Origin: Candidatus Omnitrophota bacterium | Lineage (GTDB): Bacteria > Omnitrophota > Gorgyraeia > Gorgyraeales > Gorgyraeaceae | Direction: 5' to 3' | NCBI GenBank assembly: GCA_018902915.1 | Contig: JAHIPS010000082.1 | Location: 1 to 51,172 of the forward strand | Length of the DNA stretch: 51,172 nucleotides | Part shown: positions 1-51,172 of the stretch, in pieces | Numbering within the stretch: position 1 is the stretch's first letter | Layout of the letters: each line of letters opens with the position of its first letter | Translations under genes and position numbers: made by a program | Notes under the pieces: model-generated | The model's input: only the letters and a program-made list of their open reading frames with translations | Told to the model about the DNA's origin: nothing | The model's database searches: none

Positions 1-22
1 CCTCTCCCCTGAGGGGAGAGGG
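1..22. repeat. CCTCTCCCC-TGA-GGGGAGAGGG palindrome (REP/boxC-like), in-frame within the upstream CDS
   Basis: 9-bp inverted repeat with a 3-nt loop, cut by the window edge. Confidence 0.7.
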
Positions 23-370
23 AATAATATCTTGGAGCTTTTTAGCCACGAACCCGCCATAAGAGAGGTCCAGAATGCAGCTATCGAATACGCAGAGGTA
101 AATCCTGATAAAATAAAAAACTGGAGGAAGCGCGCTAAGATTAAAGCATTCTTGCCCGAGCTCTCGCTCGACTATGACAAAACAATCACCTATGACAGCG
201 GCGTAGACAGATACTATATCGGCCCCTCCGACTGGGGAGCAAGCGTCAAATGGGACCTCGGCGAGATCATATGGAACACTGACCAGACCTCGATAGACGT
301 GCGTTCAAAATTAATGGGACAGTTACGAGATGATATTTTGGGTGAAGGATGCTCAAATTCTCGACATTAA
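2..370 (+). CDS. C-terminal part of a hypothetical protein, open from before the window and probably truncated at its 3' end
   Basis: The frame is open from base 2 (LSPEGRGNNILELFSHEP...). The segment WDLGEIIWNTDQTSIDVRSKLMGQLRDDIL looks like a conserved protein but ends abruptly in GEGCSNSRH*, just before a nested palindromic element. Confidence 0.55.
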   Translation, partial: LSPEGRGNNILELFSHEPAIREVQNAAIEYAEVNPDKIKNWRKRAKIKAFLPELSLDYDKTITYDSGVDRYYIGPSDWGASVKWDLGEIIWNTDQTSIDVRSKLMGQLRDDILGEGCSNSRH

Positions 371-403
371 ATATGTATTTTACCTTTTAGCTTTTAAACA
401 TGT

Positions 404-687
404 GTATCTCTTCAGGACTGGCAGGCCGGAAAAAAGCATCGTAATTTTTTGCGGGTACGGTGTCATTTTGTCCAAGGCGAAGCTTTGGACAAAATGACGA
501 GCAAAAAATTACAATGAGCGAAGGCCGCCTCGCCCCGTTCCAAATTCTAATCGATTATCGATTTACTATTTGTAGCTGATTACGTACAATTCTCATATAT
601 CATTTAACCGATACTTAAGAATTTGGAACGGGGCTCGCTGGGGCGGCCGAGCGTCTTTTTGTAGGCCTGCCATGCCTGAAGAGATAC
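404..687. repeat. Nested composite palindromic element (~284 bp)
   Basis: Paired arms: 404-416/675-687 (GTATCTCTTCAGG), 419-427/664-672, 437-452/501-516, 462-475/485-498 with a GCGAAGC loop, 523-529/642-648 and 532-548/618-634. Confidence 0.9.
532..634. mobile_element. MITE-like element, copy 1 (103 bp, 17-bp TIR GCCCCGTTCCAAATTCT)
   Basis: Perfect 17-bp terminal inverted repeats. A near-identical copy lies at 30631-30732 (7 differences by manual alignment). Confidence 0.85.
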
Positions 688-712
688 GTTGCCTAATGCC
701 TAATGCTTAATC

Positions 713-740
713 TTGACATATAGAATATATAGTTTAAAAT
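713..740 (+). promoter_or_regulatory. sigma70-type promoter, probably giving a (near-)leaderless helicase mRNA
   Basis: TTGACA (713-718), 16 bp spacer, TAAAAT (735-740). ATG at 751 has no Shine-Dalgarno. Confidence 0.55.
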
Positions 741-750
741 ATAGCTATAT

Positions 751-3700
751 ATGCCTAGCCTTGAGAATTTTTATGAAGAGTTAAATACCGAGCAGAAACA
801 AGCTGTGGATGCGCTGGACGGGCCAGTGCTGGTCTTGGCCGGTCCTGGAACAGGAAAAACCCAGCTTCTTTCTGTTCGTGCCGCAAACATAATCCGCCAG
901 GAAAAGGCCCTGCCTGAGAATATCCTCATCCTCACCTACACAAACGCCGCAGCGAAGACAATGAAGGAGCGCCTCGCAAAGATCATTGGCCTGAAAGGCT
1001 ATGACGTCCACATCTCCACCTTTCACAGCTTTGCCAATTCTATAATATTAGATTCAGAGGAGGCGAGTAATTATATCCAGGAACGCATCCAGATCACAGA
1101 AATAGAAAATGTAAAGGCAATAGAATACGTCCTTGATCATACAAAAGGCCTTTCTGAGATAAGGCCGTTCAGGGCGCCTTATTTTTATGTAAGCGAGATA
1201 CAAAAAAGGATAAGCGACTTAAAAAGAGAAGGCATAACCCCGGAAGAGTTTCTAAAACACGTTGAGAGATTAAGACCGGACCGGATCTACATAGAAGAAA
1301 AGCACATCCCCAGGATAAAGGCCCTTTCAATCGTATACGAGCAGTACGAAAAACTTAAGGAAGGCAGGAACAGGGATATATTTGACGAGCGCGGCAGGTA
1401 TGATTATGACGACATGATCATGCTCGCGACAAACGCGTTAAACGGGGAAAAGCTCTTAAAGAAAAAATACGAGGACCAGTTCAGCTACATAATGGTGGAC
1501 GAGTTCCAGGATACAAACGGCGCTCAGCTGAAACTCCTGCTCTCTCTTATGGAAGGCGCGCATTCCAATCTCTGCTGCGTGGGCGATGATGACCAGTCTA
1601 TATACAGGTTTCAGGGCGCGAGCGTCGCTAATTTCAGAGAATTAAAGAAAAAATTCAAAAACCTTAAGACAATTTCGCTTAAAAATAATTACCGCTCGGC
1701 AAAAGAGATAATAGACCTGTCGCAGGATCTCATAAATGAACTTCCTAAAAACGAGAGGACAGGCCAGAAGTCTCTCGTGCCAATCCGGGATTTTAAGAAA
1801 AAATCAATCGAATGCCATGAATTTACCACTGGGGAAGAAGAGATGTGCTTCGTGGTGGACAAGGTAAAAGAGTTTAAGTCTCAGATCTCCTCCTCAAAAG
1901 AATTAAGCCCTGAAGAAAATAAATTCCCGTATAATAACATCGCTATACTGGTGAGAAAAAGGATCCTTATCCCGAGGCTAATTGACGCGTTTCTCAAGGC
2001 AGGTATCCCGTATGCGACGGACGGCAAAGAGGACATAAGGGCCGAGGTGCGCGTGAGACAGATGCTGGATATACTGGAGTTTGCAGATATGGACCCGGAG
2101 AACGTAAAGGATAAGGACAGGCTGCTCTATAATCTTCTTATATCCGATTATTTCCAGATCCCTCACAGGGACACCCTGAATTTTATAAACAGGGTGAATA
2201 AGAAAAAAAGAAATAAGGAAAGCGTGACATTTTTATCAGAGCTTTACAATGATAAGGACCTTACCCCAGCCCTTAAAAAAGCGGGAGACATAATAGAACG
2301 TCTCGCAGATGCCAGGCTAAGGCCGGTCCACGCGGTTTTGATGGATTATATAAAGGAGGCCGGCGTATTTAAATTTATCCTGGAAAAATATGAGAAGGAC
2401 CAGATAGTGAGGATCAGGGAGCTGCGCGCGCTCGCATCTTTTATAAATAAGGTAAAGGAATCTGATCTTTCAGATCCAGGCATAACCTTGAGGGATTTTG
2501 TCGAGGAGATAAAGACGTGCAACGAGCACAATCTTCCTGTAAAGGGAGAGCTGGTTACAATGACGCAGAACGGCGTCAGGATCTTTACGGCGCATGGCTC
2601 AAAGGGCCAGGAGTTTCACAGCGTCCTGATCCCGTTTTGCCTGCAGGACGCGAACTGGCCGATAAAAGCAAGACCTGACATAATCCCTTTGCCGCCGCAC
2701 ATAGTGAGAAGCATGGAAAAGGTGAGTTCCAAAGAAAGGATAAAAGAGCTCCGTCTTTATGACGAGACAAGACTTTTTTACGTGGCTGTAAGCCGGGCAA
2801 AAAGCAATGTTTTATTTACATCCAGCCCTAAGGAAAACGAGATATCGAGTTCATTCATTCATCGATTAGGCATTGAACCGAAGCGGGAGCGGTTCAGCGA
2901 AGAGGATACCCTGATCAAATCCTTAAGCAAGTCCGAAGCCAAGGATCCTTTTATAGGCACTGAGTCGGTGTTGAGGGATATGGTCTCACAGATGAGCCTG
3001 AATCCCACGAGTTTAAATAATTATTTAAGGTGCAGGAAAAAATTTCTCTACGACAATATCCTGATGATTCCTTCTTCAAAAAAGCAGAGCCTCATGTTCG
3101 GGACAGCGGTCCACGACAGCCTGGAACAGGTTTTCAGGCATTACATGAAGGCGAAAGAATTTCCTGATTTTCAGTTTTTCAAGAGCGCATTTGTAGATTC
3201 GTTAAAATTCCAGGGGCCTGAAAAGAACATGGAGCTCCGCTGCATAGAAGAGTTTGAAGGGATGAGAAAATACTTTGATAAAATATCCTCGAATCCCATT
3301 ATGCCCCTGGGACTCGAGAACCGCATGCCAATAAATATAGACGGCATTGTATTTACCGGGAAATACGACAAGATGGAGATGGAGGATGAAAAGGCAGGGG
3401 CCGCAAGGGTCATAGATTATAAAACAGGTGTTTCTAAAAAGCACGCCAGAGGCATATTTGAAGTGAGAAGTTTAGAAGATGATGAATGCGATGATTACCT
3501 GCGCCAGCTTGTCTCTTATAAACTTTTGTACGAGAAGGACAAGACGCGGCAGGATAAGGATTTATTCGTGAGTCATGGCGTGCTCGTGTTCGTGGAGCCG
3601 TCCAAAGAAGAACTGAGAAAATATGGTGTAAAAAAAGGCGAGCCGACCGAGTTTAAGGTCGAGCTCACTGGCGAGATGGTGGACGAACTGGTCGGCCTGA

Positions 3701-3807
3701 TAAAAAATACATGGACAGATATACAGGGGCTTCGTTTTGAAAAGCTGAAAGAACGCGACAGAAATAAATGCGGGTTTTGTGATTTTGACCACATATGTTG
3801 GGGATAG
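751..3807 (+). CDS. UvrD/PcrA-like SF1A DNA helicase fused to a C-terminal PD-(D/E)XK nuclease with an Fe-S staple (AddA/AdnB-like)
   Basis: Q motif LNTEQKQAV, Walker A AGPGTGKT, VDEFQDTN, VGDDDQSIYRFQGA, NYRS, TAHGSKGQEF, RLFYVAVSRAK. Nuclease motifs GKYDKME/VIDYKTG/QLVSY. One Cys in YLRC plus CxxCxxxxxC at the C-terminus. Confidence 0.9.
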   Translation: MPSLENFYEELNTEQKQAVDALDGPVLVLAGPGTGKTQLLSVRAANIIRQEKALPENILILTYTNAAAKTMKERLAKIIGLKGYDVHISTFHSFANSIILDSEEASNYIQERIQITEIENVKAIEYVLDHTKGLSEIRPFRAPYFYVSEIQKRISDLKREGITPEEFLKHVERLRPDRIYIEEKHIPRIKALSIVYEQYEKLKEGRNRDIFDERGRYDYDDMIMLATNALNGEKLLKKKYEDQFSYIMVDEFQDTNGAQLKLLLSLMEGAHSNLCCVGDDDQSIYRFQGASVANFRELKKKFKNLKTISLKNNYRSAKEIIDLSQDLINELPKNERTGQKSLVPIRDFKKKSIECHEFTTGEEEMCFVVDKVKEFKSQISSSKELSPEENKFPYNNIAILVRKRILIPRLIDAFLKAGIPYATDGKEDIRAEVRVRQMLDILEFADMDPENVKDKDRLLYNLLISDYFQIPHRDTLNFINRVNKKKRNKESVTFLSELYNDKDLTPALKKAGDIIERLADARLRPVHAVLMDYIKEAGVFKFILEKYEKDQIVRIRELRALASFINKVKESDLSDPGITLRDFVEEIKTCNEHNLPVKGELVTMTQNGVRIFTAHGSKGQEFHSVLIPFCLQDANWPIKARPDIIPLPPHIVRSMEKVSSKERIKELRLYDETRLFYVAVSRAKSNVLFTSSPKENEISSSFIHRLGIEPKRERFSEEDTLIKSLSKSEAKDPFIGTESVLRDMVSQMSLNPTSLNNYLRCRKKFLYDNILMIPSSKKQSLMFGTAVHDSLEQVFRHYMKAKEFPDFQFFKSAFVDSLKFQGPEKNMELRCIEEFEGMRKYFDKISSNPIMPLGLENRMPINIDGIVFTGKYDKMEMEDEKAGAARVIDYKTGVSKKHARGIFEVRSLEDDECDDYLRQLVSYKLLYEKDKTRQDKDLFVSHGVLVFVEPSKEELRKYGVKKGEPTEFKVELTGEMVDELVGLIKNTWTDIQGLRFEKLKERDRNKCGFCDFDHICWG

Positions 3808-3818
3808 GGGGTTTTATT

Positions 3819-4391
3819 ATGAGAAATATTTTAATCGCTTTAATTATTTTAATGATCCTGCCGGCGTGTAATATCGTCCCGAAATCAGTGCAGTATCAGA
3901 AGGAAGAAGAAGGTACAATAGGCAGCGTGGATGGCATTAATCTTCTGGTTGAAGAGGCACAGGTCATGTTCTCTAATCTCGGTTATGATACTGGAAACAA
4001 GGACGGCAGGATGGGGCAGAAGACGCGCGAGGCAATAAGGGAGTTTCAGGAATCAATAGGGCTTAAGAGCACAGGCTATATAGATAAGCTTACGTGGCGG
4101 GCGATAGAGGATATACGCAGAGACATTGAAAGAAGCGAGATGAAAGAAAAATACATTGTGACCGTCAAAAGCGCTTATAAAGAAGAGATCTCGAGTCCTG
4201 ATTTCAATGTTACTATAAAGGAGATACAGGCTGCCTTGAAGAACGCGGGTTTTGATCCTGGGACTTTAGACGGGAAAATGGGGCCAAGGACGCAGCAGGC
4301 AGCAAAGGAATTCCAGAGGGCAAAGGGCCTCAAGGTTGACGGCAAGGTCGGCCCTAAGACGTGGTCGGAGTTAAAAAAGTATGCTGAGTAG
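3819..4391 (+). CDS. Lipoprotein with two peptidoglycan-binding (PG_binding_1) domains
   Basis: Lipobox-like LPAC. Two repeats: DGRMGQKTREAIREFQ and DGKMGPRTQQAAKEFQ...DGKVGPKTW. Confidence 0.85.
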   Translation: MRNILIALIILMILPACNIVPKSVQYQKEEEGTIGSVDGINLLVEEAQVMFSNLGYDTGNKDGRMGQKTREAIREFQESIGLKSTGYIDKLTWRAIEDIRRDIERSEMKEKYIVTVKSAYKEEISSPDFNVTIKEIQAALKNAGFDPGTLDGKMGPRTQQAAKEFQRAKGLKVDGKVGPKTWSELKKYAE

Positions 4392-4401
4392 ATTTTTCAA
4401 A

Positions 4402-4458
4402 CCCTTATCTGACAATCTTGACTGACAATCTTGACACGTACGTTTTGTCAAATAAGGG
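4402..4458. repeat. Hairpin with an internal 13-bp tandem duplication (TGACAATCTTGAC x2); TTGACAA-type palindrome family
   Basis: CCCTTAT (4402-4408) pairs with ATAAGGG (4452-4458). Direct repeats at 4410-4422 and 4423-4435. Confidence 0.7.
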
Positions 4459-4459
4459 A

Positions 4460-4489
4460 TTGACAAAATGGATCCGAGTGGTATAAAAT
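4460..4489 (+). promoter_or_regulatory. sigma70-type promoter
   Basis: TTGACA 4460-4465, then TATAAA/TAAAAT at 16-18 bp spacing. RBS-like GAGGGAGG lies upstream of ATG 4517. Confidence 0.55.
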
Positions 4490-4516
4490 GTTATTCAAGA
4501 GGGAGGGATTCGCGAA

Positions 4517-4729
4517 ATGGGTAAATACATAACTGTGCTTGGTGGTATAATAAGTATTCTGATAGGAATATGGGGCATAACTACCTGGTGGTGGAGCTTT
4601 GCAGAGCTTTTAAAAGGGGCTGTGCCACCTGTTCTTGTTTTAGGCGGGCTTGCAGCGCTTTTTGCTGGCATAGGCGAGATAAAGGATTCTGGCAAGGCAA
4701 AGAAAGATGAGGGAAAAGAGAAAAGTTAA
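4517..4729 (+). CDS. Small two-TM membrane protein
   Basis: 70 aa, two hydrophobic helices, charged tail, RBS-like sequence upstream. Confidence 0.75.
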   Translation: MGKYITVLGGIISILIGIWGITTWWWSFAELLKGAVPPVLVLGGLAALFAGIGEIKDSGKAKKDEGKEKS

Positions 4730-4745
4730 AAATATAGATATATTA

Positions 4746-4785
4746 ATGAAGGTAGGCCCTATAAAATAAGAGGGTCTATTTTCAT
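4746..4785 (+). terminator. Intergenic stem-loop (possible terminator or processing hairpin)
   Basis: ATGAAGGTAGGCCCT pairs with AGGGTCTATTTTCAT using G-U pairs. The U-tract is weak. Confidence 0.4.
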
Positions 4786-4803
4786 TTAAGGAGGGTAATT
4801 TTT

Positions 4804-5631
4804 ATGAATTATATAAAGACAGGTTTACTCTTAGCTGCGCTTACCATGCTCTTTGTGTGGATAGGCGGATATTTTGGCGGCCAGAGCGGGGCCACGTTCG
4901 CGTTGATATTTGCGCTGATGATGAATTTCGGGGCATACTGGTTTAGCGACAGGATCGTGCTTTCAATGTATAGCGCCAAGGAAGTCGAGCCGCAGGAAGT
5001 ACCTGAACTTTACAATATAGTCCGCGAATTGACATCTCACGCAAAGCTTCCAATGCCAAAGATATATATAGCGCCGCAAAGTTGTCCGAATGCCTTTGCA
5101 ACTGGCCGCAATCCAAAGCATTCAGCAGTGTGCGTGACGCAGGGCATACTGAATCTTTTGAACCGGGAAGAGCTAAAAGGCGTGATAGCGCATGAACTTT
5201 CCCACATTAAAAACAGGGACACATTGATAATGACTGTTGCGGCAACTATTGCAGGCGCGATTACCATGCTCAGGTGGCTTGCTATATTTGGCGGCAGGGG
5301 CGGAAGAAATAGAGATTCTAATGCCCTTATGTATCTAGTCATGTTTATACTAGCGCCCATAGCAGCGATGCTTATACAGCTGGCCATATCACGCTCGAGA
5401 GAGTATGCTGCTGATAAAAGGGCTGCGCATGTTGCAGGCACACCTGCGGGACTGGCTTCAGCACTTTTGAAATTGGAAAAAGGAGTAAAGACATATCCAA
5501 TGAAGGCAAACGAGACCACAGCGCATTTATTTATTGTCAATCCATTGCGCGGACAGGGACTGGCAGCGCTCTTCAGCACGCACCCGCCAATCCAGGAAAG
5601 AGTAAAGCGTCTACAAACCATGAACCCTTAA
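4804..5631 (+). CDS. htpX: Zinc metalloprotease HtpX (M48)
   Basis: [24 protein letters not shown] (HExxH), [17 protein letters not shown]; multiple TMs. Confidence 0.95.
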
Positions 5632-5652
5632 TTTACAAAGAAGGAGGCAGGC

Positions 5653-6660
5653 ATGGCAGAGTTCAATGCGAAATACGGTCACGACATAAAGGCGATAAAC
5701 GAAAAGGTGAAAGAGGCAAGCCTTTTTGTGCAACAGCTTAATAACGAGCTGTCAAAGGTTATCGTGGGGCAGAAATATATGATGGACAGGCTTTTGGTAG
5801 CGCTTCTTGCAAATGGCCATATTTTAATAGAGGGGGTGCCAGGGCTTGCAAAGACGCTTGCTGTCAAGACATTGTCGAGCTGCATACAGACAAAATTCCA
5901 GAGGATACAGTTTACGCCTGATCTATTGCCGGCAGATCTGATCGGCACGCTTGTCTATAATCCAAAGGACGGCAAGTTTACCACAAAAAAAGGCCCAGTT
6001 TTCGCGAATCTCATACTCGCGGATGAAATAAATAGGGCCCCTGCAAAGGTGCAGTCAGCGCTTTTAGAGGCAATGCAGGAGCGCCAGGTCACAATAGGAG
6101 ATTCTACCTTTAAATTGGACGAGCCGTTTCTGGTGCTTGCCACACAGAATCCAATAGAGCAGGAAGGAACGTACCCTCTTCCAGAGGCGCAGGTTGACCG
6201 ATTCATGCTAAAGATAAAAATCAGCTATCCTGACAAAAAAGAAGAAAAAGAAATCATGGAACGCATGGCAGGCCATGAACCGCAAGAGGTGAAACCCGTA
6301 GTTTCTTCTGATGACATTGCTAAGGCAAGGGAGATAGTGAGCGAGATCTATATAGATGAAAAGGTAAAAGACTATATAGTGGATCTGGTTTGCGCGACAC
6401 GCAATCCCGAGGAATATAATCTCGATATAAAAAATCTTGTAGCTTATGGCGCGTCTCCAAGGGCATCTATATATCTGAATATAGCAAGCAAGGCGCACGC
6501 CTTTATCCGAGGCAGAGGATTTGTCACGCCAGAAGACGTGAAGACAGTAGGCATGGATATTTTGCGGCATCGCATCATAATTACGTATGAAGCAGAGGCA
6601 GAAGAGATGACCAGCGAGGATATTGTAAAACGAGTATTTGATCAAATCGAGGTCCCGTGA
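5653..6660 (+). CDS. moxR: MoxR family AAA+ ATPase
   Basis: EGVPGLAKT, RIQFTPDLLPAD, ADEINRAPAKVQSALLEAMQE, ATQNPIEQEGTYPLPEAQVDRF. Confidence 0.95.
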   Translation: MAEFNAKYGHDIKAINEKVKEASLFVQQLNNELSKVIVGQKYMMDRLLVALLANGHILIEGVPGLAKTLAVKTLSSCIQTKFQRIQFTPDLLPADLIGTLVYNPKDGKFTTKKGPVFANLILADEINRAPAKVQSALLEAMQERQVTIGDSTFKLDEPFLVLATQNPIEQEGTYPLPEAQVDRFMLKIKISYPDKKEEKEIMERMAGHEPQEVKPVVSSDDIAKAREIVSEIYIDEKVKDYIVDLVCATRNPEEYNLDIKNLVAYGASPRASIYLNIASKAHAFIRGRGFVTPEDVKTVGMDILRHRIIITYEAEAEEMTSEDIVKRVFDQIEVP

Positions 6661-7535
6661 TCCCCAAGGAAATCCTGAAAAAGGTCCGCCAGATCGAGAT
6701 CCGGACCGGCAAGCTCGTCAATGACGTGTTTGCGGGAAGCTACGAGTCTGTATTCAAAGGCCGCGGCATGGAGTTTCACGAGGTGCGCGAGTATGTGCCG
6801 GGGGACGACATCCGTTCCATTGACTGGAATGTCACGGCTCGCACAGGAAACCCGTACGTAAAAAAGTTTGTCGAAGAAAGGGAATTGACGGTTTTGCTGA
6901 TGGCTGACATGAGCGGTTCAGGTTATTTTGGCACAAAAGAAAAGATGAAAAAGGAAATAATGGCAGAGATAGGCGCGCTCCTTGCGTTTAGCGCGATAAA
7001 AAACAATGATAAAGTGGGCCTGATTCTTTTTACAGATCAGGTGGAAAAATTTATCGCGCCAAAAAAAGGGAGACCCCACGTCCTCAGGGTCATAAGGGAG
7101 CTTTTATATTATAAACCGCAGGGCAAAAAGACCAGCATTAATGCCGCGCTCGAATATTTAGGCAAGGTCTTGAAGAAACGCGCAGTCGTATTTCTTATCT
7201 CGGATTTTATGGATTCTAATTACGAAAGACTTTTGCGGATCCTGAACAAGCGCCACGATATTATAGGCATATCTATTTCCGACCCGAGGGAAACGCACCT
7301 GCCTGACGTGGGACTCATAGAGTTTGAAGACGCTGAGACCGGGGAGATGATCTGCGTGGATACCAGCGATGTTCTTTTAAAAAACGAGATCATAAAAAGA
7401 AAAAGGTCTTTTATGGAAAACCGCAACAGGATTTTTAAATCAATGGCCCTGGATTCAATAGATCTGTCAACCAGGGAATCTTATATAAAGCCCCTTATGC
7501 TTTTCTTCAGGGCGCGCGCCAAAAGATTTAGGTAA
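6657..7535 (+). CDS. DUF58 family protein (VWA-like MoxR partner)
   Basis: GRGMEFHEVREYVPGDDIRSIDWNVTAR, KKFVEERELTV; GTG start overlaps the moxR stop. Confidence 0.92.
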   Translation: MIPKEILKKVRQIEIRTGKLVNDVFAGSYESVFKGRGMEFHEVREYVPGDDIRSIDWNVTARTGNPYVKKFVEERELTVLLMADMSGSGYFGTKEKMKKEIMAEIGALLAFSAIKNNDKVGLILFTDQVEKFIAPKKGRPHVLRVIRELLYYKPQGKKTSINAALEYLGKVLKKRAVVFLISDFMDSNYERLLRILNKRHDIIGISISDPRETHLPDVGLIEFEDAETGEMICVDTSDVLLKNEIIKRKRSFMENRNRIFKSMALDSIDLSTRESYIKPLMLFFRARAKRFR

Positions 7536-7545
7536 AAATATAATC

Positions 7546-8031
7546 ATGGACGATATAAGGCCGTTAAAGGATTTAGTAGAGATCAGGGGAGGGCTTTCAT
7601 TTTTGGCCCTGATCTTGTTGATTTTGCTATTGGCCGCCGCCATAGCTTTGGTCATCTATTTCAGAAAAAGAAAAAAGGCCGTCGAAGAGCCTGTCTTGCC
7701 GCCTCGGCCGCCAGAGGAGATCGCAATGGAGGCCCTGAGGGCGCTTATAGAGATGCGATTGGTCGAGAAAGGCATGATAAAGGAATATTACGTGCGTCTT
7801 TCAGATATTATCCGCACTTATATACAAGGGAGATTCAGGATCTTTGCGCTGGATATGACCACGTGGGAGCTCTATCAGGAGATGCGTCTTAAAAAGCTCG
7901 ACAGGCCGCGCGTCGCTCAGATGCGGGATTTTCTGGAAGATTGCGACCTTGTAAAATTTGCAAAGTATATTCCTGTAAAAAAGGAAATCGAGGAAGCATA
8001 TACCATGGCAGAAGAGATCGTACAGGCCTAA
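7546..8031 (+). CDS. Membrane-anchored Bat-operon protein (DUF4381-like)
   Basis: DIRPLK start, one TM, DLVKFAKY motif; conserved position between DUF58 and batA. Confidence 0.75.
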   Translation: MDDIRPLKDLVEIRGGLSFLALILLILLLAAAIALVIYFRKRKKAVEEPVLPPRPPEEIAMEALRALIEMRLVEKGMIKEYYVRLSDIIRTYIQGRFRIFALDMTTWELYQEMRLKKLDRPRVAQMRDFLEDCDLVKFAKYIPVKKEIEEAYTMAEEIVQA

Positions 8032-8066
8032 GTTGACAATTTTGACATTGTCAAAATTGTCAACTT
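8030..8066. repeat. Perfect 37-bp palindrome AAGTTGACAATTTTGACA-T-TGTCAAAATTGTCAACTT
   Basis: 18-bp arms around a 1-nt centre; fills most of the intergenic gap before batA. Confidence 0.9.
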
Positions 8067-8077
8067 GAGGGGTGGGT

Positions 8078-9067
8078 ATGAGGTTTGCGAGTCCGTTGTT
8101 TTTGATATTGCTGGGGATTATCCCGCTAGTTATCTGGGATTTCCTCAGGCGCGCTAAGACCAGCGAGGCGAGTATTTTATTTTCAGATGTATCTATTGTA
8201 AAGGGTATCCGGCTTGGATTCAAGGTCAGGTATAGACACGTACCGATGATCCTGAAAATGGTCGCCATATTTATTTTTATTCTGGCTATGGCAAGGCCCC
8301 AGGCAGGACAGAAAGAAGAAGAGATTATAACCGAGGGCATTGACATCATGCTTACCCTTGATACCTCGAGCAGCATGAAGGCAGAGGATTTCAAGCCCCA
8401 AAATAGATTAGGCGCGGCAAAAGAGGTAATAGAGGAGTTTATAAAATCGCGGCACAATGACAGGATCGGCCTCGTGGTATTTTCGCGCCAAAGCTTTACG
8501 CAGTGCCCTCTCACGCTTGATTATGATGTGCTGTTGGATCTCCTGGAAAAGATAGAGATAGGCATGATAGAAGACGGCACAGCCATAGGGACAGCTATTG
8601 CAAATTCTGTAAACAGGCTGAGGGATTCTAAGGCTAAAAGCAAGATCGTAATACTTTTAACAGACGGGATAAATAACGCAGGGAAGATAGACCCGCAGAC
8701 AGCGGCAAAGACTGCAACAGCGCTCGGTATAAAGATATACACGATAGGCGCTGGCAAGCCCGGGGCTGCGCTTTATCCAGTAGAGGATCCTATATTCGGG
8801 AAAAGATACGTAAAGATGGATACAGAGATAGACGAGGGCCTGTTAGAAGAGATCGCAGAAGAGACAGGAGGCCTGTATTTCAGGGCTAAAGACGAACAAG
8901 GCCTAAAAGAAATCTATGAAACCATTGGGAAATTGGAAAAGACAGAAATCGAGACCAAGGAATACGCGAATTACACTGAGCTGGCCGATGGTTTTATTTT
9001 ACCAGGCCTCATATTATTTTTAATGGGCATAACATTGGGCAACACCTTGTTTAGAAAGATCCCGTGA
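8078..9067 (+). CDS. batA: BatA VWA-domain protein
   Basis: N-terminal BatA TM region, MARPQ, MIDAS DTSSSM, DGTAIGTA, LLTDG. Confidence 0.9.
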   Translation: MRFASPLFLILLGIIPLVIWDFLRRAKTSEASILFSDVSIVKGIRLGFKVRYRHVPMILKMVAIFIFILAMARPQAGQKEEEIITEGIDIMLTLDTSSSMKAEDFKPQNRLGAAKEVIEEFIKSRHNDRIGLVVFSRQSFTQCPLTLDYDVLLDLLEKIEIGMIEDGTAIGTAIANSVNRLRDSKAKSKIVILLTDGINNAGKIDPQTAAKTATALGIKIYTIGAGKPGAALYPVEDPIFGKRYVKMDTEIDEGLLEEIAEETGGLYFRAKDEQGLKEIYETIGKLEKTEIETKEYANYTELADGFILPGLILFLMGITLGNTLFRKIP

Positions 9068-9075
9068 GGTAGCAC

Positions 9076-10077
9076 ATGCATTGGGGCGCGCCAATATATT
9101 TAAATTTCCTTCTACTTATTCCCGCGTTAATAATATTTTTTATCATTGTCTCTATCAGGAAAAACAGGGCCATCGGGGTATTTGGAAACAAGGCCCTGAT
9201 GGAGAAACTTTCTCTATCAAAGAGCGCGGCAAAAGAAAAGACAAAGAGGATTTTAATCATAATAGGCGCCATTTTCCTGATCCTGGCGCTTGCGAGGCCA
9301 CAGATAGGCACGAGACTTGCCATGACAAAACGCAGCGGAGTGGATGTCCTGATAGCAATAGATACTTCGACGAGCATGATGGCCCAGGATATAAAACCAA
9401 ATCGTTTGGAAAAGGCAAAGCTGGAGGTGGCCTCGCTTATAGATAAATTAAAAGGGGACAGGGTCGGCATCCTGACATTCGCGGGCAATAGTTTTGTCCA
9501 GTGCCCCCTCACGCTTGATTACAACGCGGCCAAGATGTTTTTAAGCATCGTAGAGACAGGCATGATGCCCAAGCCAGGAACAGCCATAGGCGACGCAATA
9601 GAGAGGGCCGCGAAATCCTTTGTTAAAAAACAGAGAAAACACAAGGTCCTGGTCCTTTTGACAGACGGCGAAGACCACGAGCAGGATCCTGTAAAGGCTG
9701 CAAAAGAGGCAAAGAAAGAGGGTATAAGGATCTATACAATAGGCATTGGCAGTAAACATGGCGAGCCCATACCTATTATGGATGAATCAGGCAATGTCTC
9801 GGGGTATAAAAAGGATTCTAGCGGCGAGGTGGTAATGTCAAGACTCGATGATGAGACGCTTCAGAGGATAGCCTTTATTACAGACGGGAAATATTATAAT
9901 GCCACGCCAGGCGAATTTGAGCTGGACAGTATCTATGACGAGATACAGGGGATGGAGAAAAAAGAACTCTCGAGCAGGTTATTTATGCAGTACGAGGAGA
10001 GGTTCCAGTATTTTCTCGGCATAGCCCTGGCGCTATTGTGTATTGAACTTGTAATCGGAGACAGGAAGAGAACATGA
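9076..10077 (+). CDS. batB: BatB VWA-domain protein
   Basis: LALARPQ, DTSTSM, CPLTLDY, LLTDGEDH; follows batA. Confidence 0.9.
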   Translation: MHWGAPIYLNFLLLIPALIIFFIIVSIRKNRAIGVFGNKALMEKLSLSKSAAKEKTKRILIIIGAIFLILALARPQIGTRLAMTKRSGVDVLIAIDTSTSMMAQDIKPNRLEKAKLEVASLIDKLKGDRVGILTFAGNSFVQCPLTLDYNAAKMFLSIVETGMMPKPGTAIGDAIERAAKSFVKKQRKHKVLVLLTDGEDHEQDPVKAAKEAKKEGIRIYTIGIGSKHGEPIPIMDESGNVSGYKKDSSGEVVMSRLDDETLQRIAFITDGKYYNATPGEFELDSIYDEIQGMEKKELSSRLFMQYEERFQYFLGIALALLCIELVIGDRKRT

Positions 10078-10895
10078 GACTTACGATTGTTCACTGTTCA
10101 AGGCTAAGCCTTGAACAGGGAAATGTTCAAGGCTTAGCCTTGAACAGGAGACTGGCCCGGGCACTTGCAATTCTATTGGTTTGTTTTTTTACCATAGGCT
10201 GGATATGGAATTCTGTTGCGACAAAGGATAAAGAGGCGAGGAAGCTGTATGAGGAGGGAAATCTCGACGATGCATTGGCAAAATGGCGCGACGCGCAGAT
10301 CGACGAGCCTGATAAGAAGGAGCTGCATTATAATATAGGCAATGCATTGTATGAGAAAAGCGAGTATGAGGACGCGTTTAGCGAATACCAGAAATTAATT
10401 GATTCAAAAGATGATGAACTTCGGGCAAAAACATATTATAATATTGGAAACACGCATTACAGGATGGGGAAACTGCCTGAGGCAATAGAGGATTATGAAA
10501 AAGGCCTTGAGATAACGCCTGATGACGAGGACGCGAAGTACAATATAGAGTTTATCAAGAAATTATTAGAAGAGCAGGAAAAGCAGCAATCAACGAGTAA
10601 AGAAGAGCAGGAAGAAAAGAAAGAAGAGGAAGAACAGGAACAGCAGGCGCAGCAGGAGCAACAAGATAAATCTAGCGGAGAGCAAAGACAGGAAGAAAAA
10701 CAGGAAGAATCTGGAAAAGAGGAAAGAGAAGAAAGGCAAGAGGCAAAGAAAGATAAGACAAGCGACGAAAAGGAGATGTCAGAAGAAGACGCTGTTCGCC
10801 TGCTCGACGCTTTAAAGGATGACGAAAAAGAGCTGCAAAAAGAACTAAGGATGCAGCCTATCGAGGGTAGGTATAGAGTAGAAAAAGACTGGTAG
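10074..10895 (+). CDS. batC: BatC-like TPR protein with an E/Q-rich linker
   Basis: TPR motifs (HYNIGNALY, YYNIGNTHY), DAKYNIE, Q/E-rich tract, terminal EKDW. Confidence 0.85.
   Translation: MRLTIVHCSRLSLEQGNVQGLALNRRLARALAILLVCFFTIGWIWNSVATKDKEARKLYEEGNLDDALAKWRDAQIDEPDKKELHYNIGNALYEKSEYEDAFSEYQKLIDSKDDELRAKTYYNIGNTHYRMGKLPEAIEDYEKGLEITPDDEDAKYNIEFIKKLLEEQEKQQSTSKEEQEEKKEEEEQEQQAQQEQQDKSSGEQRQEEKQEESGKEEREERQEAKKDKTSDEKEMSEEDAVRLLDALKDDEKELQKELRMQPIEGRYRVEKDW
10094..10147. repeat. Tandem pair of TGTTCAAGGCTWAGCCTTGAACA hairpins, in-frame in the batC 5' end
   Basis: Units at 10095-10117 and 10124-10146. Homologous pair at 47145-47196. Confidence 0.9.
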
Positions 10896-10898
10896 GAT

Positions 10899-12797
10899 AT
10901 GAAAAAGTTTTTATTTACGGTTTTATTTTTGTGCATGGCAGGTGTTTTATACGGCCAGGATATCTCTATCGAGGCCGGAGTTGACAGGCAGGAGATCTCA
11001 CTGGACGAGCAGATCACGCTTACCATAGTAGTGAGCGGCAATGTGTCCAATATCCCGCAGCCTACTGTGCCGAACATGGACGGGTTTACAGCGTATTCTT
11101 CCGGCAGGTCCCAGAATATCTCGATAATAAACGGCCAGTTTACAAGCTCTGTAACCTTTACATATATACTCGTGCCCAATGACGAAGGTGAATATACCCT
11201 GGGGCCGTTCAGCATTGATTACAAAGGCAATACCTATTCGGCAGACGCGATCAATATAAAGGTTTCGCCGCGCTCTAGCGCGCAGCCTTCTGCGCCGTCC
11301 TACGCTGCGCCAGACAAATACGAGAGCGGGGCAGCGCCGGGCGCCGGGCAACATAAAGAATTATTTATAGAGACGTACGTTGATAAGCTCAGGGCATATG
11401 TAAACGAGCAGGTAACCCTGACGTTCGCGTTTTACCAGGCAGTAAATCTGTTTGAAAACCCTGTCTATAGCGCGCCTTCCACGACCGGCTTCTGGACAGA
11501 AGATATGCCGCCCCAGAAAAAATATTATAAGGTCATAGACGGCGTGAAGTATCTCGTGACCGAGATAAAGACAGCGCTTTTCGCGACCAGCCCAGGCGAA
11601 TTTATAGTAGGCCAGGCAAGGCTTGAGGCAAGCGTTGAAGACCTGGAGAGATTTTCTTCGCGCAGCCCTTTTGATATCTTTGACAGGGACCCGTTCAGCA
11701 TGTTTAGAAGGGGAAAACCCATAATTCTTACAACAGACCCCATAACGCTCGAGATCCTGCCTTTGCCGGAAGAGGGTAGGCCCGAAAATTTCAAAGGCGA
11801 TGTAGGAAGTTTTGATATTTCTTCCGAGATAGACAAGGACAAGGTCGAGGAAAACCAGCCTGTAAACCTGAAGATAGCCATAAAGGGAAAAGGCAACATA
11901 AAGACGATCTCTTCTCCTGATATCCCTGAACCGCCTGATGTAAAGTTTTATGATTCCGCGAGCTCTGAAAATATATCCAAACTGGATTATGTTGTACAGG
12001 GGGAAAAGATATTTGAAAAGGTCATTATACCTAAGCGCGCCGGTAGCTTTACGCTCGGTCCTGTAGAATATTCTTATTTTGATCCACAGGAGGAGACCTA
12101 CATAGAAAAAAGGATCTCGCCGATAGAAATACAGGCCACAGAATCAGATGAAGAGGCCCCTGTCGAGGTCCCGCTCTCAATACCAGGCCTCACAAAGGAA
12201 GAGATAAGACTCCTTAAAAAAGACATATGTCATATAAAAGGCGCGCTGCCAGATTTAGGAGCCAGGGATAATTTCCTGTATAAAAATAAGATGTTTCTCT
12301 TATCTCTTATTATACCGCTCGCCCTTTTAGTATTCCTTTATATATACGAACTTCACAGGCAAAAACTGATGACAGATATCGGATACGCCCGTTCCCGTCG
12401 CGCAAGAGGCGCTGCTTCAAAACGTCTTAAAAAGGCGAGGGGCGTGATGTCAAAGGGCGACGTAAAAGGATTTTATGCCGAGATATACAAAGCAGCGATA
12501 GAATATATAGCCGATAAATTAAATATCCCGCATCCATCCATAACAAAAGACATATTAGAAGAGAGATTAAAAGAAAAAGATATATCCGCGGAGCTTATAG
12601 AAAAATTAAAGGAGCTATTTGATATCTGCGACATGGCCAGGTTTGCCCCGTCCGAAGTCCGCACTAAAGGTGCGGCACTCATCTCTGGCGACTCACTTCA
12701 GACGGGGTATACTTCAGGCAGATTTACCGAAGAGGATATGAAGAAGTCGATCGAGGAGGCAGCCGATATCATCGCGGGCCTTGAGAGGATAGGATGA
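10899..12797 (+). CDS. batD: BatD family protein
   Basis: Signal peptide, repeated BatD beta-sandwich domains, FKGDVGSF, YSYFDP, TM, C-terminal CDMARFA. Confidence 0.88.
   Translation: MKKFLFTVLFLCMAGVLYGQDISIEAGVDRQEISLDEQITLTIVVSGNVSNIPQPTVPNMDGFTAYSSGRSQNISIINGQFTSSVTFTYILVPNDEGEYTLGPFSIDYKGNTYSADAINIKVSPRSSAQPSAPSYAAPDKYESGAAPGAGQHKELFIETYVDKLRAYVNEQVTLTFAFYQAVNLFENPVYSAPSTTGFWTEDMPPQKKYYKVIDGVKYLVTEIKTALFATSPGEFIVGQARLEASVEDLERFSSRSPFDIFDRDPFSMFRRGKPIILTTDPITLEILPLPEEGRPENFKGDVGSFDISSEIDKDKVEENQPVNLKIAIKGKGNIKTISSPDIPEPPDVKFYDSASSENISKLDYVVQGEKIFEKVIIPKRAGSFTLGPVEYSYFDPQEETYIEKRISPIEIQATESDEEAPVEVPLSIPGLTKEEIRLLKKDICHIKGALPDLGARDNFLYKNKMFLLSLIIPLALLVFLYIYELHRQKLMTDIGYARSRRARGAASKRLKKARGVMSKGDVKGFYAEIYKAAIEYIADKLNIPHPSITKDILEERLKEKDISAELIEKLKELFDICDMARFAPSEVRTKGAALISGDSLQTGYTSGRFTEEDMKKSIEEAADIIAGLERIG
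12645..12708. repeat. RCCCCGT...ACGGGGY palindromic element in-frame in batD
   Basis: GCCCCGTCCGAAGT (12645-12658) pairs with ACTTCAGACGGGGT (12695-12708). Inner hairpin CCGCAC-TAAAG-GTGCGG. Confidence 0.8.
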
Positions 12798-13549
12798 AAA
12801 AGATAATCTTAATCGCGCTCTCTATATTTTTTATTTTCTGCGGCCTGAGTTTTGCAGAATCCGCGGAAAAACTCTATAAGGATGCATGCCAGAGTTATGA
12901 AAACGAGGATTACCAGACAGCGGTCTCGCTTTACGAGACTCTTATAGCCATGGACAAGGTCTCATCCGAGGTGTTTTATAATCTCGGCAATAGTTATTTT
13001 AAATTAAAAAATATCGGCAAGGCCATTGTGAATTACGAGAGGGCCGTGCGCCTCGCGCCGCGCGATAGAGACATAAAAATAAATTTAAAACTTGCAAAGT
13101 CAATGACAGTTGATAAAATAGAGACACCTGAAAAAGGTTTTATCTTGAACCTGGCGCTCTTGCCGTACGATAAGCTCAATATAAATGAATTGACGAAATT
13201 TATTTTAGTTTTTTACCTGGCGATAATTTTACCTCTGATCCTTTCCATATTTTTTATAGCAAAAAGGCGCGGTATCTTTTATGGCGCAGGCTCCTCCGCG
13301 GTTTTATTAATACTCTTCTCCATATTTTTATTTGCAAAGATTCACAATGAAAATATCTTGAGAAAGGCAGTGGTGATTTCCAATAAGGTGGATGTAAGAA
13401 GCGGCCCGAAAGAGGATTATCTTTTGCAGTTTACGCTGCACGAAGGCACGATTCTCAGCGTCGTGGAAGAAAGACAGGACTGGTACGAGGTTGACCTTTC
13501 AAAGGACCTCAGGGGATGGCTTCCCAAGGATAGCGTCGAAGCCATATAA
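12794..13549 (+). CDS. batE: BatE (TPR + TM + SH3)
   Basis: FYNLGNSYFK, AIVNYERA, two TMs, VRSGP...LHEGT...GWLP SH3 domain. Confidence 0.9.
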   Translation: MKKIILIALSIFFIFCGLSFAESAEKLYKDACQSYENEDYQTAVSLYETLIAMDKVSSEVFYNLGNSYFKLKNIGKAIVNYERAVRLAPRDRDIKINLKLAKSMTVDKIETPEKGFILNLALLPYDKLNINELTKFILVFYLAIILPLILSIFFIAKRRGIFYGAGSSAVLLILFSIFLFAKIHNENILRKAVVISNKVDVRSGPKEDYLLQFTLHEGTILSVVEERQDWYEVDLSKDLRGWLPKDSVEAI

Positions 13550-13596
13550 CCACAATATATAGTTGTTTACCAGCCAGAAATAGCAATATATGGTAT
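13550..13596 (+). promoter_or_regulatory. Tandem NrdR boxes
   Basis: CCACAATATATAGTTG (13550-13565) and TAGCAATATATGGTAT (13581-13596) match acaCwAtATaTwGtgt, lie 31 bp apart and sit directly upstream of nrdJ. Confidence 0.85.
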
Positions 13597-13603
13597 TTTT
13601 GAC

Positions 13604-13631
13604 TTGACACCGGATTTTTAAGTGATATACT
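13604..13631 (+). promoter_or_regulatory. nrdJ promoter
   Basis: TTGACA 13604-13609, 16 bp spacer, TGa-TATACT (extended -10, hexamer 13626-13631). Confidence 0.7.
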
Positions 13632-13710
13632 TTTCTGTATCTCTATGAAACAATTCAATCCGCTAATAACCAACCAAAATATTGACAGACTGGAATCCCA
13701 GGAGGTGAAG

Positions 13711-16700
13711 ATGCAGGCAGGAACAACTGGCGCAAAAAAATTGGATATCTCTGAAAACTGTCTGAAGGTACTTGAGAAAAGGTACCTGAAAAAAGACAAG
13801 GAAGGCAAGATCATAGAGACTCCTGATGAGATGTTCAGGAGGGTAGCCCGGCATATCGCGCAGGCAGATAAATTATACGGGGCAGGCGATCAAGAAGTAA
13901 AAGAAACAGAGGATAATTTTTACAATATCATGTCTTCATTCGAATTCATGCCGAACAGCCCCACCCTGATGAACGCGGGGAGAGATCTTGCGCAGTTATC
14001 AGCCTGCTTTGTTTTGCCTGTTGAGGATTCGATGGAATCTATTTTTGAGGCAGTAAAGAATACTGCTTTGATTCATCGCTCTGGAGGTGGAACAGGTTTT
14101 AGTTTTTCCAGATTGCGTCCCAAAAATAGCATGGTTCGGTCTACGGGTGGAATTTCAAGCGGTCCAATTTCTTTCATGAAAGTCTTTAATGCCGCAACGC
14201 AGGCTGTGAAACAGGGGGGTTGCGTAGTCCCTTCAACGCGGATTTCTACCGTTAAAGGGTTGGTGAAGATAGAAGGATTGGGTCCCGTTGATGCAAAGCC
14301 AAATACCTGGCATCCGTACAATCCCCATCCTTTAGGTATTTTTACTGACGAGGGAATTGAAATTTCAAATGAATTTTATAACAATGGAGTTTCTAAGATA
14401 TTAAAATTAACTACGCGAAACGGTTATTCCATTTCCACCACCCCAGAACATCGTTTAAGAATTATCGACGAAAATGGCAATTATATTTGGCGATGTGTAA
14501 GGCATATAAAGGACGGCGATTGGGTAGCTCTGCAAAAAAATACTTATGCAGGAGAAATTCAATACAAATTTCCTGAGTTTAAAGGAATCGCACATTTTAA
14601 TGCTACAAGAATTAAGCTTCCTTCAAGCCCGACTAAAGAACTGGGAGAATTTATCGGCTTGGTGATTGGTGACGGAGCCATAAGTATAAATCAAAAAGGA
14701 TGTGGGCGTCTGATTATAAGCATAGAAGATAAAGATGTAGATGTGATTGATTATTTATTTAAAATTAGCGATGAGCTATTTGGACTAAATCCAAAAAAAC
14801 AAAAGAAAATCGATGATAAGAGTTCCAATTATTTCTTTAATTCTACAATATTGGTTAGCTGGTTAAGACATATAGGTGTAGAAAAGTCTTCCGCTCTTGA
14901 GGCGTATGTACCAGAGTTAATATTTCGAGCAGGTAGAGAATTTGTAATTGGATTTTTGAGAGGGCTTTTTACCGCTGATGGAACGGTGACAAAAGAAGGT
15001 TACCCTTCACTTTGCAGTATTTCCAAGAATCTTATAGAAGGAACACAGCAGCTACTGTTGTCTCTGGGCATCCCCAGTGGCATATCCGAAAAGAAAAATC
15101 GTAAAAATGCTTTTGGGAAATTGCCCCTTTATCAGTTGAGAATTATTACTAATGCAGGGCTAATAGAGTTTGCAAGAGACATAGGTTTTATTACTAAACA
15201 AAAGAACTCACGTCTAAAGAATGGACTGGAGAAGATTTGCGAATTTAACGATGTAATCCCCAATATAAGTGTTATCTTAAAAGCTATATACAATGGTCCT
15301 GGTAGAGGTACTGGTCCGGGCCGTTCTCGAAGAGGTGCAAATCGTAAATTATATCGAGACATTCAGCATTACCTACCTGAAATATTTGCATCTCGCCATT
15401 TGTCTCGATTACGCCTTAAAAGATTAGTTAATAAATATAAGGAAATAAGAAACAATCCGCGCATTTCATGGTTTTTTAATAATAATCAATTCTACGATCA
15501 AATAGTGAATATCCAAGAGGATGAATTTTTAACTTTAGATATCGCAGTCCCTAAAAATAATACTTATATTGCCAATGGTTTTGTCAGCCATAATACCAGG
15601 CGGGGCGCGAATATGGGAATACTTCGCGTAGATCATCCCGATATCCTCGAGTTTATAAAATGCAAGGAAGAAGACAAGGAGATAACAAATTTCAATATCT
15701 CCGTTGCGGTTACAGAAGATTTTATGGATAAGGTCATAAAGGATAAAGAGTATGATTTAATAGATCCGCATACAAAGCAAGCAAAAGATCGTCTTAAGGC
15801 AAAAGAGGTTTTTGAGCTGATTGTTTCGATGGCATGGAAAAACGGCGAACCAGGTATTATTTTTATTGATAGGATGAATCAGTTTAACCCCACGCCTAAA
15901 CTGGGCCAATATGAATCGACTAACCCATGCGGGGAACAAGTGCTCTTGCCATTCGAAAGTTGTAATTTAGGTAGCATAAATCTTTCTAAGGTAGTTTGTT
16001 GTGAAAATGGGAAAAAACAAGTGAATTGGGGGAATCTTAAAAGGCTTGTGCATTCAGGCGTACATTTTCTCGATAATGTCATTGACATGAATAAGTTTCC
16101 TTTGTCAGAGATAGAAGAGATGACAAAGAAGAATCGTAAAATTGGTCTTGGCGTAATGGGTCTGGCAGATATGCTGATACAGCTGGAGATGCCTTATAAT
16201 AGTGACGAAGCTGTAGAACTGGCAGAAAAGATTATGAGTTTTATAAGTGATGAGGCAAAGAATAAATCTAGAGAACTAGTGGAGACCAAAGGTGAATTCC
16301 CTTCCTTTAATGACAGTGTGTTTTCTGAAAAGGGTCAGGAAAAAATGAGGAATGCTACCTTGACAACCATTGCGCCCACAGGGACCATCTCGATCATATC
16401 CAATGCCTCGAGCGGCATCGAACCCCTGTTCGCGATCTCGTATTACAGGAACGTGATGGACAATGACAAGCTTATAGAGGTAAACCCCTTGTTTGAAGAA
16501 ATAGCGAAAAGAGAAGGTTTTTATTCAAGGAAGCTCATGGAAGAGATCGCCGAGAAGGGCTCTATAAAGGATATATCAGAAGTACCCGAGAAGTACAAAA
16601 AGATATTTGTCACGTCTCATGATATCGCGCCTATCTGGCACATAAGGATGCAGGCCGCGTTCCAGAAACATACTGACAATGCTGTATCAAAGACAGTGAA

Positions 16701-17373
16701 TTTTCACAACGAGGCCACAAAAGATGACGTGAAAGAAGTTTATATGCTGGCGTATAAATTGGGGTGCAAAGGCGTTACTATTTACAGGGATAAGAGCAGG
16801 GAGGAACAGGTATTGAATATTTCATCAAAGGATAAAAAGGGTAAATCCAGCGCTGCTGTTTCAGCAATAGAGGTGATTGCGCCAAGGCCAAGGCCTGCTG
16901 TTACAAAAGGCACGACAACAAAGGTTGCCACAGGATGCGGCAATCTCTACATTACAATAAATGAAGACGACAAGGGCATGCCTTTTGAGGTGTTTATACA
17001 GATGGGAAAGGCCGGCGGCTGCGCAGCGAGCCAGCTCGAGGCAACAGGAAGATTGGTTTCCCTGGCGCTTCGCTCGGGCGTTGAAAATAAAAAGATTATA
17101 GATCAATTGCGCGGCATTCGTTGCCCGTCGCCTTCATGGGAAAAGGGCGGAAGGATATTTTCATGCGCTGACGCGATCGCAAGGGTGCTGGAGCTCAGAT
17201 TAGGAAATGGCAAGATGTACCACGAGGAAGAGGACCTGGAAAAGCATTCTCCTCACACAATGATAGAGGATAAGTTAGGCAATGTCGTTGGCGTGTGCCC
17301 TGATTGCGGAGCAGCGCTCAGGCACGAGGAAGGCTGCGTTGTCTGCCGCTCCTGCGGTTACTCCAAATGCTAA
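13711..17373 (+). CDS. nrdJ: Class II (B12-dependent) ribonucleotide reductase with intein and C-terminal TSCPD/zinc ribbon
   Basis: [49 protein letters not shown]-like tail, CPDCG...CRSCG. Start placed at 13711 after GGAGGTG; the ORF is open from 13645. Confidence 0.95.
14221..15594 (+). mobile_element. Intein (458 aa) with LAGLIDADG homing endonuclease in nrdJ
   Basis: Junctions KQGG|CVVPSTRI and ANGFVSHN|TRRGAN; block B TTPEHRL; LAGLIDADG blocks IGLVIGDGA and [10 protein letters not shown]. Confidence 0.95.
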
Positions 17374-17374
17374 C

Positions 17375-17926
17375 ATGTCAATAAGACCTGATACATGGAT
17401 CAAGAGAATGGCTTTGGAGAATGAAATGATAAAGCCATTTGAACCGGATCAGATCAAACAAGGCAATATATCCTATGGTCTTTCCAGCTATGGATATGAC
17501 ATAAGGATTGCTGACGAGTTTAAGATATTCAGGGGTTCTAGAGATACGGTCCTGGATCCGAAAAACATGAACCCTGATTTATTCGAGGATTTTCAAGGAG
17601 AATCCTGCATTATCCCGGCTAATTCATATATCCTGGCCAGGTCTTTAGAGTATTTCAAAATACCCAGAAATGTCCTGGTGCTCTGCACAGGAAAAAGTAC
17701 CTATGCCAGGACAGGTGTAGTAGTAAATGTCACGCCATTAGAGCCAGCCTGGGAAGGATACATCACAATGGCAATAAGTAACACATCTAATTGCCCTGTA
17801 AGGCTTTACGCAAATGAAGGAATTGCCCAGATTGTCTTCTTTGAGTCTAGTGATGCCTGCCAGATCAGCTATGCTGACCGAAAGGGCAGCTACCAAGCCC
17901 AGAAAACCATAACCCTCCCTAAATAA
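17375..17926 (+). CDS. dcd: dCTP deaminase
   Basis: [38 protein letters not shown]. True start MSIRPD at 17375, just after the nrdJ stop. Confidence 0.95.
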
Positions 17927-17937
17927 CCAGGCTTAAG

Positions 17938-17966
17938 TTGACAAATGAGGTATTTTAGGGTATACT
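17938..17966 (+). promoter_or_regulatory. Near-consensus sigma70 promoter ~280 bp upstream of the giant ORF
   Basis: TTGACA 17938-17943, 17 bp spacer, TATACT 17961-17966. Confidence 0.8.
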
Positions 17967-18075
17967 AATTACAGAGATTGTAAAAGTATTTAGTATGTGA
18001 ATAAACTGTGTAAAACCAATTAAAACTAGAGAAAATAGCCATGGGTCTCTATAAGATAATAAAATTTCTAACTGA

Positions 18076-18102
18076 ACCAGGTTCCAGAGACCTGGTCTTT
18101 TT
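18076..18102 (+). terminator. Intrinsic terminator-like hairpin in the 5' leader
   Basis: ACCAGGT-tccagag-ACCTGGT followed by CTTTTT. Confidence 0.6.
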
Positions 18103-18243
18103 ATTTCTCGGGCGCTGCCTCTTATTGGATAGGGCCTCTCTCCCATGGCGGGGGACCAAACTACTCAATTTAAAGAGACGCGCCCGGGTCTTTTATCATT
18201 AGGTCGACAGGTTTGTGTAATGTGTAAAGTGTAATGGAGAGTT

Positions 18244-21200
18244 ATGTTGAGCTTACAGGAAGGGAAAAATCGAATAGCGCTTAAGGCCATCTCACTTGTG
18301 ATAGTGCAGGTGTTTTTGGCTACATCTCTGGTCTATCCATCTTCTATTAAGGATATGGCAGCTATATATAAGCTGAATAGTAAATTAAGAGTGCCGCTTG
18401 CTAATTCAGAGGAGGAAAAAAGCTGGTTTTCCTCCAGATTTTTAGATAAGACTAATGAACAGTCGAGTGATAGAAAAAGTAATGCATCTTTTCCCTTAAG
18501 AGGAGAATATTCCCGCAGAAGATCGCCTAAATACATTTTAGCTTCTTTAATAGATATGTTAGTAGGGAATCCGGCTAACACGCTCAGCGACAGCGAATTA
18601 AATAAAAATCTCGAAGATTTTAAGGCCTCGTTCTTAGAAAAAATCCCTGTAAGCGATAGGCCGGCTTATTTAAAAGAGATGGTTAATTACTTAAGTGCGC
18701 AGGCAATAAGATTTCGTTCCAGTTTTCCTGAGGTAGAAAAATTAAGACAAAGGTTCGAGCGATACATAAATAACAGTCGTAAGATCATGGCTGATGCCGG
18801 TGATACTGTTTTGAAAAAAGATATAAAGACGCAGGAGGTCATAAACCGCTTTGAAGAAAAAGGCGGAGACTATTACAAAAAAGCAATAGATCATTTTAAA
18901 GACTCTAAAACAGATAAAGGTACGCAATTTATTGATTTGGGAACTCCTGCCAGGCTGACCAGGGTTTACGAAGTAATCGAACACTATGGCGGTGAGTTGA
19001 AAACAAAGAACATCCTGGATATAGGCTGCTCCTACGGGCTGTTTTTGCATATCTTAAAGGGGTTAGGTATCGAGGCAAGCGGCCTGGATCAGGATGAGGA
19101 TTTCGTAGAATATGGCAAAAACGATGGTCTTGATATCAGAAAATCTGATATTACCGAAAAAGATATACCGGTAGATGAAAGGTTTGATATTACAACAAGC
19201 GTATATGTCCTTGATCATATTTCGTTAAATGATCAGGATGCCTTCCTTCGTACGTTCAATAATATTTTCGATCTGACAAAAGACGAAGGGCTCAGCATAC
19301 ACTATCTGTCAGAGGATAAATATACTTTCTTTGAAAAGAATCTCGATAAACTGGAGTCTTATCTATTGGATAGAATTTTTGTTGATGGAGGAGTTATTCT
19401 GGTGTTCAGGAAACCAGCCCAGGGCGATATGACTCTTGCCAGTGCAGAAGACAGGCAAGTGGATCATACCTTTAGCGGAAGCGGTGATAGTGAGGCGACT
19501 CGCATTGGTTCTCTCTCTGCGGGGGAGATGGCTCAGGAGATCTGGCGCGAGGCAGAGACGCGCGGAGAAGCGTTGCCGGAGACCAGGTTAAGTCATTTGA
19601 AAGAATCATTCGAGAGATTCTTTGGAACCATGCCGGCAATAAGACTTCTCTCTCAGGAAATCATGAGTGGTTTTGGAGCAAGAAGCGAACCCGTAATCCG
19701 CTACGGAAATAACATCGTGATTTCAAAGGAATATTATGATGAGAACGGATTTGCCAATGCAGTGACTGATGAAGAGGCTCTGGCTGCAGCAGGCGAGGGC
19801 AGGGCAATAATGGATCCTTTGCTCAATATCCTTGCGCACGAGCAGGTGGCGAGCGTGGCAGAGGAAAAAGGCGTGCTGTCAGACGAGCTTCCTATGCTTG
19901 CAGAAGGAGTGCTTAACGAGGCGGATCATGAAACGCGCAGACAGGCGCACCTTGGCGGGGGCGTGGACCAGGCGTTCAGGGGAAGGAAAAAGAAGGATAC
20001 AAGGATTCCTGCTGATTTTGCAGACAAGACATGGCTGAGAAAGATGATAGAGGAAGAGAGGGCAAAGCACGGCCCGAAAGAAGCAAAAAAGATATCCAGA
20101 AGGGATGTATTAAAATTCATGGCAGGCATAGGTGCTGTGGCTGCAACTGGAAGGATTGCTTATGAATTGGGAGAGGCGCCAAAAGACATCAAAGAAGAGC
20201 ACGAGTATTTGATGCAGTCGTTGCACGAGAATTTTTATGATACCATGTCTCATTTCAGCGCTCAGGTAAGGTATCTGGAGACATCAAGAAGTACCAAGAA
20301 AAATCTTTTATCAAGAGAGGATATGGCAAGGGTCGAGAACTTCTTGAGCCCTTCCAGAGTGGATGCGATAAGATTTGCTGCTAAAGAGTATGACCTGGAG
20401 CCAGAGCTTATCGTAGGATTCGTATATGAAGAAGAGACATACCAGAATTCCGAAAACAGAATAAAAAAGGTGGTAAAGGAATTTCTATCAAGGGTTGGCG
20501 GAGAGCTTGATATGAGAAATACAGCCGGCATTGGAAATACAAGCGCCATCTATATGCTGGAGGACAGAAGCTTTTTAGATACTGTATATGAAAACAAAGA
20601 ATTTTTCCTGAAGCTTTTAAAAGATAGAGGGGCTATTTCGGTATTCAATCAATTCATAGATGCCTATAAGGAAATAATAGAAATAAGATATGAGCCCTCA
20701 TGGAAGGCCTACATACAAAATGACGCAGGTGTATTTATCAGCTTAGTAGACCGTGTAGAGCCCGTAGGCATATTGTACGCTGCTTATATTATGCGAAAGG
20801 ACGCAAACGAGATACATGAAAGAAATAGAAACGAAACAAAGATCCCGGATACTTCAGTAATGGCAGGACATTCCAGGCATTGGACTTTAAGGGATAGAAA
20901 AGAGGATTATAAGCCAATACCAGATGTTTACAATGAGAGGTACAAAAGGGCCTTTAACCAGAGTTATTACCCGCCTTATTGCTACCAGTATTTTGTGGCT
21001 GCTGATTATACAGGTATAATCGTGTCAAGAAGAGGCCAGGCCAGGGCCCGCGGCAAGATAAAGGCATATCTTATGTTTCTGCGAAGCTCGATTTTTAAGG
21101 CCTATGATGAACAGGAGCGATTAAGAGAAATAGAACAAAAAGAAAAGAAACCACCAGCGCCTATAAAACGAAAAATAGACACTAAAGAGACAAGAAAACT

Positions 21201-21708
21201 GGCTTCTAGACAAAAAGACAAAGGCCCTTCGCGCAAATTCTGGAACTTAAGGCGCAAGGCTGCTTTGGGTGTTGTAGCTTTATCATTAGCTGGCGCTAAG
21301 CTGCCTGGCGTAATACCTGGAGAGATAGCGCCTCGCAGCGAGGTAAGGATCGAACAAGGTATTGTAGAAGACGACAAATCTGAACGCCAAATACAGAAAG
21401 ATGTACGCGCATGTCTTGAGATTATATTTGATTTACCCGAAGAATATATTACAGGCTGGGAAAAAGACAAGTCATTTGAAGAGCAGAATAGTTATAGTAA
21501 ATTTATTTATACTGTATTGCAGGATCTAAAACAGGATATAGAATCTGGAAAGGTTGAAGTCCATCCGCTTGATAGGTTTATACTTGGATTAGCAGGGCTA
21601 CTGGAAATCCATGGTAATACTATAGTGATAAAGGTTCCGAGTGGAATTATTACCAGTGGTAAGATAGAACCTTATGGTAGTTTCTCTGGTTTCAACGACA
21701 ATACATGA
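18244..21708 (+). CDS. Large exported multidomain protein, part 1 (signal/TM, class I SAM methyltransferase, SLT/lysozyme-like segment)
   Basis: N-terminal KAISLVIVQVFLATSLVYP; ILDIGCSYG SAM motif; internal SRRDVLK + TM; AIRFAAKEYDLEPELIVGFVYEE. Confidence 0.75.
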   Translation: MLSLQEGKNRIALKAISLVIVQVFLATSLVYPSSIKDMAAIYKLNSKLRVPLANSEEEKSWFSSRFLDKTNEQSSDRKSNASFPLRGEYSRRRSPKYILASLIDMLVGNPANTLSDSELNKNLEDFKASFLEKIPVSDRPAYLKEMVNYLSAQAIRFRSSFPEVEKLRQRFERYINNSRKIMADAGDTVLKKDIKTQEVINRFEEKGGDYYKKAIDHFKDSKTDKGTQFIDLGTPARLTRVYEVIEHYGGELKTKNILDIGCSYGLFLHILKGLGIEASGLDQDEDFVEYGKNDGLDIRKSDITEKDIPVDERFDITTSVYVLDHISLNDQDAFLRTFNNIFDLTKDEGLSIHYLSEDKYTFFEKNLDKLESYLLDRIFVDGGVILVFRKPAQGDMTLASAEDRQVDHTFSGSGDSEATRIGSLSAGEMAQEIWREAETRGEALPETRLSHLKESFERFFGTMPAIRLLSQEIMSGFGARSEPVIRYGNNIVISKEYYDENGFANAVTDEEALAAAGEGRAIMDPLLNILAHEQVASVAEEKGVLSDELPMLAEGVLNEADHETRRQAHLGGGVDQAFRGRKKKDTRIPADFADKTWLRKMIEEERAKHGPKEAKKISRRDVLKFMAGIGAVAATGRIAYELGEAPKDIKEEHEYLMQSLHENFYDTMSHFSAQVRYLETSRSTKKNLLSREDMARVENFLSPSRVDAIRFAAKEYDLEPELIVGFVYEEETYQNSENRIKKVVKEFLSRVGGELDMRNTAGIGNTSAIYMLEDRSFLDTVYENKEFFLKLLKDRGAISVFNQFIDAYKEIIEIRYEPSWKAYIQNDAGVFISLVDRVEPVGILYAAYIMRKDANEIHERNRNETKIPDTSVMAGHSRHWTLRDRKEDYKPIPDVYNERYKRAFNQSYYPPYCYQYFVAADYTGIIVSRRGQARARGKIKAYLMFLRSSIFKAYDEQERLREIEQKEKKPPAPIKRKIDTKETRKLASRQKDKGPSRKFWNLRRKAALGVVALSLAGAKLPGVIPGEIAPRSEVRIEQGIVEDDKSERQIQKDVRACLEIIFDLPEEYITGWEKDKSFEEQNSYSKFIYTVLQDLKQDIESGKVEVHPLDRFILGLAGLLEIHGNTIVIKVPSGIITSGKIEPYGSFSGFNDNT

Positions 21709-24700
21709 GTATGGCCATGGTCTGCAGTGGAAATATAAATTAACTAATGCAATGCTAAAGGTATCTCAGTTTGCTGGTGATCATCAGGTGCGCAATGATA
21801 CTGAAAAATTTATAAAGGAGATAATATCAAAGATTTTAGAGGCAGGCATAAGGCTGGATAAAAGCGGCCAAGCACCACAGTATATAACTGACGCTATTGG
21901 TGGGGCAGAGGCCTTGAAGAATGCTGCGATAAATGGCGAGACCTTTGCTGAATATATATGGAAGGTCTATGCTGACAAGCGCCCACAGGTTAATATCTGG
22001 AATATCATGGAAGGCTTTACAGTATTTGAAGAGCATTTTGACGAGATAGTAGGTGCAAACAATGCCTTAGCCAGGCTGTTTGATGATTTAGGAATCAATA
22101 AAAGAGTTATTCATGATATGCGGCTGAGTTTCCAGAAGCCTGAGAGACTAAAGTCAGGTTCTATTGCACATAATGTCTTTGATAAAGATGATACAAGGGC
22201 TATCCAGGATTATGTGCATCAGGTATGGCAGAAGACAAGCACTAAATACGAAGGCAAAGAATTAATAGGTGCAGTTGCCCCATTTATTGAAGATGGAGTT
22301 GAAAAACAGGCAGTATATGTGTATATGAGAGATCAAATAGACATTAATAGATTCTACTTGCCAGCCCTTGAAGCATTTAATGCCAAAGATGTCATATTAA
22401 TTCACGCAAAACCATCCATTACTCCAAACGCTGAAGATATTGTCCATTTAATAGTAGATAGTAATAAAAAGCTATGGATTATTTCTGATGAAGGTGTCGC
22501 GCAATTAGAAAAATCTGAAACTTCACAGGCAGTCGGGGTTAATTCATTTATATCTGACATTAGAGATATTAGACACGATGAATTGAATCCAAGAGAAAAG
22601 AGCGTCCAGAGGTTCAAGCGCTATGTTAGAAATAATAACCTTCCTGACCAAGATTTTAGAGAGATTGCGCAAGGCCTTGGGATATCTACTGATATTAAAT
22701 CCATAGAGAGAGGGCCTGTCAGAGACAAAATCGTTTTATCCTCATCTGCCACAAAAAAACTTCAACAGGGAAGGGATGACAGGGATAGGAGAATGTTGGA
22801 GATATCAGATAGCATTGCTGAGATAGCCGGTCAGCTTACATATATTGGCGATACTGAAGGCGCTGAAGAACTGAGAATTCTTTCGCACAAGTTAGGATTT
22901 GGAGAGGTGGCTGAAAATATAATAGAAAGAGCAACGCAGTTGCTAGAGGATTCTCGCGGCGTAAGGCTTGGGAATGCATATATGCGGTTGGCAAGGCTTT
23001 ATTTTGATATTGCTATTAAATATAACAGACTTGATAAACCTGAACAAGCCAGTATCTGGGTTAATAAACTTCTGAATATTACATTAGATGAAGTTAATGA
23101 GACAGTTTCCAGAGGAATAAAAAGGCTCCAGGCAAGAGGAAATAAACTTTTAGAAAAAATAGAGAAAAAGATGGAGTCATTAGAGATAAAATTAACGATG
23201 AAGCCACAGCGGCTTATTCATATAATTGCTGGTACAGAAGATCATTTATTTAGCGGATGGATGCATAAATGGTCAAATATCTTAGATATAGATGTGTATC
23301 CCACGTTGCATAATATCATTATACAGCATCGCTCAGATCCTGAAACTATGCGAGATATATCCTTTGGCTATCTATCAGACTGGATCAAGGCAGATTTAAT
23401 AGAGACAAAAGACCCGGAAAAAAGAGCCGCGAAGGAAACAGAGATCAGGAAGTGGATTTCTGAAATCGTGGATTCCTTGCCAGAATCAAAACTCAAAGAA
23501 GATATAGCCGCACACCCTCTTCTAAAAATATCCCCGGATCCAAAGATAGCAAGAGAAATTATGCTGGAGATGTGCGGCATACTGAAGGAAATCTCACCCC
23601 ATCGCGCGAAGTTTGAAGGAAGTATAAAAAGTGTTTCAGGTGAAGAACATCCAATATTATCTTTGGGAGCTGGCACCAGGGAGCATGACCAGAGACTGAC
23701 TGAGTATCTCAACGGCGATTTAACCTTGGACACGAAATCCCTCGGTATATCTCCGATCTATGCCAATGCCCCTAACTTCTTTGAAACCATTTACGGCAAA
23801 AAGATAAACCATACACACCTTTTAGGTATGCTTCAGAGTGAAGGACGAAAAGACTATTTCTATCTTGTAAAAGTCGGGGACCAGTTGAAGGTAGCGGTCA
23901 TGGGCGGCGGGATGAGAAAAGAGGATGATGAGAGAATAAAGATCGAAAAGATGTTAACCAAATTACCCATATGGAACAATGCTATGATGGGAAAAATTAG
24001 GGAAAGAGGAGCTCATACTATAAGAGGGGAGCATTCTGTAATAGGTAGATTAAGAGAGATTATACTGGCTTTTATCTTGGACAAGCCTGATATTTATCCT
24101 GAAATGGATAAGAAATTATTTGCTAGAATAAAAGAGATTGTAAGAGAAATCGACGCCCTTTATGAGAACAATCCCGGGCGATTAATGAAACAGGCAGATG
24201 AGATTTGTCTCGGCCATGATCCGTCAGGAAATCATACGTTAAAAGAACTTTTAGAGAGCGGTACTCAGGGTGGTGATGATATTTTCCAGTTGTTGATTGG
24301 TAAAACAGGGAATATTGAGAGTTCTTTGATAAAGATACTCCCAGCAGAAGGTATAGAAAATGATTTTAGAGAGACGTATATAATACTAAAAGCTATGCAG
24401 GTATTGTCTGGAATTGCAGCTATTGCTGGGACAGGAACTACTGCAATTTTTCCTGACATTGGCGAGTCTGGTTCAGAAGAGAGAAAGGAATTCTATAAAG
24501 CTTTAGCAGGATACATCCACAACCATTTGCCTAAGAGTCTGCTTTGTAAGATGCATTCCATGGCTATAGTAGAAGCGCTGAAAGATCTGGGAATAGAGGC
24601 AGTTATTATGGAAAAAAAGATGGGAGAAGGCGCGCATTATTGGGTTAAGACTAGAGATGGTTTTACTATAGATGCTTTTACTTTAGGTTATGGTTTTGAT

Positions 24701-24931
24701 TTGAGAAAAGCCATAGATTATAAAGATGTTATCGTCATAAAAGATGATAGTGGCGATAAGACAGAGCAAGGCATTTTAGAGAGATTTTATAAATCGGGAT
24801 TTTATCAAGCGCAACTTACAGAAGAGGTATGGAGTGGATACGCATCAGTTTTAAGGTACCTGAAATCATTTAGAAGTCTGACTCATATAATCGAAGATTT
24901 AAAAACAAGCAGTTCTCGCCATCAACTTTAA
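21674..24931 (+). CDS. Large multidomain protein, part 2 (HExxH, degenerate JAB/RadC-like, transglutaminase-like); probably the frameshifted continuation of part 1
   Basis: HEYGH at residues 11-15; NAKDVILIHAKPSITPNAED; C...HYWV...ID near the C-terminus. Overlaps part 1 by 35 bp and has no clear RBS. Confidence 0.7.
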   Translation: MVVSLVSTTIHEYGHGLQWKYKLTNAMLKVSQFAGDHQVRNDTEKFIKEIISKILEAGIRLDKSGQAPQYITDAIGGAEALKNAAINGETFAEYIWKVYADKRPQVNIWNIMEGFTVFEEHFDEIVGANNALARLFDDLGINKRVIHDMRLSFQKPERLKSGSIAHNVFDKDDTRAIQDYVHQVWQKTSTKYEGKELIGAVAPFIEDGVEKQAVYVYMRDQIDINRFYLPALEAFNAKDVILIHAKPSITPNAEDIVHLIVDSNKKLWIISDEGVAQLEKSETSQAVGVNSFISDIRDIRHDELNPREKSVQRFKRYVRNNNLPDQDFREIAQGLGISTDIKSIERGPVRDKIVLSSSATKKLQQGRDDRDRRMLEISDSIAEIAGQLTYIGDTEGAEELRILSHKLGFGEVAENIIERATQLLEDSRGVRLGNAYMRLARLYFDIAIKYNRLDKPEQASIWVNKLLNITLDEVNETVSRGIKRLQARGNKLLEKIEKKMESLEIKLTMKPQRLIHIIAGTEDHLFSGWMHKWSNILDIDVYPTLHNIIIQHRSDPETMRDISFGYLSDWIKADLIETKDPEKRAAKETEIRKWISEIVDSLPESKLKEDIAAHPLLKISPDPKIAREIMLEMCGILKEISPHRAKFEGSIKSVSGEEHPILSLGAGTREHDQRLTEYLNGDLTLDTKSLGISPIYANAPNFFETIYGKKINHTHLLGMLQSEGRKDYFYLVKVGDQLKVAVMGGGMRKEDDERIKIEKMLTKLPIWNNAMMGKIRERGAHTIRGEHSVIGRLREIILAFILDKPDIYPEMDKKLFARIKEIVREIDALYENNPGRLMKQADEICLGHDPSGNHTLKELLESGTQGGDDIFQLLIGKTGNIESSLIKILPAEGIENDFRETYIILKAMQVLSGIAAIAGTGTTAIFPDIGESGSEERKEFYKALAGYIHNHLPKSLLCKMHSMAIVEALKDLGIEAVIMEKKMGEGAHYWVKTRDGFTIDAFTLGYGFDLRKAIDYKDVIVIKDDSGDKTEQGILERFYKSGFYQAQLTEEVWSGYASVLRYLKSFRSLTHIIEDLKTSSSRHQL

Positions 24932-25006
24932 TCCCACCTACAAATATTTCCTTTGATTTTCCCATGGCATTGGTGTAACATTAAGAGTGAAATATAGAGG
25001 TGAGGA

Positions 25007-25516
25007 ATGTTTTACGAGAATGTTTTTAGAGAGTTGAATAAAAGAAAGATAAGGTATGTAGTAGTTGGTGGCGGGGCAGTTGTACTTCACGGAGTCGTAA
25101 GGTCTACTGCTGATTTGGATTTATTTGTGGATTTCAATGAAAAGAATTTATTGAAATTCACAGAGGCCTTGACAAGATTAGGTTATAGGCCTAAGGTGCC
25201 TGTAAAAGCGTCTGAGTTTGCCAAAAAATCAAACAGGGAAAAATGGAAAAAAGAAAAAGGGATGGTTGTTTTTTCTTTTTATCACTTGAAGAGACAGTAT
25301 GAACTGATAGACGTTTTTATCTACGAGCCGCTGAAATTTGGTAGTGTCTATAAAAATAAAAAATTAATAAAAGCTGGCAGGATAAATGTGCCTATAATAT
25401 CGATAAAAGATTTGAAGAATTTAAAAAAAATAGCAGGCAGGCCTCAAGACTTGGCTGACATAGAGGCGCTGAAAGATGTTGAGCGGCTAAGAAAAAATGA
25501 AAAGAAAAAAAGATAA
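25007..25516 (+). CDS. Nucleotidyltransferase-fold protein (DUF6036-like)
   Basis: YVVVGGGAVVLHGVVRSTADLDL and KKIAGRPQDLADIEAL; RBS GAGGTGAGG. Confidence 0.85.
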   Translation: MFYENVFRELNKRKIRYVVVGGGAVVLHGVVRSTADLDLFVDFNEKNLLKFTEALTRLGYRPKVPVKASEFAKKSNREKWKKEKGMVVFSFYHLKRQYELIDVFIYEPLKFGSVYKNKKLIKAGRINVPIISIKDLKNLKKIAGRPQDLADIEALKDVERLRKNEKKKR

Positions 25517-25682
25517 AAAAGCTTTTTCCTTTAGACCGGATATAGAATATATAAAGCGCACTATGAATATGTCTGCGCGTTTCAAACTGGAGTGGCTTGA
25601 AGAGTTTAATATTTTTATAAATAAGGCCTTATCAAAGAGAAAGAAAGGTATCTGGGAAAAGTTCAGGAGAGGGGAAATATGA
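25497..25682 (+). CDS. Small basic protein, partner of the nucleotidyltransferase (TA-like pair)
   Basis: 61 aa, [12 protein letters not shown] motif; overlaps both neighbours. Confidence 0.65.
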
Positions 25683-26428
25683 GTGTAATAAAGGTAGTAC
25701 TTTTACGCCACGGCGAGAGCACGTGGAATAAGGAAAACAGATTCACTGGCTGGACTGATGTGGATCTGTCTCCCAAGGGAGTTGAGGAGGCAAAGGAGTC
25801 TGGTAAGGTGTTGAAGAAAGAGGGCTATACGTTCGATGTCGCGTTTACGTCTGTATTGAAGCGGGCGATAAGGACATTGTGGATTGCGCTGGATGAGATG
25901 GATCTTATGTGGATCCCGGTTTACAGGTCGTGGAGATTGAATGAGAGACATTACGGGGCATTGCAGGGCCTGAATAAATCAGAGACAGCCAAGAAATTTG
26001 GCGATAAGCAGGTCCTTATCTGGAGACGAAGCTACGATGTGCCGCCTCAGGCATTGACAAAGGATGATCCGCGCTATCCTGGAAATGACCCCAGGTATAA
26101 AGATTTGAATGATAAAGAAGTCCCTCTTACAGAATGCCTAAAGGATACTGTAGAAAGATTTATACCATACTGGAAGTTTACACTTGCGCCTGCGATAAAA
26201 TCCGGCAAAAAGGTCTTGATAGCCGCGCATGGCAATAGCCTGCGCGCGCTTGTAAAATATTTAGACAATATCTCGGATGAAGAAATTGTAAAGCTGAATA
26301 TCCCCACAGGCATACCTCTAATATACGAACTCACCAAAGACCTCAAGCCAATAAAGCACGACTATCTCGGCGACCCTGAGAAGATCAAGAAGGCCATGTC
26401 TTCCGTAGCCAACCAGGGCAAAGCATAG
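25679..26428 (+). CDS. gpmA: 2,3-bisphosphoglycerate-dependent phosphoglycerate mutase
   Basis: [49 protein letters not shown]. Confidence 0.97.
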
Positions 26429-26435
26429 CCTACCC

Positions 26436-26464
26436 TTGACGATTGGATAGACGTCAGGTATACT
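26436..26464 (+). promoter_or_regulatory. sigma70-type promoter
   Basis: TTGACG, 17 bp spacer, TATACT. Confidence 0.65.
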
Positions 26465-26491
26465 TCATTGTTTAGAGAGAGGGGGTAGATT

Positions 26492-27166
26492 ATGGATTGG
26501 AATGCTGTAGTTATGGAGCCAGTATCAGCGATGCTGGCAAGGGTGGCTGGATTTTTGCCTATACTTTTAGGTGTCCTTGTAATACTGGTAGTTGGTTGGA
26601 TAATCGCAGGGATGCTTAAGAACGTCGTGGTAAAGGTATTAAAGCTGATCCAGCTGGATACTGCCAGTGAAAAGGCAGGTCTGGGTGATGTGCTGAGAAG
26701 AGGCGGCATAAGGCAGACACTTTCTGAGTTAATAGGCGTACTTATCTATTGGTTAGTAATGTTAATGGTATTTATGACTGCCTTGAATGCCCTGGGAATG
26801 ACAGTTGCCGCGTCACTACTAGACAAGGTAATACTTTACATTCCTAATGTAATAGCAGCTGTGTTTATCCTGGCGCTGGGTATATTTTTCTCCAGCATGG
26901 TCGGAACGATTGTCAGGACTGCTTCAAGCAATGCTGGTATTACACAGGCGAAGTTTTTAGGCCAGCTCACACAGATAGTTATTATGATATTCACTGCCAT
27001 AATAACACTGGAGCAGCTGAACATAGCATCGTCAGTGTTGACTTTTGCTATAAATATCATCCTGGCTTCCTTAGGTCTTGGCCTGGCTATAGCGTTGGGG
27101 CTTGGCTCAAAGGATCTTGTCGGCAAGATGGTGCAGGATATGGTAGGTAAGATGAAGGGTAAGTAA
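26492..27166 (+). CDS. CmpX-like / MscS TM-helix repeat membrane protein
   Basis: Repeated FLPILLGVLVILVVGWIIA / YIPNVIAAVFIL; C-terminal AIALGLGSKD. Confidence 0.8.
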   Translation: MDWNAVVMEPVSAMLARVAGFLPILLGVLVILVVGWIIAGMLKNVVVKVLKLIQLDTASEKAGLGDVLRRGGIRQTLSELIGVLIYWLVMLMVFMTALNALGMTVAASLLDKVILYIPNVIAAVFILALGIFFSSMVGTIVRTASSNAGITQAKFLGQLTQIVIMIFTAIITLEQLNIASSVLTFAINIILASLGLGLAIALGLGSKDLVGKMVQDMVGKMKGK

Positions 27167-27190
27167 GGCAGCGAGTAATTTTTGGTCTCG

Positions 27191-27227
27191 AACCCCGCGT
27201 TTCCTATAAGGAGACGCGGGGTTTTTT
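27191..27227 (+). terminator. Rho-independent terminator
   Basis: AACCCCGCGTTTCC-tataa-GGAGACGCGGGGTT followed by a T-run. Confidence 0.85.
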
Positions 27228-27234
27228 GTGCGGC

Positions 27235-27263
27235 TTGACAGGGTTGGGAAAATAGGGGATAAT
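27235..27263 (+). promoter_or_regulatory. Promoter for a probably leaderless gspK-like mRNA
   Basis: TTGACA 27235-27240, 17 bp spacer, GATAAT 27258-27263; ATG at 27272. Confidence 0.6.
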
Positions 27264-27271
27264 GATTGAGA

Positions 27272-30200
27272 ATGAGGGAAAATAAAGGTGTTGCGTTAAT
27301 ACTGGTGGTGAGCGTTTTGGCTGTCGCGGGCATAATGGCAGTGTCGTTCGCGTTTACCATGCGGCTGGAGCTGAAGGCCGCCACGAATTTTTTAGAGGCG
27401 ACACGAGCGTCGTATCTGGCAGAGGCTGGCGTGAGCTACGCGCAGTCAGTTTTGAAAGAGGACGAGAACGATATTGATAGCTTCGAAGACTCGTGGTACA
27501 CGCTCTTTACAGGCGCGGATGTTGATAATGACGATGATGGAGATCGAGATTCAAAATGGATATACGTGTATAACGAGCTGGATGAGCCGGTCGGCCGGTA
27601 CGCGGTTTTAGTAAGAGACGAGACAAGTTTTTTAAATATAAATATTGCCACAAAACAGAATATCTCTCCTTTAAAGGTCACGGAAGGATGGACGCCTTAC
27701 GAACTTGATCTTCAGAGATTTCTTTCCTATTTTGAATTGGACGATTCAGAAAAGACATACGAGGAACTCCTTGATTACAGGTATGGGCTGGATGGGGAGC
27801 CGGGTGAGGCAGGCCTGGATGACAATGGCAACCAGAGGATCCTTGGTTCAGACGGCATAGACAACAACTCCGACGGCATTATAGACGAGGCAGGCGAGGG
27901 CATTGACGAGCCAATGGAATTTTTCCCTGGCGCGCCCTATGGCGATGATAGAGCGTTCGAGACTCCATTCGAGCTAGCGAAGCTCGAAACAATAAAAGAC
28001 GATAGCTTTAAAAAGCTATACGCCTACGTTACTTCTTATTCAGTGGATGATAACCTGGACGTGGAAGGAAGGGTCAGGGAAAATATAAATTTCATGGACG
28101 CCGCGTCTCTTGCAATACTTTTAGAAGACGCTGGCGTGACCGACCCGTTTCAAAAGGCGGTCAATATCGCAGATGCCTGCGACGAGGATTTCAGCCAGAG
28201 CGTAATATCGAAATTATATAATAAATTATCTGCTATTAACAGGGGGCCGCAGGGCGACTGGGTATGGAATGGCAGCCGTTATGAAACCGATGTAAAAGAC
28301 GGCGAGCCAGTTACGGTCACATGGATAAATCTTCCTGAGGGCGAATTTTATATAGGTATGTTTGGCGTGGAAGATGAGCTGGTGGGCGATGTCACTATTA
28401 ATGGCATGACACAGCATTCAGTCAGGCATGGCGAGCTTCTGAGATTTGGCGCAATAGCATTTGAAAGCAGGATCCTGAACCTGTCCATTACAAACAGTGA
28501 AGAAGAGGGAGAGTTTTGTTATTTCTCGCATCTGGAATTATATCCGAGAGAGGGCGAGGAAAAGTTTAGCTCTTCCGAGATCAGGGGCGTGGAGGGCATA
28601 AGGATAAACGAGATAATGGTAAAACCTGTTATTACTAAAACTGTTTTAAGCGGCCAGGACCCGCGTGGTGATTGGGATCTTAATGGAAATTATTATATGA
28701 ACAATGACCCCAATGGCGGCAAACAGGGTGAAGGCAGCTGGACATGGAAGGATGTCCCTGATGGTAAATATTATGTAAGGGTGTTTGCGGGCATGACAGG
28801 CGAGTACGTAGGGGACGTGGAAATAAGTGGCGCGCGCTCAAGCAACATGCTGGATGGCGAGCTGTTCGGGGCCGGAAGGGTCATTACTGTTTCAGGAGGA
28901 AAACTAACCGTTAACATACAGAATAATCTTTCGTCAGGCTCGACATATTTTGGTTCAATTGAATTAAGGCAGGAGCCTGACGCCGAGTATATAGAACTGG
29001 TGAATCTTACGCCGAGAGATGTGGACCTTGGCGGCTGGAGCGTTGAAGGGCCGAGCAAGGAAGGCTGGCCCGCGTCTATCCCGCTTGGCACTGTTATCGG
29101 GTCTTACGAGCATATGGCGCTCTGTGTTGATAAAAATGATTCACAGGATGGCGTGAACGGAAATGGGATATCATTTTTTTCAATATGGGGCAAGGACAAA
29201 AAAGCAGCAGAGCTTCATTTTGTGCGTTCGATCACGCCCGATGCGGATTTGCTTTCTGACGAGCCTGAGCCAGGCGGGAATATCATAACATTAAAAGACG
29301 AGATGGGGCATGTGGTAGACCAGGTTGAATATTTTAGCGGCAATTTTTCTGACAACAAAAGTTTAGAACGTTCAGACCCGAGCTATATCGTGGATTCGAA
29401 TTCCAATGGCATCCCAGACGGGTGGTATACATCTGAAGCAGAGGATGGGGCCACGCCCGCGCTTCCGAATGACAATGACGGCATGACAGAAGAGATAGGC
29501 TCCGGGGAAGATATTGAAATAATAGAGCACGATGTAACAGAGGTCGTTGTTAAAAATAAAGGTTTTACATCTGTTGGGGAGATGGCGTTTGTTACCCTGG
29601 GCAGCAAGGAGTGGGAGAGCATGCCGCTCGAGGATGTAGCGAAGATCGCTGACAGGCTTACAGTGTTCGGAATCAGATTGGAAGCAGAAGGCCATGTTAT
29701 TGCTGGTTCCGGGAGCGGGTGGAAGTTTGTCCAGAGGGCCGCGCCTATGACAGATCATTTTGAAAGCGGGAAAATAGATTCTGTTGGCGCGTGGAAATGG
29801 GAAGAAAAAGATGGACTCAAGGACGGGTATTATACCTTGAGGATATTTGGAGGGGAAGAGGAGGAGATCGCAGTGTCCATGCATCTTGCTGATGATACAT
29901 GGACTACTTTTACGCCTTCTCTGTCGCCAGGTCCTGGCTGTAGTATATTGTTTGGCAACATAGAGGTTGGTACCGGAAGCGACATATCCACGCCTTCTGG
30001 CGAGCTGGAATTAAAGATAAAGAATTCATCGAAGACAGGCGGCGCGCATTTTGATTTCATACGCATGGATCCTGCAAATTCTATGGAGGGAAGGATTAAT
30101 ATAAATACAGCGTCAAAAAAGGTCATTGGCGTGATGCCTGGCATGAGTGAGGGGGGAGCGGATGATATTATAGCTGGCAGGGTTTACGGGAATAAAAACG

Positions 30201-30400
30201 GCCTGCGGCTCGGCATCGGAGATCTGATTGCAGGCGATGCATTGGGCTCAGAGGACGAGGATAAAAAGACCAGGTTCAAGCAGATCTCTAATCTCGTGAC
30301 CGTGCACTCTGACATATACAGGATTATCGTGACCGCGCAGACACTTGACGAGGGCCGGGTCCTATCCGAGAAAAAAATCTGGGCCATCTTCGATCGGTAA
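27272..30400 (+). CDS. Giant GspK/PilX-like minor (pseudo)pilin with lamin-tail domain, internal beta-sandwich repeats and Asp-rich loops
   Basis: Prepilin-like NKG|VALILVVSVL, ASYLAEAGV, DETSFLNIN, LTD motifs IRINEIMVKP and EYIELVN...VDLGGW, HhH GRININTAS, terminal VTVHSDIYRI. Confidence 0.8.
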   Translation: MRENKGVALILVVSVLAVAGIMAVSFAFTMRLELKAATNFLEATRASYLAEAGVSYAQSVLKEDENDIDSFEDSWYTLFTGADVDNDDDGDRDSKWIYVYNELDEPVGRYAVLVRDETSFLNINIATKQNISPLKVTEGWTPYELDLQRFLSYFELDDSEKTYEELLDYRYGLDGEPGEAGLDDNGNQRILGSDGIDNNSDGIIDEAGEGIDEPMEFFPGAPYGDDRAFETPFELAKLETIKDDSFKKLYAYVTSYSVDDNLDVEGRVRENINFMDAASLAILLEDAGVTDPFQKAVNIADACDEDFSQSVISKLYNKLSAINRGPQGDWVWNGSRYETDVKDGEPVTVTWINLPEGEFYIGMFGVEDELVGDVTINGMTQHSVRHGELLRFGAIAFESRILNLSITNSEEEGEFCYFSHLELYPREGEEKFSSSEIRGVEGIRINEIMVKPVITKTVLSGQDPRGDWDLNGNYYMNNDPNGGKQGEGSWTWKDVPDGKYYVRVFAGMTGEYVGDVEISGARSSNMLDGELFGAGRVITVSGGKLTVNIQNNLSSGSTYFGSIELRQEPDAEYIELVNLTPRDVDLGGWSVEGPSKEGWPASIPLGTVIGSYEHMALCVDKNDSQDGVNGNGISFFSIWGKDKKAAELHFVRSITPDADLLSDEPEPGGNIITLKDEMGHVVDQVEYFSGNFSDNKSLERSDPSYIVDSNSNGIPDGWYTSEAEDGATPALPNDNDGMTEEIGSGEDIEIIEHDVTEVVVKNKGFTSVGEMAFVTLGSKEWESMPLEDVAKIADRLTVFGIRLEAEGHVIAGSGSGWKFVQRAAPMTDHFESGKIDSVGAWKWEEKDGLKDGYYTLRIFGGEEEEIAVSMHLADDTWTTFTPSLSPGPGCSILFGNIEVGTGSDISTPSGELELKIKNSSKTGGAHFDFIRMDPANSMEGRININTASKKVIGVMPGMSEGGADDIIAGRVYGNKNGLRLGIGDLIAGDALGSEDEDKKTRFKQISNLVTVHSDIYRIIVTAQTLDEGRVLSEKKIWAIFDR

Positions 30401-30422
30401 TCTCTTTATTAATTTGATAGTA

Positions 30423-30597
30423 TCTTCCGGCAGGCTGGGGTCATTCGGCACTGGAATGATTTTGCCGTGCGCTACGGTTTACGACTCGCTTTTACTGTGG
30501 GGCTATCGCTGGCCAAACGTTCAAAGCTCGCCGTAATCCCTTGCGCACATCTGCCAAAATCTTCCTAATGTGCCTCAGACCCCAGCCTGCCGGAAGA
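30423..30597. repeat. ~175-bp long imperfect hairpin with 20-bp terminal inverted repeat
   Basis: TCTTCCGGCAGGCTGGGGTC pairs with GACCCCAGCCTGCCGGAAGA. Inner stems GATTTTG/CAAAATC, GTGCGC/GCGCAC, TACGG/CCGTA, GCTTT/AAAGC. Confidence 0.85.
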
Positions 30598-30630
30598 CCC
30601 AACACGTTTCTTATTTGACAAATCCGACGC

Positions 30631-30732
30631 GCCCCGTTCCAAATTCTAATCGATAATCGATTTATCGTTTGTAGCTGATTGCGTACAACTCTCATATATC
30701 ATTTACCGATACTTAAGAATTTGGAACGGGGC
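30631..30732. mobile_element. MITE-like element, copy 2 (102 bp)
   Basis: Same 17-bp TIR and near-identical interior as 532-634. Confidence 0.85.
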
Positions 30733-30833
30733 GAGCGTCCTTCCAAACCCTGCTGCCTGCTGACCGTGACTGAGGGATTATCAAACTTTCCCCTTGCATA
30801 TTCGGGATTTGGTATTATAATTATATCTAGCAT

Positions 30834-32630
30834 ATGAATAAGGTTAGAGATTATACCTTTATATTAAAGACCGCTGTGATCAGTGTCGCGGTCTTTTTTG
30901 TTTTTGTAGGGTCATCTGTTGCCAGTATCGCGAGCAGTGAAAATTATAAGCTCCACACTGCCATGGCAGATGGCGGAGGCGCGAGCGGCTCTTCAACGAG
31001 TTATAGCGCTGAAAATAGTGTTGGCTCGCCAATAGGAACAGAGATCACCATTGGCACTAACTACAAGATATATCCCGGTGTCCTTAGCACCTACAACACC
31101 ATACCTGAGGTTGCAGTCGCGTCCCATAATACGGGTGAGCTTATTGATGATGACACGCCTAAATTAGAATGGACCTACACAGACAAAGACGAAGATAGCC
31201 AGCGCTACTACCAGGTCCAGGTATCAAAGGATAATTTCCTGACAGCTATAGTAGATTCCGGGCTTATTGAATCTAGCGATACCAGTTTTACCACGCCGAT
31301 TCTGCCCACGGATGAGGCAGGAGTCAGTTACAGATGGCGTGTCAGGACCAGCGATGGTTATGATTATTCAGGATGGGAAGTTGCCACAAATGGTTTCAGG
31401 CTTACCACAGCGGCAATGGAGGTTCCTATAATATGGGCGAAGGTATCCGCAGTAGGCGATGAGGTTCCTTCTAAACTATGGCAGGATTGCGGCGCGCCTT
31501 ACATGTATTGGGACTACCCGGTTACAGGACAGACAGTGGCTGGTTATAGCTATGCGTGGGGAAGCGTGCCCAATGATGATCTTGATACAGCAGGCGAATC
31601 TTACCAGACGCCTGGTGATCTGCTCTCTGACGGCATAAGGGTGTTTAACCTGAAGGCGCAGAATACAGCTGGCAGCTGGAGCGAGACAGCGTCATTTGAG
31701 ATATGGATAGACAGGGCAGCTCCGGTAGTGGGCATGTATTCTCCTACAAACAGCTCTACCATATCAACAGACACGCCTACGATCTCAATCAGCGTTTCAG
31801 ACGAGAATAGCGGTGTGGTGACAGACGGCATTGATATGACGATAAATAGATCAAGCGTCAGGGCGACATATGACGAGGGCGCCGGGAGAGTTGTTTATAT
31901 ACCTTCCATACCTTTAAGCGAAGGCGACAATGTTGTTTCTCTTAAGGTGAGCGATTTGGTTGGAAATACAACATCGCCCCTTGTCTGGAGTTTTGTGGTT
32001 GATACAAGAGGCCCGAGCGGCTCTATTATTATAAACAATCAGGACGCGCTTACGAATTCTATTTATGTCAATCTCACGTTGAGCGCGTCTGACTCAACAA
32101 CAGGGGTGAATTCCATGTCGATCTCGAACGACGGCGTCTTTGATAGAGAGGGCTGGGAGAATTTCGCTACAAAGAGGGACAGCTGGGGACTTCCAGCTAT
32201 AAGCGGCACCAGAAAGGTCTATGTAAAGTTTAAGGATAATGCAGGGAATGAATCAGAGATATTCAGCGATACGATCGAGCTCATTATAATAGCGCCGGAC
32301 ACCATCATAACCAGCGGCCCGAGCCTGTCCACAAAATCCAGCAAGGCCTTATTTACCTTTAAGGCGACTGTGTATGGCTGTGTGTTCAGGTGGAAGTTTG
32401 ACGACGAGGAATGGTCAGACTTCTCCAGCGATACTTCTATTGAGAAAGAGGATCTGGCAGACGGCAATCATTACTTCAAGGTCCAGGCTGCAAAAGATGT
32501 CAATAATAACGGCGAGATCGACGCTGATGAGGTAGACCCTGTGCCGGAAGAAAGGACCTGGACCATAGGTGAGATAGCAAGGCCTGATATGCCCAAAAAA
32601 CGGCCTTTTAGATTCTGGAAAAAGGAATAG
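30834..32630 (+). CDS. Secreted FN3/Ig-like domain protein
   Basis: Signal peptide; TPKLEWTY...YQVQVS...YRWRVR (FN3-like); Ig-like repeats (LSEGDNVVSLKVSDLVGN, VYVKFKDNAGN); DVNNNGEID loop. Upstream TTGCAT-16-TATAAT promoter (30794-30821). Confidence 0.8.
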   Translation: MNKVRDYTFILKTAVISVAVFFVFVGSSVASIASSENYKLHTAMADGGGASGSSTSYSAENSVGSPIGTEITIGTNYKIYPGVLSTYNTIPEVAVASHNTGELIDDDTPKLEWTYTDKDEDSQRYYQVQVSKDNFLTAIVDSGLIESSDTSFTTPILPTDEAGVSYRWRVRTSDGYDYSGWEVATNGFRLTTAAMEVPIIWAKVSAVGDEVPSKLWQDCGAPYMYWDYPVTGQTVAGYSYAWGSVPNDDLDTAGESYQTPGDLLSDGIRVFNLKAQNTAGSWSETASFEIWIDRAAPVVGMYSPTNSSTISTDTPTISISVSDENSGVVTDGIDMTINRSSVRATYDEGAGRVVYIPSIPLSEGDNVVSLKVSDLVGNTTSPLVWSFVVDTRGPSGSIIINNQDALTNSIYVNLTLSASDSTTGVNSMSISNDGVFDREGWENFATKRDSWGLPAISGTRKVYVKFKDNAGNESEIFSDTIELIIIAPDTIITSGPSLSTKSSKALFTFKATVYGCVFRWKFDDEEWSDFSSDTSIEKEDLADGNHYFKVQAAKDVNNNGEIDADEVDPVPEERTWTIGEIARPDMPKKRPFRFWKKE

Positions 32631-32640
32631 CCTCCCTCCC

Positions 32641-32669
32641 TTGACAAATACCATCAGGTAGTATATAGT
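32641..32669 (+). promoter_or_regulatory. sigma70 promoter of the HTH-pilMNOP-secretin operon
   Basis: TTGACA 32641-32646, 17 bp spacer, TATAGT 32664-32669. The spacer contains the palindrome TACC-atca-GGTA. Confidence 0.7.
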
Positions 32670-32675
32670 TGTACC

Positions 32676-32727
32676 AACCCCTATCAGCAGCAGTTGCCTT
32701 ATTGTGACTGTGCGATAGGGGTTTTTT
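32676..32727 (+). terminator. Terminator-like hairpin directly after the promoter
   Basis: AACCCCTATC pairs with GATAGGGGTT, followed by a T-run. Confidence 0.65.
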
Positions 32728-32732
32728 GTCTC

Positions 32733-32769
32733 TATTTGACAAAACGTGCAATGCTCATTTTGTCAAATA
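32733..32769. repeat. TATTTGACAAAA-N13-TTTTGTCAAATA inverted repeat
   Basis: 12-bp perfect arms, related to the palindromes at 4402-4458 and 8030-8066. Confidence 0.75.
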
Positions 32770-32783
32770 TTGTGGAGGGGGAT

Positions 32784-32972
32784 ATGAATAAGGAAAGATA
32801 TTATTCAACAACAGAAGCTGCCGGGTTTTTAGGCATATCCAAGCAGACCCTGATCCGCTATGAGAACAAGAGGATATTCCCCAGGTCCAAGCGCAATGCT
32901 GTTAATGGATGGAGAGAGTACACAGAGGATGAGATACGAAAGCTAAGGGTCATAATGGGAAGGGCCAGATAA
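32784..32972 (+). CDS. Stand-alone MerR-type HTH DNA-binding protein (62 aa)
   Basis: YSTTEAAGFLGISKQTLIRYE...RNAVNGWREYTEDEI; RBS GGAGGGGG; stop overlaps the pilM start. Confidence 0.85.
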   Translation: MNKERYYSTTEAAGFLGISKQTLIRYENKRIFPRSKRNAVNGWREYTEDEIRKLRVIMGRAR

Positions 32973-34498
32973 TGCGCAAATTTAACAAGACCTCTATAGG
33001 GTTGGATATCGGCACCCGCTTTATAAAGTTTGTCGAGCTCAAAAGGACAGGTGACGCCATTGCGCTCTCGAGGTGCGGTATAAAGGAAATCCCTCAGGAG
33101 GAAAATATTGACAGGGACCAGGTCGTCCTCCAATTGATCTCGCAATTGTTTTCCGAGAACAATATAAAGGCCCGCAGCGTAAACATCTCGGCAGGCGGCC
33201 AGTCTGTGTTCGTGAGATTCGTAAAACTCCTTCAGGTAAAAGAGGAGAAGCTCAAACAGACAATGAAGTTCGAGGCCCAGAATCAGATACCGTTTCCTTT
33301 AAACGAGGTGGCATGGGATTGGTCCTTGCTGGACAAGGACAAGAAGACCACGAAAAAGGCGGTCATAGTCGCCATAAAAAAGAATCTCGTGGAAGGCATG
33401 GTCTCAAATTTAAAATCCATAAAGCTTGCCACTGACGTAATAGATGTCTCGCCCATAGTTCTCTATAACTCTATGGCATTTAATGAAGATTACAGCCAGG
33501 AAAAACTCGGGGCGATACTGGATATAGGAGTCAAGGTTACGAACCTCGTTATATTTAAAGGCGGGAATATCTGGATAAGAAGTTTTCCTATAGCCTCGGA
33601 GAGGATAGAAGGGGCAAAAGATCAGGGCATGGAGGAATTCATAGGAGAGGTAGAGCGTTCAATAGAATATTATTTTATGCAGGGTGAAGAGCCAGCGCAG
33701 GGCGATAAAAAACTGGACGACCTGGTCCTGACAGGAGGCGGCAGCTCTATAGAAGGTATAGAGTCTAAGCTGGCTGCGAAGTTCAATGTAAAACCAAGGG
33801 CCCTGGACCCATTCAAGAGGTTAAAAGTAGAGCAGCATATATTTTCAGATCTGGATGAAAAAACGAGCAAAAATAGATTCGCGATAGCGACTGGATTGGC
33901 GCTGAGGGGCGTGACAGATTTAAAGATAGAGGTGAATTTCCTAAAAGAGATGCTTTCCGAGACACGCCTTTCAAAAGAAAAGGTTTTATATTCGCGCTTC
34001 TCCATCGCGATGGCCGCAATAATAACAGTGAGCTTTTCTATGTTTATGAGGCAGGATTATTCTGTAAAGAGATTAAAACTGGACAGTGTCGGCGAGATGC
34101 TGGATATATATGGGACCTATGAGCCAAAGATAAAAAAGATACAGAACGAGGAAGATGTTTTAAAGGAAAAGATCGGGGTTTTGTATCAGACAGCTGACTC
34201 AAGGGCCGTATGGCTGGATGTATTCAGGATAATATCTGAGATGTTGCCCAAGGATGTATGGATTACAGATGTCTCTGGTATCGTGTCTCTGGAAAAGGGC
34301 GGGCCTGGGAGGCTCGATCTTAGCGGCAAGGCAATGTCGTATCAGGATGTAAATGACTTTGTGTCGTCTCTAAAATCCTCGCCCAGTTTCAAGGACGTCA
34401 AGCCGTTATCCTCTTCCATAGAGACGGATGAAATTACAGGCGAGGAGATAGTGAAGTTTTCGATAACAATGGATGTCGTTGTGACAGAACAAGGGTGA
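32972..34498 (+). CDS. pilM: PilM-PilN fusion (type IV pilus alignment complex)
   Basis: Actin-like motifs IGLDIG, ILDIG, VLTGGGS; then VNFL, one TM and a PilN-like domain (LPKDVWIT...LSGKA...VNDFVSSLK). Confidence 0.85.
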   Translation: MRKFNKTSIGLDIGTRFIKFVELKRTGDAIALSRCGIKEIPQEENIDRDQVVLQLISQLFSENNIKARSVNISAGGQSVFVRFVKLLQVKEEKLKQTMKFEAQNQIPFPLNEVAWDWSLLDKDKKTTKKAVIVAIKKNLVEGMVSNLKSIKLATDVIDVSPIVLYNSMAFNEDYSQEKLGAILDIGVKVTNLVIFKGGNIWIRSFPIASERIEGAKDQGMEEFIGEVERSIEYYFMQGEEPAQGDKKLDDLVLTGGGSSIEGIESKLAAKFNVKPRALDPFKRLKVEQHIFSDLDEKTSKNRFAIATGLALRGVTDLKIEVNFLKEMLSETRLSKEKVLYSRFSIAMAAIITVSFSMFMRQDYSVKRLKLDSVGEMLDIYGTYEPKIKKIQNEEDVLKEKIGVLYQTADSRAVWLDVFRIISEMLPKDVWITDVSGIVSLEKGGPGRLDLSGKAMSYQDVNDFVSSLKSSPSFKDVKPLSSSIETDEITGEEIVKFSITMDVVVTEQG

Positions 34499-34568
34499 TG
34501 TCATTGCGAGGCCCGAAGGGCCGAAGCAATCTCAAAAAAGAGATTGCTTCGCTTCGCTCGCAATGACA
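34499..34568. repeat. REP/RPE-like cloverleaf TGTCATTGCGAG...CTCGCAATGACA
   Basis: 12-bp outer arms; inner hairpins GGCCC-GAA-GGGCC and CGAAGCAATCTC/GAGATTGCTTCG. Confidence 0.9.
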
Positions 34569-35345
34569 GTAGAAGTTATGCTTAAAACGCAAAGAGAAAA
34601 GACGATTTTAAAACAGGGTCTGATAGCTGTCGGCGTTATAGCGGGGCTCTATGTATTTATACTGAGCCCGTTTTTAAGAGAAGGAAGCTCTATATTGGAC
34701 GACGAGTTAGAGCGAAAGACAAGGGAGATAAAAAAGTACATCGCGGCCACGGGTTCTTTTCCGTCAAAAGAGAGTTTTGATAAATTGGAAAAGGAAGGCA
34801 TGGCATTGCAGCGAAAATTTGAAGAGCTGGCGGATTTTATAGATCCTGAAAAGACGCGCATCTCTGATGCCAGTTCAGAGGCAGGCCTTTATTTTATAGA
34901 AAAACTGCACGATTTAATGAAGAGATTTTCAGAAGAAGCGAGCTCGAAAGGCGTGGAGCTTCCCGAGAACCTGGGATTTGGCGACGGCCTTCCAAAGGAG
35001 AGCATGGTCGAGTCACTCTTGAGGCAGCTCGAGACAGCGGAGCTTGCGATCAGCGTGTTACTGGAAAGTGAGACAATAGAATTTTCAGCGATAAAACCAT
35101 TAAAATCCATCGAGTACATAGAGCCGTTAAGCAAGGATGTTTTATATACTGAGTTGCCGCTACAGATTTCAATGAGACTGGACACGGATGCATTTGTAAA
35201 TCTTTTGCTGGAGCTCAAGAACGCCAGTCCAATAGTTTCAGTGAAAGAGGTGCATATAAAGAGCGACGAGGAAAACCTGGGCGATATAGAAGCGAGCCTG
35301 GTATTAAGTACCTTTAGGGTGGCGCGGCGGGGAACAGAGAAATGA
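34563..35345 (+). CDS. PilO/GspM-like protein
   Basis: One N-terminal TM, coiled coil, ferredoxin-like C-terminus (ELPLQI...FVNLLLEL...IVSVKEVHI); follows pilMN. Alternative start at 34578. Confidence 0.7.
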   Translation: MTVEVMLKTQREKTILKQGLIAVGVIAGLYVFILSPFLREGSSILDDELERKTREIKKYIAATGSFPSKESFDKLEKEGMALQRKFEELADFIDPEKTRISDASSEAGLYFIEKLHDLMKRFSEEASSKGVELPENLGFGDGLPKESMVESLLRQLETAELAISVLLESETIEFSAIKPLKSIEYIEPLSKDVLYTELPLQISMRLDTDAFVNLLLELKNASPIVSVKEVHIKSDEENLGDIEASLVLSTFRVARRGTEK

Positions 35346-35911
35346 TTACAAAGGAAAAGATTATTTTCTGGCCGCTTTTAGCGATAGCAATAGGGGTATT
35401 TATATTTGGCTTTATATCACAGGGTAAGAAAAAAGAGGCGCTGGATGGACTGCTTAAGGATATTGAGTTAGCGACAAAGAAATCAAAGGCAAAGAAGAAG
35501 GCGCTCATTAAGGATAAATGGGATTTTGAGGACGTAAAGGTAAAGGAGGAGATGAGCGCGTACGACCTTCTTTTAAAAAGGAGCCCGTTTTTCAAGGTCG
35601 TGCCTGAAGGAAAGGTCAAAAGCGTAGAGCCGATCGTAGTTGAAAAAGAAGAACCCATGGAGCCCCTGTTCAAGTATAAAGGCAGGGTTATGATGGGTGA
35701 GAAGGTCATGGTTGTTATTGAGGACCAGGGCACGGGAAAGAGCTATTTTGCTAAAGAAGGCGATACGATAGGGGATTTCCTGGTCTCCAGCATAGACGAC
35801 AAGGAAGTCGTGCTTCATAAAAAAGGCGGCGACGAGATAGTCTTAAGCGTTGCCAAGAAAAAACAAGAGGAACAAGGAAAAGAAAAAGATGAAGAAACAG
35901 ACGACTTATAA
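35342..35911 (+). CDS. PilP/GspC-like protein
   Basis: TM, RSPFF, FKYKGRVM...VVIED...YFAKEGDTIGDFLVSSI (HR-like domain); precedes the secretin. Confidence 0.7.
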   Translation: MITKEKIIFWPLLAIAIGVFIFGFISQGKKKEALDGLLKDIELATKKSKAKKKALIKDKWDFEDVKVKEEMSAYDLLLKRSPFFKVVPEGKVKSVEPIVVEKEEPMEPLFKYKGRVMMGEKVMVVIEDQGTGKSYFAKEGDTIGDFLVSSIDDKEVVLHKKGGDEIVLSVAKKKQEEQGKEKDEETDDL

Positions 35912-38420
35912 AACAGGTGTCGCGGTTTTAACACTGCTTCTGTCAGTGTCCCTGTGCGGCCGCGGGTTTGCGCTGGTGAGCTCCTCTGATTACTCCTCAA
36001 GCAGGATGCTTTCAAGGGTCGATCTTAAGAAGTATTTTGAAAAGGCCATGACCTTGTTTGAATCAGGCAAGTACAAAGAGACAGTGGCTGTACTGGAAAA
36101 CCTGATCGAGATAGAAAGGTCCCAGAAGGAAAATTATTTCACGCCTTTTGCAGAGATATATATTGAAAAATCACGTTCTAGGATGAAGGACCTCTTGATG
36201 CTGGAGGACAGGAAATGGGCAAGGATGAAGAAAAATGTCGTGGATGAGGCTACCCGCATAGCCCAGGAAGAGTCAGAAAGAACAGCAAGGCAAAGAGAGG
36301 CCGAGATCCTGCGCGATGAAGAAACAAAGTGGAAGGCTGCGCAGGAATTAGAAAGATTAAACGCCTACGAGCTAGAAAAAGAACTCAGGGATAGATATGC
36401 CAAGGCCATGCAGTATTATAAGGAAGCAAATTACCCTGCTTCTATCGTGGAGTTTAAGAAGATAAGGGAATTAGATCCGGGCAGTAGATTCGTTTCTCAG
36501 GCAGAGGATTATATTAAGAAGGCGCAGGCACAGATAAAGAAAGAGGAAGAAAAAGAGGTTCTGGCCAGGATGGAGGCAGCTCGCCTTGCCAGACTCGAGA
36601 TGGAACGCGAGGAAAAACTCCAGGAAGAGGGCCGCGCGAAAAAAGAGAGACAGATGCAGAGAAAGGAAAGGGAAAAGCAGGAGCTCAAGAAAGTCTTTGA
36701 GGCAAGGCTCAGGGCCAGGGAGTGGAAAGACAGGATCGTGCGGACAGAGGAATTAATGGATAAGATAAGAAGGCACGTGACAGAGCGTAAATTTGAAGAA
36801 GCAGGGAGTGTCTTGTATTTAGCCATGGCAGAGTTTCCCGAAAACGAGAGATTTAAAGACATACTACATTATATTGATAAAGAAAAGCTAAAGATGGAGG
36901 AGAATGCGCTAAAGAGGGCAAGGGAGATCGTGGAAGAAAACATGCTTTTGGAGGTCGCGAAAAAGCATATAGTGCCTGAGGAAAAATTCGCCAAATTGGA
37001 GACTACCAATAAGATAACGCCGCTTGTAAAGGTGCCTGAGATCAGGAAGCGTCTCAAGATACCCATAAGCGTTAATTTTGAAGACGTGGAGCTGGATTAT
37101 GTCCTGGATTTTCTCTCAGACGCAACAGGCGTAAACATCATACCTTCGAGCGAAATAGACATGGAAACAAAAAAGGTCACTATAAAGATAAAGAATATGC
37201 CGCTCGAGGAGGCGCTACGTTATATACTGAAGGCGCAGGAACTTATTTACAGGATAGAAGAGGATGCTGTATGGGTGGCCACAAAAGAAGAGCTGGACAA
37301 TGAACAGGTGGAGACAAGGGTGTATTTTCTGAATCAGGGCATTGGCAGGTTTGCGGAGTTTACAGGGACGTTTGACGAGGATAGCGGCAGAACTGGCTCT
37401 ACAGAGGTAAAGACAGTAAAGGATATACTGGAGAACGCAGTGGATTGGCCAAAGGATTCAAAGCTGACCATGGATAACAGGACCGGCGCGCTTATAATAA
37501 GCAATATACCTTCAAATCTGGAGGTCGTGGAAAATCTCATCTATAACCTGGATGTTACACCTAAACAGGTCCTTATAGAGGCGAGATTTTTAGAGGTAAA
37601 GGTTACTGATGCAGATGAGCTCGGCGTCGAGTGGAAATTAAACAGCGACTGGGGCACCAAGCAGAATAATGAAAAACAGAACCTGCATGGCTTTGCCTCC
37701 AGTAGCGGCGTGGATTTTGCAGATTTTTCCAACAAGGATTATGGTTTTAATCTGACATATCAAGGTATATTAAGCCATCCGCAGTTCCAGGCAATATTAC
37801 ACGCGTTCCAGCAAAAACAGAACGTAAAGACCTTATCCTCCCCCAGGATAACCACATTAAATAACCAGACAGCCACAATAGAGGTAATAGATGAGTTTAT
37901 ATACCCTACCAGGTACGAGGTAAGTCTGGTTCAGTATGATATAAATGGCGACGGTGATTTTAACGACGGGGGCGAGACAGAATGGGCAAATATACCACAG
38001 GATTTCGTGACAAGGGACGTGGGCATACTCTTACATGTCAAGCCGAGCGTAGGAGTAGATAATAAGACTATTACGCTTGCGTTGACCCCGGAGGTAAGCG
38101 AGCAGGATTCTACTACCTCTTCATATTCGTATTCAGGCAGTGTATCGATCCCTAATTTTAAGACAAGGAATCTTTCGACGAGTATTATAGTCCAGAGCGG
38201 TGAGACAGTTGTAATGGGAGGCCTTATAAGCGAGAGCAATACCAATACAAAGACCAAGGTGCCGTTTCTTGGAGATCTGCCGCTCGTAGGCGGTTTATTC
38301 AGAAAAAATAGCGAGAGTGTCGAGCGCAGGAATCTATTGATATTCGTTACCGCGACTGTTTTGGATGAAACAGAAGAGATAGTAGCAAGCGCTTCTGGAG
38401 GGAACGAGCAAGGCATATGA
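35889..38420 (+). CDS. Secretin 1 (GspD/PilQ family) with a TPR/coiled-coil N-terminal extension
   Basis: Signal peptide from ATG 35889; TPR-like helices; STN (ISVNFEDVEL); N3 (MDNRTGALII); QVLIEARFLEV, LSSPRITTLNNQTA, KVPFLGDLPLVGGLFR. Confidence 0.9.
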   Translation: MKKQTTYKTGVAVLTLLLSVSLCGRGFALVSSSDYSSSRMLSRVDLKKYFEKAMTLFESGKYKETVAVLENLIEIERSQKENYFTPFAEIYIEKSRSRMKDLLMLEDRKWARMKKNVVDEATRIAQEESERTARQREAEILRDEETKWKAAQELERLNAYELEKELRDRYAKAMQYYKEANYPASIVEFKKIRELDPGSRFVSQAEDYIKKAQAQIKKEEEKEVLARMEAARLARLEMEREEKLQEEGRAKKERQMQRKEREKQELKKVFEARLRAREWKDRIVRTEELMDKIRRHVTERKFEEAGSVLYLAMAEFPENERFKDILHYIDKEKLKMEENALKRAREIVEENMLLEVAKKHIVPEEKFAKLETTNKITPLVKVPEIRKRLKIPISVNFEDVELDYVLDFLSDATGVNIIPSSEIDMETKKVTIKIKNMPLEEALRYILKAQELIYRIEEDAVWVATKEELDNEQVETRVYFLNQGIGRFAEFTGTFDEDSGRTGSTEVKTVKDILENAVDWPKDSKLTMDNRTGALIISNIPSNLEVVENLIYNLDVTPKQVLIEARFLEVKVTDADELGVEWKLNSDWGTKQNNEKQNLHGFASSSGVDFADFSNKDYGFNLTYQGILSHPQFQAILHAFQQKQNVKTLSSPRITTLNNQTATIEVIDEFIYPTRYEVSLVQYDINGDGDFNDGGETEWANIPQDFVTRDVGILLHVKPSVGVDNKTITLALTPEVSEQDSTTSSYSYSGSVSIPNFKTRNLSTSIIVQSGETVVMGGLISESNTNTKTKVPFLGDLPLVGGLFRKNSESVERRNLLIFVTATVLDETEEIVASASGGNEQGI

Positions 38421-39925
38421 GTATACAAAAGATAATATTATTTATGATTTTAATTTTTTCCAGCACCAGCCTTGTATCTGGCTACGAGGCCAAGTCACTA
38501 AAAGGCGGGGAAGACTTGTCCAGTCATACGATCCTCGAGGTGCCAGAGATAAGAAGTAAACTTCAGACACCCATAACAGTGGATTTCAGGGATGTGAGCC
38601 TTGATTATGTCCTGGATTTTTTATCAGACGCAGCAGGCGTGAATATAATTACAGGCGCAGGGGTTGAGTCAGGGGACAAAAAGGTCACTATCAGGGTAAA
38701 GGACATGGCGTTAGGGGGCCTTTTAAAATATATTTTCAGGAACCAAGGACTTATTTACAGGATCGAGGAAAGCGCGGTGTGGGTGGATACATTTGACGCA
38801 ATGGAAGGAGAGGATTTAGAGACGCGGATCTATTACCTGGACCAGGGACTCGCCATGTTTACTGAATTCAGCGGAAAGACTGCCAGTTCTGGCGGGGGAT
38901 TTGGCGGCGCAGCAGGCATATCAGAAGTAAATACTATCAAGGACGTGCTTGATGACGCTATCGTCTGGCCAAGTGACGCCAAGATCAACCTGGACGAGCG
39001 CACAGGCGCGCTAATTGTCACAAACACGCCTTCAAATTTAAAGGTAATCGAAGAGATCCTATATAATCTTGACATAGACGCGACGCAGGTCCTTATAGAG
39101 ACGAGGTTTGTGGAAATAAATGTCACAGATACAAGCGAGCTGGGAATAAATCTTTCCTTGAGCAGCCCTTTTGCTATTTATAAAGACGCTGGCGAGTCAG
39201 TGAATGAGATAGCCTCTGGCAGCGGTTCAGCTTTTTCATCTTTTACGAACGCGAGCGAAGGGCTGAACCTTGCTTACCAGGGCATGCTTACAAAGCCCCA
39301 GTTTTCAGCAGTCTTGCACGCGCTTGAGAAGAATACAAAACTAAAGACTCTTTCTGCGCCAAAGATCACCACATTGAATAACCAGACAGCCACAATAGAG
39401 ATAGTGAATGAATTTGTATATCCGACAAGATATGAGCCGACATTGATAAAAAAGGATTTAAACGAAGATGGAGATTTTCTTGATGAAGAATTAGTAGATG
39501 GAGTCCTTACAAAAGAAACAAGGTTTGTAAATGCGCCGCAGGGTTTTGAAACGCGGGATATAGGGATAATTCTCCAGGTAACGCCAAATATAGGCGCGGA
39601 TAAACGGGCAATAACATTGACGCTAAGGCCAGAGGTAAGCGAGGCATCTCCGAACGCGTTTGAATATAGCGGCGAGGTAAAACTGCCGAAGTTTACAACA
39701 AGGAGCCTTACCACGAATATAGTCGTAAAGAACGGGGAGACCATAATGCTGGGAGGACTCATAAAAGAGACAAGGATCAATACCAGGACAAAGACACCTT
39801 TTTTAGGCGACCTGCCTTTATTGGGCCCACTCTTCAGAAAGGACTCGGACAGCGTGGAGAGAAAGAATCTTTTGATATTTGTCACTGCCAGTATCCTGAG
39901 TCGGAAAGGCGAGATATTACAATGA
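38417..39925 (+). CDS. Secretin 2 (compact paralog)
   Basis: ITVDFRDVSL, LDERTGALIV, QVLIETRFVEI, LSAPKITTLNNQTA, TPFLGDLPLLGPLFR. Confidence 0.9.
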   Translation: MSIQKIILFMILIFSSTSLVSGYEAKSLKGGEDLSSHTILEVPEIRSKLQTPITVDFRDVSLDYVLDFLSDAAGVNIITGAGVESGDKKVTIRVKDMALGGLLKYIFRNQGLIYRIEESAVWVDTFDAMEGEDLETRIYYLDQGLAMFTEFSGKTASSGGGFGGAAGISEVNTIKDVLDDAIVWPSDAKINLDERTGALIVTNTPSNLKVIEEILYNLDIDATQVLIETRFVEINVTDTSELGINLSLSSPFAIYKDAGESVNEIASGSGSAFSSFTNASEGLNLAYQGMLTKPQFSAVLHALEKNTKLKTLSAPKITTLNNQTATIEIVNEFVYPTRYEPTLIKKDLNEDGDFLDEELVDGVLTKETRFVNAPQGFETRDIGIILQVTPNIGADKRAITLTLRPEVSEASPNAFEYSGEVKLPKFTTRSLTTNIVVKNGETIMLGGLIKETRINTRTKTPFLGDLPLLGPLFRKDSDSVERKNLLIFVTASILSRKGEILQ

Positions 39926-40923
39926 GTAAGATCATCAACATTAAAGACGTGGCCAGGGAAGCGGGTGTTTCAATCGCGACTGTCTCAAGGGTCGTGAATA
40001 AATTATCGACGGTAAAACGCTCTAATAAGATCAGGGTCGAGAGGGCGGTTAAGAAACTCAAGTTTACGCCCAATGTGAGCGCGCAGAGGCTCGCGGCAAA
40101 AAGCAACAATGCGATCGGCCTTGTCATCCCCAGATATTCTGATATATTTCATTCATTCTACGCGCTGCAGATCCTGCAGGGTATTGGCCTTGCAGTAGAA
40201 AGGATGAAGCTGGATTTATTACTTCATATAACAGACGGCGATAGTTTTTTGAATACATCAGCAGTGGAAGGCGTGATATTCTCTGATATTATAGGCAATG
40301 AAGAGCAGGTGGACAATGTGCTCGAGAAGGACATGCCGTGCGTTATCATGAATTATCTTACAAAGGATCTGCCGGTCTCGTGCGTGGCAATAGATAATTT
40401 TAACGCAGCCGCGAAGGCAGTGCAGTATCTCATCAAGCTCGGCCACTCAAAGATCGCCACGATTACAGGCGAGTTAAAATCCCAGGTAGCCATAGATAGA
40501 TTAGATGGGTACCTAAAGACGCTTGAAAAAAACAAGATAGACAAAAAAAAGAATTATATAAAATACGGTGATTTTGGAAGGGATCTAGCTATAAAGGCCA
40601 CAAAGGAACTCATAGACTCAAAGACACCCCCAACAGCCATATTCGCCGCGAGCGATGAAATGGCTGTAGGCGCGATACAGGTCTTGATCGAGAATGGCAT
40701 AAACGTGCCCCATGATGTTTCAGTAATAGGTTTTGACGACAACCAGCTTGCGTTGGGTTTTTCTCCAGTGCCGCTCACTACTATGAGGCAGCCATTGCAT
40801 AAAATGGCTGTTACAGCCACAGAAACGCTTTACAATATCATCACCAAAAAGACAAAGGGCCATAAAAGGATAATTCTTCCGGCAGAACTCATTGAGCGGT
40901 CTTCCTGTCAATCGTTAACCTGA
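39922..40923 (+). CDS. LacI family transcriptional regulator
   Basis: IKDVAREAGVSIATVSRV, AIFAASDEMAVG, VSVIGFDD, LTTMRQP. Confidence 0.95.
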   Translation: MSKIINIKDVAREAGVSIATVSRVVNKLSTVKRSNKIRVERAVKKLKFTPNVSAQRLAAKSNNAIGLVIPRYSDIFHSFYALQILQGIGLAVERMKLDLLLHITDGDSFLNTSAVEGVIFSDIIGNEEQVDNVLEKDMPCVIMNYLTKDLPVSCVAIDNFNAAAKAVQYLIKLGHSKIATITGELKSQVAIDRLDGYLKTLEKNKIDKKKNYIKYGDFGRDLAIKATKELIDSKTPPTAIFAASDEMAVGAIQVLIENGINVPHDVSVIGFDDNQLALGFSPVPLTTMRQPLHKMAVTATETLYNIITKKTKGHKRIILPAELIERSSCQSLT

Positions 40924-40941
40924 TCCCACACTTAGGTTGAC
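40914..40941 (+). promoter_or_regulatory. BirA-type biotin operator overlapping the bioB -35 box
   Basis: GTTAACC-N14-GGTTGAC. Promoter TTGACA 40937-40942, 16 bp spacer, TAAAAT 40959-40964; ATG at 40971. Confidence 0.75.
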
Positions 40942-40970
40942 AATCCCCAAATCCCATATAAAATATATCT

Positions 40971-41933
40971 ATGATAAGAGATATCCTTGATAATGTATTA
41001 AATGGTAAGGAGTTAGGCCTTGAAGAGGCAAAGACGCTTTTAGATGCAAAAAGGGATGAGGTCTATTTTCTTATGCACGCGGCCAATGCAGTGAGAGAGA
41101 GGTTCTGCGGCAATAAGATCGACCTTTGTTCTTTGATAAATGCGAAGAGCGGACTTTGCTCAGAGGATTGCAAATTCTGCGCCCAATCCTCAAGGTACAA
41201 GACAGGCTGCGAGGTCTACCCGCTGGTCAGTGTTGAGGAAATGGTAAAGGCGGCAAAAAAGGCAAAAAGAATAGGCGCTGCTAATTTTTGCATTGTCATT
41301 AGCGGGGGAGGGCCCACGGAAAGCGAATTCAAGAAGATAAAGAAGGCGATAGCAAGGATCAATAAAGAAGTAGGCATAAGCGTGGATTGTTCGCTGGGAA
41401 ATCTTGCGATAGGCATGGTTAAACAGTTAAAGGAATTGGGCATAGCGCGATATAATCATAATCTAGAGACGTCAAAGAATTTCTACAAAAATATTTGCAC
41501 GACACATTCTTATGAAAACAGGCTGAACATGGTGCGCATGCTGAAGGACGTGGGCCTGAATCCTTGTTGCGGCGGGATAATCGGACTGGGCGAGTCAATA
41601 GAGGATAGGGCGGACCTCGCGTTCAGCTTAAAGGAGCTGGATGTTAAATGCGTGCCAGTGAATATACTTAATGCGAGAAAAGGTACGCCTCTTGGAAACA
41701 TTGAGCCGCTTCCGCCCATGGAGATAATAAAGACGATCGCGGTTTTCAGGCTGGTTTTGCCGCGCTCGGTTATAAAGATCGCGGGCGGCAGGGAGAGTGC
41801 GCTGCGTGACATGCAGGCAATGGCATTTCTGGCAGGCGCGAATGGTATGATAATAGGCGGATATCTTACTACAAAAGGAAGATCTGCGGCTGAGGACCTG
41901 CGGATGATACGCGACCTCGGCTTCACCACATAA
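40971..41933 (+). CDS. bioB: Biotin synthase
   Basis: CSEDCKFCAQS radical SAM motif, YNHNLETS, CCGGIIGLGE, IAGGRE, GGYLTT. Confidence 0.97.
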   Translation: MIRDILDNVLNGKELGLEEAKTLLDAKRDEVYFLMHAANAVRERFCGNKIDLCSLINAKSGLCSEDCKFCAQSSRYKTGCEVYPLVSVEEMVKAAKKAKRIGAANFCIVISGGGPTESEFKKIKKAIARINKEVGISVDCSLGNLAIGMVKQLKELGIARYNHNLETSKNFYKNICTTHSYENRLNMVRMLKDVGLNPCCGGIIGLGESIEDRADLAFSLKELDVKCVPVNILNARKGTPLGNIEPLPPMEIIKTIAVFRLVLPRSVIKIAGGRESALRDMQAMAFLAGANGMIIGGYLTTKGRSAAEDLRMIRDLGFTT

Positions 41934-41950
41934 CTTAAAGAGGAGGACTT

Positions 41951-42898
41951 ATGAAAAAGATGCGGATAGCAGTATTGGGCGCAGGGGGTTTAGGAAAGGC
42001 ATGTCTTGAAGTCGTGGCAAAGAAAAAAGAGGCGGAGGTCGTTGCTATTTGCGATTCGCATGGCTATTTGTATTCTGGAAAAGGGATAGGGGTGGAAGAT
42101 CTGATGCGACTCAAGCCTTCCAGGGATCCCATAGGCGAAATTATAAAGTTAAAGAATAGATTTGACGGGATCTTTGTGGCGCTTCCGAATTTGCCGAATG
42201 AATTTATTCCAGGCGTGGCAAAGCGGTTCATGAAGGCAGGGTACAGCGGGGTCTATACGTGCGCGTTAAAACGAACAGCCGCAATTAAATTGATGATGAA
42301 ACTAGATAGCGGGCTCAAAAAAAATAATAGCATCTATATAGCCGGCTGCGGCGCAACGCCTGGACTTTTGTCAGCTGCGGCAGTGCTGGCAGCGCAATCA
42401 TTTACAGAGATCGAGAATGTTAATATATGGTGGGGCGTGGGTATTTCAAACTGGGATGCATACAAGGCCACTATAAGGGAAGATATCGCGCATTTACCAG
42501 GATATACTGTTTTAAAGGCAAAAAGGATGACAGACACGCAGGTCGATAAGCTTTTGGACAGGACAGAGGGCAGGCTTGAGCTGCATAATATGGAGCATGC
42601 CGACGATATTTTGCTTAAAAATGTCGGGGTGGTTGATTCGCTGGACAAGGTTTCAGTGGGAGGCGTTATGGATACAAGGCACGCGAAAAAACCTGTCTCT
42701 ACCACAATGACGCTTACCGGCACTACATTTGAAGGCAAACGTTCCAGTCATAGGTTCATACTAGGAGATGAGACCTCTATGGCAGCCAATGTCATAGGAC
42801 CTGCCCTCGGATACATGAAGCGGGCGCTCTGGCTGAAGCAGCGCAAGATATACGGCATGTTCGGTTCCACTGAATTCATGCCGATGATAGTGAAATAA
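41951..42898 (+). CDS. bioU: BioU, the BioA-replacing dehydrogenase-family enzyme
   Basis: Rossmann GAGGLG, ALPNLPN, ALKRT, GCGATPGLL, GVGISNWDAYKATIREDIAH, MEHADD, LGDETSMAANV; sits between bioB and bioF, with no bioA in the operon. Confidence 0.85.
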   Translation: MKKMRIAVLGAGGLGKACLEVVAKKKEAEVVAICDSHGYLYSGKGIGVEDLMRLKPSRDPIGEIIKLKNRFDGIFVALPNLPNEFIPGVAKRFMKAGYSGVYTCALKRTAAIKLMMKLDSGLKKNNSIYIAGCGATPGLLSAAAVLAAQSFTEIENVNIWWGVGISNWDAYKATIREDIAHLPGYTVLKAKRMTDTQVDKLLDRTEGRLELHNMEHADDILLKNVGVVDSLDKVSVGGVMDTRHAKKPVSTTMTLTGTTFEGKRSSHRFILGDETSMAANVIGPALGYMKRALWLKQRKIYGMFGSTEFMPMIVK

Positions 42899-42902
42899 GA
42901 CT

Positions 42903-44081
42903 ATGGATTTCGACTCAATGTTACAGAAGGAACTGGGCGAGCTGAAAAGCAAAGGGCTTTTCAGGGAGATGAAAGAGATCAGCGGAATGCAGGGTCCTTT
43001 AGTAGTGATTGATAATAGAGAAGTAATCCTTCTTTCCTCTAATAATTATTTAGGGCTGGCCTCTCATCCTGAAGTGATCAAGGCGCAGATAGAAGCTGCA
43101 AAAGAATTTGGCGCAGGCGCGTCTGCCTCCCGTCTTATTTCAGGTAATATGATTTTGCATGAAAGATTAGAGAAAAAAATAGCTGATTTTAAGGGTACCG
43201 AGGCCGCGATTATTTTTACCACAGGATACATGGCGAATATCGGGACCATAAGCGCGCTTATGGGAGAAAAGGATCTTGTGATCTGTGATAAATTAAACCA
43301 TGCCAGTATTATAGATGGTGTACGTCTGAGCGGCGCGGCATTGAGGACATATCCTCACAAGAATGTCGAAAGGTTAGAGGATATTTTAAAAAAAGAGATT
43401 TCGTATAAAAAGAAACTCATTGTCACCGACGGTGTTTTCAGTATGGATGGCGACGTAGCGCCTTTGTCTGAGCTCGTAAGGATTGCGGAAACCTACGATG
43501 CTATTTTGATGCTGGACGACGCGCACGCAACAGGCGTTATTGGAAAAAACGGAAAGGGCACGTGTGAGCATTTTGGAATAAAAGAGGGTGTTCATGTGCA
43601 GATGGGGACATTCAGCAAGGCACTGGGAAATCTGGGAGGATTCGTAGCCGGCTCAAAGGTCTTGATCGATTACATTCGCAACAAGGCCAGGTCTTTTATA
43701 TATTCAACTGCCCTGCCGCCTGCAATAGTCGGTGGCTGTATAAAGGCTATCGAGATAATAGAAAAAGATAATAGCTTAAGGGAGAAACTCTGGTCTAATG
43801 TCGCAAGATTCCGCGACGCGCTATTAAAATTAGATTTTAATATTATGGAGACAGAGTCGCAGATAATCCCGATACGCACGCGAGATGCCTCTTTGACCAT
43901 GAAGTCAGCTGAATTTTTACTGAAAAATGGAATATTTGCGCCGGGCATAAGACCGCCAACAGTGCCAAAGGCAAAATGCAGGATCCGCGCATCACTGATG
44001 GCCACGCATACCGATGAGCATATTGATAAAGCAGTAGAGGTATTTAAGAGGTTAAAAAGTGAACCCCATTCCAAATTTTAA
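42903..44081 (+). CDS. bioF: 8-amino-7-oxononanoate synthase
   Basis: SSNNYLGL, DKLNHASIIDG, DGVFSMDGD, DDAHATG, GTFSKALG, IRPPTVP. Confidence 0.95.
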   Translation: MDFDSMLQKELGELKSKGLFREMKEISGMQGPLVVIDNREVILLSSNNYLGLASHPEVIKAQIEAAKEFGAGASASRLISGNMILHERLEKKIADFKGTEAAIIFTTGYMANIGTISALMGEKDLVICDKLNHASIIDGVRLSGAALRTYPHKNVERLEDILKKEISYKKKLIVTDGVFSMDGDVAPLSELVRIAETYDAILMLDDAHATGVIGKNGKGTCEHFGIKEGVHVQMGTFSKALGNLGGFVAGSKVLIDYIRNKARSFIYSTALPPAIVGGCIKAIEIIEKDNSLREKLWSNVARFRDALLKLDFNIMETESQIIPIRTRDASLTMKSAEFLLKNGIFAPGIRPPTVPKAKCRIRASLMATHTDEHIDKAVEVFKRLKSEPHSKF

Positions 44082-44167
44082 AGGATTCTTATATATTTGG
44101 AAGGATTGATAATGAAAAAGAATCGTAGTAATATTATGCGTTACTATCCAAAAATTTGGAACGGGGC
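44063..44167. mobile_element. MITE-like element, variant 3 (105 bp), spanning the bioF/bioD junction
   Basis: ACCCCATTCCAAATTTT pairs with AAAATTTGGAACGGGGC (15/17). Same ends and nearly the same length as 532-634, but a different interior. Confidence 0.75.
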
Positions 44168-44783
44168 AAGGGGATTTTTTGTAACAGGAACTGACACAGG
44201 CGTTGGAAAGACTGAAGTCGCAGCCTATCTGGCAGAGAGTTTTTCCAAAAAAGGTTTCAAGGTAGGCACGATGAAACCTATTGCGACAGGTAGCTCTAAG
44301 GATGCGAGGATCCTAAAGGCAGACCCGGTGATTTCGTTTAGGTTACCCTTGGCGCCGTTGGTAGCAGGTAAGGTAAATAAAGGGAGGATATGGCAGGCCT
44401 TTGAGAAACTAAAGGCCAATAGCGATATCGTTATTGTGGAGGGCATTGGCGGCGTGATGGTGCCAATATCTGGAAAAGGCAAAAAGGCGTTTTATGTTTC
44501 AAATATGATTTCAAAGATGAACCTCCCAGCTATTATAGTAGCAAGGCCAAATTCAGGCACTATAAACCATACTTTAATGACTATAGAAGTGCTCCGAAGA
44601 AAAAAGATTAAAATAGCTGGTATTATATTTAATCACTCCTCCCGCGTAAAAAACGATATTTCAATAAAGACAAATCCCGGGATAATCCAGGGGCTTTCCG
44701 GGGTTAAGACCCTGGGTGTCATGCATTATAACAAAAACAGGAGCAAAAGGAGGATGAAATGGTTAAAGAGAATCGAATTTTAA
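44112..44783 (+). CDS. bioD: Dethiobiotin synthetase
   Basis: FVTGTDTGVGKT, MKPIATG, IVEGIGG, GTINHTL. The N-terminal ~19 aa derive from the palindromic element. Confidence 0.93.
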   Translation: MKKNRSNIMRYYPKIWNGARGFFVTGTDTGVGKTEVAAYLAESFSKKGFKVGTMKPIATGSSKDARILKADPVISFRLPLAPLVAGKVNKGRIWQAFEKLKANSDIVIVEGIGGVMVPISGKGKKAFYVSNMISKMNLPAIIVARPNSGTINHTLMTIEVLRRKKIKIAGIIFNHSSRVKNDISIKTNPGIIQGLSGVKTLGVMHYNKNRSKRRMKWLKRIEF

Positions 44784-45007
44784 TATTTATAATCGGATTT
44801 TTGTGCGCATGGACATTTTTTTCTAATTTCACAGGAGAAACCAAGGCCCAGTCTGCGCTGCCATCCAACATTACTTTTTCAGGCGAGAGCAATGTGATCT
44901 ATTTCCTGGACAGGGATAATGGAATTGTCTACAGGTATAATACTCAGGGCAGATTTACCCGCTCCTATATTATAGAGGAACTCGGTAAAGATTTGAAATC
45001 CAAGTAG
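44759..45007 (+). CDS. Small exported/membrane hypothetical protein
   Basis: 82 aa, N-terminal hydrophobic helix, beta-rich tail; fills the operon gap. Confidence 0.65.
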   Translation: MVKENRILIFIIGFLCAWTFFSNFTGETKAQSALPSNITFSGESNVIYFLDRDNGIVYRYNTQGRFTRSYIIEELGKDLKSK

Positions 45008-45029
45008 GAAAGTGCTAAAATAAGATATT

Positions 45030-46061
45030 ATGAAGATCAGGGAAAAATTTCTCACAACTGGAATAGGTAGCCTGCCGTATCTTGACGCAGGAAAGAGCGT
45101 TAAACAGGTCTGCGCCAATTTTGACATACCTTTCTGGCCACAGCTGCCAAAAAGAGGTTTTAAGGAAAATATGTTTGTCCAGTTTGCCCAGGGGCTGCCA
45201 TCGCTTGTTATCGACGAGAAAAATCGAAAGATATACGTTGATAGCGCCAAGGATTTGAGCGGAGAATTAGGGAAGCTATACGAGATATATCTTTCAGGAG
45301 ATTATAGTAGTCTCGCGCCTACAAGGGATTTTGCAGAGGGTTTTTATGCCTTTCTGGATATTACAAAGGGGTCAAGGCCCGGTTATGTGAAAGGCCATGT
45401 CACAGGCCCTGTTAGTTTTGGCTTGAGTGTCGTTGACGAAAAGGGTAAATCCATAATATACAACGATACCCTTAAAGAAGCGCTTGTCAAGCTCCTGGAG
45501 ATGAAGGCCGCGTACCAGATAGATAGATTAAAGGATATCTCCAAAAATGTCATAATCTTTATAGATGAACCATCTCTTACTGGTTTTGGCTCCAGTTTTG
45601 TGAGCATTGAAAGACAGGACGTGATATTGATGTTGAATTCTATAATAGACAAGATCCATTCAAGGGGCGCTTTGAGCGGTATTCACTGTTGCGGAAATAC
45701 AGATTGGTCGCTTCTTACTGAAACAGAAGTCGATATTATAAACTTTGATGCATACTCATATGCTGAAAATCTTTCATTGTATGTCAAGGATATAGCAGAG
45801 TTTTTAAAAAAAGGAAAAAGATTAGCATGGGGTATTGTGCCTACTTCTCAGGCAGTGACGAAAGAAACTGAGAACACACTTTTTGATAAATTAACAGAAG
45901 AAATAGGAGTTTTAGATAAAAAAGGAGTTCCGCGGGATCTACTGATCTCGCATTCATTGCTCACGCCAAGTTGCGGCATGGGTACTCTCTCCAATGAATT
46001 GACGGAAGATATCTTAACCAAGCTTACCAAAGTCGCACAATTAGCAAAAGACGCCTTATAA
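45030..46061 (+). CDS. Single-barrel MetE-like (core) methionine synthase
   Basis: TTGIGSLP, PFWPQLP, KGHVTGPVS, IFIDEP, GIHCCG, AWGIVPTS, LTPSCG (Zn ligands). Confidence 0.8.
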   Translation: MKIREKFLTTGIGSLPYLDAGKSVKQVCANFDIPFWPQLPKRGFKENMFVQFAQGLPSLVIDEKNRKIYVDSAKDLSGELGKLYEIYLSGDYSSLAPTRDFAEGFYAFLDITKGSRPGYVKGHVTGPVSFGLSVVDEKGKSIIYNDTLKEALVKLLEMKAAYQIDRLKDISKNVIIFIDEPSLTGFGSSFVSIERQDVILMLNSIIDKIHSRGALSGIHCCGNTDWSLLTETEVDIINFDAYSYAENLSLYVKDIAEFLKKGKRLAWGIVPTSQAVTKETENTLFDKLTEEIGVLDKKGVPRDLLISHSLLTPSCGMGTLSNELTEDILTKLTKVAQLAKDAL

Positions 46062-46071
46062 ACTGACCAGT

Positions 46072-47157
46072 ATGAATGATATTCTTGCCTTAGGGGCGCA
46101 GTCTAAAAGCAGCTTTTGTTTTGTTAAATCCGGAGGCTTTCATATTTCGGATTACAGCGGAGACCTGGGCGACATACATAATCTCAGGAATTTTGAGAGA
46201 GATATAAAAAAGATGCAAAAGAAACTCAAAGTCACGCCGGGTATTATCGCCTGCGATTTGCACCCTGAATATATTTCAAGTAAGTTAGCAGCAGAGTGGC
46301 TCAAGGTCCGAGGCTCGAGGCTCAAGGCAATCCAGCACCATAAAGCGCATGTGGCAAGTTGTATATTTGACAATGACGTCGAAGGTAAAGTAATAGGTAT
46401 AGCATTTGACGGCACAGGGTATGGCCTGGACGGGAATATCTGGGGAGGCGAGTTTTTTGTAGGCACTCTTAAAGGGCTGAGGAGAGTCGCGTATTTAAAA
46501 TATATTCCTATGCCTGGGGGAGAGACAGCTGTTCGCGAGCCATGGCGCATGGCGCTGAGCTATCTCTATAATATATATGGAAAGAGTTTTAATTTTGCCA
46601 GGATGGATAAGCAGAAGGCCAGACTTCTTACCCAGATGATAGATAAGGGCATAAATTCGCCTTTGACATCAAGCATGGGCAGGCTTTTTGACGCGGTTTC
46701 AGCGCTTACAGGGATTTGTCATGTAGCAAAATACGAAGGACAGGCAGCAATTGAGTTAGAAAGAGCTATCAGCTATCAGCCATCAGCTTTCAGCTTAAAT
46801 AATGGATATAATTTTAGCTATTTTAACGATAAAGGCTTAGTTATAGTAGATTGGGCGCCGGTTATTAAAGGCATAGTTAAGGATTTACAAGCCAAAAAGA
46901 CCAGGACAGAGATTTCAGTAAAGTTTCACAACGCGGTTTGTTATATGATAAGAGACGTGTGCAGGTTATTGAGAAAAAAATATAAAATAGACAAGGTCTG
47001 TATGAGCGGAGGCGTGTTTCAAAATAAGTTTCTTGCGACTCACGCAAAACCTCTTTTGGAAAAAGAAGATTTTAAAGTATATTTACACAAAAACCTGCCA
47101 GCCCACGACGGTAATATTGCATTGGGTCAGGCAATTTTAGCATCTGTCCAAGGCTAA
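46072..47157 (+). CDS. hypF: Carbamoyltransferase HypF, Kae1-like domain only
   Basis: ACDLHPEY, IQHHKAH, AFDGTGYGLDGNIWGGE, TSSMGRLFD, SGGVFQN, DGNIALGQ. Only 361 aa, lacking acylphosphatase, Zn-finger and YrdC domains. Confidence 0.85.
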   Translation: MNDILALGAQSKSSFCFVKSGGFHISDYSGDLGDIHNLRNFERDIKKMQKKLKVTPGIIACDLHPEYISSKLAAEWLKVRGSRLKAIQHHKAHVASCIFDNDVEGKVIGIAFDGTGYGLDGNIWGGEFFVGTLKGLRRVAYLKYIPMPGGETAVREPWRMALSYLYNIYGKSFNFARMDKQKARLLTQMIDKGINSPLTSSMGRLFDAVSALTGICHVAKYEGQAAIELERAISYQPSAFSLNNGYNFSYFNDKGLVIVDWAPVIKGIVKDLQAKKTRTEISVKFHNAVCYMIRDVCRLLRKKYKIDKVCMSGGVFQNKFLATHAKPLLEKEDFKVYLHKNLPAHDGNIALGQAILASVQG

Positions 47158-47197
47158 GCCTTGGACAAAGCTTTGTCCAAGGCTTAGCCTTGGACAG
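47144..47197. repeat. Perfect 54-bp palindrome made of two TGTCCAAGGCTWAGCCTTGGACA hairpins
   Basis: Units at 47145-47167 and 47174-47196; contains the hypF TAA (47155-47157). Confidence 0.92.
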
Positions 47198-47210
47198 GAG
47201 AAGCAGTGAT

Positions 47211-47417
47211 ATGTGCTTAGCAATACCTATGAAGATCGTAAAGATAGAAGGCGACAGGGCAGTGGTGTCTGCCGGCAGGGTCGAGCGCAGGGTAGCTATT
47301 AATTTTTTGAAGAACCCTATGGTGGGGGATTACGTGATGATACACGCTGGCTTTGCCATTGAAAAGCTCGATACTAAAAAAGCAGAAGAAACACTTCGCA
47401 TGCTGGAAGAGATCTGA
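47211..47417 (+). CDS. hypC: Hydrogenase maturation chaperone HypC
   Basis: MCLAIPMKI start, VGDYVMIHAGFAI. Confidence 0.95.
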   Translation: MCLAIPMKIVKIEGDRAVVSAGRVERRVAINFLKNPMVGDYVMIHAGFAIEKLDTKKAEETLRMLEEI

Positions 47418-48532
47418 TGAAATATATCGACGAATTCAGAGACAATAAAATAGCGAAAAATATCTCAAGGGCAATTTTTGAAAAGGCCGGGACATCAGGA
47501 CCTGTAAATATAATGGAGGTGTGCGGCACGCATACAATGTCTATCTGTAATTTTGGTATTCGCGACATGCTGCCTGAGAATATAAATCTTATCTCAGGGC
47601 CTGGATGCCCTGTCTGCGTTACGCCAAAAGCATACATTGACAGGGCAGTGGCGCTTGCCGGGATCCAGGATACTGTCGTGACGACATTTGGGGATATGAT
47701 GAAGGTGCCTGGTTCGCGTTCCAGCCTGACGCAGGAAAGGACAAAGGGCGCATCGGTAAAGGTTGTTTATTCTACGCTGGATGCAGTGGATATTGCTGAA
47801 AAAAACCCGGATAAAAAAGTGATCTTTCTCGGCATAGGCTTTGAGACCACATCGCCCACTGTGGCTGCTAGCCTGGCATACGCAAAAAAGAAAAGGCTAA
47901 AAAACTTTTTTGTATACTCTGGGCACAAGGTAATACTTCCGGCTATGAAGGCGTTGATGGAAGACCGCGACGCAAAGATAGACGCGTTTTTATGTCCCGC
48001 GCATGTAAGCACTATTATAGGTATGACGCCTTATAACATTATTGCCACAAAATACAAGACGCCGTGCGTGATAACAGGATTTGAGCCACTGGATATCCTG
48101 CAGGGCATTTTAATGATCATAGAGCAGATCACATCTAAAAGATCAGAGGTTGAAAATCAGTATAAAAGGATCGCTACAAGGTCCGGAAATAAAAAGGCCC
48201 TTGATCTGCTGGATGATGTTTTTGAGATAGAGGATTCTGAATGGCGCAGCATCGGTATTATCCCTAAAAGCGGCATGAGATTGAAAAGAAAGTATTCAGT
48301 ATTCGATGTTGAGAAAAATTTTGATCTACCTGCGATAAAAACCAGGCCTGATACAGGATGCATGTGCGGGAGCGTGTTGAAAGGCATAAAGACGCCGTTT
48401 GATTGCCCACTCTTTAACAAAAAATGCACGCCTGAACATCCTGTGGGGCCATGCATGGTCTCCAGCGAGGGTACATGCGCTGCGTATTATAGGTACCCCG
48501 TACCACAAGGGTACGGGGCAGGCAGAAGATGA
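47417..48532 (+). CDS. hypD: Hydrogenase maturation protein HypD
   Basis: MEVCGTHT, GPGCPVC, GFETT, CTPEHPVGPCMVSSEGTCAAYY. Confidence 0.97.
   Translation: MKYIDEFRDNKIAKNISRAIFEKAGTSGPVNIMEVCGTHTMSICNFGIRDMLPENINLISGPGCPVCVTPKAYIDRAVALAGIQDTVVTTFGDMMKVPGSRSSLTQERTKGASVKVVYSTLDAVDIAEKNPDKKVIFLGIGFETTSPTVAASLAYAKKKRLKNFFVYSGHKVILPAMKALMEDRDAKIDAFLCPAHVSTIIGMTPYNIIATKYKTPCVITGFEPLDILQGILMIIEQITSKRSEVENQYKRIATRSGNKKALDLLDDVFEIEDSEWRSIGIIPKSGMRLKRKYSVFDVEKNFDLPAIKTRPDTGCMCGSVLKGIKTPFDCPLFNKKCTPEHPVGPCMVSSEGTCAAYYRYPVPQGYGAGRR
48495..48519. repeat. Minimal RCCCCGT...ACGGGGY hairpin in-frame at the hypD 3' end
   Basis: ACCCCGTACC-acaag-GGTACGGGGC. Confidence 0.7.
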
Positions 48533-49518
48533 GAAAAATCACATTAGCCCATGGAAGCGGCGGAAGCCTGATGCATGAATTGATAAAGGATCTGTTCGTG
48601 AAGAACCTGGACAACCCTTATTTAAACAATCTTGGGGATTCAGCTTTGATCAATAAAAACCTGGCATACACTACAGATTCGTTCGTGATCAACCCTATAT
48701 TTTTTCCAGGCGGAGACATAGGAAAGCTGTCTATCTGCGGCACAGTGAATGATCTGTGCGTTTCCGGAGCCAAGCCAAAATATTTGTCATGCGGCATGAT
48801 AGTTGAAGAGGGATTTGATTATAAAGATCTGGAGAAAATAACATTATCAATAAAGAAGACCTGTAAAAAGGCGGGCGTATATGTAGTTGCGGGGGATTTC
48901 AAGGTTGTTGAAAAAGGCGCGGTGGATAAGATTTTTATAAATACATCAGGTATTGGAGAGATGTATCAGAATGCCATGCTTTCGGCCAGCCGCATAAGAC
49001 CAGGCGACAAGATCATCGTAAGCGGCACAATAGGCGACCACGGCGCGTCAGTACTTTTGGCAAGGGAAGAACTGAAATTTAAATCAAGGATCTTTAGCGA
49101 CTGCGAGTGTCTTAATGGCCTGATATCATCGATAATATGCAAGGATATAAGGTTTATGAGGGACCCTACCAGGGGCGGGCTCGCGACTACATTGAACGAG
49201 ATCAACGCGCAGTGCAGTTATGATATGACTATTGACGAAAGAACTATCCCTGTAAAAGAAAAGGTAAGGGCATTGTGCGAGATACTTGGTATGGACCCTT
49301 TATATATGGCAAACGAGGGCAAGGCGCTCTTTATAGTCTCTCCGAAATCAGCGTCAAGGATCTTGTCGCGTATGAAAAGCCATCCTCTCGGCAAAAACAG
49401 CAGGATCATCGGAGAGGTTGAAAAACGCAAAGCCAAAAAAGTTTATTTAAAGACAAAAATAGGCGGCACGCGTATCCTGGACATGCTAAGAGGCGAGCAG
49501 TTGCCCAGGATCTGCTAA
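48529..49518 (+). CDS. hypE: Hydrogenase maturation protein HypE
   Basis: LAHGSGG, TTDSFVINPIFFPGGDIG, RDPTRGG, ANEGK, terminal LPRIC. Confidence 0.97.
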   Translation: MRKITLAHGSGGSLMHELIKDLFVKNLDNPYLNNLGDSALINKNLAYTTDSFVINPIFFPGGDIGKLSICGTVNDLCVSGAKPKYLSCGMIVEEGFDYKDLEKITLSIKKTCKKAGVYVVAGDFKVVEKGAVDKIFINTSGIGEMYQNAMLSASRIRPGDKIIVSGTIGDHGASVLLAREELKFKSRIFSDCECLNGLISSIICKDIRFMRDPTRGGLATTLNEINAQCSYDMTIDERTIPVKEKVRALCEILGMDPLYMANEGKALFIVSPKSASRILSRMKSHPLGKNSRIIGEVEKRKAKKVYLKTKIGGTRILDMLRGEQLPRIC

Positions 49519-49527
49519 AGGTGATTT

Positions 49528-49875
49528 ATGCATGAGATCGGACTGGTAGACGATATAATCAGCGTGATCAGGGCCAGGCTGAAGGCGTCAGGCGAGGATT
49601 CAAAGGTCAAAAAGGTCAATATCCTTATAGGTGAATTAGAGCATGTTACGCCAGATCATTTTGAGTTTCATTTCAGGGAAAGGGCAAAGGGCACGAGTCT
49701 TGAAAATGCAGAGTTAAGTTTTAAAAAAGTCGTTGCAAAGTTTAAATGCAAAGGCTGCAAAAAAGAGTTTTCAGGACGGGAAGGGCTGAATGGATGCCCT
49801 GGCTGTGGAAGCAAGATAAATGATATTATAGCTGGCTCAGGGATTAGCGTAGAGTCAGTGGAGATATATGACTAA
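49528..49875 (+). CDS. hypA: Nickel metallochaperone HypA
   Basis: MHE start, CKGC and CPGCG. Confidence 0.93.
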   Translation: MHEIGLVDDIISVIRARLKASGEDSKVKKVNILIGELEHVTPDHFEFHFRERAKGTSLENAELSFKKVVAKFKCKGCKKEFSGREGLNGCPGCGSKINDIIAGSGISVESVEIYD

Positions 49876-50596
49876 AAAAGATTACAAGGAAAGATTTTAC
49901 AGGGGCTGGGTCAAAGGCAAGGATCTTCTCACGCAGGAGATTGTTGTTGCCGAGACAGATCTTTATATTTCCGCGGAAAAGGATATAAAAGAGATCGCGG
50001 AAAGAATTGTAAAAAAATACAGGAGCGAAATAGAAGGCTATATAAAAAAGCTGCCTGAATTCAGGACCAGTCTCCAACCATTGGATCCAGATTCTGGCGC
50101 GCCTGATATTGTTAAAGACATGATTCGCGCTTCAAAGGCAGCGGGTGTTGGACCAATGGCAAGCGTGGCTGGCGCAATGGCAGAATTTGTTGGAAAAGAA
50201 CTTTTATCAAATTCAAACCAGGTTATAGTCGAAAATGGCGGGGATATATTTATAGCTTCAGACATAGAGCGAACTGTCGCAATATTTGCAGGTGATTCAC
50301 CATTGAGCAAAAAACTTTCTATAAAGGTAAGACCAGGGGATATGCCGCTGGGGATCTGCACGTCTTCTGGCACGATCGGTCATTCTTTGAGCTTTGGAAA
50401 AGCAGATGCGTGTGTTATAATATCTAAGTCTACATCACTGGCAGACGCAGTAGCGACTGCCGCGTGTAATAAGGTAAAGACAAGGGAAGATATAAAACCA
50501 GCACTTGGGTTTGCCACATCTATTAAAGGTATACAGGGCGCATTGATAGTTTTAGGCAAGGATTTCGGCGCCTCAGGCAACATAGAGCTGGCTTAA
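49868..50596 (+). CDS. UPF0280 / ApbE-like protein
   Basis: VGPMASVAGAMA, IVENGGDI, GICTSSGTIGHSLSFGKADA, LADAVATA. Confidence 0.88.
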   Translation: MTKKDYKERFYRGWVKGKDLLTQEIVVAETDLYISAEKDIKEIAERIVKKYRSEIEGYIKKLPEFRTSLQPLDPDSGAPDIVKDMIRASKAAGVGPMASVAGAMAEFVGKELLSNSNQVIVENGGDIFIASDIERTVAIFAGDSPLSKKLSIKVRPGDMPLGICTSSGTIGHSLSFGKADACVIISKSTSLADAVATAACNKVKTREDIKPALGFATSIKGIQGALIVLGKDFGASGNIELA

Positions 50597-50609
50597 GGTG
50601 GAGGAAGAC

Positions 50610-51017
50610 ATGGTTTCAAAGAAGATTGTTTTGAAGTTTCCGCATAGATTGGTGGATCAGCCTGTGATATGCAGGATGGTCAAGGACTATGGTCTGGAGT
50701 TTAATATATTGAAGGCATATGTTACGCCAAGAGAAGAGGGGCTTCTTGTGCTCGAGCTCAGCGGCGATGACAAGAATTTTGACAAGGCAATAGCGTATGC
50801 GAAAAAGCTTGGCGTGAGCGTGCAGCCGCTTTCAAAGGATATAAAGCGAAACGAGAAAAAGTGCACGCACTGCGGGGCATGCGTTCCAATATGCCCGACA
50901 GAGGCGCTTGTAGTGGATCCAAAAACGCGCAGGGTGGATTTTTATAGCGAGAAATGCATTGCGTGCGAGCTCTGTATAAATGCCTGCCCGCCAAGGGCAA
51001 TGGAGCTGCATTTCTGA
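50610..51017 (+). CDS. NIL domain + 2[4Fe-4S] ferredoxin
   Basis: NIL-type N-terminus (FNILKA), CTHCGACVPICP and CIACELCINACP; RBS GGAGG before ATG 50610. Confidence 0.9.
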   Translation: MVSKKIVLKFPHRLVDQPVICRMVKDYGLEFNILKAYVTPREEGLLVLELSGDDKNFDKAIAYAKKLGVSVQPLSKDIKRNEKKCTHCGACVPICPTEALVVDPKTRRVDFYSEKCIACELCINACPPRAMELHF

Positions 51018-51172
51018 TAGTTGAAAAAAATTCCTTGATAGCATAGGAAATTATACCACCCCATTTGAGCACAGATTATGCTATAATTGAGACAATCCCA
51101 TGTTAAATAATCGCCCCATTTATCACAAAAACAGGCTCATCCAGATATTCAGTGACCATTGGGAGCAGTTCA

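Follow-up and report, generated by a model that had tools for sequence, protein, structure and literature searches.

CCCC-ended hairpins of uncultured Candidatus Omnitrophota as a candidate MITE-like family inserting into palindromes and genes

Five gene-less hairpins with CCCC..GGGG ends are present in the window, a stretch of 51,172 nucleotides from a Candidatus Omnitrophota genome (G000, 1.8 Mb, 86% complete). These elements may well represent a MITE-like family of uncultured Candidatus Omnitrophota, moved in trans, most plausibly by an IS1380-like DDE transposase. The mobilising enzyme would be encoded elsewhere, bind the conserved ends and cut with a 4-bp stagger, and would most likely belong to the IS1380-type DDE transposases, which are related to piggyBac. 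As a best guess, a DDE enzyme is about evenly balanced against everything else, the remaining weight being shared equally between a GIY-YIG nuclease and other enzymes.

All five sequences lie at the positions given in an earlier, sequence-only reading, which had included one flanking base too many on each side of every element (Table 1). That reading placed them in a single family. Elements 1 to 3 belong to a tight family whose 16-nt inverted ends, CCCCGTTCCAAATTCT, hardly vary; full copies measure about 100 bp, contain no gene and have perfect ends of 16-17 nt, of the (G)CCCCGTTCCAAATTCT type. In elements 4 and 5, no match to the 14-mer CCCCGTTCCAAATT of this family was found at ≤2 mismatches. 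Alignment of elements 1 and 2 confirmed the seven differences counted previously (92% identity), and element 2 is identical to the copies at C27:16487 and C25:28963. The sole paralog of element 3 is found at C48:10816. The coding hairpins, elements 4 and 5, have only the CCCCGT ends in common with the main family. Element 4 is a singleton, with no second copy in G000 or in 37 genomes of the family. Element 5 belongs to a small CCCCGTACC subfamily, its arms being common to four 32-bp hairpins; an identical 30-mer is present in G006 (contig C11), and a degenerate copy at C61:13897.

Table 1. Positions of the elements and associated features in the window
Feature	Position	Strand	Description
Host palindrome enclosing element 1	404..687		outer arms 404-436 and 655-687
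Element 1 target duplication, left copy	529..532		CTCG; partner at 634-637
Element 1	533..633		101-bp main-family member; 16-17-nt perfect inverted ends
Element 1 target duplication, right copy	634..637		CTCG
Element 4	hairpin 12646-12707, insert 12646..12711	+	62-bp hairpin with CCCCGTCCGAAGT arms, plus 4 bp
REP-like palindrome, left half	30608..30631		cttatTTGACAAATCCGACGCG; adjoins element 2
Element 2	30632..30731		100-bp main-family member
Element 3	44064..44166	+	103-bp copy, second subfamily
Element 5	hairpin 48496-48518, insert 48496..48522	+	23-bp CCCCGTACC-ACAAG-GGTACGGGG, plus CAGG

The genome-wide scan for paired ends suggested by the sequence-only reading revealed 44 RCCCCRT-N10-120-AYGGGGY pairs, compared with about 3.3 expected from half-site counts and a mean of 2.85 (maximum 7) in 20 block-permuted genomes. 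The 14-mer CCCCGTTCCAAATT, with ≤2 mismatches, occurs as 70 half-sites, which pair up (33 pairs within 400 bp, 32 within 150 bp), and both orientations are found among the copies. The outer 16 nt hardly change among 49 unique copies drawn from several genomes and from metagenomes, in agreement with the conserved ends noticed at the outset, and the interior columns are 50-90% conserved; the interiors had been described as variable, but those of the main 100-bp family are homologous from one genome to another and do not vary freely. Deletion derivatives of 23-57 bp, which comprise barely more than two ends, have multiplied themselves; five copies of 38-39 bp correspond to the long form devoid of its interior, and looser hairpins sharing only CCCC(G/A)T ends are also present. 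With regard to distribution, the family is abundant in two of the 400 sampled Omnitrophota genomes and patchy elsewhere: counted on both strands, end half-sites number 54 in G000, 43 in G012, 7 in G390, 3 in G416 and 0-2 in the others, knowing that a backwards control pattern likewise yields single hits. Metagenome contigs and the record of an Omnitrophota single-cell genome contain more 100-bp copies.

When compared with related sequences, elements 1, 3, 4 and 5 prove to be true insertions, and the orthologous empty sites anticipated from the sequence alone do exist for the last three. Element 3 is missing at the orthologous bioF/bioD junction of G001, a genome of the same genus, G000 having an additional 107 bp there (103 + 4). 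Element 4 corresponds to an in-frame insert of 66 bp (62 + 4) missing from G001, G012, G002 and G006, and element 5 to an in-frame insert of 27 bp (23 + 4) missing from G001, G010, G006 and G002. For element 1, a paralogous empty site on C82 reads ...GGCCGCCTCGTTGGGGCGGCC..., and at least 11 split alignments in G001, with a 5-bp overlap across the same junction, are taken as probable empty copies. The G001 alignment at element 2 ends where the upstream gene ends. Independently assembled contigs from other studies bridge element 3 (X2, X5 and X7) and element 5 (X2 and X5) with 0-19 differences. Presence or absence of the elements varies between genomes that are about 90% identical in the flanks, and the junctions are clean. 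Since the elements have no ORF of their own, occur in multiple copies and are polymorphic between close genomes, they are mobile and have to be mobilised in trans, as the sequence-only reading had supposed for a non-autonomous system; its remark that the window has no transposase or RAYT gene was confirmed among the 10 large ORFs scanned.

These observations bear on the reading of the hairpins as non-mobile structural signals, conserved as terminators, in RNA processing or in regulation and repeated through selection. Five of the five elements fold far better than shuffled sequences (z -3.7 to -8.3), with values of -21.6 kcal/mol and z -6.6 for the DNA fold of element 1, z -8.3 for element 2 and z -4.4 for element 4; several hairpins are intergenic or precede tRNAs, and outer REP arms have G-T pairs on one strand only, all of which would suit such signals. 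This reading is nevertheless hardly credible, as it is contradicted by the empty sites and clean junctions, and by the target duplications, the two orientations and the copies within coding frames. No T-run follows the hairpins, either in the five elements or in the genome copies. The Rfam search, also proposed beforehand, returned no family at the gathering threshold in the window, and only sub-threshold hairpin hits at nine related loci, which comprised family copies and slot loci of G000 together with GIY-YIG loci of G012.

The first impression that there is no consistent target-site duplication has to be revised, as an exact 4-bp direct repeat flanks 15 of the 32 G000 copies, versus 0, 0, 0, 3, 0, 0, 0 and 0 matches when the right flank is shifted by 1-8 bases. 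No 5- or 6-bp duplications were found among these 32 copies, and the duplicated 4-mers vary (CGTG/CACG, CTCG, CAAG, TGAA and CCCG). CGTG or CACG account for 13 of the 15 duplications; 12 of these 13 lie within one REP family and thus perhaps do not represent 13 independent events, the remaining one being located at tRNA-Pro (C48:1620). A perfect duplication is missing in 17 of the 32 copies, and some flanks derive from two different host repeats. The flanks of element 2, CGCG and CGAG, match at three of four positions, a mismatch explained by the absence of the right REP half beside this copy. No duplication accompanies the three copies located in the GTCCGAACTT..TCAATTCGCAC slot, and the extra 4 bp of elements 3, 4 and 5 are unlike the opposite flank. 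In G012, 22 copies showed a 4-bp duplication in three cases, 5 bp in one and 3 bp in one.

HUH single-strand transposition, of the IS200/RAYT type, is not known to make a target duplication, and the exact 4-bp repeat therefore argues against a single-strand hairpin mechanism of this kind. We accordingly find it very unlikely that the hairpins are repeats of the REP/REPIN type which a RAYT, a Y1 HUH transposase, propagates in single-stranded form, as the mobile hairpin system of the sequence-only reading would imply, even though G000 and G012 possess three and six Y1_Tnp genes, respectively, the genome is rich in REP-like palindromes in mosaic arrangement, and element 5 and two relatives have a common asymmetric CAGGCA tail and no duplication. 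Y1 genes are equally present in G002, G220 and other genomes with hardly any copies. The three G000 RAYT genes have no CCCC hairpin on their flanks, and two of them are bordered by different repeats (TGTTCAAGGCTTAGCCTTGAACA at C85, the TTGACAAA type at C48). The element ends, unlike REPs, are not palindromic themselves.

The insertions lie mostly in the loop or at the dyad centre of pre-existing palindromes, which include one REP-like family and a GC hairpin resembling a terminator, besides other repeats. The empty REP-like palindrome reads ...TACGTGTCGG..., and the occupied one reads ...TACGTG, then the element, then CGTGTCGG.... Element 1 occupies the loop between the GC-rich arms GGCCGCC (~523-529) and GGCGGCC (~642-648) of a hairpin, and its host palindrome is a repeat unit with insert-free versions on C82 and C128. 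In tRNA genes starting with (C)GGGG, insertion is found after base 8-9, and the terminal ACGGGG of the element, together with the duplication, restores the tRNA 5' end. The tRNA-Pro genes at C17:7072 and C48:1658 start 5 nt within the element, and three elements of G012 overlap tRNA 5' ends by 3-4 nt; the tRNA-Pro gene of G001 has no preceding hairpin.

Insertion into coding sequence is tolerated in frame in batD and hypD, as originally noticed, and coding copies survive only if the element plus 4 bp is divisible by three, as in these two genes, or if a new ribosome-binding site and start codon are supplied (bioD and an oppC-like gene). The insert of element 4 represents 22 codons near the BatD C-terminus, and that of element 5 represents nine codons in the HypD C-terminal tail, directly before the hypE start. 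Element 3 contributes the present bioF stop codon; it also holds GGAAGGA, which resembles a Shine-Dalgarno sequence, and ATG codons that are in the bioD frame. Its paralog shows a matching layout at the start codon of the oppC-like gene, with a perfect TGAA duplication.

Concerning the enzyme, the preference for an IS1380-like DDE transposase comes from the IS1380 copies of the phylum, which end in CCC(C) and make 4-bp duplications; CC ends and duplications of 4-5 bp are traits of the IS1380 family. Transposases of this type were detected above the cut-off in 20 of the 400 Omnitrophota genomes, and none in G000, G012, G390, G416, G002 and G220. The clearest full IS1380 copy has ends CCCGCATTTCTCATC and a TTAG duplication, and another copy ends in CCCCAAATCCTA. 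G012 (97% complete, 30 contigs, about 33 copies) gave no match to the DDE_Tnp_1, IS1380 and rve models; the piggyBac-type model had no match in G012 and none in control genomes either. The DDE elements of G000 bear other ends, TGTCCAAATTA in the case of an IS4-like element on C60, and an IS21-like element is present on C39. A transposase flanked by the family ends, one of the candidates initially put forward, was encountered neither in G000 nor among the matches listed for the end motif (at least 118 genome and at least 119 metagenome stretches).

Another candidate then named, a GIY-YIG gene with ends of this kind, was found. As a serious rival reading, the hairpins could be gene-less members of class-wide mini-elements whose sole gene encodes a stand-alone GIY-YIG nuclease of 80 aa, UPF0213-like and perhaps belonging to the Ssn clade (cd10448), although we consider this rather unlikely. 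The nuclease would recognise the single-stranded form of the ACCC(C)...(G)GGGT hairpin and cut single-stranded loops, hence the hairpin-loop targets, and spread would occur via host repair. G012 harbours three units of 266-286 bp consisting of a GIY-YIG ORF alone within 20-24-nt inverted repeats starting with ACCCC, one of them inside an insert at the hypD/hypE junction, where G000 has element 5. One GIY-YIG protein used as query had a match in 100 of 300 genomes of the class, with 5-7 copies in some and stop codons in some copies. At all of the 30 loci inspected, ACCC(C)-type inverted repeats of 13-28 nt enclose the ORF, the whole unit measuring 264-327 bp. Most of these loci occupy the slot GTCCGAAyTT..TyAATTCGCAC, which main-family copies also fill in G000 (C63, C75 and C78) and in G012 (6 of 22). 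A different small GIY-YIG gene (C48:1325-1582) precedes by 37 bp a hairpin of the family that is fused to tRNA-Pro; homologues of this gene with ≥80% identity were seen, among 400 genomes, only in G012 and on one 5-kb G246 contig, which also bears two family elements, and G001 has neither this gene upstream of tRNA-Pro nor the inserts.

The Ssn system provides a published precedent: GIY-YIG proteins of the Ssn type cleave ssDNA site-specifically, cognate hairpin repeats, present in up to hundreds of copies, border their genes, and the authors remark on the IS-like layout (PMC11893778). However, the repeats around the GIY-YIG genes are unlike the family ends past ACCCC, and the elements misfit the published SRM motif, whose regex has 16 matches in G000 (7 of which start like the canonical NTS motif, TGTCATTCCCG...) versus 5-6 in simulated genomes and none in the window. 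An exact 4-bp duplication at unrelated targets is not expected from homing, and GIY-YIG enzymes are hydrolytic nucleases that are not known to catalyse strand transfer. The GIY-YIG protein matches UPF0213 structures. Small GIY-YIG genes occur in 176 of 400 genomes, so that their presence alone does not track the family, and their proximity to the hairpins is confounded, since both cluster at tRNA genes.

Viewed as MITE-like elements, the Omnitrophota hairpins can be compared with several known systems. Correia elements of Neisseria are gene-less bacterial MITEs of about 100 bp with long perfect inverted ends, dozens of copies, a short TA target duplication and effects on neighbouring genes. 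Size, lack of a gene, ends, copy number and a short duplication are alike here, as are the neighbouring-gene effects, one subfamily bringing with it a ribosome-binding site and both a stop and a start codon. In contrast, the duplication is 4 bp long and variable in sequence instead of TA, there is a strong bias to the loops of other palindromes, 23-39-bp derivatives have multiplied, and the search for a parent IS sharing these ends found none. Rickettsia palindromic elements are palindromic repeats located in frame within protein-coding genes and translated, which recalls the 22 and 9 codons added to batD and hypD; the likeness is one of description, the phylum is different, most copies here are intergenic, and the coding copies match the main-family ends over the first 6-9 nt only. 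The REP/BIME/REPIN repeats and their RAYTs share the nested mosaic of intergenic palindromes, and G000 does possess RAYT genes with their own REPs on either side, but the CCCC hairpins flank no RAYT gene, their ends are not self-complementary, and their new copies, with a 4-bp duplication, act as guests inside REPs. Insertion sequences of the IS1397/ISKpn1 type, which are complete IS3-family elements ending in TG..CA, prefer REP loops and make a 3-4-bp duplication. The loop of REP-like palindromes is likewise preferred here, with a short duplication, whereas the guest is gene-less and has CCCC..GGGG ends.

The NTS/SRM repeats with Ssn (Chenal et al. 2025, PMC11893778) resemble the present system by their small single-domain GIY-YIG genes, hairpin-forming inverted repeats and many gene-less hairpins, and G012 has one canonical NTS-flanked gene, 95 bp from a family copy; the gene here is enclosed by a single long hairpin, not placed between two hairpins, and the SRM consensus does not apply. 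The article reports cleavage and an effect on transformation, not transposition, and in the parts consulted we found no description of empty sites or target duplications. Lastly, IS1380 elements are prokaryotic relatives of piggyBac, for which they appear as outgroup in PMC10813416. CCCCGTTCC ends were seen on no IS1380 copy, but the CC/CCC(C) ends and the 4-bp duplication of the Omnitrophota IS1380 copies resemble those of the hairpins, and the family occurs in the phylum.

The gene-less hairpins are a real MITE-like family with unusual target behaviour. The five hairpin sequences described in the sequence-only reading are present in the window, and the repetition it anticipated is borne out across the G000 draft, of which the window is the complete contig C62 (1.80 Mb in 128 contigs, 43.7% GC, with 86% completeness and 3.6% contamination reported): loose RCCCCRT-N10-120-AYGGGGY pairs number 44 against about 3 expected, permuted genomes averaging 2.85 and reaching 7 at most. 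With up to two mismatches, the 14-mer CCCCGTTCCAAATT occurs at 70 half-sites in G000, which make up 33 elements at a spacing of up to 400 bp and 32 at up to 150 bp. The end motif of the family is CCCCGTTCCAAATTCT and the hairpin of an element CCCCGTTCC, most copies carrying perfect terminal inverted arms of 16-17 nt. When 49 unique 100-bp copies from G000, G012 (same taxonomic family, other genus), one Omnitrophota single-cell record and metagenome contigs were aligned, the outer 16 nt proved almost invariant and the interior columns 50-90% conserved. Elements measure 23-103 bp and contain neither a transposase ORF nor any gene, their sole coding content being a short element-borne start peptide in the second subfamily. 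Folded as single-stranded DNA, all five window elements are far better than shuffles (z -3.7 to -8.3), and the long ones form a 17-bp closing stem with a branched interior, not a single long hairpin. The T-run that would signal an intrinsic terminator is absent after all five, and Rfam gave no match at gathering score in the window and only sub-threshold hairpin matches at nine related loci.

Positions of the hairpins and of related or neighbouring features (bare numbers, window; C, contigs of G000 unless another genome is named; L, loci fetched from genomes)
Feature	Position	Size or copies	Remarks
Element 1	533-633		family member
Element 2	30632-30731		family member
Element 3	44064-44166		family member
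Element 4	12646-12707		batD; CCCCGT ends only
Element 5	48496-48518		hypD; CCCCGT ends only
Size class of about 100 bp		about 20 copies	interior in both orientations
Size class of 38-39 bp		five copies	long form minus interior
Odd sizes		31-57 bp	
Second subfamily	44064-44166; C48:10816	101-103 bp	different interior
Copies with mixed flanks	C115:7368; C25:28963; 30632		
Element-fused tRNA-Pro genes	C17:7072; C48:1658		start 5 nt inside element
Tyrosine-integrase locus of G001	G001:C23:6650-7400 (L434)		gene directly upstream of tRNA-Pro
GIY-YIG units	G012:C16:50003-50983 (L352/L357); L373; L375; 27 loci L385-L413	265-330 bp; ORF about 80 aa	start codon in or beside left repeat; some copies with stop codons
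Three-hairpin units	C63:2560-2850; C72:2920-3150; C75:27400-27650; C78:9780-10070		bounds AAGTGAGGAC and GTGCTCATT; middle arm always ACCC start, GGGT end
Second small GIY-YIG gene	C48:1325-1582		just upstream of tRNA-Pro-fused hairpin
G246 contig with GIY-YIG gene	G246:C26 (L154, L415)	5.2 kb	from another taxonomic family
Second palindrome family TGTYCAAGGCTWAGCCTTGRACA	467-491; 10094-10147; 47144-47197		single or back-to-back pairs
TTGACAA..TTGTCAA palindromes	8033-8063; 32736-32766; about 4402-4422 (partial)	about 30 bp; 98 copies genome-wide	at least three subtypes
Y1/RAYT-like gene	C48:4804-5733		flanked by TTGACAA..TTGTCAA palindromes
TTTGAAAGAAAATCGACCCTCCCTTGTCT	C48:4700-4800; C85:4330-4400; C19:10560-10620		precedes all three Y1/RAYT-like genes
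Repeat module	30423-30597	about 175 bp	perfect 20-nt inverted arms TCTTCCGGCAGGCTGGGGTC / GACCCCAGCCTGCCGGAAGA; copies on C115, C124, C112, C27, C63, C34, C12 and in G001
High-depth repeat	34499-34573		
Ribonucleotide reductase gene	13645-17373		intein with LAGLIDADG homing endonuclease domain (Pfam Intein_splicing, LAGLIDADG_3)

With regard to distribution, hits to the exact 13-mer on the two strands together number 54 in G000, 43 in G012, 7 in G390 and 3 in G416 (other taxonomic family), and 0-2, the level of the backwards control, in the rest of the 400 sampled Omnitrophota genomes. G001, a genome of the same genus as G000, shows no hairpin pattern and a single 22-nt end match. On these counts the family is patchy, with a recent expansion in two lineages.

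The absence of a consistent target-site duplication, claimed from the sequence alone, did not hold: an exact 4-bp direct repeat flanks 15 of the 32 G000 copies. Shifting the right flank by 1 to 8 bases yielded 0, 0, 0, 3, 0, 0, 0 and 0 matches, and tests for 5- and 6-bp repeats yielded none. About six duplications read CGTG and about six CACG, and CTCG, CAAG, TGAA and CCCG also occur; 12 of the 13 CGTG/CACG cases sit in one REP family, so that some of these copies may have been carried along as the REP itself spread. CTCG, CAAG, TGAA and CCCG count as independent duplications, as does CGTG at tRNA-Pro. Among 22 elements fetched from G012, a 4-bp duplication was present in three, a 5-bp one in one and a 3-bp one in one. 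A perfect duplication is lacking in 17 of the 32 G000 copies, and several of these combine the left flank of one host repeat with the right flank of another, a sign of recombination among copies or of chimeric assembly.

The choice of target is itself peculiar. By reading of the sequences, ten copies lie right in the middle of one REP-like palindrome, whose occupied form is cttatTTGACAAATCGTACGTG-element-CGTGTCGGATTTGTCAAataag and whose unoccupied form is ...GTACGTGTCGG... or ...TACGTGTCGG... Element 1 occupies the loop of a GGCCGCC hairpin and one G012 copy that of a GGCTGC hairpin, while a copy in another Omnitrophota record is enclosed by a 25-bp outer inverted repeat.

Elements 1, 3, 4 and 5 proved to be insertions, with vacant orthologous sites in relatives for elements 3, 4 and 5 and a paralogous one for element 1. 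The bioF/bioD junction holding element 3 is empty in G001, with flanks about 91% identical, and G000 is longer there by 107 bp (103 + 4). Element 4 is a 66-bp (62 + 4) in-frame batD insert absent from G001, G012, G002 and G006, and neither G000 nor any of 37 genomes of the taxonomic family holds another copy. Element 5, an insert of 27 bp (23 + 4) that keeps the reading frame, follows the conserved YYRY of HypD and is absent from G001, G010, G006 and G002; its 30-mer is present at another site in G006, a decayed copy lies on C61, and its CCCCGTACC arms are common to four 32-bp hairpins. The proposal that the elements tolerate insertion into coding sequence is supported by these two in-frame inserts. 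For element 1, an empty paralog is found on C82, and at least 11 G001 split alignments indicate more empty copies; at element 2, the G001 alignment ends within repeats. Elements 3 and 5 are also present in contigs of four runs from other studies, and none of the joints listed in those contigs skips either of them exactly; since rare variants drop out of contigs, these assemblies say nothing about activity. The joint 30655>30712 (20-nt side) probably comes from short copies elsewhere.

Several insertions have altered genes. In front of the element-fused tRNA-Pro genes, an orphan GGGGCGTG kept in the left flank indicates that tRNA-Pro was split by insertion after about base 9, its 5' end being restored by the element's ACGGGG and the duplicated CGTG; the tRNA-Pro of G001 has no hairpin in front. 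Three G012 elements overlap tRNA 5' ends by 3-4 nt (tRNA-Ala twice, tRNA-Met once). It is this likeness of the element end to a tRNA 5' end that lets insertions into tRNA genes survive. Where G001 has a tyrosine-integrase gene upstream of tRNA-Pro, G000 has a GIY-YIG gene and a hairpin, which makes this tRNA gene a repeated landing site. Both copies of the second subfamily hit start codons: element 3 ends bioF (..SEPHSKF-stop) and offers GGAAGGA-N7-ATG in frame with bioD, and the C48 copy, with a perfect TGAA duplication, interrupts an oppC-like permease gene within its ATGAA and carries an in-frame ATG. The rewiring of genes by the hairpins comprises a new bioF/bioD stop and start, a new permease start, and extra BatD and HypD peptide segments.

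Of the hallmarks of MITEs, terminal repeats, a 4-bp duplication, small multi-copy gene-less units and empty sites are present, and the autonomous partner is missing: none with the family ends was found in the G000 and G012 drafts or among the at least 118 genome and at least 119 metagenome stretches listed. Public genome and metagenome contigs contained more miniature copies and, among the matches listed, no long element. Wider pairs of the end motif (up to 4 kb) in G000, G012 and these stretches are few, enclose ordinary genes and represent chance matches with 3 mismatches. The IS4-like element on C60 was rejected as a partner, its ends TGTCCAAATTA sharing TCCAAATT with the family and its start differing, as were two DDE candidates with unrelated ends, a partial gene (C124) and an IS21-like element (C39). 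None of these, nor the three Y1 (RAYT-like) genes of G000, is flanked by CCCC hairpins; at two of the three Y1_Tnp loci the flanking palindromes belong to other REP families, and the CCCC hairpin is found at 0 of 3. Furthermore, a REP/REPIN-RAYT system is expected to leave no duplication, so the 4-bp duplication argues against such an assignment. DNA self-comparison of G000 revealed no IS in three or more copies, only pairwise 80-95% duplicates resembling a strain mixture. Contig pairs (C26 with C92 and C5; C50 with C4; others) are 80-93% identical over 0.5-4.8 kb and look like a second related strain or bin contamination.

Profile searches of G012 with DDE_Tnp_1, IS1380 and rve models were without match; a piggyBac-type model was likewise unmatched there and also in control genomes, and is thus uninformative. 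PF13701 (IS1380 transposase) had no match above cut-off in G000, G012, G390, G416, G002 and G220. IS1380-type transposases are present in 20 of 400 Omnitrophota genomes, and the copies with clear ends start with CCC(C), one showing a 4-bp duplication; locus L209 combines CCCGC ends and a TTAG duplication, and the ends of L216 are CCCCAAATCC. CC-type ends and a duplication of 4-5 bp are characteristic of the IS1380 family. Given these CCC(C) ends and this duplication, a likeness confined to the first 3-4 bases and the duplication length, we favour as the mover an IS1380-like DDE enzyme, which would act in trans.

Other repeats are present as well. The TGTYCAAGGCTWAGCCTTGRACA hairpins flank the Y1/RAYT-like gene of C85 on both sides, and so look like the REPs of that gene. 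Among the TTGACAA..TTGTCAA palindromes, CCCC elements are confined to one subtype, that with ACGTGT at its centre. TTTGAAAGAAAATCGACCCTCCCTTGTCT may be a common promoter or operator; in G012 (L169), a CCCC element is inserted in it with a 3-bp TGA duplication. The high-depth repeat reaches a summed contig depth of 1,000-12,000 in four unrelated runs versus about 10-30 around it, and matches a widespread 'gtcattgcgag..gaagcaatc' repeat type, elsewhere host to 32-bp CCCCGTACC hairpins.

The sequence-only reading had suggested looking for a transposase, HUH or GIY-YIG gene with the same ends. None was found in G000, G012 or the stretches listed; small GIY-YIG genes inside ACCC(C)-type inverted repeats do exist. 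At the G012 hypD/hypE junction, an insert of about 425 bp carries a small GIY-YIG ORF framed by 20-nt inverted repeats starting ACCCCC. G012 holds three units of this type, and the protein has matches in 100 of 300 genomes of the class. The proteins have a Pfam GIY-YIG match, resemble the UPF0213 structures 1zg2 and 1ywl, and give weak NCBIfam matches. All 30 loci examined have the ORF between inverted repeats of 13-28 nt (span 264-327 bp), and most lie in the conserved slot GTCCGAAyTT..TyAATTCGCAC, between two long hairpins. This slot is occupied by main-family copies in G000 (C63, C75, C78) and G012, and by a different 75-bp hairpin in C72 of G000. The middle arm of the three-hairpin units is of several types: in G000 a CCCCGTTCC element or the 75-bp ACCCTTGACATTTGC hairpin, and in other genomes a GIY-YIG unit. 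In G000 no three-hairpin unit lacking its middle was found, and none matched Rfam.

These units raise an alternative that we consider unlikely, namely, that the hairpins are non-autonomous riders of the 265-330-bp elements, which would be a mobile type not described before and in which a lone 80-aa GIY-YIG gene sits in an ACCC(C)-ended hairpin, and that the nuclease cuts single-stranded hairpin loops, so that gene-bearing units and gene-less hairpins alike insert into palindrome loops. The GIY-YIG units are widespread in Omnitrophota. Exact 4-bp duplications at unrelated targets are not readily explained by a hydrolytic nuclease, and for this reason we rank this alternative second to the IS1380-like enzyme. 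The presence of GIY-YIG genes was discarded as a co-occurrence signal, the small genes being too widespread to be informative. The second such gene of G000 has the tRNA-Pro-fused hairpin 37 bp downstream, and among 400 genomes its close homologues were seen only in G012 and on one G246 contig also carrying family elements; in both, the distance from a family copy to the GIY-YIG gene downstream of it is 95-330 bp. Clustering at tRNA genes confounds all these proximities. The ends of this G246 contig overlap within the GIY-YIG gene, and its DNA is 85-88% identical to the GIY-YIG-hairpin-tRNA-Pro module of C48; mis-binning, circularity or horizontal transfer may account for this.

No description of these Omnitrophota repeats was found in the literature, with the proviso that the supplementary SRM taxon lists of PMC11893778, which lay outside the search, may list Omnitrophota; a complete-genome Omnitrophota preprint contains neither 'MITE' nor 'palindrom'. 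Nearly all knowledge of Omnitrophota comes from draft genomes, whose assembly such repeats interrupt. The family is of interest for the smallness of its working mobile unit, the 38-39-bp copies that have multiplied being essentially two ends and a loop, and for its nested colonisation, one repeat family inside another.

Among known systems, the Rickettsia palindromic elements resemble these hairpins in their in-frame behaviour. Chenal et al. (2025; PMC11893778) showed Ssn GIY-YIG proteins to be site-specific single-strand DNA nucleases; their genes have cognate hairpin repeats on the flanks, and these repeats number in the hundreds. The SRM consensus HGTCWY..hairpin..RNCYNB (PMC11893778), used as a regular expression, has 16 matches in G000 and 0 in the window; the elements do not fit it, their ends (CGTTCC), by reading, being without the GTCWY start of the SRM. 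If the GIY-YIG alternative were true, it would represent a transposon-like system with a GIY-YIG enzyme instead of a DDE, HUH, serine or tyrosine enzyme, and would provide the mechanism of mobility that is missing for Ssn/NTS-type repeats. Through the link to hairpin-bounded GIY-YIG genes, it becomes testable whether the Ssn nuclease and repeat pairs of 2025 are mobile, and how their repeats spread.
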